NCBI GenBank assembly: GCA_023133485.1
Contig: JAGLWK010000067.1
Span: 8,015-72,014 of the forward strand
Direction of reading: 5' to 3'
DNA length: 64,000 nucleotides
Origin: Bacteroidales bacterium
GTDB taxonomy: Bacteria; Bacteroidota; Bacteroidia; Bacteroidales; B39-G9
A program made the position numbers and the translations under genes. The notes beneath the pieces are model-generated. The model saw nothing but the letters and a program-made list of their open reading frames with translations, did no database searches and was not told the origin of the DNA. Below, piece after piece: positions 1-64,000 of the stretch. Positions within the stretch are counted from its first letter, which is position 1. The number at the start of each line of letters is the position of its first letter.

Positions 1-1
1 T

Positions 2-538
2 TTGGTTAAACTAAACAGTGAGGAAGGATACGGAACAGGAAGTATGGAATGGAAAAAAGGAGCAATTTATGAAAATAAAGAAGGAAACACATATCAGGGC
101 ATTGAAATGTCATTTCAGGGTGTTCCAACTTCTTATCTCCTTTTTAAGTGTAATTTATCATATAAATTTGGTAAAGATGCTGATGATAATGATCTGAATT
201 GTTTTGCTCCTATCCTGGCAAACCTTGGTATTACAATAAAACCTGTAAAAAAGATCAGTATATCAGGAAATCTTCAATATATAAGTGAAAGAGAAATTCA
301 TTACAAAGCTATGTATCCATGGAATACCTGGCCCGAAGGTGATCATACAATAGATTCATATACGTTGATTAGTGCAAAATTAAGCTTTTTGCCTCAGGAA
401 AATTTAGCTTTTTCATTGATTGGAAAAAATCTAATGGATGTTGAATATAATTACCCTGAATACATTAGAAAAGGGATACCTTATATTCCAGGAGGACCGG
501 GAAGAGCATTATATTTTGAAATTGGATATAGATTTTAA
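2..538 (+). CDS. TonB-dependent receptor, C-terminal fragment (5' end outside window)
   Basis: ORF is open at the window edge. Beta-barrel C-terminus ...NLMDVEY...PGGPGRALYFEIGYRF ends in a terminal Phe. A hairpin terminator follows. Confidence 0.8.
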   Translation: MVKLNSEEGYGTGSMEWKKGAIYENKEGNTYQGIEMSFQGVPTSYLLFKCNLSYKFGKDADDNDLNCFAPILANLGITIKPVKKISISGNLQYISEREIHYKAMYPWNTWPEGDHTIDSYTLISAKLSFLPQENLAFSLIGKNLMDVEYNYPEYIRKGIPYIPGGPGRALYFEIGYRF

Positions 539-564
539 TATAAAAGAAACAAAATTAGTATTAT

Positions 565-602
565 GTCAAATGCCTGTCTTGTTGGCAGGCATTTGACTTT
601 TT
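565..602 (+). terminator. Rho-independent terminator
   Basis: Perfect 12-bp stem gtcaaatgcctg / caggcatttgac with a 9-nt loop, followed by TTTTT. Confidence 0.7.
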
Positions 603-780
603 ATGTTTGACATGAAACATCTTCAGAAAAAATCGGGGCAGACTATGACAAGTAAATTTTGACATCTACCTGTCGGTAGACAGGCATGGGAACTTGGTGT
701 AACGATCTTATGAATAAAGTGAATAATGATTATATCTTAGTAATAAATCTGGTTTTACTAAATGAAGTTATTTTATTAAT

Positions 781-1158
781 TTAACTATATACCTTATACT
801 CAAAGGGTAATTCAATCATAGAAGAATAATCTTCACCTGCTTCCTGCATATCTTCATCATCTTCGTGATAATACCAGATGATTTTTACATCATTTCCACT
901 ATCATGTAGTTCTTTAAGAATTCTTAAAATTTCTAATATTGCTTTTGCAGATGAGGTATTAAAATATTCGAGATTCATATGAACATAGGTTTGTTCATTT
1001 GGTGATTTGCTATATTCTTCTAACCAGTTAAAAATAGGTTCGTAAAATTGCATTACATTTTCGGGTCTTGACTTTCCTTCAAATTCAAACTTATTGTTAT
1101 TTTTATCTAATAATATTTTTGGTGTTTCTCTGGTACTGTCTCTTGTTAATATTTTCAT
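781..1158 (-). CDS. SiaC-family regulatory protein (DUF1987)
   Basis: 125 aa. Motifs ..TPKILLD..FEGKSRPEN...FYEPIFNWL..., NLEYFNTSSAKAILEILRIL and IIWYY match my memory of the Pseudomonas SiaC/DUF1987 pattern (SYPEN, YLNTSSIKAMMDILDLL, W.Y). Confidence 0.75.
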   Translation of the reverse strand: MKILTRDSTRETPKILLDKNNNKFEFEGKSRPENVMQFYEPIFNWLEEYSKSPNEQTYVHMNLEYFNTSSAKAILEILRILKELHDSGNDVKIIWYYHEDDEDMQEAGEDYSSMIELPFEYKVYS

Positions 1159-1482
1159 ATTATTTTTGTTTTTATATATATCTTTTATTTTACGAACAAT
1201 ATAAATAAAAGTTTTGTTATCCTATAATAAATAACTATATGTTTTTCAATATAACCTGAATTATTCATACGTTTATGATAAAGTGCTTATATAATTCAGG
1301 TTAACCCCGACTTAGTAAAGCTTAAATTTTGGAAGCGAAGCGCAGCAAAATATTAGCTTTTCTTAGTCGTCAGATTAATTCAGGATTCTATCTTTAAAGT
1401 TTATGAATTAATCGGGATAAAAATAATTACAAATATAAAATACAATTATCAATTAACAAATCAATAATTAACATATTGTCTT

Positions 1483-2481
1483 TTAAAATGTAGGGCAAGG
1501 GGTTGGAAAATATATTTTTCTTCTATTTGTTTGTAAAATATGATCAAAAATATAAATCAATGAAATTTCATGAGCTCCGCCAGTGGTAGTTATTAGTCTT
1601 GAAATAGTAAAATCATAGTTATATCCAATATTAAAATCTTGGAATTTATAACCAAATAGGATAGTAATGGCATCCTGGCTGATAGTTTCCTTAAAAATGG
1701 GAATTCCACGATACCAAATGCCAAACAAATATGGTGTTTTATTGTAATACATCCCAAAATCCAGTTGGATATTTTTATTTTGAGATTTTAAATGAAAAGC
1801 TAATAAAATGTTTTCAGCATCAATGTTTCTTCTTAAGCCTGATTTGTTAATATTGATTTTTCCACCACCATATAAAGAAAATTTCAAAGGTGCATTATTA
1901 ACATTCTCTGCATAAGTATTATGTAAAGACATTAAATGGTCAATTGTAAAACCCAACCAATATTCTTTACTAAAAAGCAATGCCGATGAGGAAAAATCAA
2001 AATGTCCTTCTTTTCTTACAGGAACAGTTTCAACGGAAACTGGAACTGTTCTGTTATCTTTAATTTGATCTGCAAAAATCTGACTATGAAAATCAATAGA
2101 ACTATGATAATATAATGCATGTATTCCTGGTCTGACATGAATATCTTTATTAATTTTTATGTCATATGAATACATTGCCCCAACATTTGAAGTTACCATC
2201 ATTCCTTTTCCAGCATTATCTCTTAATAATAAAAAACCTATTCCGCTTTTGTATTTTGTAAGATTATGATCAATAGAAAATGCAGTAGTAACAAATGAGC
2301 CTGGGAGTCTTGGCCATTGGTCACGATAATTAATAACCACTCTGGTAGCTTCAGAAGTACCGGCAAATGAGGGTCCTAAATATAGTGGTGCTGCATAAAA
2401 TTGAGAAAACTGTGGATCTTGTCCATATGAATACTCAAACATTACTAAAAGTAAAATGAATATGTTAATTATTTTTTTCAA
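1483..2481 (-). CDS. PorP/SprF-family type IX secretion system membrane protein
   Basis: Signal peptide followed by the QDPQFSQFYAAPLYLGPSFAG signature. About 330 aa, beta-rich. Sits directly downstream of a type B CTD giant gene, like sprB-sprF. Confidence 0.9.
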   Translation of the reverse strand: MKKIINIFILLLVMFEYSYGQDPQFSQFYAAPLYLGPSFAGTSEATRVVINYRDQWPRLPGSFVTTAFSIDHNLTKYKSGIGFLLLRDNAGKGMMVTSNVGAMYSYDIKINKDIHVRPGIHALYYHSSIDFHSQIFADQIKDNRTVPVSVETVPVRKEGHFDFSSSALLFSKEYWLGFTIDHLMSLHNTYAENVNNAPLKFSLYGGGKININKSGLRRNIDAENILLAFHLKSQNKNIQLDFGMYYNKTPYLFGIWYRGIPIFKETISQDAITILFGYKFQDFNIGYNYDFTISRLITTTGGAHEISLIYIFDHILQTNRRKIYFPTPCPTF

Positions 2482-2492
2482 AGTTTTATTGT

Positions 2493-5400
2493 TTAATTAT
2501 ATAATAAAAGTATATTTCCGGCTTTATTAAATGGTTTGCCATTATTTAGTATTCCACTTACGCGCCATACATAAACTCCTTCTTTTAATAATTCTCCTCT
2601 ATAATATCCATCCCATCCTTTATAAACATCATTGCTTTTAAAAATCAATATACCCCAGCGATTATATATTTCTAAATTATAAGATATTAAATCTTCCTTT
2701 ATTATAGGATAAAAAACATCATTACTGAAATCATCTGTAGAATATGAACCATCAGAAGGTCCGTTAGGATTAGGAGTAAATGCTGTAGGAAAGATAATTT
2801 CACTGATTTTTTTAACTAATATAGAATAAGTTATTGAATCGAAGCAATTATTTTCTGTCCACACAAGCAATTTGATATCAAATTCTCCTTCTTTTGTATA
2901 TTTATGTATTGGATGTTCATTTTTTGAGGTTGATCCGTCACCAAAATCCCAAAAATAAGTATATCCATCAATAGAAGTATTATTACAATGTAATTGTTGG
3001 TCAGGGATATATATAGTATCCGGAACGAAAACAAAATCAGCTATAGGTAAATTATGAACAGTAATAATAGTATCTAAATCAACATATAATCCAGCAGATC
3101 CAAAAACAGTTAAATTAACAAAGTAAATTCCCGGATTATCATATGTATGAGTTAAATTTCCACTTTCATTAGAAGTACTTCCATCGCCTAAATCCCATAA
3201 ATATGTTATTCCGCCGATCGAATTATTAATAAAATTAACTTCAAGAGGTGGACAGCCATCGGTAGTACTTACACTATATTGGGCAACCGGTAAAACATAA
3301 TAAGTTATTATTACTTCATCAGAAACTGTACATTCGTTTTTTGTTATAGTCCATGCATAAGTATTTGCGTTTGCCCCAACGTTATTAACAACAGTTTCAT
3401 AATTATTTTTATTTTCAAACGATCCATTACCTGAAACAACAATCCATTCTCCAGCTGCATCAACTCCATGGTTATTTCCAATCAATGTAGTAGATGGTGA
3501 ATAAATTTCCTGGTTAGAGCCGGCATCAACAAAAGATAAGTTATTTGTAATTTTTACCACATCATTTGTTTTACAACCTTTATTATTAATTGTCCATGTA
3601 AGAAAGTTTTCACCATAGCCGAGATCTGAAATTTTTGTATTAAACATTGAACTGTCTTCAATAAGTGCATATCCTCCTGTAACGAGCCAATATCCTGTTC
3701 CAATAAGTGGATAATTTGCATAAAGATTTGTAGAATCAGCACATATTTGTTGATCTTGTCCTGCATTTGCAGTAGTAGGGAGGTTGTTTGTAATAATAAT
3801 ATCATCACTTGAGGTGCATCCTTCATTAGTTATTATCCATCTAAGAATATTATTACCTAAACTAAGATCTTCAACTGTAGCAGTAGGATTATGGTTTTCA
3901 CTGTTAGCAAATGTGCCTGATCCGTTAATAACAAACCATTCGCCAGAACCTAAATTTCCAGGGTCATTTGCTGATAATGTTACAGTATTAGAACAAAGTG
4001 TTAAATCAGGTCCTGCATTTGAAGGTGTAGGTGAATTATTGGTAACCAATACTGTATCAATTGATATACACCCGTTATTATTAATTGTCCATAATAATGT
4101 ATTATTACCAAATCCCAAATTATTAACTTTTGAATCATTGACATTTAAGTCTTCAAATGTAGCAGAACCACCAATTATTGACCACTCACCATTTCCTATT
4201 GTTGGGTAATTTGCTGCAAGATGTGTTGAATCTTTACAGATAGTTTGGTCAACGCCGGCATCTGCAACAGTTGGTAAATTATTAGTAATTACAACTTCGT
4301 CAGAAGATGTGCATCCATTTTGAGTAATTGTCCATTTTAATGTATTTACTCCATTTCCTAAAGCAGTAACTGAAGTTATGTGTTGATCGATATTTTCGAT
4401 TGTGGCAGAACCGTTTAAAATATCCCATTTTCCATTACCTATTAGTGGAACATTTGCTGTTACAATTGTACTATCACTACAAATAGCTTGATCAACACCT
4501 GCATTAGCAGTTGTTGGCAGATTATTTGTTATTATAACGGTATCAGAAGAATAACATTGATTATTTGAAACTGTCCAAAGCAAAATATTGTCACATTGGT
4601 CTAATTCAGAAACAATTGTGTTTGGTTCATAAGAACTTAAAAAGTTAGCAGAACCTGAACCTCCGATAACTGTCCATAAACCTGTTCCAGGGCTTGGAAT
4701 ACTGGCATTTAATGTTGTAGTTTCAGAACAAATTGCCTGGTCATTACCTGCATCAGCAATTATAAGGTCGTAATTTATTTCTATTTCATCATACGATGAA
4801 CAACCAATATTAGTAATTGTCCATCGTAGAATATTTATCCCTAAACTTAAATTAGTAACAGTTGTATTATTTATAGAACTGTCTGATAATATTCCTGAAC
4901 CACTTGTAATAGACCAAATGCCATCGCCAATAAATGAAAAATTTCCAGTAAGATTTACAGAATCAGCACATACTGTCATATCAGCACCTACATTTGCTGT
5001 TGTTGGCATATTATTAGTAATAATTACTGTGTCATGTAAGCTACATTGATTATTAGCAATTGTCCATTTAAGAATATTGTCCCCGGCAGCCAGATTAGTA
5101 ACTGTAGTAGTACCGAAATTAGCAGAGCCACCAATAATTGACCATTCTCCAATTCCTACTTCAGGTACATTATTGTATAATGTTGCAGAATCTGAACATA
5201 AAACCTGGTCTTCACCAGCATATGGCAGTGTTGGATTATCATTAACAATAATTACTTCATCATAAGTTTCGCAATCCTGATTTGCTGTTGTCCATCGCAA
5301 AGTATTAGCTCCAAGTCCCAGGCTTGAAATAGTAGTATTATTATTGGAACTATCAGCAAAAGTAGTACTACCTCCGACAATTGTCCATATTCCATTTCCA

Positions 5401-8400
5401 ATATATACATTATTTCCTTGTAATTCTATATCTTCTGAACATATGCTTCGGTCAGGTCCAGCATTTGCGGGTGTTGGGGATGCATTTGTTATTACTACCG
5501 TATCATATGTAAATAATATTTCTTTTACTTTCCAAACAAGGACATTATTACCATAGCCTAATCCATAAACATAGGTGTCGTGTTGTGTATAATCTTCAAA
5601 AATAGCAGACCCACTAAATACAGACCATTCTCCATATCCTAAAATAGGTTGATTAGCCTCTAAAGTTGTTGATGTAGCACAAATAAGCTGATCAATGCCA
5701 GCAGAAGTATTTCCGGGTGTTTCATTAGTAATAATAACTTCATCGGATGAAACACATTCATTATAAGTAATAGTCCATCTAAATTTATTTTCGCCAGGAT
5801 TTAAACCATCCACTTGAGTGTTATATAAACTTGAATCAGCAATAACTGCAGATCCATATAGTAATGTCCAAATTCCGGTTCCAATATCGGGGATATTAGC
5901 GTTTAATATTGCAGTTGAACCTCCAACATTTTGATCATATCCGGCACTCGCATATGTTGGGAGATCGTTTGTAATCACTACTGTATCTACAGATGAACAT
6001 CCGTCATTTGTTACTGACCATTTAAATACATTATCTCCTCTTAATAGTCCGTAAACAAGTGTTTTCGGATTGTCTGCCTCATCAAAATAACCGGAATTAC
6101 TAATAACAGACCATTCTCCTTCACCAATTGTAGGTGTTTCTGCATCAAGATATGTTTTTGTATCACAAATTGTTTGGTCGCTTCCGGCATTTACATCAAT
6201 TTTTTTATTATTTATTAATACGGTATCATTTGCTGAACAGTCTCCTGATGTTACTGTCCATACAAAATAGTTTTCACCTTGCTGTAAATTTTCAACAACT
6301 GAATTGTATTGTGTTGGATTTAATATTGATGCTGAACCGCCAAGAGAATTCCATGTTCCTTGGGTAGTAATATTACCTTCTAAAATAGTGCTATATGCAC
6401 AAACATTTCTGTCTTGTCCTGCATAAGCATAGGGAATCTGATTTACAGTAATCAAGTGCCCTGCTGATATTCCTCCTGAACCGCATTCATTTATTCCTTG
6501 AACAGTTATTAATCCTGTAACAGAACTATTACTAAAATCAACAGTTATCACTCGTGTACTGTCTCCATTAACAATAGTTGCCCCGAATGGTAAATTCCAG
6601 TTATAATAAGTTGCATTATTAATAACAGATATTTCAAATATTATTCCTTGTTCCCCTTGACAGATAGTATTATCACCAACTATAGTTCCAGCATTAGAAG
6701 GAAATAAATTAATCTCCAAATTTGCAGGATCACTATTAATTATACCGCAAGTTCCACTAACAACACACATATATGTTCCCTGGTTAGCTGAAGTAATATC
6801 ACTAATAATAAGTGCGGATGATGTTGCCCCAAATATATTTCCTCCGTTAGATAGAGGAGTACCATCTTTTTCCCATTGATATGTTATTGACTCTCCATTT
6901 GCTGAAACTTTAAAGAATATGTCTTCATTTTCACATTCTATTATGCTTATTGGATGGTTGTTAATAGAGGTGCCTGAATTAACAATAAGTATGGCAAAAA
7001 AACTGTTTTCTGTACCACAATCTCCGGTTATCAAACATGAATAAATGCCATCGTCAGTAGTTATAAGATTGTTGATAATAAGATCGGTACTATTTGAACC
7101 GGAAATATTTCCCCCATCAATTAAATTTACACCATCTTTTTTCCATTGATAAATAAGGGCTGCCCCATCAGCAATAATAGAAAAACTTGCAGATTGACCT
7201 TCACACCTTGTTAATGAAGATGGCTGGCTTGTTATAACAGTACTCAGATTAATTATTAGATTTGCAGGATCACTTTTTACAGAACCACATGTTCCGGTAA
7301 CTTCACAACGATATATTCCCTCATCAGTGTTATCTAAATTATTAATAGTAAGCATTTTTGAATTTACTCCTGAGATATCTCCACCATTAGCAAGAGCAAC
7401 TCCATCTTTTTCCCATTGATATGTTAAACTTTCACCATCAGAATCAACTGAAAAAAACACAATGTCATTTTCACATTTAGTTTGACTAATCGGATGTAAA
7501 GTAATAACTATATTTTTATCAACTCTTAATGTGGCATTATCACTATTTTCATCTCCACTGTCACCACTTACAAAACAAGTATATGTGCCAGTATCAGAGG
7601 AGTCAACAGATGATATTGTAAGATTAGGAGTATTTGTTCCTGATATTATAGCACCGTCAACCAAATCAACTCCATCTTTTCTCCATTGGTATGTAAGATT
7701 AGAGCCATTTGCAACAATTGAAAAAGTAGCCGGTTCACCTTCGCATTTAACTAAATCGTTAGGTTGAGTTGTTATTGAGGTAGGAATGTATACTGATAAA
7801 CTTGCCGGATCGCTATTTTGTGTGCCACAATCACCTGATACTACGCATCTATATGAGCCTTCATCGGATGTTAATAAATTTAAAAGATTTAAAGTTAAAG
7901 TAGTGGAACCGGAAATATTAGCACCATCAACCAAATCAACTCCATCTTTTTGCCATTGATATGTCAAATTACTACCTGTAGCTGATACTGAAAAAACCAC
8001 ATTGCCTCCTTCTGTTACACCCTGACTTACTGGATGAACAGAAATAGAAGTACTTTTATTTACTGTTAATATAGCTTGATTGCTATTTTCTTGTCCACAT
8101 ATACCTGTAACAATACAAGTATATGCTCCAGCATCAGCAACTAATAAGTTTGCAATTGTTAAATTATTGGTTAAAGAACCTGAAATATTTCCTCCATCAG
8201 ATAGATTTACACCATCTTTTTTCCATTGATAATTTAATATCCCTCCCTCAGCTACTAAATTAAATACAACAGTTTCACCTTCACAATTAAGAGAATTTGC
8301 GGGTTGAGTAGTTATCAGAGTGTTTTCATAAACATCTAAACTGGCGGGGTCGCTTGAAATATTTCCACAACTACCTGAAACATCGCAAATATATGAACCT

Positions 8401-11400
8401 GCATCAGCAACTAATAAGTTTGTAATTGTTAAATTATTGGTTAAAGAACCTGAAATATTTCCACCATCAACCAAGTCAACTCCATCTTTTTTCCATTGAT
8501 AATTTAAACTTTCTCCATCAGCACTAATAAAAAATATAACATTCTCACCAACACATTTTGTATTGTCAACAGCTTGTGTATTAATAACAGTACTTGGATC
8601 TATTGTTAATCTGGCTGGTGAGGTATTAACATTTCCACATTGTCCGGATATTGTACAAGTATAAACTCCGTCATCGCTTAATAATGAATTTGATATTACC
8701 AGATCTTTACTTGACGACCCTGATATTGTACCACCATCTATCAATACTACTGCATCTTTTTTCCATTGATAAGTTAAGTTACCTCCGGTAACATCAACAC
8801 TTAATGTTGTTGAACTGCCTTCACAAATAGTATGGTCAACCGGCTCGGAATTAATTACTGTGATTTCATTTACTATTAATGTTGCAGGATCGCTTACTAT
8901 GATTCCGCATGTACCTGTTACTTCGCATGTATAAGTTGCTGCATCTCCAATAGCTATAGGATCAATAGATAAACTTGTATTTGTTTCTCCGGCTATGTCA
9001 ACATTATCTTTTTTCCATTGATAACTTAGGCTTTCTCCATCTGCATTAACTACAAACAAAACATTATCACCAACGCATTTTGTTGCATCTAATGGGTCAA
9101 CAAGTATTTCTGTAGTAGGAGATATTGTTAACAGGGCAGGATTAGTGTTAACATTTCCACATTCGCCTGTAATAGTACAGGTATATATTCCTTCATCACT
9201 TAATATTGAATTTGATATTACCAGATCTTTACTTGACGACCCTGATATTGTACCACCATCTACCAATGCTACTGCATCTTTTTTCCATTGATAAGTTAAA
9301 TTATCTCCGGAAACATCTACACTTAATGTTGTTGAGCTGCCTTCGCAGATATTCTGGTCAACAGGTTCTATGTTGATTATAGTTACTTCATATACTATTA
9401 ATGTTGCCGGATCGCTTATTACAGTTCCGCATGAACCTGTTACTTCGCATGTATAAATTGCTGCATCTCCAACGGCAACAGGATTAATAGATAAATTTGT
9501 ATTTGTTTCTCCAACTATGTCAACATTATCTTTTTTCCATTGATAATTTAAACTTTCTCCATCTGCATTAACTACAAACAAAACATTATCACCGGCACAT
9601 TTCGTTGCATCTGTTGGCTGTACAGTAATAACGGTTAAAGGATTAACGGTTACAATTGAAGGTGTACTACTTTCAGTTCCTTTTACAATACATGTATATG
9701 CACCGGCATCTGTAACTAATAAATTGGTTATGTTAAGATTAGAAGTAGTAGAACCTGAAATATTTCCACCATCAACCAAATCAACTCCATCTTTTTTCCA
9801 TTGGTATGTTAAACCTCCACCAGAAGCAACAATAGTCAGATTTAAATCTTCACCTTCACATTTTGTAACAGATGCAATTGGTTGAGTAGTAATCAATGAA
9901 GAGGAATTGACAGTTAAATCTGCAGGAGTACTATTAACATTTCCACATGTTCCTGAAACAACACAATGATAAGCTCCTGCATCAGCTAAAACAACTCCTG
10001 TTATAGTAAGAATTGTAGTATTTGCACCGGAAATACTGCCACCATCAAAAAGAAGAACACCATCTTTATACCAGTTATAAGATAAAGTGCTTCCGTCAGC
10101 TGCAACAGTAAAAGTAGCATTACCTCCTTCAAGAACTGAAAAAGAAACAGGTTGTAAAGTAACAACAGTAGTTTCATCAACTATTAAATTAGCAAGATTA
10201 CTATTTTCAACTCCGCAACTTCCTGAAACATCACATGAATATACTCCGTCATCACCTAATACCAACCCATTTATTGATAATGAATTTGTTGTTGCCCCTG
10301 AAATACTGCCGCCGTCAGCCAAAGGAACTCCATCTTTATTCCATTGATATGTTAAGTTAGAACCGGTTGCAACTACTGTAAAACTTGTATTGCTTCCTTC
10401 ACATACCTGGTCGTCAACCGGATCGGTTGTGATTACTGTGTTTTCGTAAACTACAAGTGTGGCTGGATTACTGTTTGCTGAACCACAATTGCCTGTTATT
10501 ATACAACGAAATATTCCTGCATCACCTGCAATAACACCATTAATTATTAAACTTGTATTTGTTTCACCTGCAATATCAACTCCGTCTTTTTGCCACTGAT
10601 AACTCAGATTAGTTCCTGAAGCTGTTACAATGAAACTTATATTTTCGCCAGAACAAGCTGTTTTATTCTGTGGCTGGAATGTTATTGAAATATTTTCATA
10701 TACATCTAATATTGCTCCGGCACTTGTTAATGTACCACAACTTCCTGAAACATCACAGGAATAAACTCCTGCATCTCCTAATATCAAACCATTTATTGAT
10801 AATGAATTTGTTATTGAACCAGAAATACTACCTCCATCAGCCAAAGGAGCTCCATCTTTATTCCATTGATATGTTAAGTTAGAACCTGTTGCAATTACTG
10901 TAAAACTCGTATTACCACCTTCACATAACTGGTCGTCAACAGGGTCGGTTGTAATTACTGTGTTTTCGTAAACAACAAGTGTGGCTGAATTACTGTTTAC
11001 CGAACCACAATTGCCAGTTATTATACAACGAAATGTTCCTGCATCGCCTGCATTTATTCCATTAATTACCAGGCTTGTATTTGTTTCGCCGCCTATATCA
11101 ACTCCGCCTTTTTGCCACTGATAAAAAAGATTTGTTCCGGTGGCAGTTACACTGAAACTTATATTTGCACCCGGGCAACCTGTTTTATTCTGTGGCTGAG
11201 ATGTTATTGAAATATTTTCATAAACATCTAATGTGCCTCCGGCACTTGTTAAGGCTCCACAACTTCCTGAAACATCACATGTATAAACCCCTGCATCTCC
11301 TAATATCAACCCATTTATAGATAAAGAATTTGTTGTTGCTCCTGAAATACTGCCTCCGTCAACCAAAGGAACTCCATTTTTATTCCATTGATAAGTTAAT

Positions 11401-14400
11401 GTTGTCCCGGTTGCTGTTACTGTAAAACTTGTATTGCCTCCTTCACATACCTGGTCATCAACAGGATCGCTTGTAATTATTGTAACTGAATTTACAGTTA
11501 AATCAGCATCATCGCTTGTTAAGGTTCCACAACCATTAGTAATAATACAATTATAAGTGCCTGCATCACCTGCAATAACACCAATTATAGAAAATGTGGA
11601 ATTTGTTTCTCCTCCAATTGGAACTCCTCCTTTTTGCCATTGATATGTTAAATTTGAACCTGTAGCTAATACAATAAAATTAATATTATCACCGGAACAT
11701 GCTAATTTGTCCTGAGGTTGAGTATTTATTGATATAATTTCATCAACAACCAAGGTGGCAGAATTGCTGGTTAATGTACCACAACTACCGGATACTTCAC
11801 AAGTATATAATCCTGCATCTACGAGTATTAGTCCGTTTATACTTAAATTACTTGTAGTAGAACCGCTGATTGTACCACCATCTACTAAATTTACACCATC
11901 TTTTTTCCATTGATATATCAGATTAGAACCTGTAGCATTAACTGTGAAATTTGCATTATTTCCTTCACATTCTGTAACATTTGAAGGATGAACAGTAATC
12001 GAAGTAGTTATATTAACTGTCAAAATTCCAATATTACTGTTAATAATACCGCAGCCATTTGTTACAACACATCTGTAATTGCCTGCATCTACTGCAATAA
12101 TGCCATTGATAACAATGTTTGTGTTTGTTTCTCCTCCAATATTAACGCCGTCTTTTTGCCATTGATAAAATAAATTAGAACCTGTGGCTACAATGTTAAA
12201 GTTAATATTATCTCCGGGACATGCATCTACATTTGAAGGTTGAGTAGTTATAGAAATATCTTCCTCAACTGTGAGAATAGCAGGGTTGCTATTAACAATA
12301 CCACAACTTCCGGTAACTATACATGTATATGTTCCTGCATCAGCAAGTATGAGTCCCGTTATGCTTAAATTGTTTAATGTTGATCCAAAAATACTTCCTC
12401 CATCAACTAAGTCAACACCATCTTTTTGCCATTGGTATAATAGATTTGAACCGGTAGCGGTTACACTAAAATTAACATTATTTCCTTCGCATTCAGTCGC
12501 ATCAACAGGTTGTACAGTAATAGCAGTTAAACTATTTAAAGTCAGGCTCCCATTATTACTTGTCAAAGTTGCTCCACAAGGAGTTGATAATATACACCTG
12601 TAATTACCAACATCTCCGGCAGCAATAGAATTTATTATTAAATTCGGATTTGTTTCCCCTACAATATCAACACCATCTTTTTGCCATTGATATGATAAAT
12701 TTGTACCTGTAGCAGTAATACTAAAATTAACATTATCGCCTGCACAAGCTGAATTATTCTGAGGTTGTACTGTAATAGTAATATGTTCATCAACAGATAA
12801 ATTAGCAGGATCACTTGTAACAGAACCGCAACTTCCGATAATGTCACATGTATAAACCCCTGCATCTAATAAAACAAGGACTGTAATTGTCAGTGTATTA
12901 CTATTAGAACCTGAAATTGACCCTCCATCAACCAAATCAACTCCATCTTTTTGCCATTGATATGTCAGATTAGAACCTGTAGCATTAACTGTGAAATTTA
13001 CATTATCACCCTCACACTCATTAGCATCAACAGGTTGAACAGTAATTAATGTATTATCATATAAACTAAGAGAAGCAGCATTACTTGTTACGGGACCTCC
13101 ACATGTACTACTGACAACACATTGGTAATTTGCAACATCAACTAAGGCAATATTATTTAGAACAAGAGTTGCATTGGTTTCACCAACAATATCAACAGCA
13201 TTTTTTTGCCATTGATAAGTTAAGTTAATGCCGTTTGCAATTACAAGAAAATTTATATTATCACCAGGGCAAGCATCTATGTTGGCAGGATCTGTTGTAA
13301 TAGTTACCTGAGGATTTACAGTGATTGTTGCACTTCCTGCACCGGAATTAGTACAATTGTTTGCATCGGTAACTGAAGTAATTGTATATGTTGTATTAAT
13401 TGCAGGATTTACAGCAAAAATATGTGGACTTACAACACCAAGCAGTGTAACAGGAATTGTTCCATCGGTGTATGTAACATCGTAAGGGCTTACTCCTGTA
13501 AATGTAATAGTTAAATTAGTATTTGAGCCTGAACAGATAGTAGCATCACCACTAATTGTAGCTGTTGGTAAAGAAATAATATTAAAATTTTTAGTTTCAT
13601 CATCGCTGCAACCAAATGCATCTGTATATGAATATGTTACGCTATAAGGACCTCCCGGTGCTAAAGATAAAGGATCCAAATCTGCTGTACCATCACCATT
13701 ATCGGTAGTTCCATCACCGGAAAAAGTACCACTAGGTGCTAAGGAACCTGTTAAAGTTGCAACCGGATCATTATTACAATAAGTTCCGTTTAAACCAACA
13801 AAATTAACCAAAGGAAGTGCATTTACAGTAACAGTTTGTGTAAGTATATTTATACAACCAAGTGGACCTATATAAGTATATTCAACATCATGATCTCCTG
13901 CACCTGCAACTGAAGGGTCAAAATCTGCAGTACCATCTCCGTTATCAGTGAATCCTGCCAGTGCAGTAAAAACTCCACCAACAGGGTTATAGGTCATAGG
14001 AGCATTTGTAACATCTTCGCAATAAGAACTATTCAAACCATTAAATGTTAACAAAGTTCCTACACGTATACTTTGTGTATCAGCATTCTGACAACCATTT
14101 GCATCGGTATATGTATATATTATATCATGAAATCCTAAACCGGAGGTTCCGGGGTTAAAATCTGCAGTACCATTTCCATTATCTGTAATACCATTTCCTG
14201 TAAAAGAACCATTTGCATCAGTAGGGATGCCTGTAAAAAGAACAGGAGGATCTACATCACAATAACCTGTACCGTTATAACCAATAAATGTAACACCCGG
14301 CAAAGGATTAACTGTTATTGTTTCATTATCGGAATCTGAACAAGCACCATTCGTATATGTATATGTTATGGTATGTGTACCTACACCGGCAACAGTAGCA

Positions 14401-15146
14401 TCGAAATTTCCTCCCGAAACACCGGTACCTGAATATTTTCCTCCTACAGGAATACCTCCTGATAAAGCAAATGCTGCTGTACCTTCACAAACATCAGAGA
14501 AAGGTGCTAAACTAACAATAGGATTTGCGTTTACTATTATTGTTTGATATTCCGTTGCACTACAACCGGTTGACGGATAAGTATAAGAAAGAACATGCGA
14601 GCCTGGTCCGGCAGCTAATGGATTAAAATTTCCAAAACCATCAACTCCTGTACCTCCATATGTTCCGCCGGCGGGATTTCCCTGTGTCAGGGCAAATGGA
14701 ACATCACTCTCACAAACATCAGGTATGGCACCGAATGTAACACCTGCAGGAGGCGTAGTTACAGTAACAGTTTGTTCATAATACACAGTATTACCATCTC
14801 CAAATACACCCCCATTTTGATATCTTACAATAACTGTGGCAGGATAAGGACCGGGAACAAGGGATGGGGAAAATTCTGCGGACGATTCTCCGGGAATAGT
14901 AAGAATTGTAGTGATTGCACCAGCAACATTACAAGTCCAAAGCTTGTTAGGGGGAGAAGTAGCACTAACAGTATCAGATAAATCAGTTGTACAATAAGTT
15001 GCTTTATCTAAAGGGTCGGTAATAGTAGCAGCCTTAATATTTAAAATAAATAATAAATATATAGTAAATAATATTAAAAAACGATAGTAATTCATGGGCA
15101 AAGTATTATGTATTATATTGTACGTAATATACAAATATTTGTTCAA
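2493..15146 (-). CDS. Giant cell-surface adhesin with T9SS type B (gliding-motility CHU_C/SprB-type) C-terminal sorting domain
   Basis: Uninterrupted 4217-codon ORF. A signal-peptide-like MNYYRFLILF... makes 15095 a plausible true start. It carries 25 Ig-like units with the YQW(Q/K)K...Y.C motif, 13 units of about 80 aa of the (A/S)NAG.DQ.IC type, and 2 PKD-like units (W.FGDGS). The C-terminus ...FPTAFTPNPNG....YNLEIYNRWGILIF...GWDG...GVYVW.. is typical of the TIGR04131-type CTD. Confidence 0.95.
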   Translation of the reverse strand: MNKYLYITYNIIHNTLPMNYYRFLILFTIYLLFILNIKAATITDPLDKATYCTTDLSDTVSATSPPNKLWTCNVAGAITTILTIPGESSAEFSPSLVPGPYPATVIVRYQNGGVFGDGNTVYYEQTVTVTTPPAGVTFGAIPDVCESDVPFALTQGNPAGGTYGGTGVDGFGNFNPLAAGPGSHVLSYTYPSTGCSATEYQTIIVNANPIVSLAPFSDVCEGTAAFALSGGIPVGGKYSGTGVSGGNFDATVAGVGTHTITYTYTNGACSDSDNETITVNPLPGVTFIGYNGTGYCDVDPPVLFTGIPTDANGSFTGNGITDNGNGTADFNPGTSGLGFHDIIYTYTDANGCQNADTQSIRVGTLLTFNGLNSSYCEDVTNAPMTYNPVGGVFTALAGFTDNGDGTADFDPSVAGAGDHDVEYTYIGPLGCINILTQTVTVNALPLVNFVGLNGTYCNNDPVATLTGSLAPSGTFSGDGTTDNGDGTADLDPLSLAPGGPYSVTYSYTDAFGCSDDETKNFNIISLPTATISGDATICSGSNTNLTITFTGVSPYDVTYTDGTIPVTLLGVVSPHIFAVNPAINTTYTITSVTDANNCTNSGAGSATITVNPQVTITTDPANIDACPGDNINFLVIANGINLTYQWQKNAVDIVGETNATLVLNNIALVDVANYQCVVSSTCGGPVTSNAASLSLYDNTLITVQPVDANECEGDNVNFTVNATGSNLTYQWQKDGVDLVDGGSISGSNSNTLTITVLVLLDAGVYTCDIIGSCGSVTSDPANLSVDEHITITVQPQNNSACAGDNVNFSITATGTNLSYQWQKDGVDIVGETNPNLIINSIAAGDVGNYRCILSTPCGATLTSNNGSLTLNSLTAITVQPVDATECEGNNVNFSVTATGSNLLYQWQKDGVDLVDGGSIFGSTLNNLSITGLILADAGTYTCIVTGSCGIVNSNPAILTVEEDISITTQPSNVDACPGDNINFNIVATGSNLFYQWQKDGVNIGGETNTNIVINGIIAVDAGNYRCVVTNGCGIINSNIGILTVNITTSITVHPSNVTECEGNNANFTVNATGSNLIYQWKKDGVNLVDGGTISGSTTSNLSINGLILVDAGLYTCEVSGSCGTLTSNSATLVVDEIISINTQPQDKLACSGDNINFIVLATGSNLTYQWQKGGVPIGGETNSTFSIIGVIAGDAGTYNCIITNGCGTLTSDDADLTVNSVTIITSDPVDDQVCEGGNTSFTVTATGTTLTYQWNKNGVPLVDGGSISGATTNSLSINGLILGDAGVYTCDVSGSCGALTSAGGTLDVYENISITSQPQNKTGCPGANISFSVTATGTNLFYQWQKGGVDIGGETNTSLVINGINAGDAGTFRCIITGNCGSVNSNSATLVVYENTVITTDPVDDQLCEGGNTSFTVIATGSNLTYQWNKDGAPLADGGSISGSITNSLSINGLILGDAGVYSCDVSGSCGTLTSAGAILDVYENISITFQPQNKTACSGENISFIVTASGTNLSYQWQKDGVDIAGETNTSLIINGVIAGDAGIFRCIITGNCGSANSNPATLVVYENTVITTDPVDDQVCEGSNTSFTVVATGSNLTYQWNKDGVPLADGGSISGATTNSLSINGLVLGDDGVYSCDVSGSCGVENSNLANLIVDETTVVTLQPVSFSVLEGGNATFTVAADGSTLSYNWYKDGVLLFDGGSISGANTTILTITGVVLADAGAYHCVVSGTCGNVNSTPADLTVNSSSLITTQPIASVTKCEGEDLNLTIVASGGGLTYQWKKDGVDLVDGGNISGSTTSNLNITNLLVTDAGAYTCIVKGTESSTPSIVTVNPLTVITVQPTDATKCAGDNVLFVVNADGESLNYQWKKDNVDIVGETNTNLSINPVAVGDAAIYTCEVTGSCGTVISDPATLIVYEVTIINIEPVDQNICEGSSTTLSVDVSGDNLTYQWKKDAVALVDGGTISGSSSKDLVISNSILSDEGIYTCTITGECGNVNTNPALLTISPTTEILVDPLDATKCVGDNVLFVVNADGESLSYQWKKDNVDIAGETNTSLSIDPIAIGDAATYTCEVTGTCGIIVSDPATLIVNEITVINSEPVDHTICEGSSTTLSVDVTGGNLTYQWKKDAVVLIDGGTISGSSSKDLVISNSLLSDDGVYTCTISGQCGNVNTSPARLTIDPSTVINTQAVDNTKCVGENVIFFISADGESLNYQWKKDGVDLVDGGNISGSLTNNLTITNLLVADAGSYICDVSGSCGNISSDPASLDVYENTLITTQPANSLNCEGETVVFNLVAEGGILNYQWKKDGVNLSDGGNISGSLTNNLTIANLLVADAGAYTCIVTGICGQENSNQAILTVNKSTSISVHPVSQGVTEGGNVVFSVSATGSNLTYQWQKDGVDLVDGANISGSTTLTLNLLNLLTSDEGSYRCVVSGDCGTQNSDPASLSVYIPTSITTQPNDLVKCEGEPATFSIVANGSNLTYQWRKDGVDLVDGAIISGTNTPNLTISSVDSSDTGTYTCFVSGDSGDENSDNATLRVDKNIVITLHPISQTKCENDIVFFSVDSDGESLTYQWEKDGVALANGGDISGVNSKMLTINNLDNTDEGIYRCEVTGTCGSVKSDPANLIINLSTVITSQPSSLTRCEGQSASFSIIADGAALIYQWKKDGVNLIDGGNISGSNSTDLIINNLITTDDGIYSCLITGDCGTENSFFAILIVNSGTSINNHPISIIECENEDIFFKVSANGESITYQWEKDGTPLSNGGNIFGATSSALIISDITSANQGTYMCVVSGTCGIINSDPANLEINLFPSNAGTIVGDNTICQGEQGIIFEISVINNATYYNWNLPFGATIVNGDSTRVITVDFSNSSVTGLITVQGINECGSGGISAGHLITVNQIPYAYAGQDRNVCAYSTILEGNITTQGTWNSLGGSASILNPTQYNSVVENLQQGENYFVWTVTSGDCSANDTVLINNKKIDVNAGSDQTICDTKTYLDAETPTIGEGEWSVISNSGYFDEADNPKTLVYGLLRGDNVFKWSVTNDGCSSVDTVVITNDLPTYASAGYDQNVGGSTAILNANIPDIGTGIWTLLYGSAVIADSSLYNTQVDGLNPGENKFRWTITYNECVSSDEVIITNETPGNTSAGIDQLICATSTTLEANQPILGYGEWSVFSGSAIFEDYTQHDTYVYGLGYGNNVLVWKVKEILFTYDTVVITNASPTPANAGPDRSICSEDIELQGNNVYIGNGIWTIVGGSTTFADSSNNNTTISSLGLGANTLRWTTANQDCETYDEVIIVNDNPTLPYAGEDQVLCSDSATLYNNVPEVGIGEWSIIGGSANFGTTTVTNLAAGDNILKWTIANNQCSLHDTVIITNNMPTTANVGADMTVCADSVNLTGNFSFIGDGIWSITSGSGILSDSSINNTTVTNLSLGINILRWTITNIGCSSYDEIEINYDLIIADAGNDQAICSETTTLNASIPSPGTGLWTVIGGSGSANFLSSYEPNTIVSELDQCDNILLWTVSNNQCYSSDTVIITNNLPTTANAGVDQAICSDSTIVTANVPLIGNGKWDILNGSATIENIDQHITSVTALGNGVNTLKWTITQNGCTSSDEVVITNNLPTVADAGVDQTICKDSTHLAANYPTIGNGEWSIIGGSATFEDLNVNDSKVNNLGFGNNTLLWTINNNGCISIDTVLVTNNSPTPSNAGPDLTLCSNTVTLSANDPGNLGSGEWFVINGSGTFANSENHNPTATVEDLSLGNNILRWIITNEGCTSSDDIIITNNLPTTANAGQDQQICADSTNLYANYPLIGTGYWLVTGGYALIEDSSMFNTKISDLGYGENFLTWTINNKGCKTNDVVKITNNLSFVDAGSNQEIYSPSTTLIGNNHGVDAAGEWIVVSGNGSFENKNNYETVVNNVGANANTYAWTITKNECTVSDEVIITYYVLPVAQYSVSTTDGCPPLEVNFINNSIGGITYLWDLGDGSTSNESGNLTHTYDNPGIYFVNLTVFGSAGLYVDLDTIITVHNLPIADFVFVPDTIYIPDQQLHCNNTSIDGYTYFWDFGDGSTSKNEHPIHKYTKEGEFDIKLLVWTENNCFDSITYSILVKKISEIIFPTAFTPNPNGPSDGSYSTDDFSNDVFYPIIKEDLISYNLEIYNRWGILIFKSNDVYKGWDGYYRGELLKEGVYVWRVSGILNNGKPFNKAGNILLLYN
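3290..6435 (-). repeat. 13 tandem ~240-bp coding repeats ((A/S)NAG.DQ.IC....L.AN.P..G.G.W......F)
   Basis: 13 occurrences of the AG.DQ..C..S..L.(A/G)N motif were counted in the translation, with regular spacing of about 80 aa. Confidence 0.8.
6715..13310 (-). repeat. Array of 25 Ig-like domain repeats arranged as a 522-bp (two-domain) super-repeat
   Basis: The motif gtc(g/a)tcaac recurs at 10410, 10932 and 11454 (period 522). acattatcttttttccattgataa recurs at 9001 and 9523 (period 522). Units of type VDIVGETN and type VDLVDGGSISGS alternate. Confidence 0.85.
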
Positions 15147-15624
15147 ATTTTTTTATTTATTTTTATATATAATATGTAAAAACAACTTTATCCCGAATAA
15201 TTATTTTCCCGAACTGTCTTGTCAGATAGTATTAAAATATAATCTTTTCTGTGTCGGATTAATCCCGAAACTTCGCTTATAGAACGGGTTCTGCATGATT
15301 TATGTGCTTTATAAATTTACTATTACAATGAGCGGAGCAAGTAATAATACAAAACAGTTTGTTTTCTACATGTTATACATCTATAAAAACATGATGTTTG
15401 TCAAAATTATGTTTTTTTTACGAATAAACATAATTAATAAACGAAAAGAACAAAATCTTACATTAAGATAAAAAATAAGCAGTAAAAACTTCATTTTTAA
15501 CTAATATTATTAACTTTAAAACTCTTGACAAATTGAATTTATATCTAAAATGATGTAACTTATGTGGTTATTTTGAAGGCTAAGGAAGATATGAAATGAA
15601 ATAATTAATGTAAAATTTTAAGAG

Positions 15625-18600
15625 ATGAAAAACATATATAAAATATTATTTTTTATAATAATAATTATTATTGTTCAACAGAATGTGTATGGACAAAGTT
15701 GTTTAGGATTTCCTACAGGTACTGTTCAGACCGGAAATGATATGAATTATAGTCCTGAATGTTCTCCTGTAACTGCTGTATGGGAAGTTTGGTTTAAAAA
15801 GGTTGATGATGGAGGAGACCCAAATAACATTGCATTTCGTTTTGATTGGGGTGATGGTACAATCGAAACAATACCCTATGATGGTGTGATATTAACCAAT
15901 CCTTCAGCAAATAGATATGATGCAACAATTACACATATTTATCCTACTGATAATACTTTATGTAGTTACGACCTTATTGTTAATTTAGTTGTTGATGGAG
16001 AACAATGCTCGGCTATTATTGAATTAACAGTATTTGCATGGGATACTGATGATGATGGTTCAGGTGAATTACGTTTGGAAAATGAAAATGATGGTGATAT
16101 AATTTATTATATTTGTGAAGGCAAAGCTGATACGATACGGTTTTTAGATAATAGTACTTTGAATTGTAATTTAGGAGAATCCCCTCTTAATCCAAATAGT
16201 CTTAGAAGATGGGTACAGTTTCAATATGGTACTTTTGATGATCCTGCTTATGCAGGAGACCCCAGAATACCAAATTTAAAAGTTGGTGCTACACAAGTTA
16301 CGGATGCTGGTGGTAATTTAATATTTGATTTGAATGGAGATTTACTTACGCGTGAACTTGATGGAGCAGTTACAATTTATGACCCACCTGCTGCTGTTCC
16401 TCCATCGGGATATTTGACTGACCAGGTAATTGTTCCTGCCGGAGTTACTTCTTTTGGTGAAGTTTTTGAAATTAGAATGAGATATTGGAATTATTGTAAT
16501 CAATATGATGATGGTGTTGCTCCACCTCCCGGTGTTGATGGCGATAATCCTCCTGTTACTATAACAGCAATAATAGAAATTATTACAACACCTCCCGATG
16601 TTGGTGATGGTGATTTTCAGCATTGTATTGGTGATGATCTTACTGTTAGTGTTACTCCTGCTATTAGTGGTAGAATTTTATGGTATGCTGATTCATTAGA
16701 TGCTGTTAATGGAGTTGATTCAATATTTGAAGGACAGAATTTTGATCCTACAAATATTCCTATTGCTCCGTCAGAAGAGATGGATAATTTAACTCCGGGT
16801 TCAAATACATATTGGGTTACCGAAAAACTTGCGAGTTGTGAAAGTTTACCTTCAGAAGTTGTTGTTACCGTGAGAAATGAACTCTCTGTTACTGGAGGCA
16901 TTTCCGGACCAACAGTTGTATGTGCCAATGAAAACAATGTTATTTTTAGTGTTGCAAATGACCCTCCACCTATGACTTATGGAGGAGCTACCGAATATGT
17001 CTGGGCTTATCCGGGTTTTAATTACAATTCAGGACAAGGTACAAAATCACTTGATGTTGATGCAGGTGCTGCTGACGGAGCATATACTATTGAAGTTTAT
17101 TTGCAATATGCTACTGACCCAAGATGTCCTTCAACAAGCAAAACTCATGATGTTGATATTAATGAATTACCTACTGCAGAAATTACAACAACTACGGTTA
17201 CAGTTTGTAATGGTGATAATGCCGACTTATCAATTGATTTAACAGGAGAGGGTAACGGAGATTGGGTAATACAGTACAATGTTAATGGAGCCCCAACTGA
17301 AACAACTCCAACAATAAATGCTACTCCATATACTTTAACAATTTTGGCAGCGGAGTTAACAATTAGTGGTGCAAATACCGTAACTCTTACAAGTGTTACA
17401 CAAGATAAAGGGAAAGTATGTACAGGAAGTATTCTCGGAGCAGCAGCAACAGTAAATAATAATGATCTTCCTACAGCAACAATAACTTCCGGTAATGCAA
17501 CTATTTGTGACGATAACGATGTTGATATAACACTTGCTTTAACAGGGCATGGGGTAGGAGATTGGGTAGTGGAATATACTGTTAACGGAGTACCAAAAAC
17601 ATCTCTAACTATAGATGTTACTCCATATGATTTAACAATTCTGGCAGCAGAATTAACAAACATTGGTGCAAATACAGTAGTTCTTACCGGAGTAACTCAG
17701 GATAAAAATGCTGTTTGTACAGGAAGTATTGTTGGCGGAGGTGTTACAATTACAAATAATGCTTTGCCAACTGCTGAATTTACATTAACAACAGATACTA
17801 TTTGTGATGGCGAAGATGCAAACATTTCTGTTGATTTAACTGGACATGGAGCTGGAAACTGGGTTTTAGAATATAAAATTAATGCAGGTGGGTTACTTTT
17901 TACTCCTGTTATTGCAGCAACACCTTATATTTTAGTTATTACTGATGCAAATCTGATTCTTGGAGATAATATTATTACTTTACTTGGAGTTACACAGGAT
18001 AAAGGAGCTTCAGCTCCTTGTGTGGGAACTATTAATCCTGCAAAAGATACTATATTAATAAGAAAAAATGAACTTCCTACAGCAGCAGTTACTACTGCTA
18101 ATTATAATATTTGTGAAGGTTATGATGCTGATATTGATATTGATATGACCGGCGAGATAGGTGGTAACTGGATAATTGAATACCAGATTAATGCTGGAAT
18201 TTCACAATTTACTGCTTTATTTGATAATGACCCATATACTCTTACCATATCAGCAGCAGATTTGAATCTTGGGCTGAATACAATAACCCTTATTGATGTT
18301 ACTCAAGATGTTGGTGTTGCTGTTGCATGCGATGGCTCAATTGTATTTGGTAGTGAAGATATAGATATTACTGTTGACCAGTTGCCAACTGTTTCAAATG
18401 CAGGTGTAGATCAAGAAGAGTGTGACCCGGTAGTAATAGTAACTATGGATGCTAATGTTGCAGTTATTGGTACAGGAACATGGGATTTGGTCAGTAAACC
18501 TCCTGCAACTCCTGACCCCGGTATCAGTAATGTTAATTCAGAAATAGCTACAATCACAATTGCAGATCCTAATTGGGGAATTTATACTTATGATTGGGTA

Positions 18601-21600
18601 ATTAACAATGGTACTTGTCCCGATTCACATGATACTGTAACTATTGATTTTGGTGCTGCACCAACTATAGATGCAGGACTTAATGATGCAGTTTGTTATC
18701 CTGATTATACATTGGCTGCTACAAATTCATCAGGTACAGGATTATGGTCAAAATTTGCTGGTCCTGGAAATGAAGATTTTGATGATGATACAGACCCAAA
18801 TGCTACTGTAACTGTTGATGCAGATGGTATATACACATTTAGATGGACTGTAACCAGCGGTGCCTGTGCTCCGGTTTCTGATGATGTGGATATTCAGTTT
18901 TATCCTTTACCAAATATAACAAGCCAGCCAGCAAATACTGAAACCTGTAACCTTGGAAATGCAAGTTTTTCTGTAACAGCAACAGGACCAGCATTAACAT
19001 ATCAATGGCAGGTTGACGATGGATTAGGATTTGTTAATGCCAGTGGAGGAGTTTACACAAATGACATTACTGCTACATTAAATATTACGGCTGCAGGTGT
19101 GGGTATGAACGGTTACTTTTATCGTTGTATTGTACAAGAAGGTACGAATTCTTGTGATATCATTTCTGATACGGCAACATTAACAGTTCATGTCTATCCG
19201 AATATTACAGCAGACCCTGTAGCTGCCGAAATATGCGATGGAGCAGATACAAGTTTTTCAGTAACCGCAACCGGAACAACATTAACATATCAATGGCAGG
19301 AAGATCCGGGAGGAGGTTTTGTTGATTTAACCAATGGAGGATTTTATAGTAATGTTACAACTTCTACATTAAATATTACAGGAGCCACAACAGCAATGGA
19401 CACATATCAATATCAATGTATAGTAACCGAATCAACTTTATGTCCTGTAACATCAGGTTCGGCGGTATTAACAGTACATACCTATCCGAATATTACAACG
19501 CATCCTGTAGCTGCTGAAATATGCGATGGAGCAGATACAAGCTTCACAGTAGCAGTAAGCGGAACAACATTAACATATCAATGGCAGGAAGATCCGGGAG
19601 GAGGTTTTGTTGATTTAACCAATGGAGGGTTTTATAGTAATGTTACAACTTCTACATTAAATATTACTGGAGCCACAATAGCAATGGACACATATCAATA
19701 TCAATGTATAGTAACCGAATCAGGTTTGTGTCCATCAACATCAGGTTCGGCAATATTAACAGTACATGCATATCCGAATATTACAGCAAATCCTGTAGCT
19801 GCTGAAATATGCGATGGGGCAGATACAAGTTTCACAGTAGCAGTAAGCGGAACAACATTAACATATCAATGGCAGGAAGATCCGGGAGGAGGTTTTGTTG
19901 ATTTAACCAATGGAGGGTTTTATAGTAATGTTACAACTTCTACATTAAATATTACAGGAGCCACAACAGCAATGGACACATATCAATATCAATGTATAGT
20001 AACCGAATCAGGTTTATGTCCTTCAACATCAGGTTCGGCAGTATTAACAGTACATGCTTATCCGAATATTACAGCAGATCCTGTAGCTGCTGAGATATGC
20101 AATGGGGCAGATACAAGTTTTTCAGTAACAGCCACCGGACCAACATTAACATATCAATGGCAGGAAGATCCGGGAGGAGGTTTTGTTGATTTAACCAATG
20201 GAGGATTTTATAGTAATGTTACAACTTCTACATTAAATATTACAGGAGCCACAACAGCAATGGACACATATCAATATCAATGTATAGTAACCGAATCAGC
20301 TTTATGTCCTGTTACATCAGGTTCGGCGATATTAACAGTGCATGCCTATCCGAATATTACAACGCATCCTGTAGCTGCTGAAATATGCGATGGAGCGGAT
20401 ACAAGTTTCACGGTAGTAGTAAGCGGAACAACATTAACATATCAATGGCAGGAAAATGATGGCGGAGGTTTTTTAGATTTAACCAATGGAGGGTTTTATA
20501 GTAATGTTACAACATTAACTTTGAATATCACAGGAGCTACAACAGCAATGGACACTTATTTGTATAGATGTATAATAACCGAATCAGGTTTGTGTCCTAC
20601 AACTTCAGGTTCGGCAATATTAACAGTACATCCTTATCCGAATATTACAACAAATCCTGCTAATGCAGCAATATGCGATGGGGCAAATACAAGTTTCACA
20701 GTAGCAGCGACAGGAACAACATTAACATATCAATGGCAGGTTGATAAACAGGATGCAATGGGTTTTAATGATTTGATTAACGATGCAATATATAGTAATG
20801 TTACAGCTGCAACCTTGAATATTGCTGGAGCCACAATAGCAATGGACACATATCAATATCAATGTATAGTAACCGAATCAGGTTTATGTCCTGTAAATTC
20901 GGCTGCTGCTGTTCTAACTGTTCATCCATTGCCAACAATTACATCTCAGCCAACTGATATTTCAACTTGTGTCGGTGATAATACAAGTTTCAGCATATTA
21001 CCAAATTCAGCGGGAGATTTTACATATCAATGGCAGCTTAACTCAGGCAGCGGATTTAATGACCTTGCAAATGATGCTACTTATAATAATGTTACAACAG
21101 CAACTCTAAATATTAGTTCGGTTAATATTACACTTAACGGATATTTATATCGTTGTTTAATTGATTCTATCAATACATCTTGTCAAAATATTTCTGATGA
21201 AGTTACATTAACTGTTAATTCATTACCTGTGATAACAAGTCAGCCAAATGATGTTGAAATATGTGAAAATGCAAATACTACTTTCGGAATATTACCTGAT
21301 GATATTATTACATATTCGTATCAATGGCAGGTTGATAAACAAGATGCTATGGGATTTAATGATTTATTTAATGATGCAACATATAATAATGTAGCAACTG
21401 CAACATTAGATATTACAGGGGCAACAATTGCGATGGATAATTACCAGTACCTTTGTATTATTACAAATAAATCAACAACATGTGAAAAAAATTCAAGTGC
21501 AGCACTTCTTGAAATCAAACTTTTACCGGTAACATCAGCTATTTCCGGTCAGGCAAATGTTTGTGCAGGAGCACAAAATGTTTCTTATCAGGTTGACCAG

Positions 21601-24600
21601 CATAGTGGCTCAACATACGCATGGATAATTCCGCCTGAGTTTACCGCTGCGGGAGGAACAGTAAATTTCGGTGGTTCACCAAATCGTTTTGTTTCTCTTA
21701 ATTATGGAGCAGCTACATTTTCAGGTGTGCTTAAAGTAGTTGAAACAAATAATGGCTGTGATGGTGATACTATTACTTTGGACATACAGGCGTATGACCT
21801 TCCTATTGCTGATGCAGGTAACGATACAACAATTTGTAATGGCGATGCTGCAATAATAGGAGGGAATCCAAGTGCTTCAAATGGTTCGGGAACATATATT
21901 TATGAATGGACACCAACCTCATATCTTGATGATGCAACAATTGCAAATCCTTCTGCTTCACCACCGCTTTCATTAAATTATTCTCTGAAAGTTACTGATG
22001 GTAGCTCAGGATGTATTTCAACAACCGATAATATTCAAATTACTGTTAATGCTGTTCCTGATGCACCTATAGCTCCAAATAAAACATTTTGTGAAAGCGA
22101 AACAATTGAAGACCTGACTGCTTCAGGAGAAAATATAAGCTGGTATGATGATATTACATTATTAAATCTGATTACTACAGGAAGTCCGTTTGCAACAGGA
22201 GAAACAACTCCTTTTACTTATCAGTATTATGTAACCCAAACTGTGGACAATTGCGAAAGCGATGCAACACCTGTTTCACTGACAATAAATGCTACTCCTG
22301 ATAATATTACTGCTGATGATACAACTATTTGTTATGGTGAACCTACTCCTGCTTTAATAACTTCAGGTAGTAGTCCTCACTGGTATTCAAACCCCGATTT
22401 AACGGGACTTGTTTATATTGGAAACACATACAATCCTACTGTTTTTGCAGTAGGGGTATATACATATTATCTTGTTGATGAAATTAACGGTTGTCAAAGT
22501 GAACCTGATACAGTTGTGTTAACAATAAATGCAAAACCATTAGCACCAAATGCTTCAGATACAACTATTTGTTATGGTAATCTTACACCTGATATGATTG
22601 CAACAGGCGAAACAGGTAGTACTATTGAATGGTTTGAAGATCCGGGGCTTACAAATTTATTATATACAGGAAGTGTATTTATCACAGGAGAAACCGAACC
22701 AAAAACTTATACTTATTATGTTACGCAGACAGTTAATAGTTGCCAAAGCCCTTTAAAAACCGTTAAACTTACAATAAATCCTTCTCCTACGATAACACAG
22801 GTTAATTATATCGATGAAAATTTTTGTGGTAGCGAAGACGGAACAATCAGTATTTCTGCAAGCGGGACATATCCACTTGAATATTCTATTGATAATGGTG
22901 CTAACTATCTGGAAAATGGCAACTTTACCGGATTAGGAAGCGGATTATATTATACAAGTGTTAAAAATTATTATGGTTGCCGCATTGACGGAGATACTGT
23001 AACAATTACATCGGGAAATGCACCAGAAGCACCAGATGCCGGAGATGATGCAATTTATTGCGATGGAGATAATATTGTTTCTTTGTATGCAAATATTTCT
23101 GCAGGAGGTTATTTAACATGGTATTCCGATGGAGCAACCAATGATTCGATAGGCACGGGAAATTCTTTTACACCATATAATAATATTGATACAACATATT
23201 ATTATGTTACCGAAACTACTGATACTTGCGAAAGTCCGCCAACTGCCGTTGAAATTATTATTTACGAAATTCCACAAGAACCGCAAGCAAATGATACTGC
23301 TGTTTGTTTTGGAGAACAAACTCCTGAATTGGTTGCTTTAGGTAATAATATTAGATGGTATTACCCATCACCATCTCAAACTGATTTTATATATGGTGGA
23401 GATTCTTTATATACAGGACAGACTAATGTTAATCCCTATACTTATTATGTTACTCAAACAATTAACGGATGTGAAAGTTCTTATAAACCAGTTGTTTTAA
23501 CAATTAATACAATGCCGTCTGCTCCGGCTTCTTCTGATGTAACAAGATGTTATGGGCAAACCATTCCGGCTCTTGAAGCAACAGGTACAAATATTAACTG
23601 GTATGATAACAGCGATTTGTTAAATTCTGTATATTCAGGAGATACGTATGACACAGAGATAACAGAATCCGGCATTTATACTTATTATGTTACCGAAACT
23701 CTTGGTGATTGTGAAAGTGAAGCTACCGAAGTTATTCTTACTATTAACGAAATACCAAACCAACCCGAAGCAAACGATGTTTCAATATGCGATGGAGATA
23801 TAGTACCCGACCTTACAGCAATAGGTCTGAATATTGTATGGTACAGCGAGCCAGAATTAATAAATATTATAGGTAATAACAGTCCTTTTTCAACTACTCA
23901 ATCAGGAGTTAGCGATTCTTCTTATTATGTAACACAAACAGTTAATAATTGCGAAAGTCTTTCTGATACAGTTACTTTAACAATTAACGCATTACCACCA
24001 ATACCGGATGCTGATGACCTTACTATTTGTTATGGTGATGATGCAATTTTACATACTACAGGAACCAATCCAAATTGGTTTGATGGGAATGAATTTGGCA
24101 ATCCCTTTGTTTATGAAGGCAATCATTTTGTAACAGGGAAAACTGAAGTTGACGATTATACTTATTATGTAACTGACACGGTAAACGGATGCGGTAGTGG
24201 TTCAAAAACAGTTACCCTGATTATTAATCCTACACCTGAAATTATTTCAAACACTTCAACTAACGAAAGTTTTTGTAATGGTAATGACGGTACAATTACA
24301 ATAGATGCATTTGATGTAACAGGCTTGGGATTAACATATTCAATTGACGGAGTGAATTTCTCAGCAAATAATTATTTTGATAACCTGAGACATGGTAATT
24401 ATCCTGTTATAGTTAAAAACACATATGATTGCGAAATTTATGGAGATACTCTTGTTGTTACTGCCGGGGAAAATGCTCCTGATGCTCCTGTTGCAGGCGA
24501 TAACGCTGATTATTGTTTCGGCGAAACAATGGTTGATTTGACTGCTGTTGTTGAATCAGGAGGTTATTTAGTGTGGTATTCTGACCCATTATTATTAGAT

Positions 24601-27084
24601 TCAATTGCTACAGGTGAAACATTTGTTATTCCCGACACCGATTCAATAGGTACAATATATTATTATGTAACACAAAAAAATGATACATGCGAAGGTCCGT
24701 CAACAAATATTCAAATAGTAGTAAATCCAAATCCTGAAATATACACACTAACAGGTGATGAAGAGTATTGTGCTAATATTAATGGAGTTACAATTGAACT
24801 TGACAGTTCAACTTTTCTTGGAATAAATTACCAGTTATATAAAGATGATGCAGTCGATGGAAGCTTTGTTGAAGGAACAGGTAATACAATTTCTTGGCAA
24901 AATAATCATTTTGGAACTTATCATATTATTGCAACAGATATAAGTTCAGGATGTTGGAGTGCAATGAACGATACTCTGACTGTTATAAAAAATAGTTTGC
25001 CTGACCCGACATTCAGTGCTGACGTAACTGAAGGTTGTAGTCCTTTATCTGTTAATTTTAACAGATATTCAATTGACCCTGCATTATATATCTGGGACTT
25101 TGGCGATGGTGTTATTGATAGTATTACCGAAGACCCTATGCATGTTTTTGATAATTCAACAAATTTCTTAAAATATTATGAAGTAAGATTGACTGCTGTA
25201 ACAGGAAAAGGATGTCGCGATTCTGTAAGCGATTATATAACTGTTTTTCCATTGCCTGATTATGATTTTACTATAGCTCCTGATTCAGCTTGTCATCCGG
25301 CAACGGTGCAGCTTACATCATCACCGGGAGGCTCATCATATGTCTGGGATTTTGGAAATGGGCCAATGCCGGGACAATTCAGCGTTACAAATGTATTTAA
25401 TAATACAACTGATAATGATATTGTTTTTCCTATAAGATTAATTGCAACATCAGCTTTTTCTTGTGAGGATACTATTGATAAACAACTTGTTGTTTTTCCT
25501 AAACCCGAGGCTAATTTTTATGTTAATCCAACAGTTGGTTGTTCGCCTCATGAAGTAACAATAGTTAATTATTCATCCCAAAATGTAATTAATTATTATT
25601 GGAATTATGGTGATAATTCAGGTATTGATGAAACTTCAAGCCCTGAGTTTACAAAAATTTATGAAAACTTATTACCATATGAAGCTGATTATGAATTAAG
25701 CCTGATTGTTGAAACAGAAAACGGATGTACAGATGAATCTGATAAAAAAATTGTTAAAGTTTATCCCGAAGTAACAGCCGATTTCCTTCCAGATGTTACA
25801 TCAGGATGTGATCCCTTGACAATTAATCTTATTGACAGATCATTTGGTCATAATTCAATACTAAATTACTGGGATTTTGGTGACGGACAAACAATAAGCG
25901 GACCTGTTTCATCACATGTATTCAATAATTCAACTTCCGCTGATGTTATTTATCCGGTTTTATTAATTGCACAATCAAATTATAATTGTGTTGATTCGTT
26001 TACTATGAATGTAGCTGTTTATCCTTCTCCTGAAGCAAGATTTGTTGTAACACCTATGGAAACAACTTATCCTGATACAGAGTTTGAAATAATAAATGCT
26101 TCAAGTTCAGGTAGTTGGACTTATGGTTGGGATCTCGGAGACGGAAATACGGAAGATTTTGAAAATTCATATACTCATCAATATGATACATCGGGAAGTT
26201 ATACAATTATTCTCACAGTTTCGGGAGAACATTGTACTGATGACACTTCTGTAACTGTTGTGGTAAGACTTCCGGCTCCGATTATATATATTGGTTCCGA
26301 TACAGCAGGTTGTGCTCCTTTAACTGTACAATTTACAAATACAACAATTTATGCAGAAAAATATCTTTGGGACTTTGGTGATGGTGGAACTTCAACTAAA
26401 AAAGAACCTGCTCCATATACATATACCGATGCAGGAACTTATTATGTTTATTTATTAGCTTATGGACCCGAAAGTTTTACAGATACCGATGAACCTGTAA
26501 CAGTTGAAGTTTATCAAAACCCTGTGGCAAAATTCAGTGTTGTTAGCCCTGTGGCATATATTCCGGACAAACCGGTAGCTGTAGTAAACGAATCATATAA
26601 TGCATTTTCATATAGATGGGTTTTTGGTACGGATTCATCTATTACTGATAAAAATGCAGTTTATTATTTTGATGAACCGGGCATTTATGACATTACATTA
26701 ATTGCATATTCCGAAGATTTATGTATAGATACATTACTAAAAGTAAGTGCCGTAAAAGTAGAAGATACAGGTGGGCTTAGTTTTATGAATGCTTTTCAAC
26801 CGAATGCTTCATCAGGTACGGATGGTTCATATTCAACAGATGGATTCGATAGAAGTATTTTTTTCCCTGTAATGCCAAAAGGTGTTGTTAAATATCAACT
26901 TCAGATTTTTAACAGATGGGGTGAAATAATATTTGAAACAAAGGATATTGCAATAGGATGGAACGGAAGACACCTTAATAAAGGTCCGATTTGTGATCAG
27001 GATGTATATTTCTGGAAAGCAACTGTTACTTATAGTGATGGAAGAAACAGTACAATAGTTGGAGATATAACTTTATTACGTTAG
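15625..27084 (+). CDS. Giant cell-surface adhesin with T9SS type B C-terminal sorting domain
   Basis: Uninterrupted 3819-codon ORF with signal peptide MKNIYKILFFIIIIIIVQQNVYGQ. It has four ~100-aa LPTA-delimited repeats, nine TYQWQ Ig-like units, about 13 units of C....P.L.A.G.NI.WY......YTYYVTQT.N.CES, SprB-type units (C.G.DGTI) and seven PKD units (W(D/N)(F/L/Y)GDG). The C-terminus is FMNAFQPNASSGTDG...YQLQIFNRWGEIIF...GWNG. Confidence 0.95.
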   Translation: MKNIYKILFFIIIIIIVQQNVYGQSCLGFPTGTVQTGNDMNYSPECSPVTAVWEVWFKKVDDGGDPNNIAFRFDWGDGTIETIPYDGVILTNPSANRYDATITHIYPTDNTLCSYDLIVNLVVDGEQCSAIIELTVFAWDTDDDGSGELRLENENDGDIIYYICEGKADTIRFLDNSTLNCNLGESPLNPNSLRRWVQFQYGTFDDPAYAGDPRIPNLKVGATQVTDAGGNLIFDLNGDLLTRELDGAVTIYDPPAAVPPSGYLTDQVIVPAGVTSFGEVFEIRMRYWNYCNQYDDGVAPPPGVDGDNPPVTITAIIEIITTPPDVGDGDFQHCIGDDLTVSVTPAISGRILWYADSLDAVNGVDSIFEGQNFDPTNIPIAPSEEMDNLTPGSNTYWVTEKLASCESLPSEVVVTVRNELSVTGGISGPTVVCANENNVIFSVANDPPPMTYGGATEYVWAYPGFNYNSGQGTKSLDVDAGAADGAYTIEVYLQYATDPRCPSTSKTHDVDINELPTAEITTTTVTVCNGDNADLSIDLTGEGNGDWVIQYNVNGAPTETTPTINATPYTLTILAAELTISGANTVTLTSVTQDKGKVCTGSILGAAATVNNNDLPTATITSGNATICDDNDVDITLALTGHGVGDWVVEYTVNGVPKTSLTIDVTPYDLTILAAELTNIGANTVVLTGVTQDKNAVCTGSIVGGGVTITNNALPTAEFTLTTDTICDGEDANISVDLTGHGAGNWVLEYKINAGGLLFTPVIAATPYILVITDANLILGDNIITLLGVTQDKGASAPCVGTINPAKDTILIRKNELPTAAVTTANYNICEGYDADIDIDMTGEIGGNWIIEYQINAGISQFTALFDNDPYTLTISAADLNLGLNTITLIDVTQDVGVAVACDGSIVFGSEDIDITVDQLPTVSNAGVDQEECDPVVIVTMDANVAVIGTGTWDLVSKPPATPDPGISNVNSEIATITIADPNWGIYTYDWVINNGTCPDSHDTVTIDFGAAPTIDAGLNDAVCYPDYTLAATNSSGTGLWSKFAGPGNEDFDDDTDPNATVTVDADGIYTFRWTVTSGACAPVSDDVDIQFYPLPNITSQPANTETCNLGNASFSVTATGPALTYQWQVDDGLGFVNASGGVYTNDITATLNITAAGVGMNGYFYRCIVQEGTNSCDIISDTATLTVHVYPNITADPVAAEICDGADTSFSVTATGTTLTYQWQEDPGGGFVDLTNGGFYSNVTTSTLNITGATTAMDTYQYQCIVTESTLCPVTSGSAVLTVHTYPNITTHPVAAEICDGADTSFTVAVSGTTLTYQWQEDPGGGFVDLTNGGFYSNVTTSTLNITGATIAMDTYQYQCIVTESGLCPSTSGSAILTVHAYPNITANPVAAEICDGADTSFTVAVSGTTLTYQWQEDPGGGFVDLTNGGFYSNVTTSTLNITGATTAMDTYQYQCIVTESGLCPSTSGSAVLTVHAYPNITADPVAAEICNGADTSFSVTATGPTLTYQWQEDPGGGFVDLTNGGFYSNVTTSTLNITGATTAMDTYQYQCIVTESALCPVTSGSAILTVHAYPNITTHPVAAEICDGADTSFTVVVSGTTLTYQWQENDGGGFLDLTNGGFYSNVTTLTLNITGATTAMDTYLYRCIITESGLCPTTSGSAILTVHPYPNITTNPANAAICDGANTSFTVAATGTTLTYQWQVDKQDAMGFNDLINDAIYSNVTAATLNIAGATIAMDTYQYQCIVTESGLCPVNSAAAVLTVHPLPTITSQPTDISTCVGDNTSFSILPNSAGDFTYQWQLNSGSGFNDLANDATYNNVTTATLNISSVNITLNGYLYRCLIDSINTSCQNISDEVTLTVNSLPVITSQPNDVEICENANTTFGILPDDIITYSYQWQVDKQDAMGFNDLFNDATYNNVATATLDITGATIAMDNYQYLCIITNKSTTCEKNSSAALLEIKLLPVTSAISGQANVCAGAQNVSYQVDQHSGSTYAWIIPPEFTAAGGTVNFGGSPNRFVSLNYGAATFSGVLKVVETNNGCDGDTITLDIQAYDLPIADAGNDTTICNGDAAIIGGNPSASNGSGTYIYEWTPTSYLDDATIANPSASPPLSLNYSLKVTDGSSGCISTTDNIQITVNAVPDAPIAPNKTFCESETIEDLTASGENISWYDDITLLNLITTGSPFATGETTPFTYQYYVTQTVDNCESDATPVSLTINATPDNITADDTTICYGEPTPALITSGSSPHWYSNPDLTGLVYIGNTYNPTVFAVGVYTYYLVDEINGCQSEPDTVVLTINAKPLAPNASDTTICYGNLTPDMIATGETGSTIEWFEDPGLTNLLYTGSVFITGETEPKTYTYYVTQTVNSCQSPLKTVKLTINPSPTITQVNYIDENFCGSEDGTISISASGTYPLEYSIDNGANYLENGNFTGLGSGLYYTSVKNYYGCRIDGDTVTITSGNAPEAPDAGDDAIYCDGDNIVSLYANISAGGYLTWYSDGATNDSIGTGNSFTPYNNIDTTYYYVTETTDTCESPPTAVEIIIYEIPQEPQANDTAVCFGEQTPELVALGNNIRWYYPSPSQTDFIYGGDSLYTGQTNVNPYTYYVTQTINGCESSYKPVVLTINTMPSAPASSDVTRCYGQTIPALEATGTNINWYDNSDLLNSVYSGDTYDTEITESGIYTYYVTETLGDCESEATEVILTINEIPNQPEANDVSICDGDIVPDLTAIGLNIVWYSEPELINIIGNNSPFSTTQSGVSDSSYYVTQTVNNCESLSDTVTLTINALPPIPDADDLTICYGDDAILHTTGTNPNWFDGNEFGNPFVYEGNHFVTGKTEVDDYTYYVTDTVNGCGSGSKTVTLIINPTPEIISNTSTNESFCNGNDGTITIDAFDVTGLGLTYSIDGVNFSANNYFDNLRHGNYPVIVKNTYDCEIYGDTLVVTAGENAPDAPVAGDNADYCFGETMVDLTAVVESGGYLVWYSDPLLLDSIATGETFVIPDTDSIGTIYYYVTQKNDTCEGPSTNIQIVVNPNPEIYTLTGDEEYCANINGVTIELDSSTFLGINYQLYKDDAVDGSFVEGTGNTISWQNNHFGTYHIIATDISSGCWSAMNDTLTVIKNSLPDPTFSADVTEGCSPLSVNFNRYSIDPALYIWDFGDGVIDSITEDPMHVFDNSTNFLKYYEVRLTAVTGKGCRDSVSDYITVFPLPDYDFTIAPDSACHPATVQLTSSPGGSSYVWDFGNGPMPGQFSVTNVFNNTTDNDIVFPIRLIATSAFSCEDTIDKQLVVFPKPEANFYVNPTVGCSPHEVTIVNYSSQNVINYYWNYGDNSGIDETSSPEFTKIYENLLPYEADYELSLIVETENGCTDESDKKIVKVYPEVTADFLPDVTSGCDPLTINLIDRSFGHNSILNYWDFGDGQTISGPVSSHVFNNSTSADVIYPVLLIAQSNYNCVDSFTMNVAVYPSPEARFVVTPMETTYPDTEFEIINASSSGSWTYGWDLGDGNTEDFENSYTHQYDTSGSYTIILTVSGEHCTDDTSVTVVVRLPAPIIYIGSDTAGCAPLTVQFTNTTIYAEKYLWDFGDGGTSTKKEPAPYTYTDAGTYYVYLLAYGPESFTDTDEPVTVEVYQNPVAKFSVVSPVAYIPDKPVAVVNESYNAFSYRWVFGTDSSITDKNAVYYFDEPGIYDITLIAYSEDLCIDTLLKVSAVKVEDTGGLSFMNAFQPNASSGTDGSYSTDGFDRSIFFPVMPKGVVKYQLQIFNRWGEIIFETKDIAIGWNGRHLNKGPICDQDVYFWKATVTYSDGRNSTIVGDITLLR
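19195..20635 (+). repeat. Five near-identical 288-bp tandem coding repeats (96-aa Ig-like unit), flanked by diverged copies (about 18900-21500)
   Basis: tatccgaatattaca recurs at 19195, 19483, 19771, 20059, 20347 and 20635, an exact 288-bp period. The translated units LTYQWQEDPGGGFVDLTNGGFYSNVTTSTLNITGATTAMDTYQYQCIVTES are almost identical. Confidence 0.9.
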
Positions 27085-27152
27085 ATTTGGGCATTAATTA
27101 TTGTAACTGTTCACAATGAATTACTTTTGTGGAAATATATGATAAATAATGA

Positions 27153-27407
27153 TTTGTTTGTCGTTTGTTGTTTGTCGTTTGGTACTTTTAATAATTTTTC
27201 ATGGCAACAATAAAAAGATTTGAAGATTTGGAAGTTTGGCAAATTGCAAGAAATTTATGCAGGTTTGTTTATAGAATAACTTCAAAAGGTAAGTTTGCAA
27301 AGGATTTTGCATTGAAGAATCAAATTAGGAATTCTTCAGATTATCGTGGAAAAAATTTAAACAATCATAATATATAACAATAAACAAAACAACAAACGAC
27401 AAACAAA
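27153..27407. repeat. 21-bp perfect inverted repeat bracketing a four-helix-bundle gene remnant
   Basis: tttgtttgtcgtttgttgttt (27153-27173) is the exact reverse complement of aaacaacaaacgacaaacaaa (27387-27407). Confidence 0.85.
27201..27377 (+). pseudogene. Truncated four-helix-bundle protein (23S rRNA intervening-sequence protein family) remnant, 58 codons
   Basis: The translation MATIKRFEDLEVWQIARNLCRFVYRITSKGKFAKDFALKNQIRNSS... matches the N-terminal pattern of this family (F.DL.VWQ.A..L...IY.....P..E.Y.L..QIRR...S). It ends after about 58 aa, whereas the family is about 120 aa. Confidence 0.6.
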
Positions 27408-27494
27408 AATTGTTAATACGTCTCAGGATACATAAATGGTTACTAAATTATAATCAAATATTTAAACCCTGAGAACGGTTACTAATTATTTAAC

Positions 27495-28511
27495 GTGAAA
27501 TTAGTTTTTAATAAAATATATATAATAACATTGTTTGTTTGTTTCAAACAATTTGTATTTAGCCAGGATCCTCAGTTTTCCCAGTTTTATGCAACCCCTT
27601 TATATTTATCTCCATCATTTGCAGGGATTTCAAGTGGCAGTAGAGTGGTTTTAAATTTTAGAGACCAATGGCCAAAAATGCCCGGTAGATTTATAACATT
27701 TGCTGTTTCAGGTGATCATAATTTAAGAAGCCTTAAAAGTGGTGTTGGAATATTAATAACACGCGACCAGATAGGTAGCGGAAAATTAAGCACAACTAAT
27801 GTTGGAGGTTTATATTCTTATCGAATTAAAATAAACAGAAACTGGACTATCAGACCGGGGCTTCATTTAATGTACACTCAAAAAAGTATAGATTATTATA
27901 GTTTAAATTTTGTTGAAGAAGTACATCATGGCACACAAATAGGAGAACCAAATGAATATTTGAATAATCAGTATGTTGATTTTTCTTCATCTATATTAAC
28001 TTATAACAAGGATTTCTGGCTTGGTTCAACAGTTGATCATATGTTAAGACCAAACCAGGCTTTAATGGGTGGAAATAATAGAGTACCAATGAAATTTTCG
28101 TTTTACGGTGGACTTAAAGTGAATATTAGAGGACGGATGAGGGCATTAAAAGCAAGTGCCGAAAACATTACATTTGCATTTTTATACAAATACAGAGAAC
28201 AAAAAAACCTGACATTCAAGCAACAGAACAGTCAGTTTGATTTAGGATTATACTGGAGCAAAACGCCGATAGTTGTTGGATTATGGTATAGGGGAATCCC
28301 CATAATTAAAGAAAATAAGGGTTCTGATGCCATTATCCTGTTATTTGGTTATAAGGTTGATGAATTTAGTGTCGGTTATAGCTACGATTTTACTGTTTCA
28401 AGATTAATAGCTTCAACAGGCGGTGCCCATGAAATTTCAATAATATATCTCTTCAATGTTAGTAAATACAGAAAAGCAAAACGCGAAATGATACCTTGCC
28501 CGCACTTTTAA
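27495..28511 (+). CDS. PorP/SprF-family type IX secretion system membrane protein (second copy)
   Basis: GTG start. Carries the QDPQFSQFYATPLYLSPSFAG signature and is collinear with, and clearly similar to, the 1483..2481 protein. Lies downstream of the second giant gene. Confidence 0.9.
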   Translation: MKLVFNKIYIITLFVCFKQFVFSQDPQFSQFYATPLYLSPSFAGISSGSRVVLNFRDQWPKMPGRFITFAVSGDHNLRSLKSGVGILITRDQIGSGKLSTTNVGGLYSYRIKINRNWTIRPGLHLMYTQKSIDYYSLNFVEEVHHGTQIGEPNEYLNNQYVDFSSSILTYNKDFWLGSTVDHMLRPNQALMGGNNRVPMKFSFYGGLKVNIRGRMRALKASAENITFAFLYKYREQKNLTFKQQNSQFDLGLYWSKTPIVVGLWYRGIPIIKENKGSDAIILLFGYKVDEFSVGYSYDFTVSRLIASTGGAHEISIIYLFNVSKYRKAKREMIPCPHF

Positions 28512-28700
28512 TGTTTTTATACAATGTTTTAAATTCAAAAATCCTTACTTATCGTAAATCAAATTGTCGCAAAAATATCGAATATTGAACAAGCCTGCCT
28601 GCCGGTCAGGCAGGGAATGATGAATACTGAATTAAAAAAATAGCTCAAGGTTCTTATTATTCAAAATATAACAATTCCAGTTTACAAACAAATGCCTCTA

Positions 28701-28912
28701 ATTTCAGAACTCCTGACTCACTAAAAAATAAATTGTCGTTTATTTTGTTTTGAGTATCGTAATAATATGTCATAGTAATTCTATAATGTTGATAATCTGC
28801 CACTAATAAAATTTCAAGTATGGATTTTACGACAAAGTTGCGACATTGCTTTTTACAAATATATTTTTATAAAAGACTGATTTCCAATAGTCAGGTCAGG
28901 AGTTCTGAAATT
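28701..28912. repeat. 17-bp perfect inverted repeats with a 178-bp spacer (inverton- or MITE-like)
   Basis: atttcagaactcctgac (28701-28717) is the reverse complement of gtcaggagttctgaaat (28896-28912). Confidence 0.7.
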
Positions 28913-28937
28913 CGGATATAAATTATTTTAGAATAAA

Positions 28938-28976
28938 TAAAAAAAGGGCTGCTGAAAAAAATTTTCAAGCAGCCCC
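28938..28976 (-). terminator. Hairpin followed by a T-run on the minus strand
   Basis: Stem gggctgct / agcagccc (28946-28975). An A-run precedes it on the plus strand, giving a T-run after the stem on the minus strand. Confidence 0.45.
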
Positions 28977-29326
28977 AATAATTAATATTAACCCTTAAAA
29001 CCATGAAAGACAGAAAACCTGTCAAGATTTGTAACAAAAATAATAAATAATAGTACTAATTCAAAAAAAATTGATGTTAAAATTGATTAAAATACTGTTA
29101 TTTATAATTAAAATTAATAAACAATAAATTAATAGTTCTTATGCTTTACAAACATAAAGATTAATTAAAGTTTGTCAATAATATCATAAGTTTTATATAA
29201 CTAAACCCTCGGGGTTTTGCTAATCAATTGAAACAAATATTTTACAATTTATTTTTTTATAATTTATTAAACCCCGAGGGTTTTTTATCAACTTAATAGA
29301 CAGTCTCTAAATAGAATATTAATTTG

Positions 29327-29410
29327 TGCCCGGAACAGGAATCGAACCTGCACCCGCTAGTGCGGACATGGCCCTCAACCATGCGCGTCTACCAATTCCG
29401 CCACCCGGGC
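29327..29410 (-). tRNA. tRNA-Leu (anticodon GAG)
   Basis: Reverse complement GCCCGGGTGGCGGAATTGGTAGACGCGCATGGTTGAGGGCCATGTCCGCACTAGCGGGTGCAGGTTCGATTCCTGTTCCGGGCA folds by hand as a cloverleaf. It has a 7-bp acceptor stem, anticodon stem CATGG/CCATG, loop TTGAGGG, long variable arm CCGC..GCGG, T-loop TTCGATT and discriminator A. Confidence 0.9.
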
Positions 29411-29426
29411 AAATTATCCATCTTTA

Positions 29427-29453
29427 TAAAAAGGGGAGCATGCTCCCCTTTTT
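29427..29453 (-). terminator. Bidirectional Rho-independent terminator between the MFS gene and the tRNA
   Basis: aaaaaaggggagcatgctccccttttt: perfect palindromic stem ggggagca/tgctcccc flanked by an A-run and a T-run, 5 nt after the MFS stop. Confidence 0.8.
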
Positions 29454-29457
29454 AATA

Positions 29458-31023
29458 TTATTCAGAAGTTGCATTTGAAGGCAATTCAAGCCCATAACCT
29501 TGTTCTTTGTCAGCTTTTCTAAGTAAAAATGCTAAGAATATGGAAATTACGCCTAAAATTACTAACATTAAAATTGGAATAGTGTAATCGTATGGCATTT
29601 CTCCGGCTCTAATAGCTTCAAGATTCGATTTATTTGCCATATCCAGCACTTTTCCTATGAGCCAGAAGAATAATGCCAGTCCATAATTCTGGATTGTAAA
29701 CATAGTTGCAAAAGCAGTTCCGAGACGGTTTTCTGCAACAATTTTAGCAACCGAAGGCCACATTGAAGCAGGGACTAATGAAAATGCTATTCCAAGAGAT
29801 AACAAACCAAAATATCCTAAAATTTTACTATCGAATACTGATAAAGCAAGATGCGCAAAAATCAGTAATAAAGCACCGAGGATCATTAATGAGGCAGCTT
29901 TCCCTTTTTTATCAACAATTGTTCCAAATATTGGAGTAAATAAAATTGTTCCAAGTGGTATTAAACTTGCAGTTTTTGGACCATTTTCCAACCATACTGA
30001 GAATGTAGGCCATATACTTGTCATAAATAGAAAGAATAAGACGAAAATAATTCCAATAGATAAAAATTTACCATTTCGGTTTTTGATATTAGTAGGAATT
30101 AATGAAAAACTAAGACTGAATATAAAAAGACCTATGAATATGGCTACATTACCTATCTTTACGCTACCAAACAATGTAAACATTTTGATATTTGCAGGTA
30201 ATTCAGCTGTAAAACCGAATTTATTAATAAGCAAGTCGGGAGCATATTGCATAAATGGAAAAACAGCAGAGTAAAATGCTACACAAAGTAAAGCAATAAG
30301 AATAAATGAACGGTTTTTAAGCAATTTTATAAGGTCAGAAAACTTGAAACTTTCATCTGCTCCACCTTCTACTGTTTCTGCTGCTAATTGTCTGTCAAGT
30401 TTAATGTCAAACATTACTATATAAATTATAAACAATAAAAGACCAACAGCTATCAAAGTTCCGGCAAAAGCAATTGCAGGACTTACATCACCCGCAGCAA
30501 TGTCAATAGATAAAGCTGTTCCAAGAGCAGAACCAAGTCGTCCAAATCCCATATTTATTGCCATTGCCAAAGCAAGTTCATATCCCTTAAACCATTTTAC
30601 TATTGTTCTCATGGCAACAACACAAGCCACTTCTAAACCAATACCAAACATAACTCTACCTGCCATCATTATTGATAATTGTGTGTCAGGATCGGAAGAT
30701 ATCATTCCACTTGCTCCGATATAATTAGTAATAGCACCCATAGTTGCCAGTGAACCAAAGACGATGCCTGTTATTCGTATTCCCCATTTATCTAAAATAA
30801 TACCTCCAACAATAATACCTCCAATTAAATTTATCCAGGTAGTTGAACTAATTAGTAAACCAAAATCACTGCTCGAAAAATGTAATTGAGATTCCATTAA
30901 TGGTTTTAATCCGGAATAAAAATCCTGAAACCAGTATGTTCCAAAAGTTAAACCACTTATTAATATCAATACCATCCATCTGAGAGCGGCAGAATCTTTT
31001 AATTTCTTTTTTACTTCATTCAT
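29458..31023 (-). CDS. MFS transporter
   Basis: 521 aa, hydrophobic throughout with at least 12 predicted helices split by a central charged loop (KLDRQLAAETVEGGADESFKFSD). This is an MFS-like architecture. Confidence 0.75.
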   Translation of the reverse strand: MNEVKKKLKDSAALRWMVLILISGLTFGTYWFQDFYSGLKPLMESQLHFSSSDFGLLISSTTWINLIGGIIVGGIILDKWGIRITGIVFGSLATMGAITNYIGASGMISSDPDTQLSIMMAGRVMFGIGLEVACVVAMRTIVKWFKGYELALAMAINMGFGRLGSALGTALSIDIAAGDVSPAIAFAGTLIAVGLLLFIIYIVMFDIKLDRQLAAETVEGGADESFKFSDLIKLLKNRSFILIALLCVAFYSAVFPFMQYAPDLLINKFGFTAELPANIKMFTLFGSVKIGNVAIFIGLFIFSLSFSLIPTNIKNRNGKFLSIGIIFVLFFLFMTSIWPTFSVWLENGPKTASLIPLGTILFTPIFGTIVDKKGKAASLMILGALLLIFAHLALSVFDSKILGYFGLLSLGIAFSLVPASMWPSVAKIVAENRLGTAFATMFTIQNYGLALFFWLIGKVLDMANKSNLEAIRAGEMPYDYTIPILMLVILGVISIFLAFLLRKADKEQGYGLELPSNATSE

Positions 31024-31151
31024 TTTATTATAATTTAAAAATTTATATTATGATAATAAGTATTATTAAGACAAAATTTCATGTATATGTCAAATTTTCT
31101 GATAATATAATTTAGTGTCTGCAAGAGAATACTTGAAATTTATAATTATTC

Positions 31152-31232
31152 TGTCATTTCGAACGAAGTGAGAAATCTTATTCAAGTAATATATATTTTG
31201 TTATGAGATTTCTCCTTTCAGTCGAAATGACA
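31152..31232. repeat. REP-like imperfect 27-bp inverted repeat (tgtcatttcgaacgaagtgagaaatct)
   Basis: The left arm (31152-31178) pairs with the right arm (31206-31232) at 23 of 27 positions. Confidence 0.7.
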
Positions 31233-31476
31233 ATATAGGAGTTTTTTTACGAACACTAATTTTTAAAAGCATAAAACTATAAAATTTTATGGATTTGACA
31301 ATATTAATATTTCATGAAATTAATTTTATATATATTTGTATTTGTATATACAATGTAAATAAAAAATTACGTTAGCTTAATATATTAGGATTATTTATAT
31401 ACAATTATTATAATGGTATAGTTATTGATATGTTAAAAAACACATTTTATATATCTGAATTCTAAAAGTAAAAAGA

Positions 31477-32001
31477 ATGAAAAAATCAATTTTATTAATA
31501 ATAGTATATTTTGGAATAATTAATTTTATTTCAGCCCAGACTGTTAAATGGTACACATTTGAAGAGGCAGTAGAATTAAATAAAATCAAACCGAAAAAAA
31601 TCCTTATTGATGTATATACCGATTGGTGTGGCTGGTGTAAGGTAATGGACAAAAATACTTTTTCGCATCCTGTGATAGCAAAATATTTAAACATGAATTT
31701 TTATCCTGTAAAATTTAATGCCGAATCAAAAGAACCGGTTAAGTTTATGGGACAAACTTATAAAAATGAAGGAAACGGTTCGCGGTCAACACATCAATTA
31801 GCTTATGCTCTTTTAAACGGAAAATTATCGTATCCTTCAATTGCTTATATGGATGGAAAAAATAAATTAATAACTGCTGTTCCCGGTTATTGGCCAGCGG
31901 AAAAAATTGAACCTTTGTTACAGTTTTTTGTTGATGAGGTTTATAAAACTTCCCGTTCTTTTGATGATTATACGAACAATTATAAAAGTAAAATCAAATA
32001 A
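31477..32001 (+). CDS. Secreted thioredoxin-fold protein (DUF255/thioredoxin-like, CxxC)
   Basis: Signal peptide. The motif IDVYTDWCGWCKVMD contains the WCGWC redox motif. Confidence 0.8.
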   Translation: MKKSILLIIVYFGIINFISAQTVKWYTFEEAVELNKIKPKKILIDVYTDWCGWCKVMDKNTFSHPVIAKYLNMNFYPVKFNAESKEPVKFMGQTYKNEGNGSRSTHQLAYALLNGKLSYPSIAYMDGKNKLITAVPGYWPAEKIEPLLQFFVDEVYKTSRSFDDYTNNYKSKIK

Positions 32002-32310
32002 TTGTTGTTTATTTTTCAACCCAATTTCTTATATAAACCTGTTATAGTCCGTAGGACATGACAGAGGTTATGAAATTCAACAAACATTTAGTATCTGTAA
32101 GAAAACTAATTAATTCACCAGTATTCGTCATTGCTGTAGATGTTAGATAATTCGTGGATAGTTTTCTTATAAACACTATTTAACACCTAACCTATTAGGT
32201 TTATTCTTGTTTTATATCATTTTGTTAAATTTATTAAATTTCTTATTTTGTTACTAATCAGTTTATATAAATAACTAGTAATTCTGTTAAATGAAATAAT
32301 TTAATAGTTT

Positions 32311-32437
32311 TGCCACAGATTCACAGATTTTATTAACCTGAAAAATAAATACTTTGAATTATTGTTCAACCTTAATTTATTAAGTATCTTTTTTTACAGT
32401 ATTTAAATTGTTCTTTAAAAATCTGTGAATCTGTGGC
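32311..32437. repeat. 21-bp perfect inverted repeat with an 85-bp spacer
   Basis: tgccacagattcacagatttt (32311-32331) is the reverse complement of aaaatctgtgaatctgtggca (32417-32437). It lies 77 bp upstream of the ferredoxin gene. Confidence 0.8.
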
Positions 32438-32513
32438 ATTTAAATAAAGCTTTTATTAATATTATTAACACTGATTAGTTACCTTACTTTTAATTTGTAT
32501 ATATTCACAAAAC

Positions 32514-33608
32514 ATGTCAAACAAAAATTCTATTATTTATTTTATGAGTGGAACCGGTAATTCGTACCGTGTTTCGGAATGGATAAAAGAAAATAACGAG
32601 AATAATGGAATAAAAACCAAAATAATATCAATTACCAAAAAAACTTCTAACAATATTGATAAAGACATTAAATATGATTTTTTGGGTATTGTTATGCCAA
32701 CTCATGGATTTACAGCACCATGGCTGATGATAAAATTTGTTACAAATCTCCCACGCGTTAAACAAACGAAGGCATTTGTAATTGCAACTCGGGCAGGAGG
32801 GAAGTTTGGTAAAGTTTATACTCCCGGGATATGCGGAACAGCTACCTTTATTATTTCAATTATTCTTGCTGTAAAAGGATATATCGTCAAGGGTGTTAAA
32901 AGTGTTGATATGCCATCTAACTGGATGTCTCTTCATCCTTCTTTTTCTTTAACTGCTTCTAAGGCAATAATTAACAGGACAAAACCAAAAGTTATAAATT
33001 TTGCTAATAAAATTATTGCTAATAAAAGAGTATGGATAACACTAAATAATCTTTATGAATTGATTTTTAGCATAGTGTTATTTCCAATATCTGTAGCATA
33101 TATTTGTTTAGGAAGATTTTTTCTTGCTAAGTTATTTTTCGCAAATGAAAAATGTAATGCTTGTGGAATTTGTGTTACAAACTGTCCTGTTAATGCAATA
33201 AAATTATCAAAGCGAAAAAAACCTTATCCTTTTTGGAAATATAATTGTGAAAGCTGTATGCGTTGTATGTGTTTTTGTCCTCAAAATGCGATTGAAGCAG
33301 GTCATTCGTGGGGAGTGATTTTATATTTTATAACAATGGTTCCTGTATCAATATATTTATTATCATGGTTGATAAACATATTTCCTGTTCTTGAAGTGTT
33401 TGATAATAAGTTGATTAGCGGTATAATTAATATAATATATTATTTTATGTCATTATTTATTTCATACTATTTATTTAATTTATTATTACGAATTCCAATA
33501 ATAAATAAACTGTTTACTTATACTACTTTTACTCATTATTATAAATTATATAGAGAACCTGACACAAAAGTTTCGGATTTTAAAAAGTATTGTAACCTGA
33601 ATAATTAA
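32514..33608 (+). CDS. EFR1-like ferredoxin: flavodoxin-like N-domain, 2x[4Fe-4S] domain and a C-terminal membrane segment
   Basis: N-terminus IIYFMSGTGNSYRV. Two cluster motifs, CNACGICVTNCP and CESCMRCMCFCP. Hydrophobic C-terminal helices. Confidence 0.7.
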   Translation: MSNKNSIIYFMSGTGNSYRVSEWIKENNENNGIKTKIISITKKTSNNIDKDIKYDFLGIVMPTHGFTAPWLMIKFVTNLPRVKQTKAFVIATRAGGKFGKVYTPGICGTATFIISIILAVKGYIVKGVKSVDMPSNWMSLHPSFSLTASKAIINRTKPKVINFANKIIANKRVWITLNNLYELIFSIVLFPISVAYICLGRFFLAKLFFANEKCNACGICVTNCPVNAIKLSKRKKPYPFWKYNCESCMRCMCFCPQNAIEAGHSWGVILYFITMVPVSIYLLSWLINIFPVLEVFDNKLISGIINIIYYFMSLFISYYLFNLLLRIPIINKLFTYTTFTHYYKLYREPDTKVSDFKKYCNLNN

Positions 33609-33660
33609 AGCTCTATGTTGTTTGTAGTGGGTAGTAATAAAATGCCTGCTCATTATAGAG

Positions 33661-33777
33661 ATTCAATATTCAACACTCAATACTCAACATTCAACATTCA
33701 ACACTCAACATTCAATACTCAACTCAACATTCAACATTCAATATTCAATACTCAACACTCAATATTCAACATACAAT
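33661..33777. repeat. Heptanucleotide microsatellite A(T/C)TCAA(T/C), about 17 units
   Basis: Read directly: attcaat attcaac actcaat actcaac attcaac attcaac actcaac ... Confidence 0.9.
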
Positions 33778-33816
33778 ATAACTTATTCTTATTGTAAAGT
33801 CAATAAATCTATCTTC

Positions 33817-34022
33817 CCTGCCTTGCCGGTCAATGTCAATAAGTTAACAGATTCCGCATCACCTGCCTGCCGGCAGGCAGGAGTGCGGAATGACAGGAGC
33901 TGTAAAAGGCACTTCTGCCTGTCATTCCTGCTAAAGCAGGAACTTTTCTCATGACCGAAGGGAGTAATCTTTTAGTTTGATAAAGCCTTAACTTATTGAC
34001 ATTGGCCTTGCCGGCAGGCAGG
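33817..34022. mobile_element. MITE-like palindromic element with terminal inverted repeats
   Basis: caatgtcaataagttaa (33831-33847) is inverted at 33988-34004 (ttaacttattgacattg). An internal long hairpin attccgca..cctgcctgcc/ggcaggcagg..tgcggaat lies at 33851-33891, together with a gtcattcctgctaaagcaggaa REP-type motif. Confidence 0.55.
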
Positions 34023-34488
34023 TAAATCAATTTTTTTCATTTTTTACTTGTTTATTGATTATTGTGTGTTGCTTATTGAATGTTTTTTCTATATATCATC
34101 AATATTTAATATCGAAATAATTATTACCCATCCTATTCGACATATAGCCATAATTAGTTTCGCATAGCACTTTGTGGTTCAAAAAACATAACAAATTGTA
34201 ACTTCTCAATAAGTTGTGGTAGATAATTATACTTCGACAGGACATATATTGTTGTTCTTATAATAATTAATAATCTTAGTATTAACAAAATAGATAATGT
34301 ACTATTATACCCGCTCAGCATATAAAACCGAACAATAGAACCCCGATACGCTCATATTTCGCTACGGGGCAGGCATTTGAACAATAGAATTAAGAATAGC
34401 GAAGTAAAAATTAATGAAAAGAAATTACGTAACTTGTGCCGCAAAATCACTAAGTTTTTTCAAAATTTATGAACTAATCAGGATAAAT

Positions 34489-35061
34489 ATGTTATTTGAT
34501 ATAATAAAGAAAAACAGAAGTTACAGAAGGTTTTACGAAAACCACAAAATAGAATATAAAATTTTAAAAGAATTAGTGGAACTTGCCCGATTATCGCCTT
34601 CTGCAAGAAATTTACAGCCTTTAAAATTTTATCTTTCATGTACGAAAGATATAAATGAAAAGATATTTCCGACACTTGGCTGGGCGGGATATTTAAAAAA
34701 TTGGGACGGACCAAAAGAAGGCGAAAGACCTTCTGCATATATTATTATTTTGGCTGATATTTCTATTTCAAAAAATGTTAAATGGGACGATGGAATAGCT
34801 GCACAAAGCATTTTGCTTGGTGCTGTTGAAAAGGAATTAGGCGGATGTATGATAGGTTCGGTTAAACGTGATGAATTAAAAAGTAAGTTAAATATTCCCG
34901 GATATTTTGAAATACTATTGGTAATTGCATTAGGAAAGCCAAAAGAAAAAGTTGTTATTGATACTATCAGCGAAAATGGAAGTATTTATTACTGGAGAGA
35001 TAAAGAGCAGGTTCACCATGTACCAAAAAGAAAATTAGATGAACTGATTGTACGGTTTTAG
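34489..35061 (+). CDS. Nitroreductase family protein
   Basis: MLFDIIKKNRSYRRF...ELARLSPSARNLQPLKF is the classic nitroreductase N-terminal signature. The longer ORF starting at 34414 adds a non-conserved leader. Confidence 0.85.
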   Translation: MLFDIIKKNRSYRRFYENHKIEYKILKELVELARLSPSARNLQPLKFYLSCTKDINEKIFPTLGWAGYLKNWDGPKEGERPSAYIIILADISISKNVKWDDGIAAQSILLGAVEKELGGCMIGSVKRDELKSKLNIPGYFEILLVIALGKPKEKVVIDTISENGSIYYWRDKEQVHHVPKRKLDELIVRF

Positions 35062-35218
35062 TGTTTTCTGATTAATGATAAAGTGTATCGTACTAAAAAA
35101 GTTTACTGTTAATGTTTAAATCTTTGCTAAGTGGAATTTATAAATTATGCTTAGATGAGGAGAGGCGTACTGACGGTTATTTGATTGTCAGTTGCCTACT
35201 TGGTTGTATGCCGTAATT

Positions 35219-37693
35219 TTAGAATTGGTACCCTAATAAAAAATATAATTTTCTTATTACTGAATTTAGACTTGGATAAATAGACATGCCATTCCCTCTT
35301 TCATATCTAAGTTCAAGCGAATAATTTTTATATATAGTACCTAACCCAAAAATATATCCTTGTTCATATTTTCGGATTTCTTCTATAGCTTTATCTTCTT
35401 TAATATTTAGACTACCGGATAACATTGTTTCTTTTTTTAAATAATTTTTTTCAGCAATTACTAATCCGTTAGACAAACCAATATTGAAATAAAGCAATAT
35501 ATTATTCTCGGAATATTGATAACGAAACATGTTATTCATCTTTATATAAGAATATCCAATAATTGTATTAAAAATTTCGTAATTACTTGAATTATAAATG
35601 TTTTTATATTTTCCTTCAACTTTATATGAGGTGTAAAATAGCTCATTATATGAAGACCAACGATTAAGTTTATTCCTAGGAACAAATAAATCGAAATATA
35701 TACCTGTAGAAAAGTTAAAAGATTTAGGATAATCAGTATTCACAAGATAAGTAAGTGAATAACCTTTAAATTGCACAGAACTTATTGACATTCCTGCAAC
35801 TATACCAATTTTTACGAATATTTTTTCTTGATTATCACTAGAATTCAATTTTAAATCACATGCTTGATAAAACGCAAATAGCTTCTTCAAGCTTTCTTTA
35901 TCATACTTAACCTTACTCAATCTTGAATGAATTGATTGACAATCATTAAGATATGAAAGTAATTGACCAACAAATTTCTTATTCTCTACTATATTTGATT
36001 TCCCATTAATTTTCTTTAGATACTTTTTATATTCCAATAGTTCAAATTGATTATTTTGTTTTATAAAAAAATTATTTTCGCCATTATTGTTTTTACAATA
36101 GTACAAACTTTTTTCACCCAGCACCAATGTTTGTAAAAAAACTGTGTCAATTTCAAAATGAAATTTTGGATTATATTCTAGCTTATTTATGTTTTGGGTA
36201 CTATTTTCTCTTTTTACAATAGAACTAACATAAATATTACCTTGTGCACGAAACAACTTAATATCATCAGGTGAATAAGACACCTTTTCATCATTAATAT
36301 CATACTGAAAGTTTATTTCTTTAGGATTATTCTCCCAATTTCGATAATCAATAAATCCTTGTAAAGTATCACCATTTTTAGAAATAATAATCCCTTCAAC
36401 GACTTCAGATTCTCTTGATAATATCTCTGGTTTTCTTTGAAATTTAATCTTAGATTTTGTATTTACATGATAAAATGTAAACAGTTCTTTCATACTCCTC
36501 TTTTCATACTTAACTTTATTCAATCTTGAACGAATTGATTGACAATCATTAAGATATAAAAGTAGTTGACCAACAAATTTCTTATTCTCTACTATATTTA
36601 ATTTTCCATTAATTTTCTTTAAATATTTTTTATATTCCAATAGTTCAAATTGATTATTTTGTTTTATATAAAAATTATCTTCGCCATTATTATTTTTACA
36701 ATAGTATAAACTTTTTTCACCTTGCACCAATGTTTGTAAAAAAACTGTGTCAATTTCAAAATGAAATTTTGGATTATATTCTAGCTTATTTATGTTTTGA
36801 GTACTGTTTTCTCTTTTTACAACAGCACTAACATAAACTTCATTTTGTCCTTGAAACAGCATAATATCTCTAGGTGAATAGAGAACCATATAACCATAAA
36901 TATTCTCCTGAAAGTTTATTTCTTTAGGATTATTCTCCCAATTATGATAATCAATAAACCCTTGTAAAATTTTACCATTAATAAAAACAATAATTCCTTT
37001 AACGGCTTCAGATTCTTTTGATAATACTTCTGGATTTCTTTGAAATTTGATTTTAGATTTTGTACATGCATGATAAAAAATAAACAGTTCCTTCATACTC
37101 CTCTTTTCATACTCAACTTTACTCAATCTTGAATGAATTGATTGACAATCATTAAGATATGAAAGTAATTGACCAACAAATTTCTTATTCTCTACTATAT
37201 TTGATTTCCCATTAATTTTCTTTAGATACTTTTTATATTCCAATAGTTCAAATTGGTTATTTTGTTTTATATAAAAATTATCTTCGCCATTATTGTTTTT
37301 ACAATAGTACAAACTTTTTTCACCCAGCACCAATGTTTGTAAAAAAACTGTGTCAATTTCAAAATGAAATTTTGGATTATATTCTAGCTTATTTATGTTT
37401 TGGGTACTGTTTTCTCTTTTTACAACAGAACTAACATAAATATCATCTTGTACACGAAACAGCTTAATATCATTAGGTGAATAAGACACCTTTTCACCAT
37501 TAATATCATACTGAAAGTTTATTTCGTTAGGTTTATTCTCCCAATTTCGATAATCAATAAATCCTTGTACAGTATCACCATTTAAGCTAATAATAAATCC
37601 AGACAAATAATTTTCTTGGCAAAATGATGTTTGGAATATAAAAATTACAAAAATTGTTAATGCAATTCTTTCAAAGAGATTTTTTGTTTGCAT
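35219..37693 (-). CDS. Outer-membrane protein with a triplicated 201-aa N-terminal module and a C-terminal beta-barrel-like domain
   Basis: Signal peptide, then three near-identical 201-aa units, then a beta-rich C-terminus ending ...YFLLGYQF (terminal Phe). Confidence 0.8.
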   Translation of the reverse strand: MQTKNLFERIALTIFVIFIFQTSFCQENYLSGFIISLNGDTVQGFIDYRNWENKPNEINFQYDINGEKVSYSPNDIKLFRVQDDIYVSSVVKRENSTQNINKLEYNPKFHFEIDTVFLQTLVLGEKSLYYCKNNNGEDNFYIKQNNQFELLEYKKYLKKINGKSNIVENKKFVGQLLSYLNDCQSIHSRLSKVEYEKRSMKELFIFYHACTKSKIKFQRNPEVLSKESEAVKGIIVFINGKILQGFIDYHNWENNPKEINFQENIYGYMVLYSPRDIMLFQGQNEVYVSAVVKRENSTQNINKLEYNPKFHFEIDTVFLQTLVQGEKSLYYCKNNNGEDNFYIKQNNQFELLEYKKYLKKINGKLNIVENKKFVGQLLLYLNDCQSIRSRLNKVKYEKRSMKELFTFYHVNTKSKIKFQRKPEILSRESEVVEGIIISKNGDTLQGFIDYRNWENNPKEINFQYDINDEKVSYSPDDIKLFRAQGNIYVSSIVKRENSTQNINKLEYNPKFHFEIDTVFLQTLVLGEKSLYYCKNNNGENNFFIKQNNQFELLEYKKYLKKINGKSNIVENKKFVGQLLSYLNDCQSIHSRLSKVKYDKESLKKLFAFYQACDLKLNSSDNQEKIFVKIGIVAGMSISSVQFKGYSLTYLVNTDYPKSFNFSTGIYFDLFVPRNKLNRWSSYNELFYTSYKVEGKYKNIYNSSNYEIFNTIIGYSYIKMNNMFRYQYSENNILLYFNIGLSNGLVIAEKNYLKKETMLSGSLNIKEDKAIEEIRKYEQGYIFGLGTIYKNYSLELRYERGNGMSIYPSLNSVIRKLYFLLGYQF
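35807..37615 (-). repeat. Three tandem 603-bp coding repeats
   Basis: tcaatcttgaa(t/c)gaattgattgacaatcattaagata recurs at 35917, 36520 and 37123, an exact 603-bp period. Copies 1 and 3 are about 95% identical by eye. Confidence 0.9.
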
Positions 37694-37860
37694 ATGTTTT
37701 TTTGTTTTATTGTAACTAACATTAAAATTTTTTGTTTTTAATCTGTATCTCTTTAATCATAGCCTGTGTGAAAATATTTCACTTCAAAATTTCTAAAAAT
37801 CCCCTAAAATTTTCACGTTTGCTTGAGAAATTAATCGGTTTTTCTAATGTGAGGAATGCG

Positions 37861-37930
37861 CCATAACATTTGAATATATCGAAGAATAGATGTATTTCTC
37901 TTATACGATAAATCAAAATGTTTTTTTAAC
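37861..37930. repeat. Intergenic repeat, D-type copy D1 (short)
   Basis: ccataacatttgaatatatcgaagaatagatgtatttctcttatacgataaatcaaaatg aligns with the D copies at 41111, 45528, 46694 and 61256. Confidence 0.75.
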
Positions 37931-37967
37931 CTATGTCGTCTTGAACGTAACTATTTTCAGAGATTCC

Positions 37968-38798
37968 CTAAAGCAATTTAATTCCATCTTCGTTTATTTC
38001 CACAATCTTTTGCTTATATAAATTTCCCAAACTTTTTTTGAAGGCTTTTTTACTCAAGCCCAATATTTGTTTTATATCTTCAGGACTGCTTTTATCTGTC
38101 AAATTCAGGAAACCATCGTTTTTTTTTGTTGCCGAAATAATAATATCGGAATTTTTATCAATGTTGCTTTTGTAACCTATGGGTTCTAAAAGAATGTCTA
38201 TTTTTCCATCTTCTCTTACTTGCTTTACGTATCCTTTTATTTTATCTCCGGGATTAATGTTTTTATGAATGTCTGATTTAAAAATTAAACCTTTATACAT
38301 GTTGTTAACAATTGCATTCATTCCTAATTCGGTCATGTTGTAAAGTAAAAGGTCAACTTCATCTCCTTGATTTACATTTATTTCGTTAAAAATCACAAAT
38401 TCATTCTCTTTGCTTGAACCAATTAATCGTTCGGTTTGTTCATCAATTAGCAGAAAAATTAAATACCAATTTCCTTCCTCCATTTTTTCTGATTGCTCGG
38501 CATATGGAACCATTAAATCTTTTGGTAATCCCCAGTCCATAAAAGCTCCGTACTGATTAACTTCTTTTACTTGTAAAAAAGCAAATTCTTCAAGTTGAAC
38601 ATAAGGCTTTAAGGTTGTTGCAACAATACGATCTTCAGAGTCTTTATAAATAAAAACTTCTATTTCGTTTGAAATTTTCATATCATCAGTTACGTAAGCA
38701 TTTGGTAAAAGCACTTCGTTGTTAGCGTTATCTATTAAATAATAGCCAAAATCAGATGCTCTGGCAACTGTAAGTTTGTTAATTTTTCCAATTTTCAT
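37968..38798 (-). CDS. cvfB: CvfB/YitL-family S1-like RNA-binding protein
   Basis: MKIGKINKLTVARASDFGYYLID..EVLLP, then repeated S1-like modules (..QYGAFMDWGLPKDLMVP) and a C-terminal wHTH-like tail. The start is taken at MKIGK; the ORF track extends it to 38882. Confidence 0.75.
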   Translation of the reverse strand: MKIGKINKLTVARASDFGYYLIDNANNEVLLPNAYVTDDMKISNEIEVFIYKDSEDRIVATTLKPYVQLEEFAFLQVKEVNQYGAFMDWGLPKDLMVPYAEQSEKMEEGNWYLIFLLIDEQTERLIGSSKENEFVIFNEINVNQGDEVDLLLYNMTELGMNAIVNNMYKGLIFKSDIHKNINPGDKIKGYVKQVREDGKIDILLEPIGYKSNIDKNSDIIISATKKNDGFLNLTDKSSPEDIKQILGLSKKAFKKSLGNLYKQKIVEINEDGIKLL

Positions 38799-39074
38799 AA
38801 GTGATACAAATGTATGCAATATTTTCGATTTATAGCAATAACAGGAAGTAGGGTTTTTTGAACTAAAAATCATGAAAACCAAAAAGGAAATTAGATGAGT
38901 TGATAGTATGATTTTAGTATTTTTATTGAAAGGTAAGTATATGAATTGTAGGTGATTGGGTGCAAATCACCTGACAGGTTACACAAAGTTGGAAGCGAGT
39001 TAATACACTTGAAAAACCTACTTTCACACCTGTTTTTTTTTATACATTATTGGGCACAGTTTTTATTCAGGATT

Positions 39075-39953
39075 CTATTTTATAATTTTTTTTTTAGAAG
39101 ATGGAAGAATTGAAAATTCATCAGATTCTCTTAATAGTTCGGAATTATTCCAAATTCTATTTAATGCCTCCATATACCCATAAGCGATACTTCGTGAGTC
39201 AAAATCTTCGAATAAATATCCTGGCACTTCAGCAGAATAAAAGCCATTAATATACGGAACTATGTAAGCGTCTCTATCATCTCGCTCAATATCAAAAAAG
39301 TATCCTCTAAAATATGGAATAGTTCTCAATATTCGTATTTCAAAATTACCCTTATTTGGCGAAATGATATTCTCCGAACGGTTTTTAATTTCAATAAGCT
39401 GAATCATTGCTCCTTCCATTCTACGTATTGTTGATAAAATATTTGAATTGTTATCATTCGAAATTACTCTTATCAAACTTGTATCCTTACAACCTGTAAT
39501 TAGAAAATTTATGTTTACACCTTCTCTAATTTTATCAAGAAGTAATTGATTTTTATCAATTGCAGTTATATGGAAATTATGACCTATGAACCAAATTGAC
39601 TGTTTAGATTCGTTTATCTTGATATTCAATTTTTCACCAAGAAAATCATTTGATTTTTCAATTTTTTCTTTATAAGGGGATTTCAATTTTACTAAATCTC
39701 TGTAAAAAACAAATATAGTAATTATTACGACCAAAAATAATGATAAAATTACTGAATTAAAACGATGGGCAATGCATTTGTTATAAAAAACAATAGACAC
39801 AATTAGAAGTACAGAACTAGTTAAGATTACAATTTGGTTTTGAGTCCAAGGTATAACTAGTGCAATTATAGGAACAACACAAGTATATCCCAAGATTATA
39901 CCAATTTCTTTAATTATTTTCATCATGTTTATTGTTTTTATTAAGAATTTCAT
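39075..39953 (-). CDS. Hypothetical membrane protein (3 N-terminal TM helices plus a cytoplasmic alpha/beta domain)
   Basis: Hydrophobic N-terminal ~90 aa. The C-domain (SIWFIGHNFHIT...VNINFLITG...YFRGYFFDIERDDRDAYIVPY) loosely resembles PLD-like/DUF5919-type folds, but no HKD motif was seen. Confidence 0.6.
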   Translation of the reverse strand: MKFLIKTINMMKIIKEIGIILGYTCVVPIIALVIPWTQNQIVILTSSVLLIVSIVFYNKCIAHRFNSVILSLFLVVIITIFVFYRDLVKLKSPYKEKIEKSNDFLGEKLNIKINESKQSIWFIGHNFHITAIDKNQLLLDKIREGVNINFLITGCKDTSLIRVISNDNNSNILSTIRRMEGAMIQLIEIKNRSENIISPNKGNFEIRILRTIPYFRGYFFDIERDDRDAYIVPYINGFYSAEVPGYLFEDFDSRSIAYGYMEALNRIWNNSELLRESDEFSILPSSKKKIIK

Positions 39954-40100
39954 TTTTAGTTATATGTCCAATCTTTTTAGATTTAAAATTATGACTAATG
40001 TCAAATTTTATTGTTGATTATCAGTATTTTATATTTTTTTAAAACTTATCAATTTTTACTTACTTTTCTCCACATTTTTGACGTTTGCTTTGATAAGCAG

Positions 40101-40294
40101 TTGGCATAACAATTTTTCCTGCAAAATAGTAAATTCTTTTATCTTATTTTTTCTCATTTATAAAATGTTGAATAACAAATTTAATAATATAAAAAAGCGT
40201 AATTACAAAGCTAACTACCGTCAGACAAATTTCTGCTTAACTGAGTGTACTGGCGGTTATTTGATTGTAAGCCGTTTACTTGATTGTGCATAGT
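40101..40294. repeat. Intergenic mosaic repeat, A/B-type copy (degenerate), plus the E module
   Basis: ttggcataacaatttttcctgcaaaatagtaaa and tttataaaatgttgaataacaaattt match copies at 56411, 60181 and 62209. gtactggcggttatttgattgtaagccgtttacttgattgtg matches 35166-35218. Confidence 0.75.
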
Positions 40295-41089
40295 TTAGTT
40301 AATGTTATGAATATAAAACGTTATTGATTTTTTATCTTTCAAAACCCCTAAACCTGCACCATAACTAACTTTAAAGCTTTTGCCTACTAATTCTTTTAAA
40401 TCTGAAGCAATCTGTTCGGCATGAATTTTTGATGATTTACTATAATAAAAAACTGTTGATTCACCTGCCATCCAAGATTGCTTGTAAGAGTAATCATATT
40501 CAGAGTCAAAATAGAAATTATTTTCTGTTATGTATTTTTTAATTAGCTTTTTTTCTTTTTCGTTAGGCTTTAGACTATATAATCCAATTATAAAAGGTTC
40601 GTTTATCGATACATCTTGTTTTTTAACGCTTAATTCTTTTTGTAAGTTTTCTTTTTCGTTTTGGAGTTCTATCAACTCTGTTTGTATAATCTCTTTTAAT
40701 GAATCTACCTTATTTTGATATTCATTTTCGTTTTGTTTTGTAATTAGGTTTATTTTCATATTTAAAGAGTCCATTTTCATTTGTACATTCAGGGCTTTGG
40801 TTTCTATCATTTTGAATTCTGAATTGACCAAATGAAAATATTCTGTCCACCTTTCACGGTATTCATCAGAAACTGAAACAGTTTTAAAATACTCCGCAAA
40901 TCTTTTTCGTACTCCAACATCTTCTCTTAATGCAATTTCTACATATTTACCTATTTGTTCTGATTCTTTGATAGCAATTTCTCTACTTTCAAATCCAGAA
41001 TTTATAACTAAGCTTATAAAACCAATAAGAAAAGTTCCTAAAAAAAATTTACCAAATTCAAGCCAAAGTTTTAATTTTTCTTTTTCCAT
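40295..41089 (-). CDS. Hypothetical membrane-anchored coiled-coil protein
   Basis: N-terminal TM (FLGTFLIGFISLVI), a long heptad-rich central region, and a C-terminal ~90 aa (TVFYYSKSSKIHAEQIASDLKELVG) that looks faintly like LytR_C. Confidence 0.55.
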   Translation of the reverse strand: MEKEKLKLWLEFGKFFLGTFLIGFISLVINSGFESREIAIKESEQIGKYVEIALREDVGVRKRFAEYFKTVSVSDEYRERWTEYFHLVNSEFKMIETKALNVQMKMDSLNMKINLITKQNENEYQNKVDSLKEIIQTELIELQNEKENLQKELSVKKQDVSINEPFIIGLYSLKPNEKEKKLIKKYITENNFYFDSEYDYSYKQSWMAGESTVFYYSKSSKIHAEQIASDLKELVGKSFKVSYGAGLGVLKDKKSITFYIHNIN

Positions 41090-41110
41090 GTAAGTCGATT
41101 TAAATTATTT

Positions 41111-41305
41111 ACAACATCTTAATATATCAAAAAGTAAATACATTTCTTTTATATAATAAATCCAAATATTTTTTAACTTTTTCTGTTTTAGTTAGTTATA
41201 TAATTTATTATTATTAATCATATTCAAATATAATATTTTTTCTCATTTATAAAATGTCGAATTGCAAACCTGACTGCCGTCAGGCAGGTTTCTGCATAGC
41301 CGGTG
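41111..41305. repeat. Intergenic repeat, D-type copy D2, with a CCTGACTGCCGTCAGGCAGG hairpin
   Basis: acaacatcttaatatatcaaaaagtaaatacatttcttttatataataaatccaaatatttttta...catattcaaata... then aacctgactgccgtcaggcaggtt. Confidence 0.8.
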
Positions 41306-41316
41306 CTTCATGAGTT

Positions 41317-42378
41317 TTAACTTAAAAAAGCTATAGGGTTGTCATGAGCTATTATTTTAAAGTTTACTTCACCTATAAAAGCACGTAAATCAATACCAAA
41401 TCTACGTTCATAAGTTTTTGTTTGGACCATATAATAATCTGAACCAAATAAGATTTTATGTTTTATTTTATTATTACTTAACAATACTTTTAGTAGTGAA
41501 AAATATTCTTTGTTATTCAAAGTAAAAGATAAATCAGTATAAAGATTTTTATGTTTTTCTATCATATTTTTAATAATGACAAACCAGTTAGTTATATCGG
41601 ATGGACTATCCAAATATTTATCCCAATAGTATTCTGACCCAAAATGTGCTAAACAAATTTTTAATTTATCAAAATCCTTCAATACATATTCATAATTCTC
41701 GGGATGGGTAAAGTGAGAACAAAGCTCCTTTTTCTTTTTTCCTTTTATGCTGATATGAGTTTTTGATTTTGACAATAATTTAAGTAAATCCTTTTTGCTT
41801 CCTTTATAATGAACAGGGTTATATGGACTACAATGAGCAATTATTGGAATGTTATTTTCCTGACAATAATCATAAATAGGATACAAGTCTTCATCGTAAG
41901 GGAAGTAACCAAGTGGTGGATATAATTTCACTCCTTTAAAATCCCATTCTTCAACACTCTTTTTTAATAAATTTAAAATCTCCTTTCTTCTCGGATCAAC
42001 ATGAATAAATGGAATTATCTGTGGATATAATTTTTTTAAATTAGCCAGTTCTTCTAACTGGTTCTTATATGGTCTGGGTACTTTTCCGGCACCCATAAAA
42101 GCCATATCCATAGGTAATATTACAAAATTTGTATCTTCCGGATAATGCTCCTTACAATTTTCAAAGATTTCCTGTTGAGAACCTAATTTTCCTATTCTCG
42201 CAAATTTAATATATCTATCAAATACATCTTTATCTGAAAATGGATTTAGGTTGTTTAATATTTTTGCAGTTAAATAAAATCCGGGTTTTGTTGCCAATAA
42301 CCTAACTAATCCTAATGGCAGAAACTTTCTTGGCACATCTGTGTCTTTGAAAGTATGAATGTGTGAATTGTAATACAT
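41317..42378 (-). CDS. Amidohydrolase-family (TIM-barrel metal-dependent hydrolase, Amidohydro_2-like) protein
   Basis: N-terminal HxH (NSHIHTF), later AHCS and LAHFG His residues, and a C-terminal LFGSDYY Asp. This is the canonical order of metal ligands. Confidence 0.75.
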   Translation of the reverse strand: MYYNSHIHTFKDTDVPRKFLPLGLVRLLATKPGFYLTAKILNNLNPFSDKDVFDRYIKFARIGKLGSQQEIFENCKEHYPEDTNFVILPMDMAFMGAGKVPRPYKNQLEELANLKKLYPQIIPFIHVDPRRKEILNLLKKSVEEWDFKGVKLYPPLGYFPYDEDLYPIYDYCQENNIPIIAHCSPYNPVHYKGSKKDLLKLLSKSKTHISIKGKKKKELCSHFTHPENYEYVLKDFDKLKICLAHFGSEYYWDKYLDSPSDITNWFVIIKNMIEKHKNLYTDLSFTLNNKEYFSLLKVLLSNNKIKHKILFGSDYYMVQTKTYERRFGIDLRAFIGEVNFKIIAHDNPIAFLS

Positions 42379-42437
42379 AAAATTTAGTTTTTTGTTATAT
42401 TGCGTGTTGGCACTTGTTTTAAATATTATAAATAATG

Positions 42438-42989
42438 CTAAAATAGTGGAATTCTATATCGCATAGTTAATCCATTGTATTTGTTCCCGAACTGATAATT
42501 CAACTGAATTTTATTGTATTCAAACCCGGCATCAAAAATATAACCCGGATTATTCTGATTGTATTTATTCAGCCCTGCCCCTAACAGTACAGAGAATGTT
42601 TTTATATCAGCAATCGATTTAAGGTCGTTATACAATCCCTTGTAACCAAGGTATAATGTATCTGCAAGATTTATAAGGCTATCCTGAGTAACAATGTGGA
42701 TATCAGCCTTTTTTTCGTAATTTTCAAATACTGCAATGAGTTCGTCCTTTGCTTTGATAATTGTACCAAGTCGTGCCTTTTGTAATTGAAATTCCTCAAG
42801 ATCATGCACCATCTGCACATATTCGGAATAATTAATTGCAACAATGGTATCTACGTCATCTTTGAACAGCCAGTACTCTAGTTGTGCTTCGTGTCCTTGA
42901 AGCGTTTTGCCTTTTATTGAAATACTTTCCTGTGCCTGCAGCAAATATGCTCCGATAACATATATAATAATAATTAATAATTTTTTCAT
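42438..42989 (-). CDS. Small secreted / outer-membrane-associated protein
   Basis: Signal peptide MKKLLIIIIYVIGAYLLQAQ. C-terminus ...GLTMRYRIPLF has a terminal Phe. Gap of 3 nt to the upstream gene. Confidence 0.6.
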   Translation of the reverse strand: MKKLLIIIIYVIGAYLLQAQESISIKGKTLQGHEAQLEYWLFKDDVDTIVAINYSEYVQMVHDLEEFQLQKARLGTIIKAKDELIAVFENYEKKADIHIVTQDSLINLADTLYLGYKGLYNDLKSIADIKTFSVLLGAGLNKYNQNNPGYIFDAGFEYNKIQLNYQFGNKYNGLTMRYRIPLF

Positions 42990-42992
42990 AGT

Positions 42993-43448
42993 TTATTGGT
43001 TATTATTTATTATCCTTCTTGCTCTTAAAACCATATCTTCCGGCGCTGTCTCATGAATCTTTCTCTCCAGTTCCTTTAATTCTTCTTCATATTTTTCATC
43101 AGCACGCAAAATATCCAGTGCCGTTTTCTTTTTTGCCTCGTCAAGCTTTTCTTTAGCTACTCTGAAGTTTTCTTTGGTAATCTCTCCGTTTATTTTAAGC
43201 TCTTCATACTCATTCTCCAGTTCTTTGAGCCTTTTTTCACGTCGCTCCAGTTCTTTAAGGAGTCTGTTCTTTTTTACAGCTTTGTAGAAAATAACAGCTC
43301 CCAGTGCCGACAAACCAAACAAAATCATCCATGATCTTTTACTTTTAAGATCGAAATCGCGAACAAACAGTATAAATACAACAATAAGTATTACAGCTAA
43401 TATCAGCAGGTCACCGTTGTTTTTAATATATTGCCAAATTTGTATCAT
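42993..43448 (-). CDS. 2-TM coiled-coil membrane protein
   Basis: Two hydrophobic helices followed by a Lys/Glu-rich heptad region (LKELERREKRLKELENEYEELK...). Gap of 3 nt to the neighbouring gene. Confidence 0.6.
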   Translation of the reverse strand: MIQIWQYIKNNGDLLILAVILIVVFILFVRDFDLKSKRSWMILFGLSALGAVIFYKAVKKNRLLKELERREKRLKELENEYEELKINGEITKENFRVAKEKLDEAKKKTALDILRADEKYEEELKELERKIHETAPEDMVLRARRIINNNQ

Positions 43449-43451
43449 ATC

Positions 43452-44114
43452 TTAAGATTTTTTTGATTTACCAACTTTTTCAAAACGCTTTATTAACTGG
43501 TGCAATGGTTCTGAACCAGCAGTAAGAATTGCTGCAGTAAGTACTATTTTTACCCATGGAGCAAGTTTACCAATAAGAATTGTTTCGCTAACCTTATTCA
43601 GAATAGTTACCAGATCGATTTTTAAAAACCGATATACCCAAATTGAGAATAACAAGGATAATACAAGAGCAAATATTCTGCTTATAATTCTGTAATACTG
43701 AGTTCTGACAGATTTTGTAGCAATTATATCTTTTCCACCTGTATAAGGCTTTTCCGATATAATATTCCAGAGTATCCATCTGTATAATAGTTTTTTATCT
43801 TCAGTATCTGAGCCCTGAAATCCGTATAGTCTGTCAAGCCGTACTTTAAATTTTTCTGCCTGCCTGTTCCAGAATTTGTACCAGCCTCGTTTTATATCGA
43901 GATACTTTACAATACTCATAAATATTTCTGTTGTACGCTCTACAAATATTGCCAGTATAAGGAACAGGAACAAAAGGTATGTTATTTTAGTAATAATCGC
44001 TACAGAAGTAACGGATTCTGTCGCTGATTCCGAAGCTGTATCCATAGCTATTTGAGGAATTGTGTCTGCAGCTACTTTTATAATGGTATCTGTAATTGTT
44101 ACTAATTCTTCCAT
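43452..44114 (-). CDS. Membrane protein, paralogous to the N-domain of the adjacent amidase
   Basis: Shares with aa 1-200 of 44127..45479 the layout TM-(I/V)ER...(TM)...AGS(E/K)P(L/I): FVERTTEIF / LIERILSFL and LTAGSEPLHQLIKRF / GAGSKPINFLMNF. Confidence 0.6.
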   Translation of the reverse strand: MEELVTITDTIIKVAADTIPQIAMDTASESATESVTSVAIITKITYLLFLFLILAIFVERTTEIFMSIVKYLDIKRGWYKFWNRQAEKFKVRLDRLYGFQGSDTEDKKLLYRWILWNIISEKPYTGGKDIIATKSVRTQYYRIISRIFALVLSLLFSIWVYRFLKIDLVTILNKVSETILIGKLAPWVKIVLTAAILTAGSEPLHQLIKRFEKVGKSKKS

Positions 44115-44126
44115 AATTATTATATT

Positions 44127-45479
44127 TTAAGCGATTACCATTGGTTTCTTTTTGAATAATTCAAGTGCCTTTTTGAATCCGGCATTATCTTTCCAGTTAT
44201 TGTAATAGTTTGTTATGCTCTCCTTAAATTCATCGTGTGGAAAGTTCCCGCCCGGACATGCTTTATCAGCAATCAAATGATGCGGAATAATTCCTTTCAC
44301 AGCATCGCCTGGTTCAAATGATTCCGGAAAAGTAAAAGGTATATTCTGAAGCAATGCATACATAGCAATAACTCTTGCAGCTGCCAGTAGCTGTTTCCCG
44401 GAAGGGATCATTAATCCAAGATCACCATTGGGGTTTGAGAAAGGAATATTGGGGTTAGGTTCGAAATTTCCCTGAAAAGCAATTCCAAATGAGTGTGAAT
44501 TATGAGGTTTAGCATGATTTCCAAACCGATCCCACCTGCAGAGGACTCTTATAGTACCATCCTTAAAAACAACACAGTTATAACCGGTAAGCCAGCCTTT
44601 TCTGTCAAATTCTTTTACTACCTCTTCAAATGGGGCATCACTGTGCATTGCTGTGTGATGGTATACAATTAAATCAATTGTTCTGGTATATTTATGTGTA
44701 TTTTCTAATCTGTCAGGTTTATTTCCTCCGTCATATTCAAATCCTACCAGATCCTCAATAGTCTCAGGTTCAATCTCTTTTGTTGTTGGCGACACTTCTT
44801 TTTGTATATCTGAGTCTGTTTTTTGTAAAACGTTGGAATCCGGAATTTTTTTCGATTCTTCCTTTATCTCGTCAGTTTCAGCTTCAATCTTTCTGTTTAC
44901 CAGAAAGTTCATCAGAAAATTTATTGGCTTACTTCCTGCACCAATTATTATTCCAGTAAAAATATATTCAAAGGTAGAATGTGAATTCGGAAATTCCGTT
45001 TCTGTATAATACCTGAAAAATTCCCAGATTGAGAAATTAAGAGCTCTGCATACAAAAATTGCAATTAGTGTTCCAAGTATTTGCATCCAGAATTCTTTAA
45101 TAATTACATTGTTTTCCTTGTATTTAATGTATCGCTCATTATCATCAAGGATGTGTTGTAAAGGTCTGATAAGTAAAAGATCAAAACATGAACTTTTTTG
45201 CTTTTCTTCAGGTAAAGCAGGATTAAACGCAACTTCACAGGGATCTTTATCAACAACAGTTTGATTGAGAATTATTTTATCTTCCTCAATGGCTTGTTTT
45301 TCCCTTCTCAATTGTTCCTGCAATTTTTCTACTTGCGTATATCTGTTTGAATACTGAAAAAGGAACATTCGGTTTATTGCCAGATTCAAAAAACTTAAGA
45401 TGCGTTCAATCAAAAGCGAAGCACCAAGGATTGCTGCAAGCTTTACTATAAGCTTATATAATAAAATGTTTTCATCCAT
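44127..45479 (-). CDS. Membrane-anchored N-acetylmuramoyl-L-alanine amidase (Amidase_2/PGRP domain) fusion protein
   Basis: The C-terminal ~190 aa carry IDLIVYHHTA, GYNCVVFKDGTI, NSHSFGIAFQGNF and IIPHHLIADKACPGGNF, giving the His/His/Cys Zn-ligand pattern of Amidase_2. The N-terminal ~200 aa are membrane and coiled-coil. Confidence 0.8.
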   Translation of the reverse strand: MDENILLYKLIVKLAAILGASLLIERILSFLNLAINRMFLFQYSNRYTQVEKLQEQLRREKQAIEEDKIILNQTVVDKDPCEVAFNPALPEEKQKSSCFDLLLIRPLQHILDDNERYIKYKENNVIIKEFWMQILGTLIAIFVCRALNFSIWEFFRYYTETEFPNSHSTFEYIFTGIIIGAGSKPINFLMNFLVNRKIEAETDEIKEESKKIPDSNVLQKTDSDIQKEVSPTTKEIEPETIEDLVGFEYDGGNKPDRLENTHKYTRTIDLIVYHHTAMHSDAPFEEVVKEFDRKGWLTGYNCVVFKDGTIRVLCRWDRFGNHAKPHNSHSFGIAFQGNFEPNPNIPFSNPNGDLGLMIPSGKQLLAAARVIAMYALLQNIPFTFPESFEPGDAVKGIIPHHLIADKACPGGNFPHDEFKESITNYYNNWKDNAGFKKALELFKKKPMVIA

Positions 45480-45527
45480 AATTGATATTGTTTATGTATT
45501 TAAATCTTGTTCATAGCATTAATGAAT

Positions 45528-45770
45528 GCCAACATCTGAATATATCGATGAGTAGATATATTTCTCTTATATGATAAACCCAAATATTATTTAACTTGTT
45601 TTGTTATAGTTAGTTATATAATTTATTTATTATTATTAATAATATTCAAATCCCCGGCAGGCAGGACAAACTGCACTGTTGTTTTATTTAATATTTTTCG
45701 TTTCACCTGCCTGCCGCCAGGCAGGTATTTGCACTTTCCGCCCGCTTGAATTTATAGCATGTTGGGCATA
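45528..45770. repeat. Intergenic repeat, D-type copy D3 (long)
   Basis: gccaacatctgaatatatcgatgagtagatatatttctcttatatgataaacccaaatatt...attcaaatcc..., then cctgcctgccgccaggcagg, ending cgcccgcttgaatttatagcatgttgggc (GTTGGGC at 45761-45767). Confidence 0.85.
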
Positions 45771-45775
45771 GTACA

Positions 45776-46702
45776 TTATTGTTCATTTATTTGATATGTT
45801 AAGTCATCTAAATCAAAATCATTAATATTTTCCTTTTGTGCCGGCTCTATCCTTAAAAAAATACTGCCATCATCATTTAACCAGGCACCATAACTATATT
45901 CTTTATTAGGTCTTAATAAAATTTCTTTTTTAACATTGAAGAAACCTGAATATTCAGGCTGTTTATCCGATGTTTTTAAGGGAATCTTTTGTAACATTAT
46001 TTGAAATGAATCAAAATCAGAAAAAATTTCATTGTCATTTTTATAGAATTTAGGATACTGTTCTTTTAATTTTTCTCTTAATTTCCCACTTGTATGATAA
46101 TTTATTATTCGCCTATTTTCGTTGCGTTCAATCCAAATTAGGTTCATATCATGTAATAGATTAAGTCGTTGCCAAATAACATTTGAATATTCATTATTTA
46201 AGTTCATCCCTTGAAAAACTTGCCTAACGACTTCTTTTTTTGTTTTGCACTTGGTAATAATTATCAATAATTCAAGTTCTTTTTCATTTAGCTTATTCCA
46301 TTCTTGTGTTATAACCGTTGAATCCAGCCTATTAATAATTTCATCCCTATCCGCAACAGTTTTCAATAATTTAAAACCATTCTTACACTCATGACAAAGA
46401 CATTTACTGTCAAAATATAAATTCTCAAAGTTAACATCTGAGCGAACATGGTAAGTTTTAATTTCCTTTTGGCAATTTTCACAAAAAAATTTCAGGGAGC
46501 TATTTATCTTAACCAGATATATTACTTTAGGTACAGAAATCTTATTTTCCTTCGCAATATCTTTGACTAATGTTTTGTACTTAAATTCATCTCTGTCAAA
46601 ATCCCAGTACTTATTGCAAATATTTACAATTTGAGAATTATCCGTTTTAATATCTAATTGTGCTGATTTTTGTTCCATTTTATCTTGTATTATGCCCAAC
46701 AT
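45776..46702 (-). CDS. Hypothetical protein with a Cys4 zinc-ribbon and a wHTH-like region
   Basis: CENC...17 aa...CLCHEC zinc-ribbon pattern. The more likely start is MEQKS at 46678, because the first 8 codons lie inside repeat D4. Confidence 0.6.
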   Translation of the reverse strand: MLGIIQDKMEQKSAQLDIKTDNSQIVNICNKYWDFDRDEFKYKTLVKDIAKENKISVPKVIYLVKINSSLKFFCENCQKEIKTYHVRSDVNFENLYFDSKCLCHECKNGFKLLKTVADRDEIINRLDSTVITQEWNKLNEKELELLIIITKCKTKKEVVRQVFQGMNLNNEYSNVIWQRLNLLHDMNLIWIERNENRRIINYHTSGKLREKLKEQYPKFYKNDNEIFSDFDSFQIMLQKIPLKTSDKQPEYSGFFNVKKEILLRPNKEYSYGAWLNDDGSIFLRIEPAQKENINDFDLDDLTYQINEQ

Positions 46703-46791
46703 CTGAATATATCAAAGAGTAAATACATTTCTTTTATACAATAAATCCAAATATTTTTTATTATTAATCATATTCAAATCCCTGTTAAAAC
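46694..46791. repeat. Intergenic repeat, D-type copy D4 (98-bp minimal form)
   Basis: gcccaacatctgaatatatcaaagagtaaatacatttcttttatacaataaatccaaatattttttattattaatcatattcaaatccctgttaaaac. Internal arms atctgaatat / atattcaaat are inverted. Confidence 0.85.
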
Positions 46792-46798
46792 CTCATTT

Positions 46799-47353
46799 CT
46801 ACTTTGGTGTGATGCCAACTTTTGTTGTTACGCCAAACAGATCCTGATTATCAATTGACTTATAGGGAGATCTCCTGATTAAATTCATCTCCTCAAGCTT
46901 GTATATTGCATCATTTACATTAATGCTTATCATTTTTGATTTTGTTATTATAGTTGACAATTTCCTCCAGTTAAATTGAGATTCATTTATGGTTTTATAT
47001 ACTTTTTCCAAACTAGTGTCAACCGGCATTTCTTCAATATTTTTAATTGGCCAGCTATTTTCTTTCAGTTTCAAATAATATTGCGTTTTAATTGTTTCTC
47101 CGTTTGTTTTTATTATTTCTATCAGAATATTAAAACTGCCCCATCCGTTTGAATAAAGTGTAAATTTTTCATTTCTGTTGGAAACTATCCTTTCAGGATT
47201 TGAAAATGTTGGGTGAAGGGTATATTTTATATGTTTGATTTCATTAAGTTTTTTCTTATCTTCATCAAGAAAAATACACCAATCATAGCGGGAGTCGGGT
47301 ACTTTATCGCTTTTAGCTATCCTTGAAAAGCTGTTAAATTTATATTTAGTCAT
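46799..47353 (-). CDS. Prokaryotic YEATS (pYEATS)-like domain protein with a C-terminal wHTH-like region
   Basis: YDWCIFLDED...IKHIKYTLHPTFSNPERIVSNRNEKFTLYSNGWGSFNILIEI fits the remembered pYEATS signature W.v.l....i..V.Y.LHPTF..P......F.l...GWG.F.i. Confidence 0.6.
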   Translation of the reverse strand: MTKYKFNSFSRIAKSDKVPDSRYDWCIFLDEDKKKLNEIKHIKYTLHPTFSNPERIVSNRNEKFTLYSNGWGSFNILIEIIKTNGETIKTQYYLKLKENSWPIKNIEEMPVDTSLEKVYKTINESQFNWRKLSTIITKSKMISINVNDAIYKLEEMNLIRRSPYKSIDNQDLFGVTTKVGITPK

Positions 47354-47852
47354 AATTTAAATTTAATTTTTCGGTTTCTAAATACTCAAGATTTCTTGTT
47401 CTGTCATACATATAAAATGGGCCTACTCTCCATTTATTACCATTTTGTTCTTTTAAATCAAATTCAATAATTTCCATATCATGAATTTTTTTGGTCAGCT
47501 CTTTATTAAAATGAACCCTGTAACCAAGTCCTCCAGTATCAACTTTGAGCAATTGAATATTTTCTTTAATTTCTCCTGAAATAGCAAAACAATTACTATT
47601 ATCCCATAAAATATTGTTTGAGTACATCTGAAGTTCTTCGGGAATAGTTAAGAAAATATTTACATTCTTTTGTTTTAAAGTGGTTTTCACCATAAAAACA
47701 AAAAGCGCGATAATTTCAGCAAGAACTGCTCCAAGTCCCCACTTGCGGAAAATATCATTACTTAAATTTGGGAAAATATTTGCAGCTAAAACCGTGATTA
47801 CTGTTAATATTGTTAGTCCTGAAACAGTATATAAGATAATTTTTTGATTCAT
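47346..47852 (-). CDS. Hypothetical 2-TM membrane protein
   Basis: Two N-terminal helices followed by a ~100-aa beta-rich domain. Its stop overlaps the start of the pYEATS gene (8-nt overlap). Confidence 0.55.
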   Translation of the reverse strand: MNQKIILYTVSGLTILTVITVLAANIFPNLSNDIFRKWGLGAVLAEIIALFVFMVKTTLKQKNVNIFLTIPEELQMYSNNILWDNSNCFAISGEIKENIQLLKVDTGGLGYRVHFNKELTKKIHDMEIIEFDLKEQNGNKWRVGPFYMYDRTRNLEYLETEKLNLNYD

Positions 47853-47915
47853 AGGTTTATTTTATTAATCTTTTAGAAAAAATTATATTACTTCTTTTAT
47901 AGTATTAATTATTGT

Positions 47916-48120
47916 TTCTGCTTTATATTATAAAGACATGAAAAATCTGATTTGGTAACCACCCTAACCAGAAAAATTTATAATTTTTTTATTAAGGAAT
48001 ATTCTTTCAGGTTGATTATTATCAGGTTGCGGGATAATCGTTTAATAAAATGGATTTGAATGATATTGTTAGTAGTTATTTCCTCGTTAAGCGGAATTTG
48101 AAATTCCGTTTAGCTAAGGA
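47916..48120. repeat. Intergenic repeat, F-type copy F1
   Basis: ttctgctttatattataaagacatgaaaaatctgatttggtaaccaccctaacc...attctttcaggttgattattatcaggttgcgggataatcgt...aatggatttgaatgatattgttagtag matches 53232-53710 in three blocks. It ends with an agcggaatttgaaattccgt hairpin. Confidence 0.8.
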
Positions 48121-48226
48121 AATTATTTTGGGTGGAATTCAAAAATTAGCAAGTCAGTATAAGTTGAACTATTTATTTTTTATATCGCTCAACTTAGGTG
48201 CAATATTTAATAGAACTGTATTTATA

Positions 48227-50419
48227 TTATTTATTTACTACAAATTTGAAATGATAAAAGCTGTCGTTTATTGCTATTTGAAAGATATATACTCCATTAT
48301 GTTTAATATTTAGATCGGTTAAATAAAATTCTAAATTTTTGTCAATATTATTTTCAATATAAATTGTATTACAATATATTTTAGCACCGGAAAGATTGTA
48401 GATACTTAATAAGGCAGAGCCGTTATATTCAAAATTTATGCTTATATTTATATAGTCATTTGAAGGATTAGGGAAAATTTCAAATCCCTCAATTATATTT
48501 TTATTTCTTGTATTAATTATATTATCAATTTTATCTAAATCAGCAACTGAAATACCACCACTACATATATAATGACCAACCCATAATTTATTGTCCTTAG
48601 TAATAATTATTTTGTTTGCAATATTATGGGCTATGCCGGAGTTAAGTACATTATAAATTTCCCAGTTAGCATTACCATTAAATTTTGCAATACCACCAGC
48701 ACATGTTGCTATCCAGATATTATCAATAGAATCAATAAATATATCAAAAATTGTATTACTTGGAATATTTGAATTGTAAATATTAAAATTTGTCCAATTA
48801 TTACCATCAAATTTTTGTAATCCTCCTCCACTTTCAATACCAACAATACCATTCGTGTCTATTGAATTACACCATAAATTATTATTTAAGTCAAACTTAA
48901 TTTTTGTAATATAATAATCAGGAATTTTATTATTTTGCCAGTTCCATATTTCAAAATCAGTATCTGTAAATTTAAAAATTGCGGGGTCTTCAATTTGAAT
49001 TTCACCTGAAGCTCCCCATAAATTCCCTTCTTTATCAAATGTTATGTCATGAATATAATTGCAAGTTAAACTGCTGTTATTTTTGTTATAATTAGTTAAT
49101 ACACCATTTTCGTATTTAATCAAGCCATTGTTACAAGTACCTACATAAAATGTATCTTCGTTTATTGGTAATATACAATTAATATAATCATTATTAAATT
49201 CATCGAAATATTTCCAATTATTATTTTGATTTTTATATGATAATATTGTTTCGTATCCACCAATATATAATCCATGGTAATTACCTGCTTCAATAACAGT
49301 AATTTTCTTGGTTTTTAATCCATTTGAAGAATCAATACTTGTCCAGTTATTATCTGAGAATCTTGTCAGATACATATTTTTAGAAAAAAACCCATTTAAT
49401 ATATAAATTGAGTCATTAATAGTTTCTAAATCTCCAATTTTATTGCTTTTTAAATTTGAATTAATTAAATTTTTTTTTTCAAAATTTGTTCCATCAAATT
49501 TTACAAGACCATTATTAAAAGTTCCTAACCATATAATTCCATTTTGCTCAGGTTCTATTGTTAAAATTACATTTTCAGGAATATTGGAATTATTTGTGTT
49601 ATATACAGTAAAATTTTCATTATTGTATTTAATTAATCCTGCTGATGAACCAAGCCATAAAGTATTTTCCGAATCAAATTTTAATGTATAAATACAATTT
49701 GTTGGAATAGTTGAGTTAGTAGTATCGTAATTAATAAATAATGTGCCATTATATTTAAACAATCCATTATTTAGTGATCCTATTAATAAGTTATTGTTAT
49801 TATCATAAGCTAATGAAGTAACCTCCGATGTAATTTGCTGAAAGTATTGTATTTCACCATTTGAAAGTTTTCCTAAACCCCAGCTTGCAGCAATCCAAAT
49901 ATTGCTGTCTTTATCTTCTAATAAATCATTAATAGCAAAATAGCTTGATATAGGACTACCTGTTTCCCACTTTTCCCACTTATTGCCATCATATTTTACT
50001 ATGTTACTAAAACTTCCAATCCATTTGTTTTCGTCATTATCAATTATTATTTTTAAATTCCATTGGTCAAAGGGCAAACCGGAATTTTGAGTATTATATA
50101 TTGTACATTTTTCTCCATCAAAACACCCAATGCCATAGTATTGTGTTGTTAACCAAAGTTTGCCTGCCTTATCTTTTACAAGGCTGCGCAAATGATTATC
50201 GGGCAAATTTGCATTAGCTCTGTTATAAAATGTATATTGTTCGGTTGTTTTATTATATTTGTATAAACCACCATCAGTTGCTACCCATAAATATTCTCCA
50301 TCAATTAAAATATCAAATACTTTATCGGTATTAGTATAATTAGTCCATGCCGGATGCTGACTAAATGAACACAGAGGAATAATAAATAATAAAACAATTA
50401 ATTTATTAATTTTTGTCAT
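48227..50419 (-). CDS. Secreted beta-propeller protein (two-component-regulator propeller type repeats) with T9SS type A C-terminal sorting domain
   Basis: Signal peptide. Many D..G.(L/I)W(I/L)(G/A)T..GL..(Y/F) repeats. C-terminus EIFPNPSNDYINISI...LSIYNLSGAKIY....GVYIFQI....KFVVNK. Confidence 0.85.
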   Translation of the reverse strand: MTKINKLIVLLFIIPLCSFSQHPAWTNYTNTDKVFDILIDGEYLWVATDGGLYKYNKTTEQYTFYNRANANLPDNHLRSLVKDKAGKLWLTTQYYGIGCFDGEKCTIYNTQNSGLPFDQWNLKIIIDNDENKWIGSFSNIVKYDGNKWEKWETGSPISSYFAINDLLEDKDSNIWIAASWGLGKLSNGEIQYFQQITSEVTSLAYDNNNNLLIGSLNNGLFKYNGTLFINYDTTNSTIPTNCIYTLKFDSENTLWLGSSAGLIKYNNENFTVYNTNNSNIPENVILTIEPEQNGIIWLGTFNNGLVKFDGTNFEKKNLINSNLKSNKIGDLETINDSIYILNGFFSKNMYLTRFSDNNWTSIDSSNGLKTKKITVIEAGNYHGLYIGGYETILSYKNQNNNWKYFDEFNNDYINCILPINEDTFYVGTCNNGLIKYENGVLTNYNKNNSSLTCNYIHDITFDKEGNLWGASGEIQIEDPAIFKFTDTDFEIWNWQNNKIPDYYITKIKFDLNNNLWCNSIDTNGIVGIESGGGLQKFDGNNWTNFNIYNSNIPSNTIFDIFIDSIDNIWIATCAGGIAKFNGNANWEIYNVLNSGIAHNIANKIIITKDNKLWVGHYICSGGISVADLDKIDNIINTRNKNIIEGFEIFPNPSNDYINISINFEYNGSALLSIYNLSGAKIYCNTIYIENNIDKNLEFYLTDLNIKHNGVYIFQIAINDSFYHFKFVVNK

Positions 50420-50432
50420 TGTTAAAAATATT

Positions 50433-50460
50433 AAAAAACAGAGGAATATTATTCCTCTGT
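50433..50460 (-). terminator. Rho-independent terminator after 50477..52915
   Basis: Stem cagaggaat / attcctctg (50439-50459). A plus-strand A-run gives TTTTTT after the stem on the minus strand. Confidence 0.75.
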
Positions 50461-50476
50461 TTAAATTACAAATTTT

Positions 50477-52915
50477 TTATTTATTTACAATAAATTTTTT
50501 AGTAATAGTTTGAGTTGCTGAACTAAGTTTTACAATATAAATACCGTTTTCTAAATTAAAGGTATTTATAGAAATATTGTTTTGTCCTGCTTTTAATCTA
50601 TTATCTTGATATATCTTAATAATACTTCTTCCTGTTATATCACATACTGTTAATGAAACATTCGTTACATTTTTCATATTGAATGTTACTATTGCTTCTG
50701 AGGTTACAGGATTAGGATAAATCTCTAATGAAGTAATATTCTCATTAAACATTTCATTATTTATTGATGTGCCAGATTTTTCTTTATTAACAAATAATAA
50801 CTTTTTAGCATATTTCATTGCATTTATATATGGAGATCTGACAATGTATGCCCCATTAATGTTATTTTTATTAAGTTTATTTTCATTCTTTACCTCATCT
50901 AATAAATCCATATTTTCTTTAAGAGTAAGATCCTCTAAAGGATTAATTACAAAAAAGGTACCTTCATCTAATTTTTCTATTAATAAAGGCCATATTTTTT
51001 CACCCTTTGATTTACAAAACTTAATAAAAAGTTTATATTCGTCAGATTCTGCATATTTCTTAGGATCACTATACTGAGAAATTTCCGGTTTAATCCATGT
51101 TTCTTTCCATTTTTCGTATTTATTATTAAATTCATTTTTTGTATCAAATGATATTTCATTAATTTTTGAATTAAGTTTATCAAGTTCATTTGAAGTAAAT
51201 GATACATCATCCATTACTGCTAAACCTTCTAAAATGGCTTCATTCAACGTTATGTTTCTTAATATATCGCCATGAGGTGATATTTGTGAGATTTTTCTAT
51301 AGTATTTATTCACTGAGCCATAAGAATTGCCGTTTAATGCATTGCGTGGATGAAATGTACGCATTAAGCTGCCTGGTTTACTCTCCCAGTCATATCCATG
51401 AGGATTATTGTTACCCGATTTTGTTACAGAACCATGTGTATATGAACCATTTAAAGCCCATAAATCTACAATTGAGTTACTTGATGTAGCACCACTTCTT
51501 GTAAACCTCATTGCTCCAGGATACCTTATATCATAATAAAAATTATCAAAAGAAGCTAACGGGTTCCCTGGTACATAATAGTTAGAGTAATAGCTTGGAG
51601 GCCATTCCCAATAACCAGTAATACCACCAGACCAACTTATACAGTTATAAACGCCTGAAGCAGGTGCAGACTGTATTGCATCGTCAGCTTTTAAGTTAGG
51701 AAAATAAGACATTATATTGCTGTTTTTACATTTAATATATAAATCACATTTTCCTGTTGGATTCCATGAGCCGTAAGATGAAATCAAGGCAGCACCTATT
51801 CGCACAGAGAAGTCTTTTTTAACCCTCGAAGACCAACCCCAATTAAAATCTCCTGAGCCATAATAATCGTCATTTTGTGCTATTATTTTCCCTGGCCATG
51901 TATCGTCAGAAATCCATAAACGACTATCACCTGTTAATTTACAAGTAAAATAATTATAATTTTCAGGGGTTTCATGTGCATTTCTGAAACCATTCCCCGA
52001 AACTGCACAATCATTATAATAATATTGACCATTGACATTTAAATCAACTAATCCACTGCTATTTTGATAATACGACCTTATACGTACATAATATGTACCT
52101 GTATAATTTATTCTGACATTTACAGAAGCAAGTCCATTTGAGTTAGATAAATCGCTCCATGTATAACTATCAGGATGATACTTGCTAAATACTTCCAAAA
52201 CATGTTTATATTTATCTGATGCATAAGTCGTAAAAAAAACTTGTTGTCCTGAAGAAAAATAAAAAGATTTATATGTTGTATATTTAAAGGTTTCATCAAT
52301 ATGATTATAATAATTACCTTCAGGATTAGGAAGTACAATTTTATTTTTTGAACTATCGTCATCTGTCCAAATAACCGGATTATTTTCTCTTTCTTTAATT
52401 TCTTCTTTTATAGAATTTATAAAGTTTTTGTACTTTTCATCCGATATAATAACTTTATCTTTACTTTTAGTAAGTCTTATAAATTCAACTTCCGGTATTT
52501 CAGGTGCTAAAGCTACAAAAGAAATATTATTTGTTCCTTTTTTTAATTTAATAGTTTCTAATTTCAACTCCTCATTTTTTAATTCAACTGTTTGCCAGTT
52601 ACTTTTAGTAGGTCTAATTTTATCTTTTTGTTTTTCATTATTAACTTGAAGGTCATAATTTAAATAACCTTTATTGGTTTTTGCAGCCATAAGCCAGGCA
52701 CTAAGATAAAAATTACCGTCTTCGGGTGATTCTATTTCAAAAATGCGATAGATGTAATCTCCGTCAATTTTCACTTTTGAATTTTTTATTATAACATCGC
52801 CGCCTAACTCTTTATTATTATCAAAGTATTTTTTTTCACTAATATCTTGTCCGAATCCTACCAGTGATAAAATAAGAATCATAATAATTGTTAATAATAA
52901 ACTTTTTGTTTTCAT
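50477..52915 (-). CDS. Hypothetical secreted protein with T9SS type A C-terminal sorting domain
   Basis: Signal peptide. C-terminus LEIYPNPVTSEAIVTF......LTVCDITGRSII......GIYIVKL....TITKKFIVNK. Confidence 0.8.
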   Translation of the reverse strand: MKTKSLLLTIIMILILSLVGFGQDISEKKYFDNNKELGGDVIIKNSKVKIDGDYIYRIFEIESPEDGNFYLSAWLMAAKTNKGYLNYDLQVNNEKQKDKIRPTKSNWQTVELKNEELKLETIKLKKGTNNISFVALAPEIPEVEFIRLTKSKDKVIISDEKYKNFINSIKEEIKERENNPVIWTDDDSSKNKIVLPNPEGNYYNHIDETFKYTTYKSFYFSSGQQVFFTTYASDKYKHVLEVFSKYHPDSYTWSDLSNSNGLASVNVRINYTGTYYVRIRSYYQNSSGLVDLNVNGQYYYNDCAVSGNGFRNAHETPENYNYFTCKLTGDSRLWISDDTWPGKIIAQNDDYYGSGDFNWGWSSRVKKDFSVRIGAALISSYGSWNPTGKCDLYIKCKNSNIMSYFPNLKADDAIQSAPASGVYNCISWSGGITGYWEWPPSYYSNYYVPGNPLASFDNFYYDIRYPGAMRFTRSGATSSNSIVDLWALNGSYTHGSVTKSGNNNPHGYDWESKPGSLMRTFHPRNALNGNSYGSVNKYYRKISQISPHGDILRNITLNEAILEGLAVMDDVSFTSNELDKLNSKINEISFDTKNEFNNKYEKWKETWIKPEISQYSDPKKYAESDEYKLFIKFCKSKGEKIWPLLIEKLDEGTFFVINPLEDLTLKENMDLLDEVKNENKLNKNNINGAYIVRSPYINAMKYAKKLLFVNKEKSGTSINNEMFNENITSLEIYPNPVTSEAIVTFNMKNVTNVSLTVCDITGRSIIKIYQDNRLKAGQNNISINTFNLENGIYIVKLSSATQTITKKFIVNK

Positions 52916-53231
52916 TTTCGTATATTTAAATGTTTAAACTTAATTGTTTTAACAGCCTCATCCCATTCTCTATATTGAGAAAAGTATTTTGTTCGCTGTA
53001 AGATACGGGGTGAGGTTTTTTTTTAATTTTGCTTATAGAAAGATAATAATAACTCCCTGCCCGTCAATTACCTTGTAAAAAACGTGTACAATATGAAAAA
53101 AATCATTTGCACATCTCATAATAGAGAAACTTAATTGTTAAATTATGGACCCATGGTTTTATATTTTTTTAATAATAACTTGTAAAGCTTTGATATTAAG
53201 TAATATCTACTCTGATTAAAACATTTTCGGC

Positions 53232-53710
53232 TTCTGTCTTATATTATAAGACATGAAAAATATGATTTAGTAACCACCCTAAACCGAAAAATTCATAATT
53301 TTTTTACGCATAAGAAGTACCAACAAATTTGTAGTTTTTAACAACCCTAAATTTGGGTACTTCTAATGTGGGATTTCCCGCTTTGCTTCCCCTTATCCAT
53401 CACACATTCATGCAATTCACTCAGTTTTTGCATGAATAAAGCGGGTTAAAATGATTTTTTATAAAAAAATATTCTTTCAGGTTGATTATAATCGTGTTGC
53501 GGGATAATCGTGTAACTTCTCAATAAGTTACAGCAGATAATTAAACCAAACAATAGAACAATAGAACAATAGAACAATAGAACAATTATAATAGTCGTGG
53601 CACGGCTCACTTAAATTAGATGTAAACAACTAATAATCAACATATCCGTGCCACGACTTGCGGGTTTTAGGTAATAAATGGATTTGAATAATATTGTTAG
53701 TAACTATTTC
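53232..53710. repeat. Intergenic repeat, F-type copy F2, carrying two ~155-bp nested insertions
   Basis: Blocks 53232-53305, 53461-53511 and 53669-53710 align to F1. They are interrupted by 53306-53460 and 53512-53668, each with its own hairpins (agaagtacc/ggtacttct; attcatgca/tgcatgaat; gtcgtggcacgg/ccgtgccacgac) and an (acaataga)x4 microrepeat. Confidence 0.8.
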
Positions 53711-54368
53711 TTTTTTCAATTTCAGTTAAAATTTCTTTCGCTTCTTGATTGTAGTAATTGTTTTCATCAGAACTGATTTGTTCTAGAATGCTTTTTGCTT
53801 TATCAATTACACCAATTTTAATATAACAAAGTGCTAAATTTAATTTGATTTTTTCACAATAAAAAGATTGACTGCAATCTTCAATATTTTCAAGTATTTC
53901 TGTTGCTTTATGATAGTTTTCTTTTTCTAAATGTAAAATACTTAAATAAAAAGCAGACGGGAAATTATTTGTGTCAGCATTATTTACTTCGCTTAATATA
54001 TTAAAAGCCTTTTCATAATTTTCTAAATCAAATTCTATTAATCCATGAGCTAATTTATTTTTAACATCTGAACCATTTCTTGTGATAACGTTAGGCTTTT
54101 CGAACACAAAATATTCTGCAAATATTTCATCATTTGTTTTAATGCTGAAATATTTGTCATTTATGTACCAGGATGAAACACATAATATTATTAGAATAAG
54201 TGAAATGCTAAAAACATTTTTTGTTATTTTTTGATTTTTTATCTTTTTTTCAGAGTTATTCATTGAATTATAAAATGCTACTTTTTCCTCATCCTTTAAT
54301 GCGTCCAGAATATCTTGTTGTATTTTTAATTCATTCTGAAGTTCAGAATATTTTATTTTTCCCTTCAT
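53697..54368 (-). CDS. Anti-sigma-like single-pass membrane protein with TPR repeats
   Basis: One TM (VFSISLILIILCVSSWYI). The C-terminus is TPR-like (A...Y..A...L..). Located 1 nt downstream of the sigma-factor gene. Confidence 0.6.
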   Translation of the reverse strand: MKGKIKYSELQNELKIQQDILDALKDEEKVAFYNSMNNSEKKIKNQKITKNVFSISLILIILCVSSWYINDKYFSIKTNDEIFAEYFVFEKPNVITRNGSDVKNKLAHGLIEFDLENYEKAFNILSEVNNADTNNFPSAFYLSILHLEKENYHKATEILENIEDCSQSFYCEKIKLNLALCYIKIGVIDKAKSILEQISSDENNYYNQEAKEILTEIEKRNSY

Positions 54369-54369
54369 T

Positions 54370-54903
54370 TTAATTTCTTTTGTTTAAAAACTTCAAATAT
54401 TTCTTTTTACATCTTGCTTTTTTATTAATAACATATCTTTCTGTATAGCCTAACTCTTCCGCAATCTCTTTTATTGACATATTATTTGCTTTCATCTGAA
54501 ATATTTCACGACATCCTTTATTCAGCTTATTAAGTATTTCCATTACTTTTAAAAACCTCTCATGTTCATCCACTTCATTTTCCCCAAATTCATGAATTCG
54601 AAAATATTCTTCATTTTTCTTCTTTTCATCCTGAGCTGCTTTGGTTTTATCAAGCCATACATTTTTACATGTTTGTAATAAATAATGTTCAAAATTATCA
54701 ATATGTGTTTTTTCTCTTATCTTATCAAATACTTTGATCATTGAAATTTGAAAGACTTCTTTTACATCTTCTCTATTTCCGCCTTTATTTAATATTATGT
54801 TTTTTGCCTTTGGCTTTATCTTTTTTTCAATATAATCAAAAATTGCCTTAGTATTATTATTGATACCTTCAATGATTTCTTTATTGCTAAATTTGTCTCT
54901 CAT
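54370..54903 (-). CDS. RNA polymerase sigma-70 family (ECF-like) factor
   Basis: Region-4 HTH ...CREIFQMKANNMSIKEIAEELGYTERYVINKKARCKKK, plus a region-2-like segment EDVKEVFQISMIKVF...F..YL. Confidence 0.7.
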   Translation of the reverse strand: MRDKFSNKEIIEGINNNTKAIFDYIEKKIKPKAKNIILNKGGNREDVKEVFQISMIKVFDKIREKTHIDNFEHYLLQTCKNVWLDKTKAAQDEKKKNEEYFRIHEFGENEVDEHERFLKVMEILNKLNKGCREIFQMKANNMSIKEIAEELGYTERYVINKKARCKKKYLKFLNKRN

Positions 54904-54991
54904 TAAATAGGACTTAAAAAATTGCTAATTGTAACCAGGTATAAATACTTATTTTTAATTTAATAAACACAAAAAAGTAAATATTTTCAGT

Positions 54992-56275
54992 TTACTTTAG
55001 TAGTAAACATTTTTTCATAATTTTTGATTTTCTGTTCAAATTTAGCTGATAGAAATAAATTCCTGAATCAACAGGTTCATTAGTATCTGTCGTTCCATCC
55101 CAAACCATAGAATTCTGACCTGATTTTATATTTTGATTTATAAGTGATCTAACTTTCTGCCCTTTGATATTATATATTTCTATCTTTGCGTTTTTTATGT
55201 TTTTACAAGATATATTAAAAGATATTGTTGTTGTTGAATTAAATGGATTGGGATAATTCTTTAATTCATATTCTGATTGAATAATTTTAATTGAACTATT
55301 TACATCTCGTTTTGCACATCTAAATCCCAATGCCGGTCCAATATAATCAGGTGTATGTTGAGGAAGACGAAGTGCACATCGTAAGCCAAAAAGTTGTCCG
55401 GTATGCCATGAACCACCCCTAAGGATTTTCCATCTTTCTACTGTTTCGGGGGGACCTTTTGTGTCGGGTTCGCTTGCTTCCGTATTGCTATACCATTGAT
55501 TATTATACCAATCCCATACCCATTCTACAACATTACCTGCCATATCATATAATCCGTATCCGTTTACCATATCAATTCCGGCAGGTATTTGATTTCCATC
55601 ATAATATCCAACAGGTGTAGTCTGAACAGTTTGTGTTTCATAGGGGTCTCCGCTGCCATCATAATTTGCTTTGCTTCCGTCAATATGATCATTTAATGTA
55701 CCACCATAACTCTGCCATGGATAATGATTTGCCACAAGTTCTCCTCGTGCTGCTTTTTCCCATTCCGCTTCAGTTGGTAAACGGTAACCGTTTTCTTCCC
55801 ATTTCACATAGTTATTTTCAAGGTCAATTTGCCCGTTTTGATAAATTGTGTTTTGTGTCGAATCAGTATAGTAAACAGGTGTTAATCCTTCCTTTTCAGA
55901 CCTTGCATTACACCATTTTGCAACATCATACCAACTTATATTATAAACAGGATGATTTAGAGCTTGTGCCTCTCCAACATTATCAAAGCTATATCCATTA
56001 TCAACAGCCCATAAATAAACACTATCCCATTGAGTTTTAAAAACTTCATATTTATCCATGTAAAAGGCACTGATGTAAACCGTATGAACCGGAATTTCTG
56101 TCGGATACCACCATGTTTCGGTAGTATCATAATTGTATCCCATATTAAAATTACCGGCTTCAATAAAAACCATTTCCGGATTTTGTGAATAAGTCATGGA
56201 AATACTTAGATTTATTAAAAGCAATAACAATAAAAGACCTATAATTTTTTTATTTTTTAATTGTAATGAATTCAT
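54992..56275 (-). CDS. Formylglycine-generating-enzyme (SUMF1/FGE-sulfatase, C-type-lectin-fold) domain protein with T9SS type A C-terminal sorting domain
   Basis: MVFIEAGNFNMG, YRLPTEAEWEKAARG, MAGNVVEWVWDWY, ILRGGSW and GFRCAK. Signal peptide present. C-terminus NYPNPFNSTTTISF...IEIYNIKGQKV....GIYFYQL. Confidence 0.85.
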   Translation of the reverse strand: MNSLQLKNKKIIGLLLLLLLINLSISMTYSQNPEMVFIEAGNFNMGYNYDTTETWWYPTEIPVHTVYISAFYMDKYEVFKTQWDSVYLWAVDNGYSFDNVGEAQALNHPVYNISWYDVAKWCNARSEKEGLTPVYYTDSTQNTIYQNGQIDLENNYVKWEENGYRLPTEAEWEKAARGELVANHYPWQSYGGTLNDHIDGSKANYDGSGDPYETQTVQTTPVGYYDGNQIPAGIDMVNGYGLYDMAGNVVEWVWDWYNNQWYSNTEASEPDTKGPPETVERWKILRGGSWHTGQLFGLRCALRLPQHTPDYIGPALGFRCAKRDVNSSIKIIQSEYELKNYPNPFNSTTTISFNISCKNIKNAKIEIYNIKGQKVRSLINQNIKSGQNSMVWDGTTDTNEPVDSGIYFYQLNLNRKSKIMKKCLLLK

Positions 56276-56407
56276 AAATTTTCCTTTTGATAAAATAATT
56301 ATTTTAATATTAAAGTAAATATTTTTTATACCAATTACGTTTATATTGATACAATATACTAATTAAAAAGTTTGATAATATACTGCTGCCTTATTTTTTA
56401 TCTGATA

Positions 56408-56640
56408 ACTTATTGGCATAACAATTTTTCCTGCAAAATAGTAATTTTTTTTATATACAGAGCGGTAATAAATTATACTTTACTTAATTACGTATGTGTT
56501 TAATAATTAATTAATAGAGTGTAATGTGGAAGTTTATTTTATGGTCAGTCGAAGTATATTCTATTTTTTTATTTATAAAATGTTGAATTGCAAATTTAAC
56601 AATAAAAAAAGCGGAATTATAAATTCCGCTTAGCGTAGGA
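56408..56640. repeat. Intergenic mosaic repeat, A/B-type copy AB1 (233 bp); contains the minus-strand terminator of the HMA gene
   Basis: About 95% identical by eye to 60177-60407. On the minus strand, aagcggaatttataattccgctt followed by TTTTTT forms an intrinsic terminator (plus-strand coordinates 56604-56632). Confidence 0.85.
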
Positions 56641-56675
56641 TAAAATCGTTTTGTTAAACCGATAACTATTTTATT

Positions 56676-57059
56676 TTAATGTTTAGGCGCATTGCATGGC
56701 TTATTTTTTACATGATGAATGCAATTGTTGTGTTTTTTAATAGTATCTGTTTCATTCAAATTTTTTGTTTCAAAATCAAGCTTTTGAAGTGCTTTTTCTA
56801 AATTTTCAGCTGTATTTTTACTTTTCTTATACTCTATTACAACTATTTTGGTTTCTAAATTTACTTTTACATTTTTTACGCCTTGTTCGTAAGGAATATT
56901 GTCCATAATTTTTTGTTTGCAATTATTGCATTTTACTGAACATTCAAATTTGGCAACAGCAATATCATTTTTACTGTTTTTTGACACTTCCTGACTAAAA
57001 GAATTAGCAACAAACATAACTGTCAGGCTAATAAACAAATAAAATTTTACTTTTTTCAT
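56676..57059 (-). CDS. Heavy-metal-associated (HMA) domain protein, secreted, with a His/Cys-rich tail
   Basis: Signal peptide. AKFECSVKCNNCKQKI...VKNVKVNL.....IEY shows the CxxC ferredoxin-like HMA pattern. The tail is HNNCIHHVKNKPCNAPKH. Confidence 0.75.
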   Translation of the reverse strand: MKKVKFYLFISLTVMFVANSFSQEVSKNSKNDIAVAKFECSVKCNNCKQKIMDNIPYEQGVKNVKVNLETKIVVIEYKKSKNTAENLEKALQKLDFETKNLNETDTIKKHNNCIHHVKNKPCNAPKH

Positions 57060-57098
57060 AGTTTTAAGTTTTAGATTTAGTTATTAAATTAAAAAAAA

Positions 57099-59309
57099 TT
57101 ATTTATAAGTTTTGATTTTATAGCGTAAACCAATGTAGAATTTACGCCCTGTTAAAGGACCCCAAACCATTGATGCATCAAAATAATCACCAAATGGATC
57201 ATCGGAAGCTATTATAGGTTCATCTTGTGTGAAATCAGTAATATTTTCAACACCAAGGTAAAAGTCCCATCTTTTAAAATATTTTGTTATTTGAGCATTA
57301 AAGATAGCATAAGGATCAAAGCTTTCTGCTTTCTGATATTGAACAGGATTTTGTTCTGTAGATGGCAATATGCCGTTACCATTAAGCTGTGAAGTAAAAT
57401 CGAATTGCCATTTTTTCAAATTTGTATAGTAGCTTATAGTAAATAAACCTTTATACTGATTTACAAGTGGCTTTTGCTGAAATTTATCATTAATAGTTGT
57501 TTTAACATCTGTCCGTCTGAATGCAGTAGTAATATCCAAGCGTTCTAATGGCTCAAATATAAGTTCTATTTGTGCACTATTAGAGTACGAGCGTCCGTTT
57601 AGATTATAAAAGAGAACACTACTCACATCTGTTTCCATATCCACAATAATCTGGTTTATAAATTTTGTCTTATAAAATTCAGTATTTACTGTTAATTCAC
57701 GATTAAAAAGCAGTAAATCCTTTGAGGCAGATATGCCGAAATTCCACGCCTCTTCGGGTAACAATTTTTCCATAACCGTGATTTTTCTGGAACTAACCAA
57801 AGTATAACTGTTTTCTGCAAAAATACAGGAAGTTCGAAAACCTTTTCCTGCCGAACCCCTGATAACGAAACTATCACTAAAATTATATTTTAAATGAAGA
57901 CGTGGTGTATAAAATAATCCGAATAAATTATGAAAATCAGCCCTTAATCCTGCTATTACGGCAAATTTATCTTCGAATAAATAGGTGTACTGAAAAAAAA
58001 TGCCTGGCACATTCTCAATTCTACTAAAATTTTCATTATCAAGCTTTTCGGTAAAATCATCATGTATAAAACTTATTCCGGTTCTAATGTTATGATTTGT
58101 ATTAAACATATAAGTATGAAACATCAGATTAGCATAATAGCTTTTCTGGTTACCATAATAATTACGTAAACCGTAAACAGATGACTGATCGTGCAATTTG
58201 GCAGACTGGATAAAACCAATACTAGTTTTCTGGCGATTAAAAATTATTCCAAATTTATGGAACAATTGTATATTCTTTGTTTCGATATTTACACTGTAGC
58301 CGTTTTCTAAATCATTCGGTTTATCCTTATCATAAGTTATTTGTCCTCCCAACCTATGTTCTTCAAGATATTTTATACCAAATTGAGTTTTAAAATTTTT
58401 GCTATTATATTTCCATCGATTTATAAGGTTGTATTGTTGCAATGTTGGCATATCAACAAATCCATCATTGTTTAAATCGTGCTGGAGTTGGTTGTTTTCT
58501 CCATGTATCAGAATTGCTGAAGACCATTTGTCGTTTAATGCAAAACGATAATTAGAGTTAAGTTCGGTTTTCCCTTTATCATTAGCAAGCAGGTTAAGGT
58601 AAAACTTATTACCGTCGTCAGGCTTTTTATATTCCACATTGATTTGTCCTGTAATTGATTCATACCCGTTTTCAACAGTTGCTGTACCTTTAGAAACCTG
58701 AATACTCTCCATCCAGTGCCCCGGAATATATGTTAAACCGTACATACTTGTTAGTCCTCTGACGAATGGTATTTTTTCTGTCATAATCTGACTGTATTTT
58801 CCGTCCAGACCAAGAAGTTTTATTTGCTTTGCTCCTGTAACAGCATCAGCATAATTAACATCTATCGATGCGTTGGTTTCAAAACTTTCCGATAAATTAC
58901 AGCAAGCTGCTTTTTTAAGTTCACCTCCATCAATATGCTGTACATGTATTGGATCTACTTTGGAAATGTAAGAAAGATTCTTTCTTTCAGATATGTCAAT
59001 TGTATTTAATAGTATTGAGGAAAGCAATGAAATTTTAATATCATCTTGCTTGTCATCAATTTTAATAGTATCCGTTTTATAACCTACATAACTAACAACT
59101 AATTGTTTTGATTTATTTGATCGAATAATATGAAATTTACCATCTTTATTGGTAACGGCTCCTTTATCTGTATCAAGCCATTGCACATTAGCAAAAGGTA
59201 AAATTTCACTTTTGTTTTTGTCTATACCGTAAACAACACCATGTAAATTTTCTTGTGAATTTGCAGATATATTTATCAGCAATACACAGAATATTATATA
59301 ATATTTCAT
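57099..59309 (-). CDS. TonB-dependent receptor with a CarboxypepD_reg-like N-terminal domain
   Basis: N-terminus LHGVVYG......LPFANVQW.DT.KGAVTNKDGKF. Plug-like region (IDGGELKKAA..LSESF..N). A ~600-aa beta-barrel follows. Confidence 0.85.
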   Translation of the reverse strand: MKYYIIFCVLLINISANSQENLHGVVYGIDKNKSEILPFANVQWLDTDKGAVTNKDGKFHIIRSNKSKQLVVSYVGYKTDTIKIDDKQDDIKISLLSSILLNTIDISERKNLSYISKVDPIHVQHIDGGELKKAACCNLSESFETNASIDVNYADAVTGAKQIKLLGLDGKYSQIMTEKIPFVRGLTSMYGLTYIPGHWMESIQVSKGTATVENGYESITGQINVEYKKPDDGNKFYLNLLANDKGKTELNSNYRFALNDKWSSAILIHGENNQLQHDLNNDGFVDMPTLQQYNLINRWKYNSKNFKTQFGIKYLEEHRLGGQITYDKDKPNDLENGYSVNIETKNIQLFHKFGIIFNRQKTSIGFIQSAKLHDQSSVYGLRNYYGNQKSYYANLMFHTYMFNTNHNIRTGISFIHDDFTEKLDNENFSRIENVPGIFFQYTYLFEDKFAVIAGLRADFHNLFGLFYTPRLHLKYNFSDSFVIRGSAGKGFRTSCIFAENSYTLVSSRKITVMEKLLPEEAWNFGISASKDLLLFNRELTVNTEFYKTKFINQIIVDMETDVSSVLFYNLNGRSYSNSAQIELIFEPLERLDITTAFRRTDVKTTINDKFQQKPLVNQYKGLFTISYYTNLKKWQFDFTSQLNGNGILPSTEQNPVQYQKAESFDPYAIFNAQITKYFKRWDFYLGVENITDFTQDEPIIASDDPFGDYFDASMVWGPLTGRKFYIGLRYKIKTYK

Positions 59310-59505
59310 GATTTTTTTCTCCTATATTTGAATGGTAACTTCAAAGATTACATTTCATAGTCAATTTAATAGTAATTCGTGATTTGTAATCAGCAAATTT
59401 GAAACTTGCAAATAACAAATAACTGACTACTTGAATAAAAGATATAATTTTAGAAGTAACCTTATTAATAAATTATTAGATAATTGAATTAGTATGAAAA
59501 ATATA

Positions 59506-59958
59506 TCATAAAATCCAAACATTAATAAAGGATAGGTAATTTGAGATTTGTTTAAAGTGAATGACAGTATCAAAAAAAGAGCGAAGAATTTTACTCTTTT
59601 CTTGTGATTCATTAGTAATTAGAACTGTTATTAAGGGTATAATATGATTAACTATAATATGTTTTTTGGAAATAAATGGCTTGGAAATTCTATAAATCAG
59701 AGTTTTATATTTGCAGCATTTGTTATGAACAGGACAAATTTGTTTGTCGCTTTTGTTATGACTATTACTTATATTATATGTTTTTGTTTTATGTGATTCA
59801 TGATGCGATGTACAACATTTTTCTTTCACACTTAATAAATGTATGTCTTTATTATTACATGATAAGCAAGTATGTTCAGTTAAAACAATACCCGAAGAAA
59901 ATATTATAAAAATGCTCAGGATAATACTGCTAATGATATGTAAAATAGTTTTTTTCAT
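59506..59958 (-). CDS. Small membrane-anchored Cys/His-rich putative metal-binding protein
   Basis: N-terminal TM, then EHTCLSC, KCCTSHHESH and CPVHNKCC motifs. It is the first gene of the receptor/HMA operon. It resembles the small HYC/CC-motif proteins found next to such receptors in Bacteroidota (recalled from memory, not verified). Confidence 0.55.
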   Translation of the reverse strand: MKKTILHIISSIILSIFIIFSSGIVLTEHTCLSCNNKDIHLLSVKEKCCTSHHESHKTKTYNISNSHNKSDKQICPVHNKCCKYKTLIYRISKPFISKKHIIVNHIIPLITVLITNESQEKSKILRSFFDTVIHFKQISNYLSFINVWIL

Positions 59959-60125
59959 TTATTGATTAACAAATGTACGATATATTCTTGTTTTTCAAGT
60001 ATAATATTGCTAAAAAAAATCAAAAACTTAAGGGTAAATACAAGGTAGTAAAAATTCTTGATTCTTTTTTTGATGAGAAAGAAATAGATAAATTTTACCA
60101 CCAAGCTTAAGAAGTTACTTTGGTA

Positions 60126-60455
60126 AGCGAAATTGCAAACCTGACTGCCGTTAGGCAGGTTTCCGCTTTTGTCCACCTTATTGGCATAACAATTTTTCCT
60201 GCAAAATAATAAATTTTTTTATATACAGAGCGGTAATAAATTATACTTTACTTAATTACGTATGTGTTTAATAATTAATTAATAGAGTGTAATGTGGAAG
60301 TTCATTTTATGATCTGTCGAAGTATATTCTATTTTCTTATTTATAAAATGTTGAATTGTAAATTTAACAATAAAAAAAGCGGAATTGCAAATTCCGATTA
60401 GATGAGAAAATATTTTTATTATTTTATTTGGTTAAGTCTTAGAATTCGATTGTGT
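60126..60455. repeat. Intergenic mosaic repeat, C + A/B-type copy AB2
   Basis: gcgaaattgcaaacctgactgccgttaggcaggtttccgcttttgtcca.cttattggcataacaatttttcctgcaaaata... matches 62155-62385 and 56408-56640. It contains the terminator hairpin gcggaattgcaaattccg plus an A-run (T-run on the minus strand). Confidence 0.85.
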
Positions 60456-60502
60456 GGCGTTTTTTCTCTATTGTCGTCATATACTTGTCAATATAATTTT
60501 TA

Positions 60503-61204
60503 TTACCATATAAATGGAATTAACCTATATCTAGTTTTTTGACAATATTCTTTGTATCCATTTAAATTATTAGATAAAACTTTTTCCTCATTAAGAATTC
60601 TTAATGCGAGGGAAACAGGAAGTAAAGCGAAAGGGATTAGCCCCCAATATGAACCAAGGGCAATTGGTGTGGGTATAAACATTATTAGTACACCTATGTA
60701 CATTGGATGACGAACAATTCCGTAAAAGCCATTAGATATTATCTTTTGATTTTCATTGACTTCAATTATATTCGATGCGTAACTATTTTGCTTGAATACA
60801 AAAAAGATAATAAGATAGCCCAATAAAATGACTATGTCTGCTGAGATAGTTATATATATTGGTACATTAGACCAGATAAAACGGTGATCTAAACCCGGGA
60901 TAATAAATCCTGCAAGAAAAACTAAAGTCGATAGTATTGAAATTAAAATTTGTTGCTTTTCCTTTTCTTTTGCTCTTGTCCTACGTTCTAAAAATTTTGG
61001 ATCTATTTTTAAAAAATAAAACACAACAAAAGTCATTGGAACAACGAGAATTCCGAAATAGACATACACCTGCCAATAATCAAATGTTCCCGCAGGTAAA
61101 AGAATAAGAAGCCCAAGAGAAATAGGGAAAAATGAAAATCTGATAATGATTATTTTTATCAATGATATCATTTCCTGTCGTGTCAACTCGCTTTTCTTTT
61201 TCAT
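60503..61204 (-). CDS. Isoprenylcysteine carboxyl methyltransferase (ICMT/PEMT) family membrane methyltransferase
   Basis: Multi-TM protein. GFYGIVRHPMYIGVLIMF...LRILNEEKVL...GYKEYCQKTRYRLIPFIW is the family signature. Confidence 0.8.
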   Translation of the reverse strand: MKKKSELTRQEMISLIKIIIIRFSFFPISLGLLILLPAGTFDYWQVYVYFGILVVPMTFVVFYFLKIDPKFLERRTRAKEKEKQQILISILSTLVFLAGFIIPGLDHRFIWSNVPIYITISADIVILLGYLIIFFVFKQNSYASNIIEVNENQKIISNGFYGIVRHPMYIGVLIMFIPTPIALGSYWGLIPFALLPVSLALRILNEEKVLSNNLNGYKEYCQKTRYRLIPFIW

Positions 61205-61255
61205 TGGTTAATTCCTTTCTTAAAATTCTACAATTCAATTTTTATTCTTAAAATG

Positions 61256-61432
61256 CCTCACAACATCTGAATATATCGAAGGGTAGATATATTTCTAATA
61301 TACAATAAATCCAAATATTTTTTAATTCGTTCTGTTTTTGTTAGTTGTATGCTTTTATTATTAATTGTAATCAAATCTTTGGCAGGCAGGTATTTGTTCT
61401 TTCTGCCCACCTGAATTTAAAGCATGTTACCA
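61256..61432. repeat. Intergenic repeat, D-type copy D5
   Basis: cctcacaacatctgaatatatcgaagggtagatatatttctaatatacaataaatccaaatatttttta...ggcaggcaggtatttgttctttctgcccacctgaatttaaagcatgttacc aligns end to end with D3. Its last ~16 nt overlap the 3' end of the PIN-like gene. Confidence 0.85.
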
Positions 61433-61803
61433 CCTGAACTTTGTTCGTCATCAATAAATGTTATATAAGTTTTATCAATTTCAATCAAAAAATATGATTT
61501 TGGGCTGAGTTTTGTAATTGAATTAATATTCTCTGATATAATTCGAATCAGTTCTTGATTTGAAATATTTCCAAGATTTATTTTAATAAGCTTTTTTGGT
61601 GTTTTTTTAATAAAGAAACTATCGCGAAAATCAGAATCTTTAGTAATTACAATCAAATCATTAGAATCTGCATAATTACATATATCTATGTCCTTTGTAT
61701 GCCATTTATCAAGTATTTCATTTACATGTATTGTCTCAAATCCTAATGAAATTAAATGTTTAACAACTTTATAAGAAATATGTACATCGCAAAGAAATCT
61801 CAT
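61417..61803 (-). CDS. DUF5615-family PIN-like toxin
   Basis: MRFLCDVHIS..VVKHLISLGFETIHV......D.DI..YA..N.LIVITKDSDF. The start overlaps the stop of the DUF433 gene. Confidence 0.8.
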   Translation of the reverse strand: MRFLCDVHISYKVVKHLISLGFETIHVNEILDKWHTKDIDICNYADSNDLIVITKDSDFRDSFFIKKTPKKLIKINLGNISNQELIRIISENINSITKLSPKSYFLIEIDKTYITFIDDEQSSGGNML

Positions 61804-62030
61804 TAAGCAACATCTTTAATAGAATGACCAGATAAATAAAGTTTAGCAAAATTTAAACTTGCCAAAATATCTTCTCTTTCTAATTCAGGATGGTCTTCAA
61901 CAATTTGCTCAATTGTCATACCAGAACCTAACATGTCAATAATTACTTCGACTGGCCATCTCATTCCACGAACGCAAGGCTTTCCATGACATATATTTGC
62001 GTCTATTGTAATCCTATCTATTAGACTCAT
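61803..62030 (-). CDS. DUF433-domain antitoxin-like protein
   Basis: ICHGKPCVRGMRWPVEVIIDMLGSGMTIEQIVEDHPELEREDILASLNFA is the DUF433 signature. Confidence 0.8.
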   Translation of the reverse strand: MSLIDRITIDANICHGKPCVRGMRWPVEVIIDMLGSGMTIEQIVEDHPELEREDILASLNFAKLYLSGHSIKDVA

Positions 62031-62154
62031 AGCTATATTTTTTTAACAAAAATACTAATTTTTTATTAGATATGTTTTAAGGTTCTATTTTTTTTGGTTT
62101 GGCTGTAAAATAAATATATAATTATCAAAAAATATGTTCAACAACTCTCGATAA

Positions 62155-62385
62155 GCGGAATTACAAACTTGACTGCCGTTAGGCAGGTTTCCGCTTTTGT
62201 CCATCTTATTGGCATAACAATTTTTCCTGCAAAATAGTAAATTTTTTCATCATATTCTTTCATATTTATAAAACGTTGAATAACAAATTTAACAAAATAA
62301 AAAAGCGGAATTACAAATTCCGCTCAGAGAAGAAATTATTTTTATTATTTTATTTGGTTAAGTCTTAGAATTCGATTGGGTAGTG
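62155..62385. repeat. Intergenic mosaic repeat, C + A/B-type copy AB3 (lacks the ~110-bp internal block of AB1/AB2)
   Basis: gcggaattacaaacttgactgccgttaggcaggtttccgcttttgtccatcttattggcataacaatttttcctgcaaaatagtaaa...aaaaaagcggaattacaaattccgct...ttatttggttaagtcttagaattcgatt. Confidence 0.85.
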
Positions 62386-62389
62386 TAAT

Positions 62390-62593
62390 TTACTTAGATT
62401 CTTTCTTCAAAATGTCAGAGATACCTAAGTCTTTACATATCTTTCGACACAGATTCTCTTTGATGTCTGGATGTCTTGGTACTGTTGACATTTTCTCCGT
62501 TTTAGTATTCTTATACAATGAGTGCTTTCCACCCTCTCTTGCAAGCGAGCAGCCATTCTTCTCAAGATATTTAATAAACTTATTTCGTTTCAC
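62390..62593 (-). CDS. hicA: Type II toxin-antitoxin system HicA-family toxin
   Basis: MKRNKFIKYLEKNGCSLAREGGKHSLYKN..T.K.STVPRH.DIKENL...ICKDLGI. Confidence 0.85.
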   Translation of the reverse strand: MKRNKFIKYLEKNGCSLAREGGKHSLYKNTKTEKMSTVPRHPDIKENLCRKICKDLGISDILKKESK

Positions 62594-62826
62594 TATAAGC
62601 TAAAAGATAGGGTTTGTGTAATCAATTTCTTAACTCTGTCTTTTTTGTTCCTTATCTGGCTAGCCCGTCTTTCTTCAAACATAAGGTTAATTGCTTCCGA
62701 AAGATTCTCTTTCGCTTCTTTAATGGTTTCTCCCTGACTGTTTATTCCTGGTATTTCTTCAACATATGCAATGTATCCACCTTCATCACAAGGTTCAAAT
62801 ACGGCTGTCATTTCAATCTTACTCAT
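62593..62826 (-). CDS. hicB: Type II toxin-antitoxin system HicB-family antitoxin
   Basis: TAVFEPCDEGGYIAYVEEIPGINSQGETIKEAKENLSEAINLMFE. It overlaps the hicA start by 1 nt. Confidence 0.85.
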   Translation of the reverse strand: MSKIEMTAVFEPCDEGGYIAYVEEIPGINSQGETIKEAKENLSEAINLMFEERRASQIRNKKDRVKKLITQTLSFSL

Positions 62827-62931
62827 AAAGTCATGTTTTTACAAAGATAAGAATTTTTTGGTAAATATCGTTGGATTAATTTATGTTTTCGTTTTACTTT
62901 TACTTATTCTGACTAACGAGTAGCAATAAAA

Positions 62932-63042
62932 TTTGGCCGGAATTTTCCTGCAATTCATTTTCTACTTAATTTTATACTCAAATATAGCAAAACTGCTTTA
63001 AACAGCATCTTCGCCCGGCTTGATTTTATTGCGTGTTAGTAA
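62932..63042. repeat. Hybrid intergenic repeat (A-type end plus D-type start) at the upstream edge of the minus-strand gene array
   Basis: tttggccggaattttcctgcaattcatt resembles ttggcataacaatttttcctgcaaaatagt. cgcccggcttgattttattgcgtgttagta resembles cgcccgcttgaatttatagcatgttgggc of D3. Confidence 0.6.
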
Positions 63043-63329
63043 TCTGTAAGCCCAATTTTTCTGTCAATAGAGCACTTACTTTCCATTTGCACTAAAAAAT
63101 ATTGTTTGCGAATTGTGGTTTAATTTTAAATAAGAGATAAAAAATACAAATGTGTTTTACAACACATATCTTAAAATAATATGATTTTGCTATTGACAAA
63201 TAGGTCTCAATTAATGTAACTTACATAGTTCACTCTATTAATCATAATGAATACTGGCATGTTTTTAATTCTACAAAAGCTTAAGCTCAACTGATTTAAA
63301 CCGTATTATTTATTAACATAACACCTACC

Positions 63330-64000
63330 ATGAAAAAACTATCTTTTATCACAATCAGCTTCTTATTGATTTTAATATTCAGTATGAGTACAATCGCACA
63401 GAATTATTCAAAACTTTCTGATTTTCCTGAAGAAATTAGGAAAACCAATCCTTTTAAGCGTTTTGAATGGGCCTATACTCAGCGGGCATTTCCATACGAT
63501 ACCATTCCCTATATGTATGCACAAAAAGTGGCTAATAAGGAAATGGACAAAATAAAATCCGGTTTTTATAAAACAAAAAGCCAGATGAATTGGCAAGCTA
63601 AAGGGCCATTTGGATTTACTTTGATTCCTTATTATGCCAGTTTTGGTATTTGTAGTGGCAGGATTCGAGCACTTGCCGTTCATCCAACTGATCCTTTAAC
63701 TGTTTATATTGGTGCAGCCAGTGGTGGTATATGGAAAACCAATGATGGTGGCGATACCTGGATAGATATTGGAAGAAACCTTGAATCATTGGGTTTTGGT
63801 GCCATTACCATTGATCCCAATAATCCTGAAGTAATTTATGCCGGATCAGGTGAAGCATGCAGTGTAACAGGAATAACATTTTTCAATGGAAGAGGGCTTT
63901 TTAAATCAACTAATGGCGGAATGAACTGGACAAAAATCAACCACGGATTTGGGCAATATACACATTTCAGCGATATAGCAGTTGCCCCTTCTAACTCAGA
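63330..64000 (+). CDS. Secreted BNR/Asp-box repeat (sortilin/VPS10- or glycosidase-like beta-propeller) protein, N-terminal part; continues past the window
   Basis: Not in the ORF track. My manual translation from the ATG at 63330 runs with no stop to the window end. Signal peptide MKKLSFITISFLLILIFSMSTIAQ. Asp-box-like motifs KTNDGGDTW and KSTNGGMNW. Confidence 0.7.
   Translation, partial: MKKLSFITISFLLILIFSMSTIAQNYSKLSDFPEEIRKTNPFKRFEWAYTQRAFPYDTIPYMYAQKVANKEMDKIKSGFYKTKSQMNWQAKGPFGFTLIPYYASFGICSGRIRALAVHPTDPLTVYIGAASGGIWKTNDGGDTWIDIGRNLESLGFGAITIDPNNPEVIYAGSGEACSVTGITFFNGRGLFKSTNGGMNWTKINHGFGQYTHFSDIAVAPSNS

Follow-up and report, generated by a model that had tools for sequence, protein, structure and literature searches.

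The described systems closest to the locus analysed here are CALINs and sedentary chromosomal integron arrays (Cury et al. 2016, PMC4889954; Ghaly et al. 2022, PMC9668308). A CALIN consists of at least two attC sites, detected with an attC covariance model, that share a strand and are separated by less than 4 kb. CALINs are common and usually have no intI remnants, and attC sites are roughly 57-141 nt long (PMC4889954). The cassettes of CALINs can be mobilised in trans (PMC4889954; PMC9668308). A second related group comprises the SALIN/attG cassettes, which are genome-inserted or "domesticated", and for which loss of attC through replication slippage has been put forward as one route to domestication (Loot et al., bioRxiv 10.1101/2022.09.11.507474).

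We analysed a 64,000-nt window of chromosome from an uncultured Bacteroidales genome (MAG). The ORF list, Pfam searches and independent gene calls delimited a co-oriented gene block of ~28 kb (35219..62826, minus strand), in which all substantial ORFs were on the minus strand, as the first-pass annotation had stated; the independent calls agreed, the single exception being a 45-aa call. The block contains hicB/hicA, DUF433/PIN, ICMT, h150, a TonB receptor with HMA, an FGE-sulfatase, an ECF sigma factor with TPR, two T9SS cargo genes, h168 with pYEATS, Zn308, a four-gene amidase operon, an amidohydrolase, two hypotheticals, cvfB, and a gene for an 824-aa repeat protein. The annotated unit list needed correction at one point, since the amidase operon and the amidohydrolase are two units separated by a 59-nt spacer with a core motif. 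Like a CALIN, the block is an array of co-oriented units that are unrelated to one another, orphan genes and two toxin-antitoxin pairs among them; unlike in a CALIN, several of these units are multi-gene operons or housekeeping genes such as cvfB. Each block gene has a promoter-like box of its own. The neighbours of cvfB are conserved in relatives and replaced in the window, indicating a rearranged context. Relatives of the DUF433/PIN unit showed no cassette-type boundary; only the genes and ~20 nt were shared, and L034, the one relative whose flanks were readable, lies in an ordinary chromosomal context. The TonB/HMA, FGE/sigma, cvfB and DUF433/PIN units appear to behave like ordinary chromosomal genes.

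Nearly every spacer in the block holds co-oriented copies of three mosaic repeat families. The repeats were found where the first-pass annotation had placed them, all in one orientation, together with the plus-strand motifs it had quoted, and module comparison bore out the mosaic and nested structure. For two of the proposed structured repeats (38883-39074 and 35100-35218), the left-arm motif was recovered, with otherwise only weak similarity. Type-1 copies (at 37861, 41111, 45528, 46694 and 61256) are 72-92% identical over 72 nt. The compact 98-nt copy (46694..46791, minus strand, as are all elements described here) has the coding-strand end ...GATATATTCAGATGTT, and a partial copy comprising the right arm only (37861..37930) lies 167 nt upstream of the 824-aa gene. 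Repeat comparison resolved the remaining type-1 spacers into an "ATGCT-hairpin" left arm with a long-form type-1 right arm (45528..45770), an "ATGCT-hairpin" left arm that overlaps the stop codon of PIN, joined to a type-1 right arm (61256..61432), and a hybrid of a CCTGCC-type hairpin, a type-2 5' part and a type-1 right arm (41111..41305). Type 1 contains an internal inverted repeat, imperfect and 10 nt long (ATTTGAATAT / ATATTCAGAT), and comparison of its flanks revealed no target-site duplication. The hallmark of a MITE, terminal inverted repeats together with a target-site duplication, was not demonstrable for types 1 and 2.

Type-2 copies (40101, 56408, 60126 and 62155) are up to 96% identical over 225 nt. 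In the copy at 62155..62385, an X1 left arm following ...ACCCAAT precedes an intrinsic terminator (62303-62325), after which come a promoter-like module, an GTTATGCC end and a second hairpin. The copy at 60126..60455 has an internal insertion of ~103 nt and a terminator at 60380-60396; that at 56408..56640, with a terminator at 56609-56631, is 96% identical to 60177-60401; and that at 40101..40294 has a "CAAGTA" left arm in common with 35100-35218. All three terminators are predicted from a consensus match on the minus strand (GCGGAATT...AATTCCGC plus a T run). Type 3 occurs as a short copy (47916..48120) and as a copy with two nested insertions (53232..53710), one of them a structured 145-nt element (53305-53449) that alone showed a duplication, TAAAAAAT, relative to an empty sister site. 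The spacers differ from the attC sites of a CALIN in being 98-330 nt long with about 20-30% GC, and in being assembled from shuffled, AT-rich modules, among them intrinsic terminators and promoter-like boxes.

The repeats were clustered beyond chance: within ~79 kb of one scaffold, the copies were confined to ~33 kb and all shared one orientation. Type-1, -2 and -3 copies were absent from window positions 1-33000 and from 9 kb to the left of the window, a stretch containing seven co-oriented genes in a row. The repeats were likewise not found in ~46 kb of the rest of the scaffold or in 249 kb of relatives' and other loci, and the repeat core patterns had no match in species-representative genomes, JGI metagenomes or viral contigs. 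A further type-1 copy occurs beyond the block, in a convergent spacer some 2.2 kb after the end of the window. Some repeat modules were also found outside the block.

The boundaries of the spacers follow a common grammar. In four left-arm families, the conserved spacer interior begins at (C)AAY, with AAT in place of AAC in about half of the left arms; at the other end, six type-1 copies stop at ATGTT and then diverge, and four type-2 copies stop at ATTGTT. The spacers thus have AAC...GTT boundary triplets with variable outer bases, and conservation running from AAC to GTT was also seen in a real integron array (L018). As in a CALIN, the units are bounded by GTT... and ...AAC inverse cores, and the GCCCAAC (45761-45767) and GCCCAAT (39049-39055) motifs reported earlier do follow stop codons. 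We then compared the R' bases before each unit with the R'' bases after the same unit, ranking a unit's own spacer among 18 spacers. Complementarity was significant for units led by type-1 repeats (permutation P = 0.0009-0.0025), the own spacer being the unique best of 18 in three of five cases, with matches of 9/9 for Zn308, 8/9 for the amidase operon and 7/9 for ICMT. Units led by type-2 repeats, in contrast, showed no complementarity (P 0.9-0.99). In the positive control, L018, nine of nine consecutive cassettes matched perfectly in the same phase. The pairing of terminal inverse cores proposed in the first-pass annotation hence holds behind type-1 repeats and fails for type-2-led units, so that, unlike in a CALIN, phase complementarity covers only part of the array.

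Judged by sequence comparison, the ICMT unit (60449..61264, minus strand; gene 60503-61204) is a genuine integron gene cassette. Its R' core, GTTGTGAGG, runs from 61264 and its R'' core, CCACACAAT, occupies 60449-60457. The unit is 96.4% identical at the nucleotide level to loci from another metagenome (L026-28) over exactly 61264-60450, and 86% and 84% identical to L029 and L030-32, respectively. Homology starts at the GTT that ends the type-1 repeat (61264) and ends at the AAY that follows the gene (...CACAA, 60450); these breakpoints are identical in four independent contexts whose upstream flanks are mutually unrelated. Unit-level breakpoints at the GTT/AAC motifs, which had been suggested as a check on the array reading, are thus present for ICMT. 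In L026 the flanks of ICMT fold as attC hairpins, the bottom strand being more stable (z down to -4.4), so that window and canonical array have a cassette in common, a point of similarity to CALINs. The ICMT body is joined to three unrelated 3' sites (in the window, L026 and L029), all breaking at R'', which ends in AAT in the window, as in the other X1 copy, and in AAC in L026.

The Zn308 unit (45761..46700, minus strand; R' GTTGGGCAT at 46692-46700, R'' ATGCCCAAC at 45761-45769) is cassette-like: its cores are perfectly inverse, making its own spacer the unique best of 18, and its arms form a 17-nt inverted repeat with 16 of 17 positions matching (score 29, versus a shuffle maximum of 24). 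The gene probably starts at Met9 (46678). Only five homologs of Zn308 were found among 5.8 billion proteins, and one of them (55%) lies inside the genuine 10-attC array L018. The Amidase_2 four-gene operon (42406..45533, minus strand) is similarly cassette-like, with R' GTTGGCATT from 45533 and R'' AGTGCCAAC at 42406-42414, within the 59-nt spacer before the amidohydrolase gene; its own spacer was again the unique best, as measured within the window. The ICMT, Zn308 and amidase units each begin at the G/TT terminating a type-1 repeat, and at least one of them (ICMT), and probably all three, are true integron cassettes whose ends coincide with repeat boundaries.

The spacers themselves did not behave as the VCR-like attC sites that had been proposed. 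Pure type-1 copies had no significant single-strand fold, the 98-nt copy giving z values of +0.95 and +1.13; window type-1 copies ranged from z +0.8 to -0.7, and other spacers folded only locally, at terminator hairpins. For the ten control attC sites from L018, z lay between -3.2 and -8.6, and in all ten the bottom strand was the more stable. End-to-end pairing was seen in two of six spacers; the ends of 45528..45770 paired in the MFE fold (12 pairs), and those of 61256..61432 did not. L-box duplexes reached -3 to -7 kcal/mol (z≈0) in seven of eight spacers, compared with about -10 to -18 for most true sites. Hence, unlike in a CALIN, the spacers lack a bottom-strand hairpin and L-box pairing. 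The variable terminal structure of an attC site spans 20-100 nt; at 98-330 nt (479 nt with nested insertions), the spacer elements fall outside the overall attC range of roughly 57-141 nt. A stand-in covariance model (R1), built from nine published attCs plus aadA1, recovered two held-out plasmid attCs (E 6e-4 and 0.04) and gave a best E of 1.4 on the window, but its sensitivity is limited, because the genuine long attCs of L018 and L026 escaped it as well. Pfam searches found no Phage_integrase domain in any ORF of the window or 6 kb upstream, and tblastn with IntI1 and a Bacteroidota tyrosine recombinase found no integrase or remnant within 79 kb, an absence the array shares with most CALINs.

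We favour, at a probability of roughly 0.4, the reading that the block is an integrase-less, remodelled, CALIN-like cassette array in the chromosome of this MAG. The present spacers would have descended from, or replaced, attC sites, the stem-loops having disappeared, for instance through slippage across the hairpin or through microhomology at CAAY. They may then have been reassembled out of AT-rich modules specific to the lineage, namely terminator hairpins, nested small elements and promoter-like TAnnTTTG boxes, and homogenised locally by recombination between spacers. Their main role would now be to punctuate transcription between units that have promoters of their own. The core triplets that were kept could have let an integrase acting in trans move cassettes; such traffic would have gone on until recently, at the least, given that ICMT is only ~4% diverged from its canonical-array copy. 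The ICMT breakpoints, Zn308, the phase test, the boundary grammar, the local distribution and the rearranged cvfB context all appear to count for a remodelled array. Against it stand the type-2 phase result, the ordinary context of DUF433/PIN, the operons and housekeeping gene with their own promoter-like boxes, and the absence of a recombinase within 79 kb; the putative confinement of the repeats to this array was seen over these ~79 kb of a single scaffold. In addition, two type-2 copies (family D12) remain 94% identical for ~65 nt beyond the GTT, the putative crossover. The near-identical ICMT implies recent recombination at sites apparently nonfunctional by the canonical bottom-strand hairpin pathway, and a canonical cassette carries its own attC, yet ICMT homology stops at R'' and not at the next G/TT. 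The integron-array reading of the first-pass annotation is partly supported: cassette grammar, ICMT breakpoints, the Zn308 cores and homolog, type-1 phase and the AAY-to-GTT spacer interiors bear it out, and attC folding, the stand-in covariance model, type-2 phase with the D12 homology, the DUF433/PIN boundary and the search for an integrase within 79 kb do not; its caveats (long copies, terminators, operons, housekeeping cvfB, no integrase) were correct.

The confinement of the cassette signal to type-1-led units, with the remaining units resembling ordinary chromosomal genes, could also be explained if the mosaics were native, lineage-specific terminator and promoter/leader elements in a co-oriented but otherwise ordinary part of the chromosome. 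The type-1 ...ATGTT end would then be an attG-like target (5'-GWT-3') good enough as a secondary integrase site that several cassettes were inserted there by an integrase acting in trans, with their attC hairpins later lost by slippage. Such capture, which we consider rather unlikely, has precedent in attG insertion at GWT sites and in attC slippage loss (bioRxiv 10.1101/2022.09.11.507474), and the block resembles SALIN/attG cassettes in that cassettes sit at a minimal GWT/GTT target instead of a canonical att site, with no integrase nearby. It also accommodates the type-1 copy in a convergent spacer outside the block, and the AAT of the window ICMT R'' (AAC in L026) fits a junction formed in CAA microhomology. 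Unlike those cassettes, however, the units here are several within a single co-oriented array, every one of them preceded by a copy of the same repeat, and their downstream junction coincides exactly with the R'' triplet, beyond which another repeat family begins. Capture would need at least three independent insertions within 20 kb, and leaves unexplained both the precise loss of the attC interior in three independent cassettes and the exact AAY start of all four left-arm families, even after non-cassette units. That the AAY...GTT grammar extends to all spacers would be expected if the mosaics were instead functional sites of a divergent, Bacteroidales-type integron-like system, in which an integrase encoded elsewhere recombines GTT and AAC cores, possibly as dsDNA, and the cassette body moves without an attC interior. 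Integrons have been reported in Bacteroidota (PMC9668308); ICMT arrived recently with exact core boundaries; visual inspection of the two ATGCT-arm/type-1 spacers arguably suggests an R''-5 nt-L''...L'-6 nt-R' spacing; and the three R''-broken ICMT 3' junctions would, if such a system is active, be the footprint of both-core exchange. With such sites also carrying terminators and promoters, as this reading would have it, each unit would be insulated and self-expressed. The missing hairpin, L-box pairing and model match, the type-2-led units without phase signal, and the lack of a nearby recombinase make this decidedly improbable.

We also regard as improbable that the mosaics are REP/BIME/BOX-like or MITE-like intergenic repeats with no integron link, the GTT/AAC coincidences and the shared ICMT segment being incidental. 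E. coli BIMEs/REPs and pneumococcal BOX elements are spread across whole genomes and do not have integron core triplets at their ends. The window repeats resemble them in combining a few shuffled motifs, in nesting, and in carrying hairpins able to act on transcript ends; one insertion with a target-site-like duplication, modules outside the block and the lack of an attC-model match (with the stand-in R1, of limited sensitivity) point the same way. Unlike BIME, REP or BOX elements, though, the window copies are locally clustered and uniformly oriented, and at least one neighbouring unit is a proven cassette. The exact ICMT breakpoints, the permutation P≈0.001 for type-1 units, the boundary grammar at core triplets and the failure to demonstrate, for type 1 or type 2, terminal inverted repeats accompanied by a target-site duplication argue further against ordinary repeats.

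Two elements mark the ends of the block. After the last gene lies a left-arm-only element (35100..35218, minus strand; GGCATACAAC/CAAGTA...). Upstream of hicB, an edge element (62932..63042, minus strand; TTACTAAC/ACGCAATAAAATC...ATTTTATTGC) has a 10-bp terminal stem and a GCCGG/CCGGC stem, and, with a duplex of -9.4 kcal/mol (z -2.3), is the sole spacer whose pairing is marginally attC-like.

The window matched contig DAOVLP010000021.1 from GCA_030631205.1, a Bacteroidales MAG, at 100% identity, and its flanks were taken from ENA ERZ23498665 scaffold_38 (131.8 kb; window position x = scaffold position 69820 - x). With 5.8 kb past the right edge (L001) and 9.2 kb past the left edge (L015), the DNA covered came to ~79 kb. 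As the first-pass annotation had claimed, all substantial ORFs listed between 35219 and 62826 lie on the minus strand; the block is delimited on either side by genes of the opposite strand. Pfam assigned to it HicB/HicA, DUF433/PIN, an ICMT/PEMT methyltransferase, a TonB receptor with an HMA protein, a T9SS-tagged FGE-sulfatase, an ECF sigma factor with a TPR protein, two T9SS cargo proteins, a pYEATS protein, the Amidase_2 operon, an amidohydrolase and CvfB, and several block proteins are orphans, also as claimed. GC content is 31%, and that of the array (25-34%) is similar to its adjoining flanks, so composition gives no island signal. The caveat that no integrase lies at the array edges held as well: a domain search of the window and 6 kb upstream found no recombinase domain in any ORF, and neither IntI1 nor a Bacteroidota tyrosine recombinase had a tblastn match in 79 kb. 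A defence island was considered and rejected, PADLOC giving no match for ten array proteins.

Self-comparison bore out the description of the spacers as mosaic repeats and resolved three families, all in a single orientation: type 1 with five copies in the window, type 2 with four (two of them 96% identical across 225 nt) and type 3 with two, one of which contains two nested insertions. The repeat cores are GATATATTYARATGTT and GGAAAAATTGTTATGCC. All four left-arm families open with (C)AAY, upstream of which the sequence is unrelated, and all type-1 copies diverge immediately past ATGTT. The mosaic interior is exemplified at 41111-41305, where the 5' part of type 2 is combined with the type-1 right arm. 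Modules that had been called terminators match the consensus of coding-strand intrinsic terminators, GCGGAATT...AATTCCGC plus a T run, and several genes have a TAnnTTTG box 11-16 nt upstream of the ATG, read from the sequence, which we take to be a Bacteroidetes-type promoter-like consensus. When type 1 was read as a structured 5'-UTR RNA, its coding strand gave a predicted G·U-rich hairpin (z -0.01 to -2.85) with covariation no higher than in shuffles. Rfam searches at gathering and permissive thresholds returned only tRNA-Leu and sub-threshold noise.

No repeat copy was found in window positions 1-33000 or in the seven-gene co-oriented run of L015, which hold only short hairpin fragments. 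Outside the block there is one full type-1 copy, which stands in a convergent spacer 10 nt past the stop of a 1076-aa oxidoreductase gene and is oriented in the genome like the array copies. This copy (L001 3573-3675, ~2.2 kb past window position 64000) ends in GTTAGTAAC. The 8-mer complement of that sequence, TTACTAAC, opens the element at the upstream edge of the array, ahead of hicB (window ~63030-63040), so that the two enclose the reversed sortilin/T9SS gene. It is not the only possible pairing, since the perfect 9-mer, GTTACTAAC, is found near 53700 as well, at the 3' end of the TPR gene. Pattern scans for the type-1 and type-2 cores gave zero matches in species-representative genomes, JGI metagenomes and viral contigs. 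The type-2 repeat has no DNA match in plasmids, and the 249 kb of other fetched loci hold no repeat modules apart from a 145-nt element in L003 and a 20-nt identity in L005. An independent short-read assembly (Logan SRR13892600 contig, L002) corresponds to window 60423-62199 and breaks at both ends within type-2 repeats, as would be expected if type 2 occurs in several contexts in the sample.

The spacers had been likened to VCR-like attC sites. A substitute covariance model was trained on aadA1 and nine archaeal attCs from the literature (PMC9668308 Data S9); its consensus has the form of the canonical R/L-box hairpin, 10 of the 18 pairs show compensatory changes, and it detected two held-out plasmid attCs. 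Its best match in the window had E = 1.4, a weak negative because the model also missed real long attCs. Folding was judged against two better controls, the L018 array with its ten 134-136-nt attCs and L026, where attCs stand on either side of ICMT. L018 (positions 1-14029, JGI 3300033408 Ga0316605_10001384), together with L019, is a genuine integron cassette array from a 32%-GC organism; its attCs are GC-rich, CTGCTAAC...GGTCGTTAGCAG, and went undetected by the model trained on 10 attCs, and its ~15 small co-oriented genes include DUF4145, HEPN and a TRADD-like TM protein. The ten L018 attCs all folded as single-stranded DNA (z -3.2 to -8.6), the bottom strand being the more stable in 10/10, and the window's pure type-1 copies did not fold (z +0.8 to -0.7). 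Folding scores of the other spacers were due to local terminator hairpins, end-to-end pairing was present in only 2/6 spacers, and pairing just inside the cores was at background in 7/8, the edge element (62932-63042) being the marginal case. With poor folding and little end-to-end or inner-core pairing, these predictions indicate that the spacers are not canonical attC hairpins, and the VCR-like assignment was dropped.

Several further readings and models were discarded. Pairing between the ends of the same spacer, as in a MITE-TIR or whole-attC reading, was at background (mean 13.4 vs. a null of 12.3). A generic scan for attC "grammar" was neither specific nor sensitive and was conceptually wrong, since the variable R' bases found within an array are part of the cassette that follows. 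In a second attC model, R2, only the 7-bp R stem survived because the L stems of different attC families lie in different registers, and the model was not used. An Xer/dif-like (pdif-module) reading was dropped after a comparison by eye, in which the match to the E. coli dif consensus was poor.

For the ICMT unit (60449-61264), cassette boundaries came from comparison with other loci. ICMT homologs number in the thousands at 73-96% identity, and nucleotide identity to the window is 96.4% for L026-28 (ERR12074374/6/7), 86% for L029 (SRR24269688) and 84% for L030-32. In all of these loci homology starts at 61264, the G of the GTT that closes the type-1 repeat, or at most 4 nt away, and in L026-29 it stops at 60450/60446, ...GCCACA(C/T)AA(C/T). 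The upstream flanks are mutually unrelated, and in L026 the flanks are attC hairpins. Because homology is limited at the cores and attCs flank the L026 copy, we identify ICMT, on sequence comparison, as a true cassette, the boundaries of which are intact in the window. Breakpoints at GTT/AAC motifs, which the first-pass annotation proposed to look for, were thus found for ICMT and not for DUF433/PIN, whose homology to relatives covers the genes plus ~20 nt only; among these relatives, flanks could be read in one (L034), whose setting in the chromosome is ordinary. Relatives of cvfB (82% CvfB identity) are without such repeats, and the neighbours that these relatives share are absent beside the window's cvfB. 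In plasmids, ICMT protein has only distant homologs (≤41% identity).

Past R'', the core after the cassette gene, the window (60449-60457), L026 (~1506-1657) and L029 (~2150-2192) carry three unrelated 3' sequences, the break falling exactly at the R'' triplet. In the canonical model each cassette carries its own attC, which does not predict one body with different 3' sequences. The junctions suggest attC swapping or recombination at R''.

In genuine arrays, the core ahead of a cassette (R') has variable bases that complement R'' after the same cassette; L018 showed this phase in 9/9 cases. We compared the R' 9-mer after each repeat with the first downstream spacer of ≥30 nt, a fixed rule, and permuted the assignments across 18 spacers as the null. 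The claim of terminal inverse cores survived for type-1-led units (P = 0.0009-0.0025) and failed for type-2-led ones (P = 0.9-0.99). A unit's own spacer was the unique best match for Zn308 (45761-46700; 9/9), the amidase operon (42406-45533; 8/9, a 59-nt spacer) and ICMT (7/9). Zn308 has only five homologs among 5.8 billion proteins, one of them within the L018 array. The ORF finder placed its ATG within the type-1 repeat (ATGTTGGGC, 46678-46702); the database protein starts at Met9 (46678), which puts the repeat and R' core in the 5' UTR. The 59-nt spacer (42379-42437), within an apparent single operon, divides the amidase operon from the amidohydrolase, carries GTGCCAAC|ACGCAATATAAC, the best complement of GTTGGCA upstream of the amidase gene, and has a AACACGCAATA module in common with the edge element.

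The array therefore combines integron-type boundaries, one proven and two probable cassettes, non-attC spacers and ordinary-looking chromosomal genes. We tentatively favour a remodelled, integrase-less cassette array (probability about 0.42), in which attC stem-loops would have disappeared or given way to lineage-specific mosaics of terminator/promoter-like modules, the core triplets alone surviving from former attC sites. CALINs without intI remnants are common (PMC4889954), CALIN cassettes can be mobilised in trans (PMC9668308), and attC loss through slippage has been proposed (bioRxiv 10.1101/2022.09.11.507474). The main rival, that native repeats captured cassettes at the type-1 GTT end as an attG-like site (bioRxiv 10.1101/2022.09.11.507474), seems doubtful to us; in its favour, the phase signal belongs to type-1-led units. 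Ordinary REP/BIME-like repeats are improbable; for them, a type-1 copy stands outside the block, and against them, the cores coincide with the limits of ICMT. About as improbable is an active non-canonical system, with the varied junctions at R'' in its favour and the lack of a recombinase in 79 kb against it. The remodelled-array reading is weakest in the type-2-led null, the unexplained break at R'' and the 79 kb of genome read.

Integron arrays are defined by attC hairpins, and to our knowledge little is known of the fate of arrays after hairpin loss or of attC gain, loss and swapping. In this region the spacers on either side of a verified cassette retain only core triplets and otherwise resemble transcription punctuation, and that cassette has diverged by ~4% from its counterpart in a canonical array. 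If the array is remodelled, it is a record of cassettes becoming domesticated in a chromosome, from a phylum whose integrons have received little study, and tools based on attC models may overlook such arrays. That one cassette body is followed by different attC interiors, with the junction precisely at R'', bears on how cassettes arise; the picture of a cassette as a gene plus its own attC does not predict it. Integrons and CALINs are known, Bacteroidota included (PMC9668308); what is new is an array whose spacers have the core grammar but lack the attC fold, and of which one cassette recurs nearly identical in a canonical array elsewhere. Such an array may escape the standard attC-based definition.

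Several other features were observed. The last gene of the block (824 aa) has no confident family match and contains three tandem 603-nt repeats, 91-94% identical, at 35865-37370. A 73-aa GTG-start ORF (59955-60176) that begins within a type-2 repeat was missed by public gene callers, which have a 45-aa ORF (59973-60110) on the other strand instead; neither ORF is likely to be real. At 33642-33797, the spacer between the Fer4 and nitroreductase genes holds ~20 tandem heptamers (TCAACAY/TCAATAY), adjoined by CCTGCCTGCCGGCAGGCAGG-type hairpins that are also present within array spacers. Two divergent giant genes rich in Ig and PKD domains (2493-15146 and 15625-27084; 4217 and 3819 aa) are each followed by a PorP/SprF gene and look like a pair of SprB-like T9SS adhesin loci. 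The 145-nt element (53305-53449, read on the plus strand) is antisense to the array genes and strongly structured (RNA MFE -44.8 kcal/mol, z -6.5), and has no Rfam match. It is nested in one type-3 copy and missing from the sister copy, with a TAAAAAAT duplication at its flanks. A partial match lies at L015 13107-13167, and a homolog upstream of cvfB in a relative (L003 1368-1512) preserves the first hairpin despite many changes in both arms; a new small RNA is one possible identity of the element, a structured mobile element another.

Follow-up and report, generated by a model that had tools for sequence, protein, structure and literature searches.

Lysis cassettes of the lambda S105-R-Rz-Rz1 type are compact operons that encode a peptidoglycan hydrolase together with small proteins of the inner membrane and a partner in the outer membrane. 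S105 of lambda has an N-out/C-in topology, as has TatA, and class I holins are three-segment proteins with a basic C-terminal tail. In FtsEX-EnvC-AmiA/B and NlpD-AmiC, a peptidoglycan amidase is placed under inner-membrane/coiled-coil partners and an outer-membrane factor. AmiA and AmiC are exported in folded form by Tat, so that zinc amidases can fold in the cytoplasm before export. The logic of holin, peptidoglycan hydrolase and spanin also serves envelope opening in bacterial, non-phage settings, the type 10 secretion systems (T10SS) of Serratia (ChiW/ChiX/ChiY/ChiZ), Salmonella (TtsA) and Yersinia entomophaga; their components are recognisably phage-derived, and the genes lie beside those of their cargo (PMC4259817, PMC10847048, PMC13284979). 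The TpeE family of Clostridium sporogenes is a natural holin-endolysin fusion, for which a TatA-like ‘membrane-weakening and flipping’ model, with the C-terminus flipping across the membrane, has been proposed (PMC9527704).

The four genes described here, g1-g4, form an uncharacterised operon in which three new envelope proteins are encoded beside an amidase fused to a new membrane domain. Nothing matching g2, g3, g4 or the N-terminal domain of g1 was found in Pfam, NCBIfam, PHROGs, PADLOC, the PDB or the literature searched, and the first-pass annotation's remark that the combination is not a described system still stands after family, structure and literature searches.

Layout and boundaries of the locus

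The window analysed is a 64,000-nucleotide stretch from a Bacteroidales bacterium. The first-pass annotation described five tightly packed reading frames, and all five are found at the coordinates it gave, on the minus strand, separated by 12, 3, 3 and 59 nt:

g1: 44127..45479, minus strand; 450 aa, modelled as a novel membrane domain joined by a flexible linker to an Amidase_2/PGRP-type zinc amidase (ORF, Pfam, homologues, AF2)
g1 N-terminal domain: 44895..45479, minus strand; residues 1-195 (alignments, AF2)
g1 linker: 44760..44894, minus strand; residues 196-240 (AF2 and alignment)
g1 amidase domain: 44127..44759, minus strand; residues 241-450 and stop codon (invariant columns, HMM alignment, Foldseek)
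g2: 43452..44114, minus strand; 220-aa membrane protein, enzyme-less paralogue of the g1 N-terminal domain
g3: 42993..43448, minus strand; 151 aa, two hydrophobic segments and a charged helical tail
g4: 42438..42989, minus strand; 183-aa exported protein, candidate oligomeric outer-membrane anchor
g5: 41317..42378, minus strand; 353 aa, Amidohydro_2 protein (Pfam)
D2/D3 repeat copy: 45521..45645, minus strand; its end lies 42 nt before the g1 start codon; candidate promoter or 5' leader
D2/D3 repeat copy: 41103..41227, minus strand; precedes the following gene (40295-41089, 264 aa) and marks where a new transcription unit starts
Hairpin: 41266..41291, minus strand; GC-rich, starts 26 nt past the g5 stop codon, candidate terminator of a g1-g5 transcript (fold energy -14.4 kcal/mol, z -2.1)

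The block is indeed flanked by repeats D3 and D2, but the element precedes five separate transcription units, that of g1 among them, and is a local promoter-like element rather than a cassette boundary. Around the cassette the window holds small uncharacterised genes, one of which encodes a pYEATS protein.

The call of g5 as an HxH amidohydrolase is supported by an Amidohydro_2 match (E 4.5e-15) and the HIH motif at residues 6-8. Its inclusion in a five-gene unit does not hold: the +/-7 kb around the cassette in 83 other loci, those of relatives with 66-72 % identity included, contain no g5 homologue, and the conserved unit is therefore four genes, not five. g5 is a lineage-specific passenger outside the conserved system, probably co-transcribed with g1-g4 in the source genome. 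That it might be a functional component gains something from its strand, from the 59-nt gap to g4, which contains no hairpin, and from its position between the same promoter-like repeats; its absence from all other loci makes this very improbable, and effectively refutes g5 as a general component.

The amidase protein g1 and its paralogue g2

In the AF2 model of the whole g1 protein (pLDDT 87.6, pTM 0.77), the membrane part is a novel three-segment domain, with helices at residues 7-45, 49-71, 113-146, 153-160, 169-180 and 183-195. The first segment (TM1) carries an invariant E25-R26 pair and is followed by a helical/coil loop of ~100 aa with a conserved DPxEI..NP motif and then by TM2, while TM3 is kinked around the motif T-G-I-I-I-G-x-G-S-x-P-x-H/N and could be re-entrant. 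Polar residues line the TM helices of the membrane domains. The fold has no match in the PDB or BFVD, and the domain none in Pfam. Two invariant residues, R196 and K197, open the low-complexity linker of ~45 residues, which AF2 predicts as disordered (pLDDT <50 at residues 211-228) and which varies in both length and sequence across the alignment.

The Amidase_2/PGRP domain with His/His/Cys zinc ligands that had been assigned to g1 is borne out by a Pfam match to Amidase_2 at residues 265-410 (E 2e-13; 51 bits, cut-off 26) and by conservation: H274/H275, H400, K406 and C408 show no or almost no variation among 107 homologues. The zinc and catalytic residues (predicted ligands H274/H275, H400 and C408; predicted catalytic residues K406 and Y300) align in HMM alignments with the motifs of the solved amidases LysCS, PGRP and T7 lysozyme. 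Foldseek comparison of the fold gives TM-scores of 0.80 for LysCS, 0.72 for T7 lysozyme and 0.55-0.60 for AmpD; the nearest structures are phage and clostridial endolysins and PGRPs (0.72-0.81), not AmpD, and the PHROG matches of the catalytic domain are lysis amidases. Judged by its sequence, g1 is an endolysin-type MurNAc-L-Ala zinc amidase with an intact predicted catalytic set, tethered by the linker to the novel membrane domain. Full-length homologues occur in many phyla.

The proposed paralogy of g2 with the N-terminal domain of g1 is upheld by profile-profile alignment (hhalign 98.2 %, E 3.6e-14 over 159 columns), and the motifs said to be shared, (I/V)ER and AGS(K/E)P, both fall within aligned columns. 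Pairwise BLASTP between the two proteins is not significant (E 0.22); an HMM built from g2 alone finds 80 of 86 g1 proteins, with zero false positives among 4,907 ORFs. This profile evidence makes g2 and the g1 membrane domain paralogues. Its family comprises 89 clusters at 50 % identity (1.84 billion representatives searched), all of about 170-300 aa bar a few short fragments, with invariant E59, R60, W82, G200 and H205 and a basic C-terminal tail.

Membrane topology was assigned by the positive-inside rule alone, from family-wide segment counts. Mean K+R is 0.16 and 0.08 in the N-tails of g1 and g2, and 0.9 and 1.5 in the short loop2, whose net charge is negative; it rises to about 2.4 in each loop1 flank, 3.4 in the post-TM3 flank of g1 and 4.3 in the 11-residue C-tail of g2. 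Both membrane domains are thus predicted to be N-out/C-in and, because of this topology, the g1 amidase is predicted to be cytoplasmic at rest. A 40-residue coil in loop1 of g1 is modelled with pLDDT 82-91 (pTM 0.77), which suggests packing of loop1 and the amidase on one side of the membrane. g1 has neither a signal peptide nor a positively charged n-region ahead of TM1.

The partners g3 and g4 and the distribution of the cassette

As first described, g3 is a 2-TM protein with a charged coil: hydrophobic segments at about residues 13-30 and 42-56 precede a charged helical tail of ~95 aa. It is kept directly 3' of g2, and in 21 of 64 loci the two genes overlap by 4 nt. Its Pfam matches are sub-threshold only; weak matches of the family to SLATT 2-TM effector models and the PADLOC ‘2TM effector’ model lie below gathering thresholds, and the sub-threshold matches are spread over many generic 2-TM and coiled-coil families. 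g4 is confirmed as a small signal-peptide protein ending in ...RIPLF, and the last residue of its family is aromatic in 60 of 76 members (F 54, W 5, Y 1). The AF2 model consists of a disordered stretch (18-51), a single helix of 74 residues (54-127), four amphipathic β-strands (132-178) and the terminal Phe, features that fit an outer-membrane anchor, possibly an oligomeric one. The long helix, exactly four C-terminal amphipathic strands and terminal aromatic recall the YadA-like anchor of trimeric autotransporters, in which four strands per chain form a 12-strand barrel; unlike that anchor, g4 has no passenger domain and no Pfam match, the YadA-type anchor models included. No relative of g4 was found in the PDB or Pfam.

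Homologues co-occur well beyond the source genome. Of the 69 loci that offer space for the four genes, 67 (64 as called and three with an over-extended g2 ORF) have the order g1-g2-g3-g4 on one strand, with intergenic gaps mostly of -4 to +20 nt; the four are translationally coupled genes, strictly co-inherited. The cassette is rare, with about 105 matches among 185,579 species genomes, and is conserved at 30-70 % identity across at least 12 phyla, all diderm; its hosts include Bacteroidota, Ignavibacteria, Calditrichota, KSB1, Fibrobacterota, Gemmatimonadota, Acidobacteriota, Nitrospirota, Desulfobacterota, SAR324, Myxococcota and Gammaproteobacteria. Two Rhodothermales loci carry g1 and g2 only, a variant which suggests that the pair might be a sufficient core and g3 and g4 accessories. 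The flanks hold unrelated housekeeping genes (lpxD, groEL, LptF/G), with no recurrent neighbour beyond g1-g4 across loci and no linked gene for a trigger, a regulator or a cargo. In Bacteroidota the loci lie in housekeeping contexts and their sequences fall into one clade, a pattern suggestive of largely vertical descent; clade B shows some horizontal transfer.

Comparison with known systems and possible function

The lysis-cassette logic read into the locus by the first-pass annotation survives in part. As in phage lysis cassettes, an endolysin-type amidase is predicted to wait on the cytoplasmic side, the membrane domains of g1 and g2, like class I holins, are predicted to have three segments, an N-out/C-in topology and a basic C-tail, and a two-gene core occurs at some loci without the trans-envelope pair. 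Searches of Pfam, PHROGs and NCBIfam, however, matched none of the g1-g4 proteins to a holin, spanin or T10SS family, and no fold homology to holins or spanins is seen. The amidase is covalently fused to its membrane domain, a paralogue pair stands in place of a single holin, and the genes are chromosomal and conserved across phyla. The membrane proteins are two to three times larger than those of the phage cassettes, with loops of ~80-100 aa; that g2 (190-220 aa) and g3 (about 150 aa) exceed typical holins in size counts against a holin-like module. The likeness of g3 to an i-spanin extends to its coil but not to its two TM segments, whose orientation is ambiguous, and that of g4 to an o-spanin is not sustained in its chemistry: it is a predicted β-strand anchor with a long helix and no lipobox. 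For these reasons the spanin analogy is loose. T10SS components share no homology with g1-g4, which also lack a conserved cargo gene. The natural holin-endolysin fusion provides a precedent for a lysis-like g1 (PMC9527704). In both, the endolysin is C-terminal to a membrane segment, and the last segment of g1 has the same order of short hydrophobic helix, Gly/Pro hinge, polar-stripe helix and cargo. TpeE differs in its single TM helix and monoderm host, and g1 in its two extra TM helices, large loop, dedicated paralogue and inner- and outer-membrane partners; g1 has no BhlA/TpeE-type Pfam match. We tentatively favour, at somewhat below even chances, the reading of g1-g4 as an autonomous, chromosomally inherited, non-phage envelope-opening module, which would work in the manner of holin, endolysin and spanin with unrelated parts. 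In its favour count the conserved gene order, the paralogy, the intact endolysin-type amidase, the predicted topology, the disordered linker, the two-gene variant, the signal peptide and strands of g4 and the wholly diderm host range; a TM3 that could be re-entrant and the lack of a linked trigger, regulator or cargo gene weigh against it.

A constitutive trans-envelope complex for peptidoglycan remodelling or tethering is rather unlikely. Topology would be reversed, so that the periplasm held the amidase together with the g1/g2 loops and the g3 coil, and a periplasm-spanning helical assembly anchored by g4 would let the amidase trim peptidoglycan locally, for instance in cell separation, in outer-membrane invagination or where the complex itself crosses the sacculus. 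The nearest analogues are FtsEX-EnvC-AmiA/B and NlpD-AmiC, whose Amidase_3 enzymes, LytM-domain activators and ABC-type motor are all missing here; the g1 enzyme is an Amidase_2, fused to its membrane partner. The housekeeping contexts, free of defence or phage association, the single Bacteroidota clade and the apparent placement of loop1 and amidase on one side would suit such a complex, and the g3 tail and g4 helix together could span the periplasm. Three independent short segments (K/R-poor N-tails, acidic loop2, basic g2 C-tail) oppose an N-in/C-out arrangement, as do the missing signal peptide and n-region of g1, and the cassette is so rare that it cannot serve a core division function. 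With the amidase cytoplasmic, as predicted, it might act like AmpD, a member of the same fold family, on imported anhydro-muropeptides or lipid-linked precursors, the g1 N-terminal domain, g2 and g3 forming an inner-membrane conduit with polar-lined helices and g4 an outer-membrane scavenging pore. This is improbable: AmpD is less close to the amidase than endolysins and PGRPs are, the cassette offers neither a transporter-like fold nor an energy-coupling module, and four strands per chain with a 74-residue helix would make an atypical porin.

The same mechanism as in the envelope-opening module, triggered by infection, would give anti-phage abortive infection or altruistic autolysis, which had been suggested at the outset and which we consider distinctly unlikely. 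A rare, patchy distribution with some transfer in clade B, a self-contained cassette in variable contexts, the small neighbours in the window (the pYEATS protein included) and the sub-threshold SLATT and ‘2TM effector’ matches of g3 would be in keeping with it; those matches are scattered among generic families, PADLOC returned nothing significant for g1-g4, defence genes are not enriched among 147 flanking proteins from about 50 loci, and no relatives were found in plasmids or phages. Descent from a prophage lysis cassette, as remnant or module, is scarcely credible in spite of the similar gene logic and the PHROG lysis-amidase matches. Stretches of IMG/VR picked by two conserved amidase-domain peptide patterns contained no tblastn-confirmed g1 relative, g2 and the g1 N-terminal domain had no tblastn match in 50,697 GenBank phage records, and the cross-phylum conservation also argues against it. 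No phage genes lie within +/-10 kb of the block, in line with the first-pass remark that no phage structural genes are nearby; the locus is not in a prophage, and the cassette is, as far as sequence comparison reaches, without detectable phage ancestry.

For the envelope-opening module, we propose a resting state in which the folded g1 amidase would sit on the cytoplasmic face, away from peptidoglycan, and g1 and g2 would form hetero-oligomers by way of helices lined with polar residues (E-R in TM1, the G-x-G-S-x-P-x-H kink in TM3). Upon a trigger, g1/g2 would open or weaken the inner membrane, and the amidase would gain the sacculus and remove its stem peptides. g3, as an inner-membrane protein with a coiled coil, and g4, as an oligomeric outer-membrane anchor with a helix of ~110 Å, may bridge the two membranes, either coupling the breach in the peptidoglycan to the outer membrane or restraining it. 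The output could be whole-cell lysis, local non-lytic export in the style of type 10 secretion, or controlled remodelling; vertical descent in housekeeping contexts would also fit a non-lethal housekeeping role.

Gene content and distribution of the cassette

The five ORFs of the block exist as the first-pass annotation had stated, separated by gaps of 12, 3, 3 and 59 nt; all lie on the minus strand:

45479-44127, minus: g1, membrane N-domain (residues 1-195), linker and Amidase_2 domain
44114-43452, minus: g2, membrane protein
43448-42993, minus: g3, two-TM coiled-coil protein
42989-42438, minus: g4, exported protein
42378-41317, minus: g5, Amidohydro_2 protein

Conservation extends to four genes, which form an envelope module found in diderms only, and not to the five-gene unit proposed from the sequence. 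Iterative HMM searches over all ORFs show that the order and strand of g1-g2-g3-g4 (the cassette) are shared by loci outside this genome; in the same searches a g5 homologue is absent from all other loci, even from a relative that is 69 % identical. The g5 product (353 aa) does match an amidohydrolase family (Amidohydro_2, E 4.5e-15; N-terminus ...NSHIHTF, HxH), but its inclusion in the cassette has no support.

The complete g1-g4 set is called in 64 loci, and 3 further loci carry it with an over-extended g2 ORF; 14 loci are interrupted by a contig end. Spacing between -4 and +20 nt is found in 58, 41 and 42 of the 64 at the three cassette junctions, and 21 of the 64 have a 4-nt overlap between g2 and g3. 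In only two loci, both from Rhodothermales, are g3 and g4 missing after g1 and g2 although the sequence continues for over 6 kb downstream; this two-gene variant suggests that g1 and g2 are the functional core. The variant occupies positions 586-2373 (L070) and 6974-8767 (L075), with unrelated genes on the opposite strand coming next. At two other loci, L029 (6986-8278) and L080 (11-1324), g1 is broken into two ORFs, N-domain and amidase; a frameshift, a pseudogene, a MAG assembly error or separate encoding of the domains could account for this.

Homologues that match g1 over its full length (36-72 % identity, 94-100 % coverage) are present in Bacteroidota, Balneolaceae, Rhodothermales, Ignavibacteriae, Calditrichaeota, KSB1 and Chloroherpetonaceae. 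In 185,579 species, each represented by a single genome, a scan returned 105 relatives, with 80 loci retained, and added Fibrobacterota, Gemmatimonadota, Acidobacteriota, Nitrospiraceae, Deferribacteres, Desulfobacteraceae, SAR324, Myxococcota and Gammaproteobacteria; the resulting frequency, about 0.06 % of species genomes, is a lower bound fixed by the search patterns. At least one host, Parathalassolituus penaei G-43, is cultured. The cassette is co-inherited, its synteny all but perfect, in twelve or more diderm phyla. In a neighbour-joining tree, g1 falls into two deep clades. Clade A consists mostly of FCB-group phyla and includes a monophyletic Bacteroidota branch, with the window sequence inside the clade; in clade B the phyla are intermixed, which implies some horizontal transfer.

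All-against-all clustering finds no conserved neighbour beyond g1-g4 in 83 loci, and the cassette can therefore be called autonomous. Among 147 directly flanking proteins from about 50 loci, no Pfam family is seen more than three times, the matches being to MFS, SDR, ECF sigma, LptF/G, cellulases and similar families. Among the contexts of single loci are groEL, lpxD/macB and cellulase clusters.

Architecture of the encoded proteins

The g1 protein (450 aa) contains an Amidase_2 domain (PF01510) at residues 265-410 (score 51.2 bits, cut-off 26; E 2e-13). Its profile matches in the PDB are LysCS, PGRPs and T7 lysozyme, and its catalytic residues align with the motifs of these solved enzymes. 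In sets of 25 and 107 sequences the His/His/Cys zinc ligands described earlier (H274/H275, H400 and C408) show no or almost no variation, and the catalytic lysine K406 and tyrosine Y300 are conserved at 90 % or more; the spacing, H...H-x5-K-x-C, is of the T7-lysozyme type. The AF2 model of g1 has a pLDDT of 87.6 and a pTM of 0.77. Foldseek aligns the modelled amidase best with the LysCS/LysC endolysins (TM 0.80, rmsd 1.9 for LysCS), followed by T7 lysozyme (TM 0.72) and PGRPs (about 0.6); AmpD (0.55-0.60) is weaker than the endolysin and PGRP matches (0.6-0.81), and the matches in BFVD are phage amidases. As judged from profile, residues and modelled fold, the domain is a member of the N-acetylmuramoyl-L-alanine zinc amidase family, and in itself it is ordinary.

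The N-domain of g1 has no structural relative, since Foldseek against PDB and BFVD finds the amidase domain only. In the model, a helix at 7-45 holds TM1 with the invariant E25 and R26; it is followed by a helix at 49-71 and a 40-residue coil (pLDDT 82-91) that bears a conserved DPxEI..NP motif. TM2 lies in a helix at 113-146, and a short loop leads to a kinked pair of helices (169-180, 183-195) arranged around G180-x-G182-S183-x-P185-x-(H/N)187. R196, K197, a disordered linker (pLDDT <50 at 211-228) and the amidase come next.

The motifs that had been noticed in both g1 and g2 are real (LLIER and GAGSKPI in g1; IFVER and TAGSEPL in g2), and the paralogy proposed from them stands. It is detectable by profiles only: a pairwise BLASTP is not significant (E 0.22), whereas hhalign gives 98.2 % probability (E 3.6e-14) over 159 collinear columns that run from TM1 with its E-R motif through the loop and TM2 to TM3 with its G-x-G-S-x-P motif. 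An HMM built from g2 alone matches 80 of 86 g1-family proteins (median E 6e-8) with no false positives among 4,907 ORFs, and the reciprocal g1-only profile matches 64 of 83 g2 proteins. Among 1.84 billion representatives g2 forms 89 clusters at 50 % identity; as these are about 170-300 aa long, bar a few short fragments, no alternative enzyme fusions are visible. The g2 family has no recurrent match in a family-wide Pfam scan, and a PDB profile search returns coiled-coil noise only.

In both paralogues a P-x-H motif follows the TM3 G-x-G-S hinge (g1 185-187, 44919-44927; g2 203-205, 43500-43508). Its histidine is invariant in g2; among g1 sequences, 64 % have it, and those of the window's clade have asparagine instead. 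It may be an intramembrane proton- or metal-sensing residue. An intramembrane salt bridge between K184 of g1 and E202 of g2 was considered and dropped, both positions being poorly conserved family-wide.

Topology was predicted from family-wide counts of lysine and arginine under the positive-inside rule.

Mean K+R counts in the membrane domains of g1 and g2
N-tail before TM1: g1 0.16; g2 0.08
Flank after TM1: g1 2.5; g2 2.0
Flank before TM2: g1 2.4; g2 2.4
Loop2, net negative: g1 0.9; g2 1.5
15 residues after TM3: g1 3.4
11-residue C-tail: g2 4.3

The counts point to an N-out/C-in topology for both membrane domains, so that, by the positive-inside rule, the amidase would be at the cytoplasmic face at rest. 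TM3, which is kinked and polar, could behave differently from this charge-based prediction.

Neither g2, g3 nor g4 has a match in Pfam, NCBIfam, PHROGs or PADLOC. The earlier description of g3 as a two-TM coiled coil holds as regards its two hydrophobic segments and a charged helical tail of ~95 aa; its orientation is ambiguous by charge statistics. The g3 family gives sub-threshold Pfam matches to many generic two-TM or coiled-coil families. Membership of SLATT was not accepted (SLATT_1 in 4 of 50 members, best E 1.7e-5; SLATT_fungal 20.9 against 26.5 bits), nor were the below-threshold matches to Halogen_Hydrol, ATP-synt_B and DivIC. A cross-match between g3 and g4 in the iterative HMMs most simply reflects coiled-coil similarity.

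The signal peptide of the g4 protein is of the SPI type (...AQ↓E) and lacks a lipobox; in some relatives a cysteine lies 3-5 residues past the predicted cleavage site, outside any lipobox. Its AF2 model (pLDDT 70) comprises the signal peptide, a disordered stretch (18-51), one 74-residue helix and four amphipathic β-strands; it was built from 13 sequences and rests on a shallow alignment, because the homologue searches found 4 proteins with the single sequence and 13 with a 46-sequence profile. Of 76 family members, 60 end in F, W or Y. The modelled monomer (pLDDT 65-86) fits the layout of a single chain of the YadA-type oligomeric outer-membrane anchor, in which every chain has a coiled-coil helix and then four C-terminal strands, and three chains close a 12-strand barrel. 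The YadA_anchor Pfam family matches neither the window protein (E <= 0.1) nor 46 family members (E <= 0.05). Foldseek of the monomer against the PDB gives nothing below E 0.3, and the PDB profile search and family-wide Pfam scan return coiled-coil noise only.

Repeats, transcription and other features of the window

The block had been described as bracketed by the repeats D3 and D2. Copies do flank it, at 45521-45645 and 41103-41227, but they are candidate promoters or leaders and not the ends of the cassette. The element is conserved over ~70-125 nt, with the core ...AATATTTGGATTTATTGTATAAnAGAAATATATCTACTCTTCGATATATTCAGATGTTG, and lies 15-160 nt upstream of five start codons:

37856-37927, minus: copy before the 824-aa repeat protein
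41104-41175, minus: copy before the 264-aa gene after g5
45522-45593, minus: copy before g1
46689-46760, minus: copy before the 308-aa gene that precedes g1
61253-61324, minus: copy before a 233-aa membrane methyltransferase-like gene

These units are unrelated to each other and encode mostly envelope or membrane proteins; the element is a candidate common promoter or 5' leader, possibly one that defines a regulon. An integron- or MITE-like interpretation was rejected on account of its position directly upstream of five unrelated start codons. Rfam has no match to it, and a scan for sigma-70 promoters and terminators stays at background level. The 308-aa gene upstream of g1 is followed by a GC-rich hairpin (-18 kcal/mol, z -4.2), as is g5 (-14.4 kcal/mol), and the g4-g5 gap has none; g1-g5 are therefore probably one transcript in this genome. 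GC-rich palindromes (ACCTGCCTGGCGGCAGGCAGGT and variants) stand just past stop codons at 45705-45726 and 41266-41291, in surroundings of 25-30 % GC, and 60124-60222 and 62152-62250 contain similar stretches. The palindromes resemble hairpins of the REP or terminator type that lack a T-run.

Other features of the window are as follows:

33647-33793: intergenic array of tandem 14-nt units (ATTCAACACTCAAT-like)
35219-37693, minus: 824-aa signal-peptide protein with a β-barrel-like C-terminal domain ending ...GYQF
40295-41089, minus: 264-aa protein directly downstream of the block (D3 upstream), with an N-terminal TM segment, a long coiled coil and no family match
46799-47353, minus: 184-aa pYEATS-domain protein (E 1e-20)
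47346-47852, minus: 168-aa protein with an N-terminal hydrophobic region, upstream of the pYEATS gene and overlapping it by 8 nt
56409-56697 and 60177-60465: intergenic duplication of ~290 nt, 3.8 kb apart, 96 % identical over the first 225 nt and diverged in the remainder
62286-62391: third, partial copy of the same segment (106 nt, 84 % identical)

The 824-aa protein contains three internal repeats of ~200 aa (35865-36164, 36468-36767 and 37071-37370; 91-94 % nucleotide identity), a recent internal triplication that suggests an outer-membrane protein. The hydrophobic region of the 168-aa protein probably spans the membrane, and its gene and the pYEATS gene may form a two-gene module adjoining the uncharacterised 308-aa protein.

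Comparison with lysis and secretion systems

The lysis-cassette logic originally read into the block survives as a resemblance of layout to holin/endolysin/spanin systems, but not as holin-family homology, and the lipobox of a spanin is missing. Of the usual features of phage holins (~60-150 aa, at least one TMD, a charged C-tail and an adjacent endolysin), the TMDs, the basic C-tail and the endolysin adjacency are present; g2 is 190-220 aa with a loop of ~80 aa, and g3 is about 150 aa. The g2 and g3 proteins and the g1 N-domain match no holin in Pfam, PHROGs or NCBIfam. The i-spanin of a two-component pair is of type II, with one N-terminal TMD and a coiled coil in the periplasm; g3 has two hydrophobic segments, and by charge statistics its tail may be periplasmic or cytoplasmic. 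The o-spanin of such a pair is a lipoprotein of the outer membrane and carries a lipobox cysteine, in contrast with the SPI signal peptide of g4. Clostridial TpeE is a natural holin-endolysin fusion, for which a TatA-like model has been described that has the C-terminus flipping through the membrane (PMC9527704), and bacterial type 10 secretion systems (T10SS) use holin/endolysin/spanin logic without phages (PMC4259817, PMC10847048). In the latter a gene for a secreted cargo is linked; the cassette has no conserved linked gene in 83 loci.

The arrangement most economically suggests a holin/endolysin/spanin-like device built of unrelated proteins, because an endolysin-type amidase is carried on a long flexible linker with a predicted cytoplasmic resting position, the membrane helices are polar-lined and have a dedicated paralogue in g2, a minimal g1+g2 variant exists, and an inner-membrane coiled-coil protein is accompanied by a candidate outer-membrane helix-plus-barrel protein. 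In a bolder and rather doubtful version of this reading, the paralogous membrane pair, with its TatA-like short helix, hinge and amphipathic helix, would itself translocate the folded, cytoplasm-parked zinc amidase across the inner membrane; coupling of this translocation to the outer membrane would fall to the two-TM coiled-coil protein together with a small oligomeric barrel in the outer membrane that has a helix of ~110 Å. The membrane could be permeabilised, if at all, by g1N/g2 or by the two-TM g3, and the output could be lysis, secretion or local remodelling.

The main competing reading is a constitutive complex for remodelling or tethering in the periplasm. The housekeeping gene contexts fit it, but the charge-based topology contradicts it. 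An AmpD-like recycling role, with specificity for 1,6-anhydro-MurNAc, is disfavoured by the closer structural affinity of the amidase to endolysins and PGRPs. A prophage origin has no support: in line with the first observation on structural genes, the neighbours of the cassette in the window include no phage genes, and nor do the flanks elsewhere; none of the pattern-selected g1 candidates in IMG/VR is confirmed by tblastn, and g2 and the g1 N-domain have no tblastn match in GenBank phages. Among PLSDB plasmids, g1 has no match. The anti-phage role that had been put forward is likewise not supported, g1-g4 having no significant match in PADLOC-DB v2 and the 147 flanking proteins (~50 loci) showing no enrichment in defence genes.

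Returning to the bolder version of the holin/endolysin/spanin-like device, we consider it possible, if rather doubtful, that the cassette is an ancient, phage-independent trans-envelope apparatus of diderms, representing a new class of regulated envelope-opening machine convergent with phage lysis cassettes and T10SS. The chance that the cassette arose as an independent invention and merits a category to itself is substantial. The earlier impression that the combination matches no described system agrees with the full-text literature searched, in which no description of the operon was found. The g1 fusion partner, g2, g3 and g4, with their strict four-gene association, are undescribed in all resources queried, that literature included; no described family exists for g2, g3, g4 or the g1 membrane domain. 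Since the cassette is small, self-contained and present in the cultured P. penaei G-43, the hypothesis is directly testable. If the topology is true, a predicted active endolysin-type amidase is tethered to the inner side of the cell's own membrane, which would imply a dedicated, regulated route for its exposure to the cell wall. This would bear on phage-independent programmed lysis, on vesicle or eDNA release, or on Sec/Tat-independent export of folded proteins, and would represent convergent evolution of the holin/endolysin/spanin solution.
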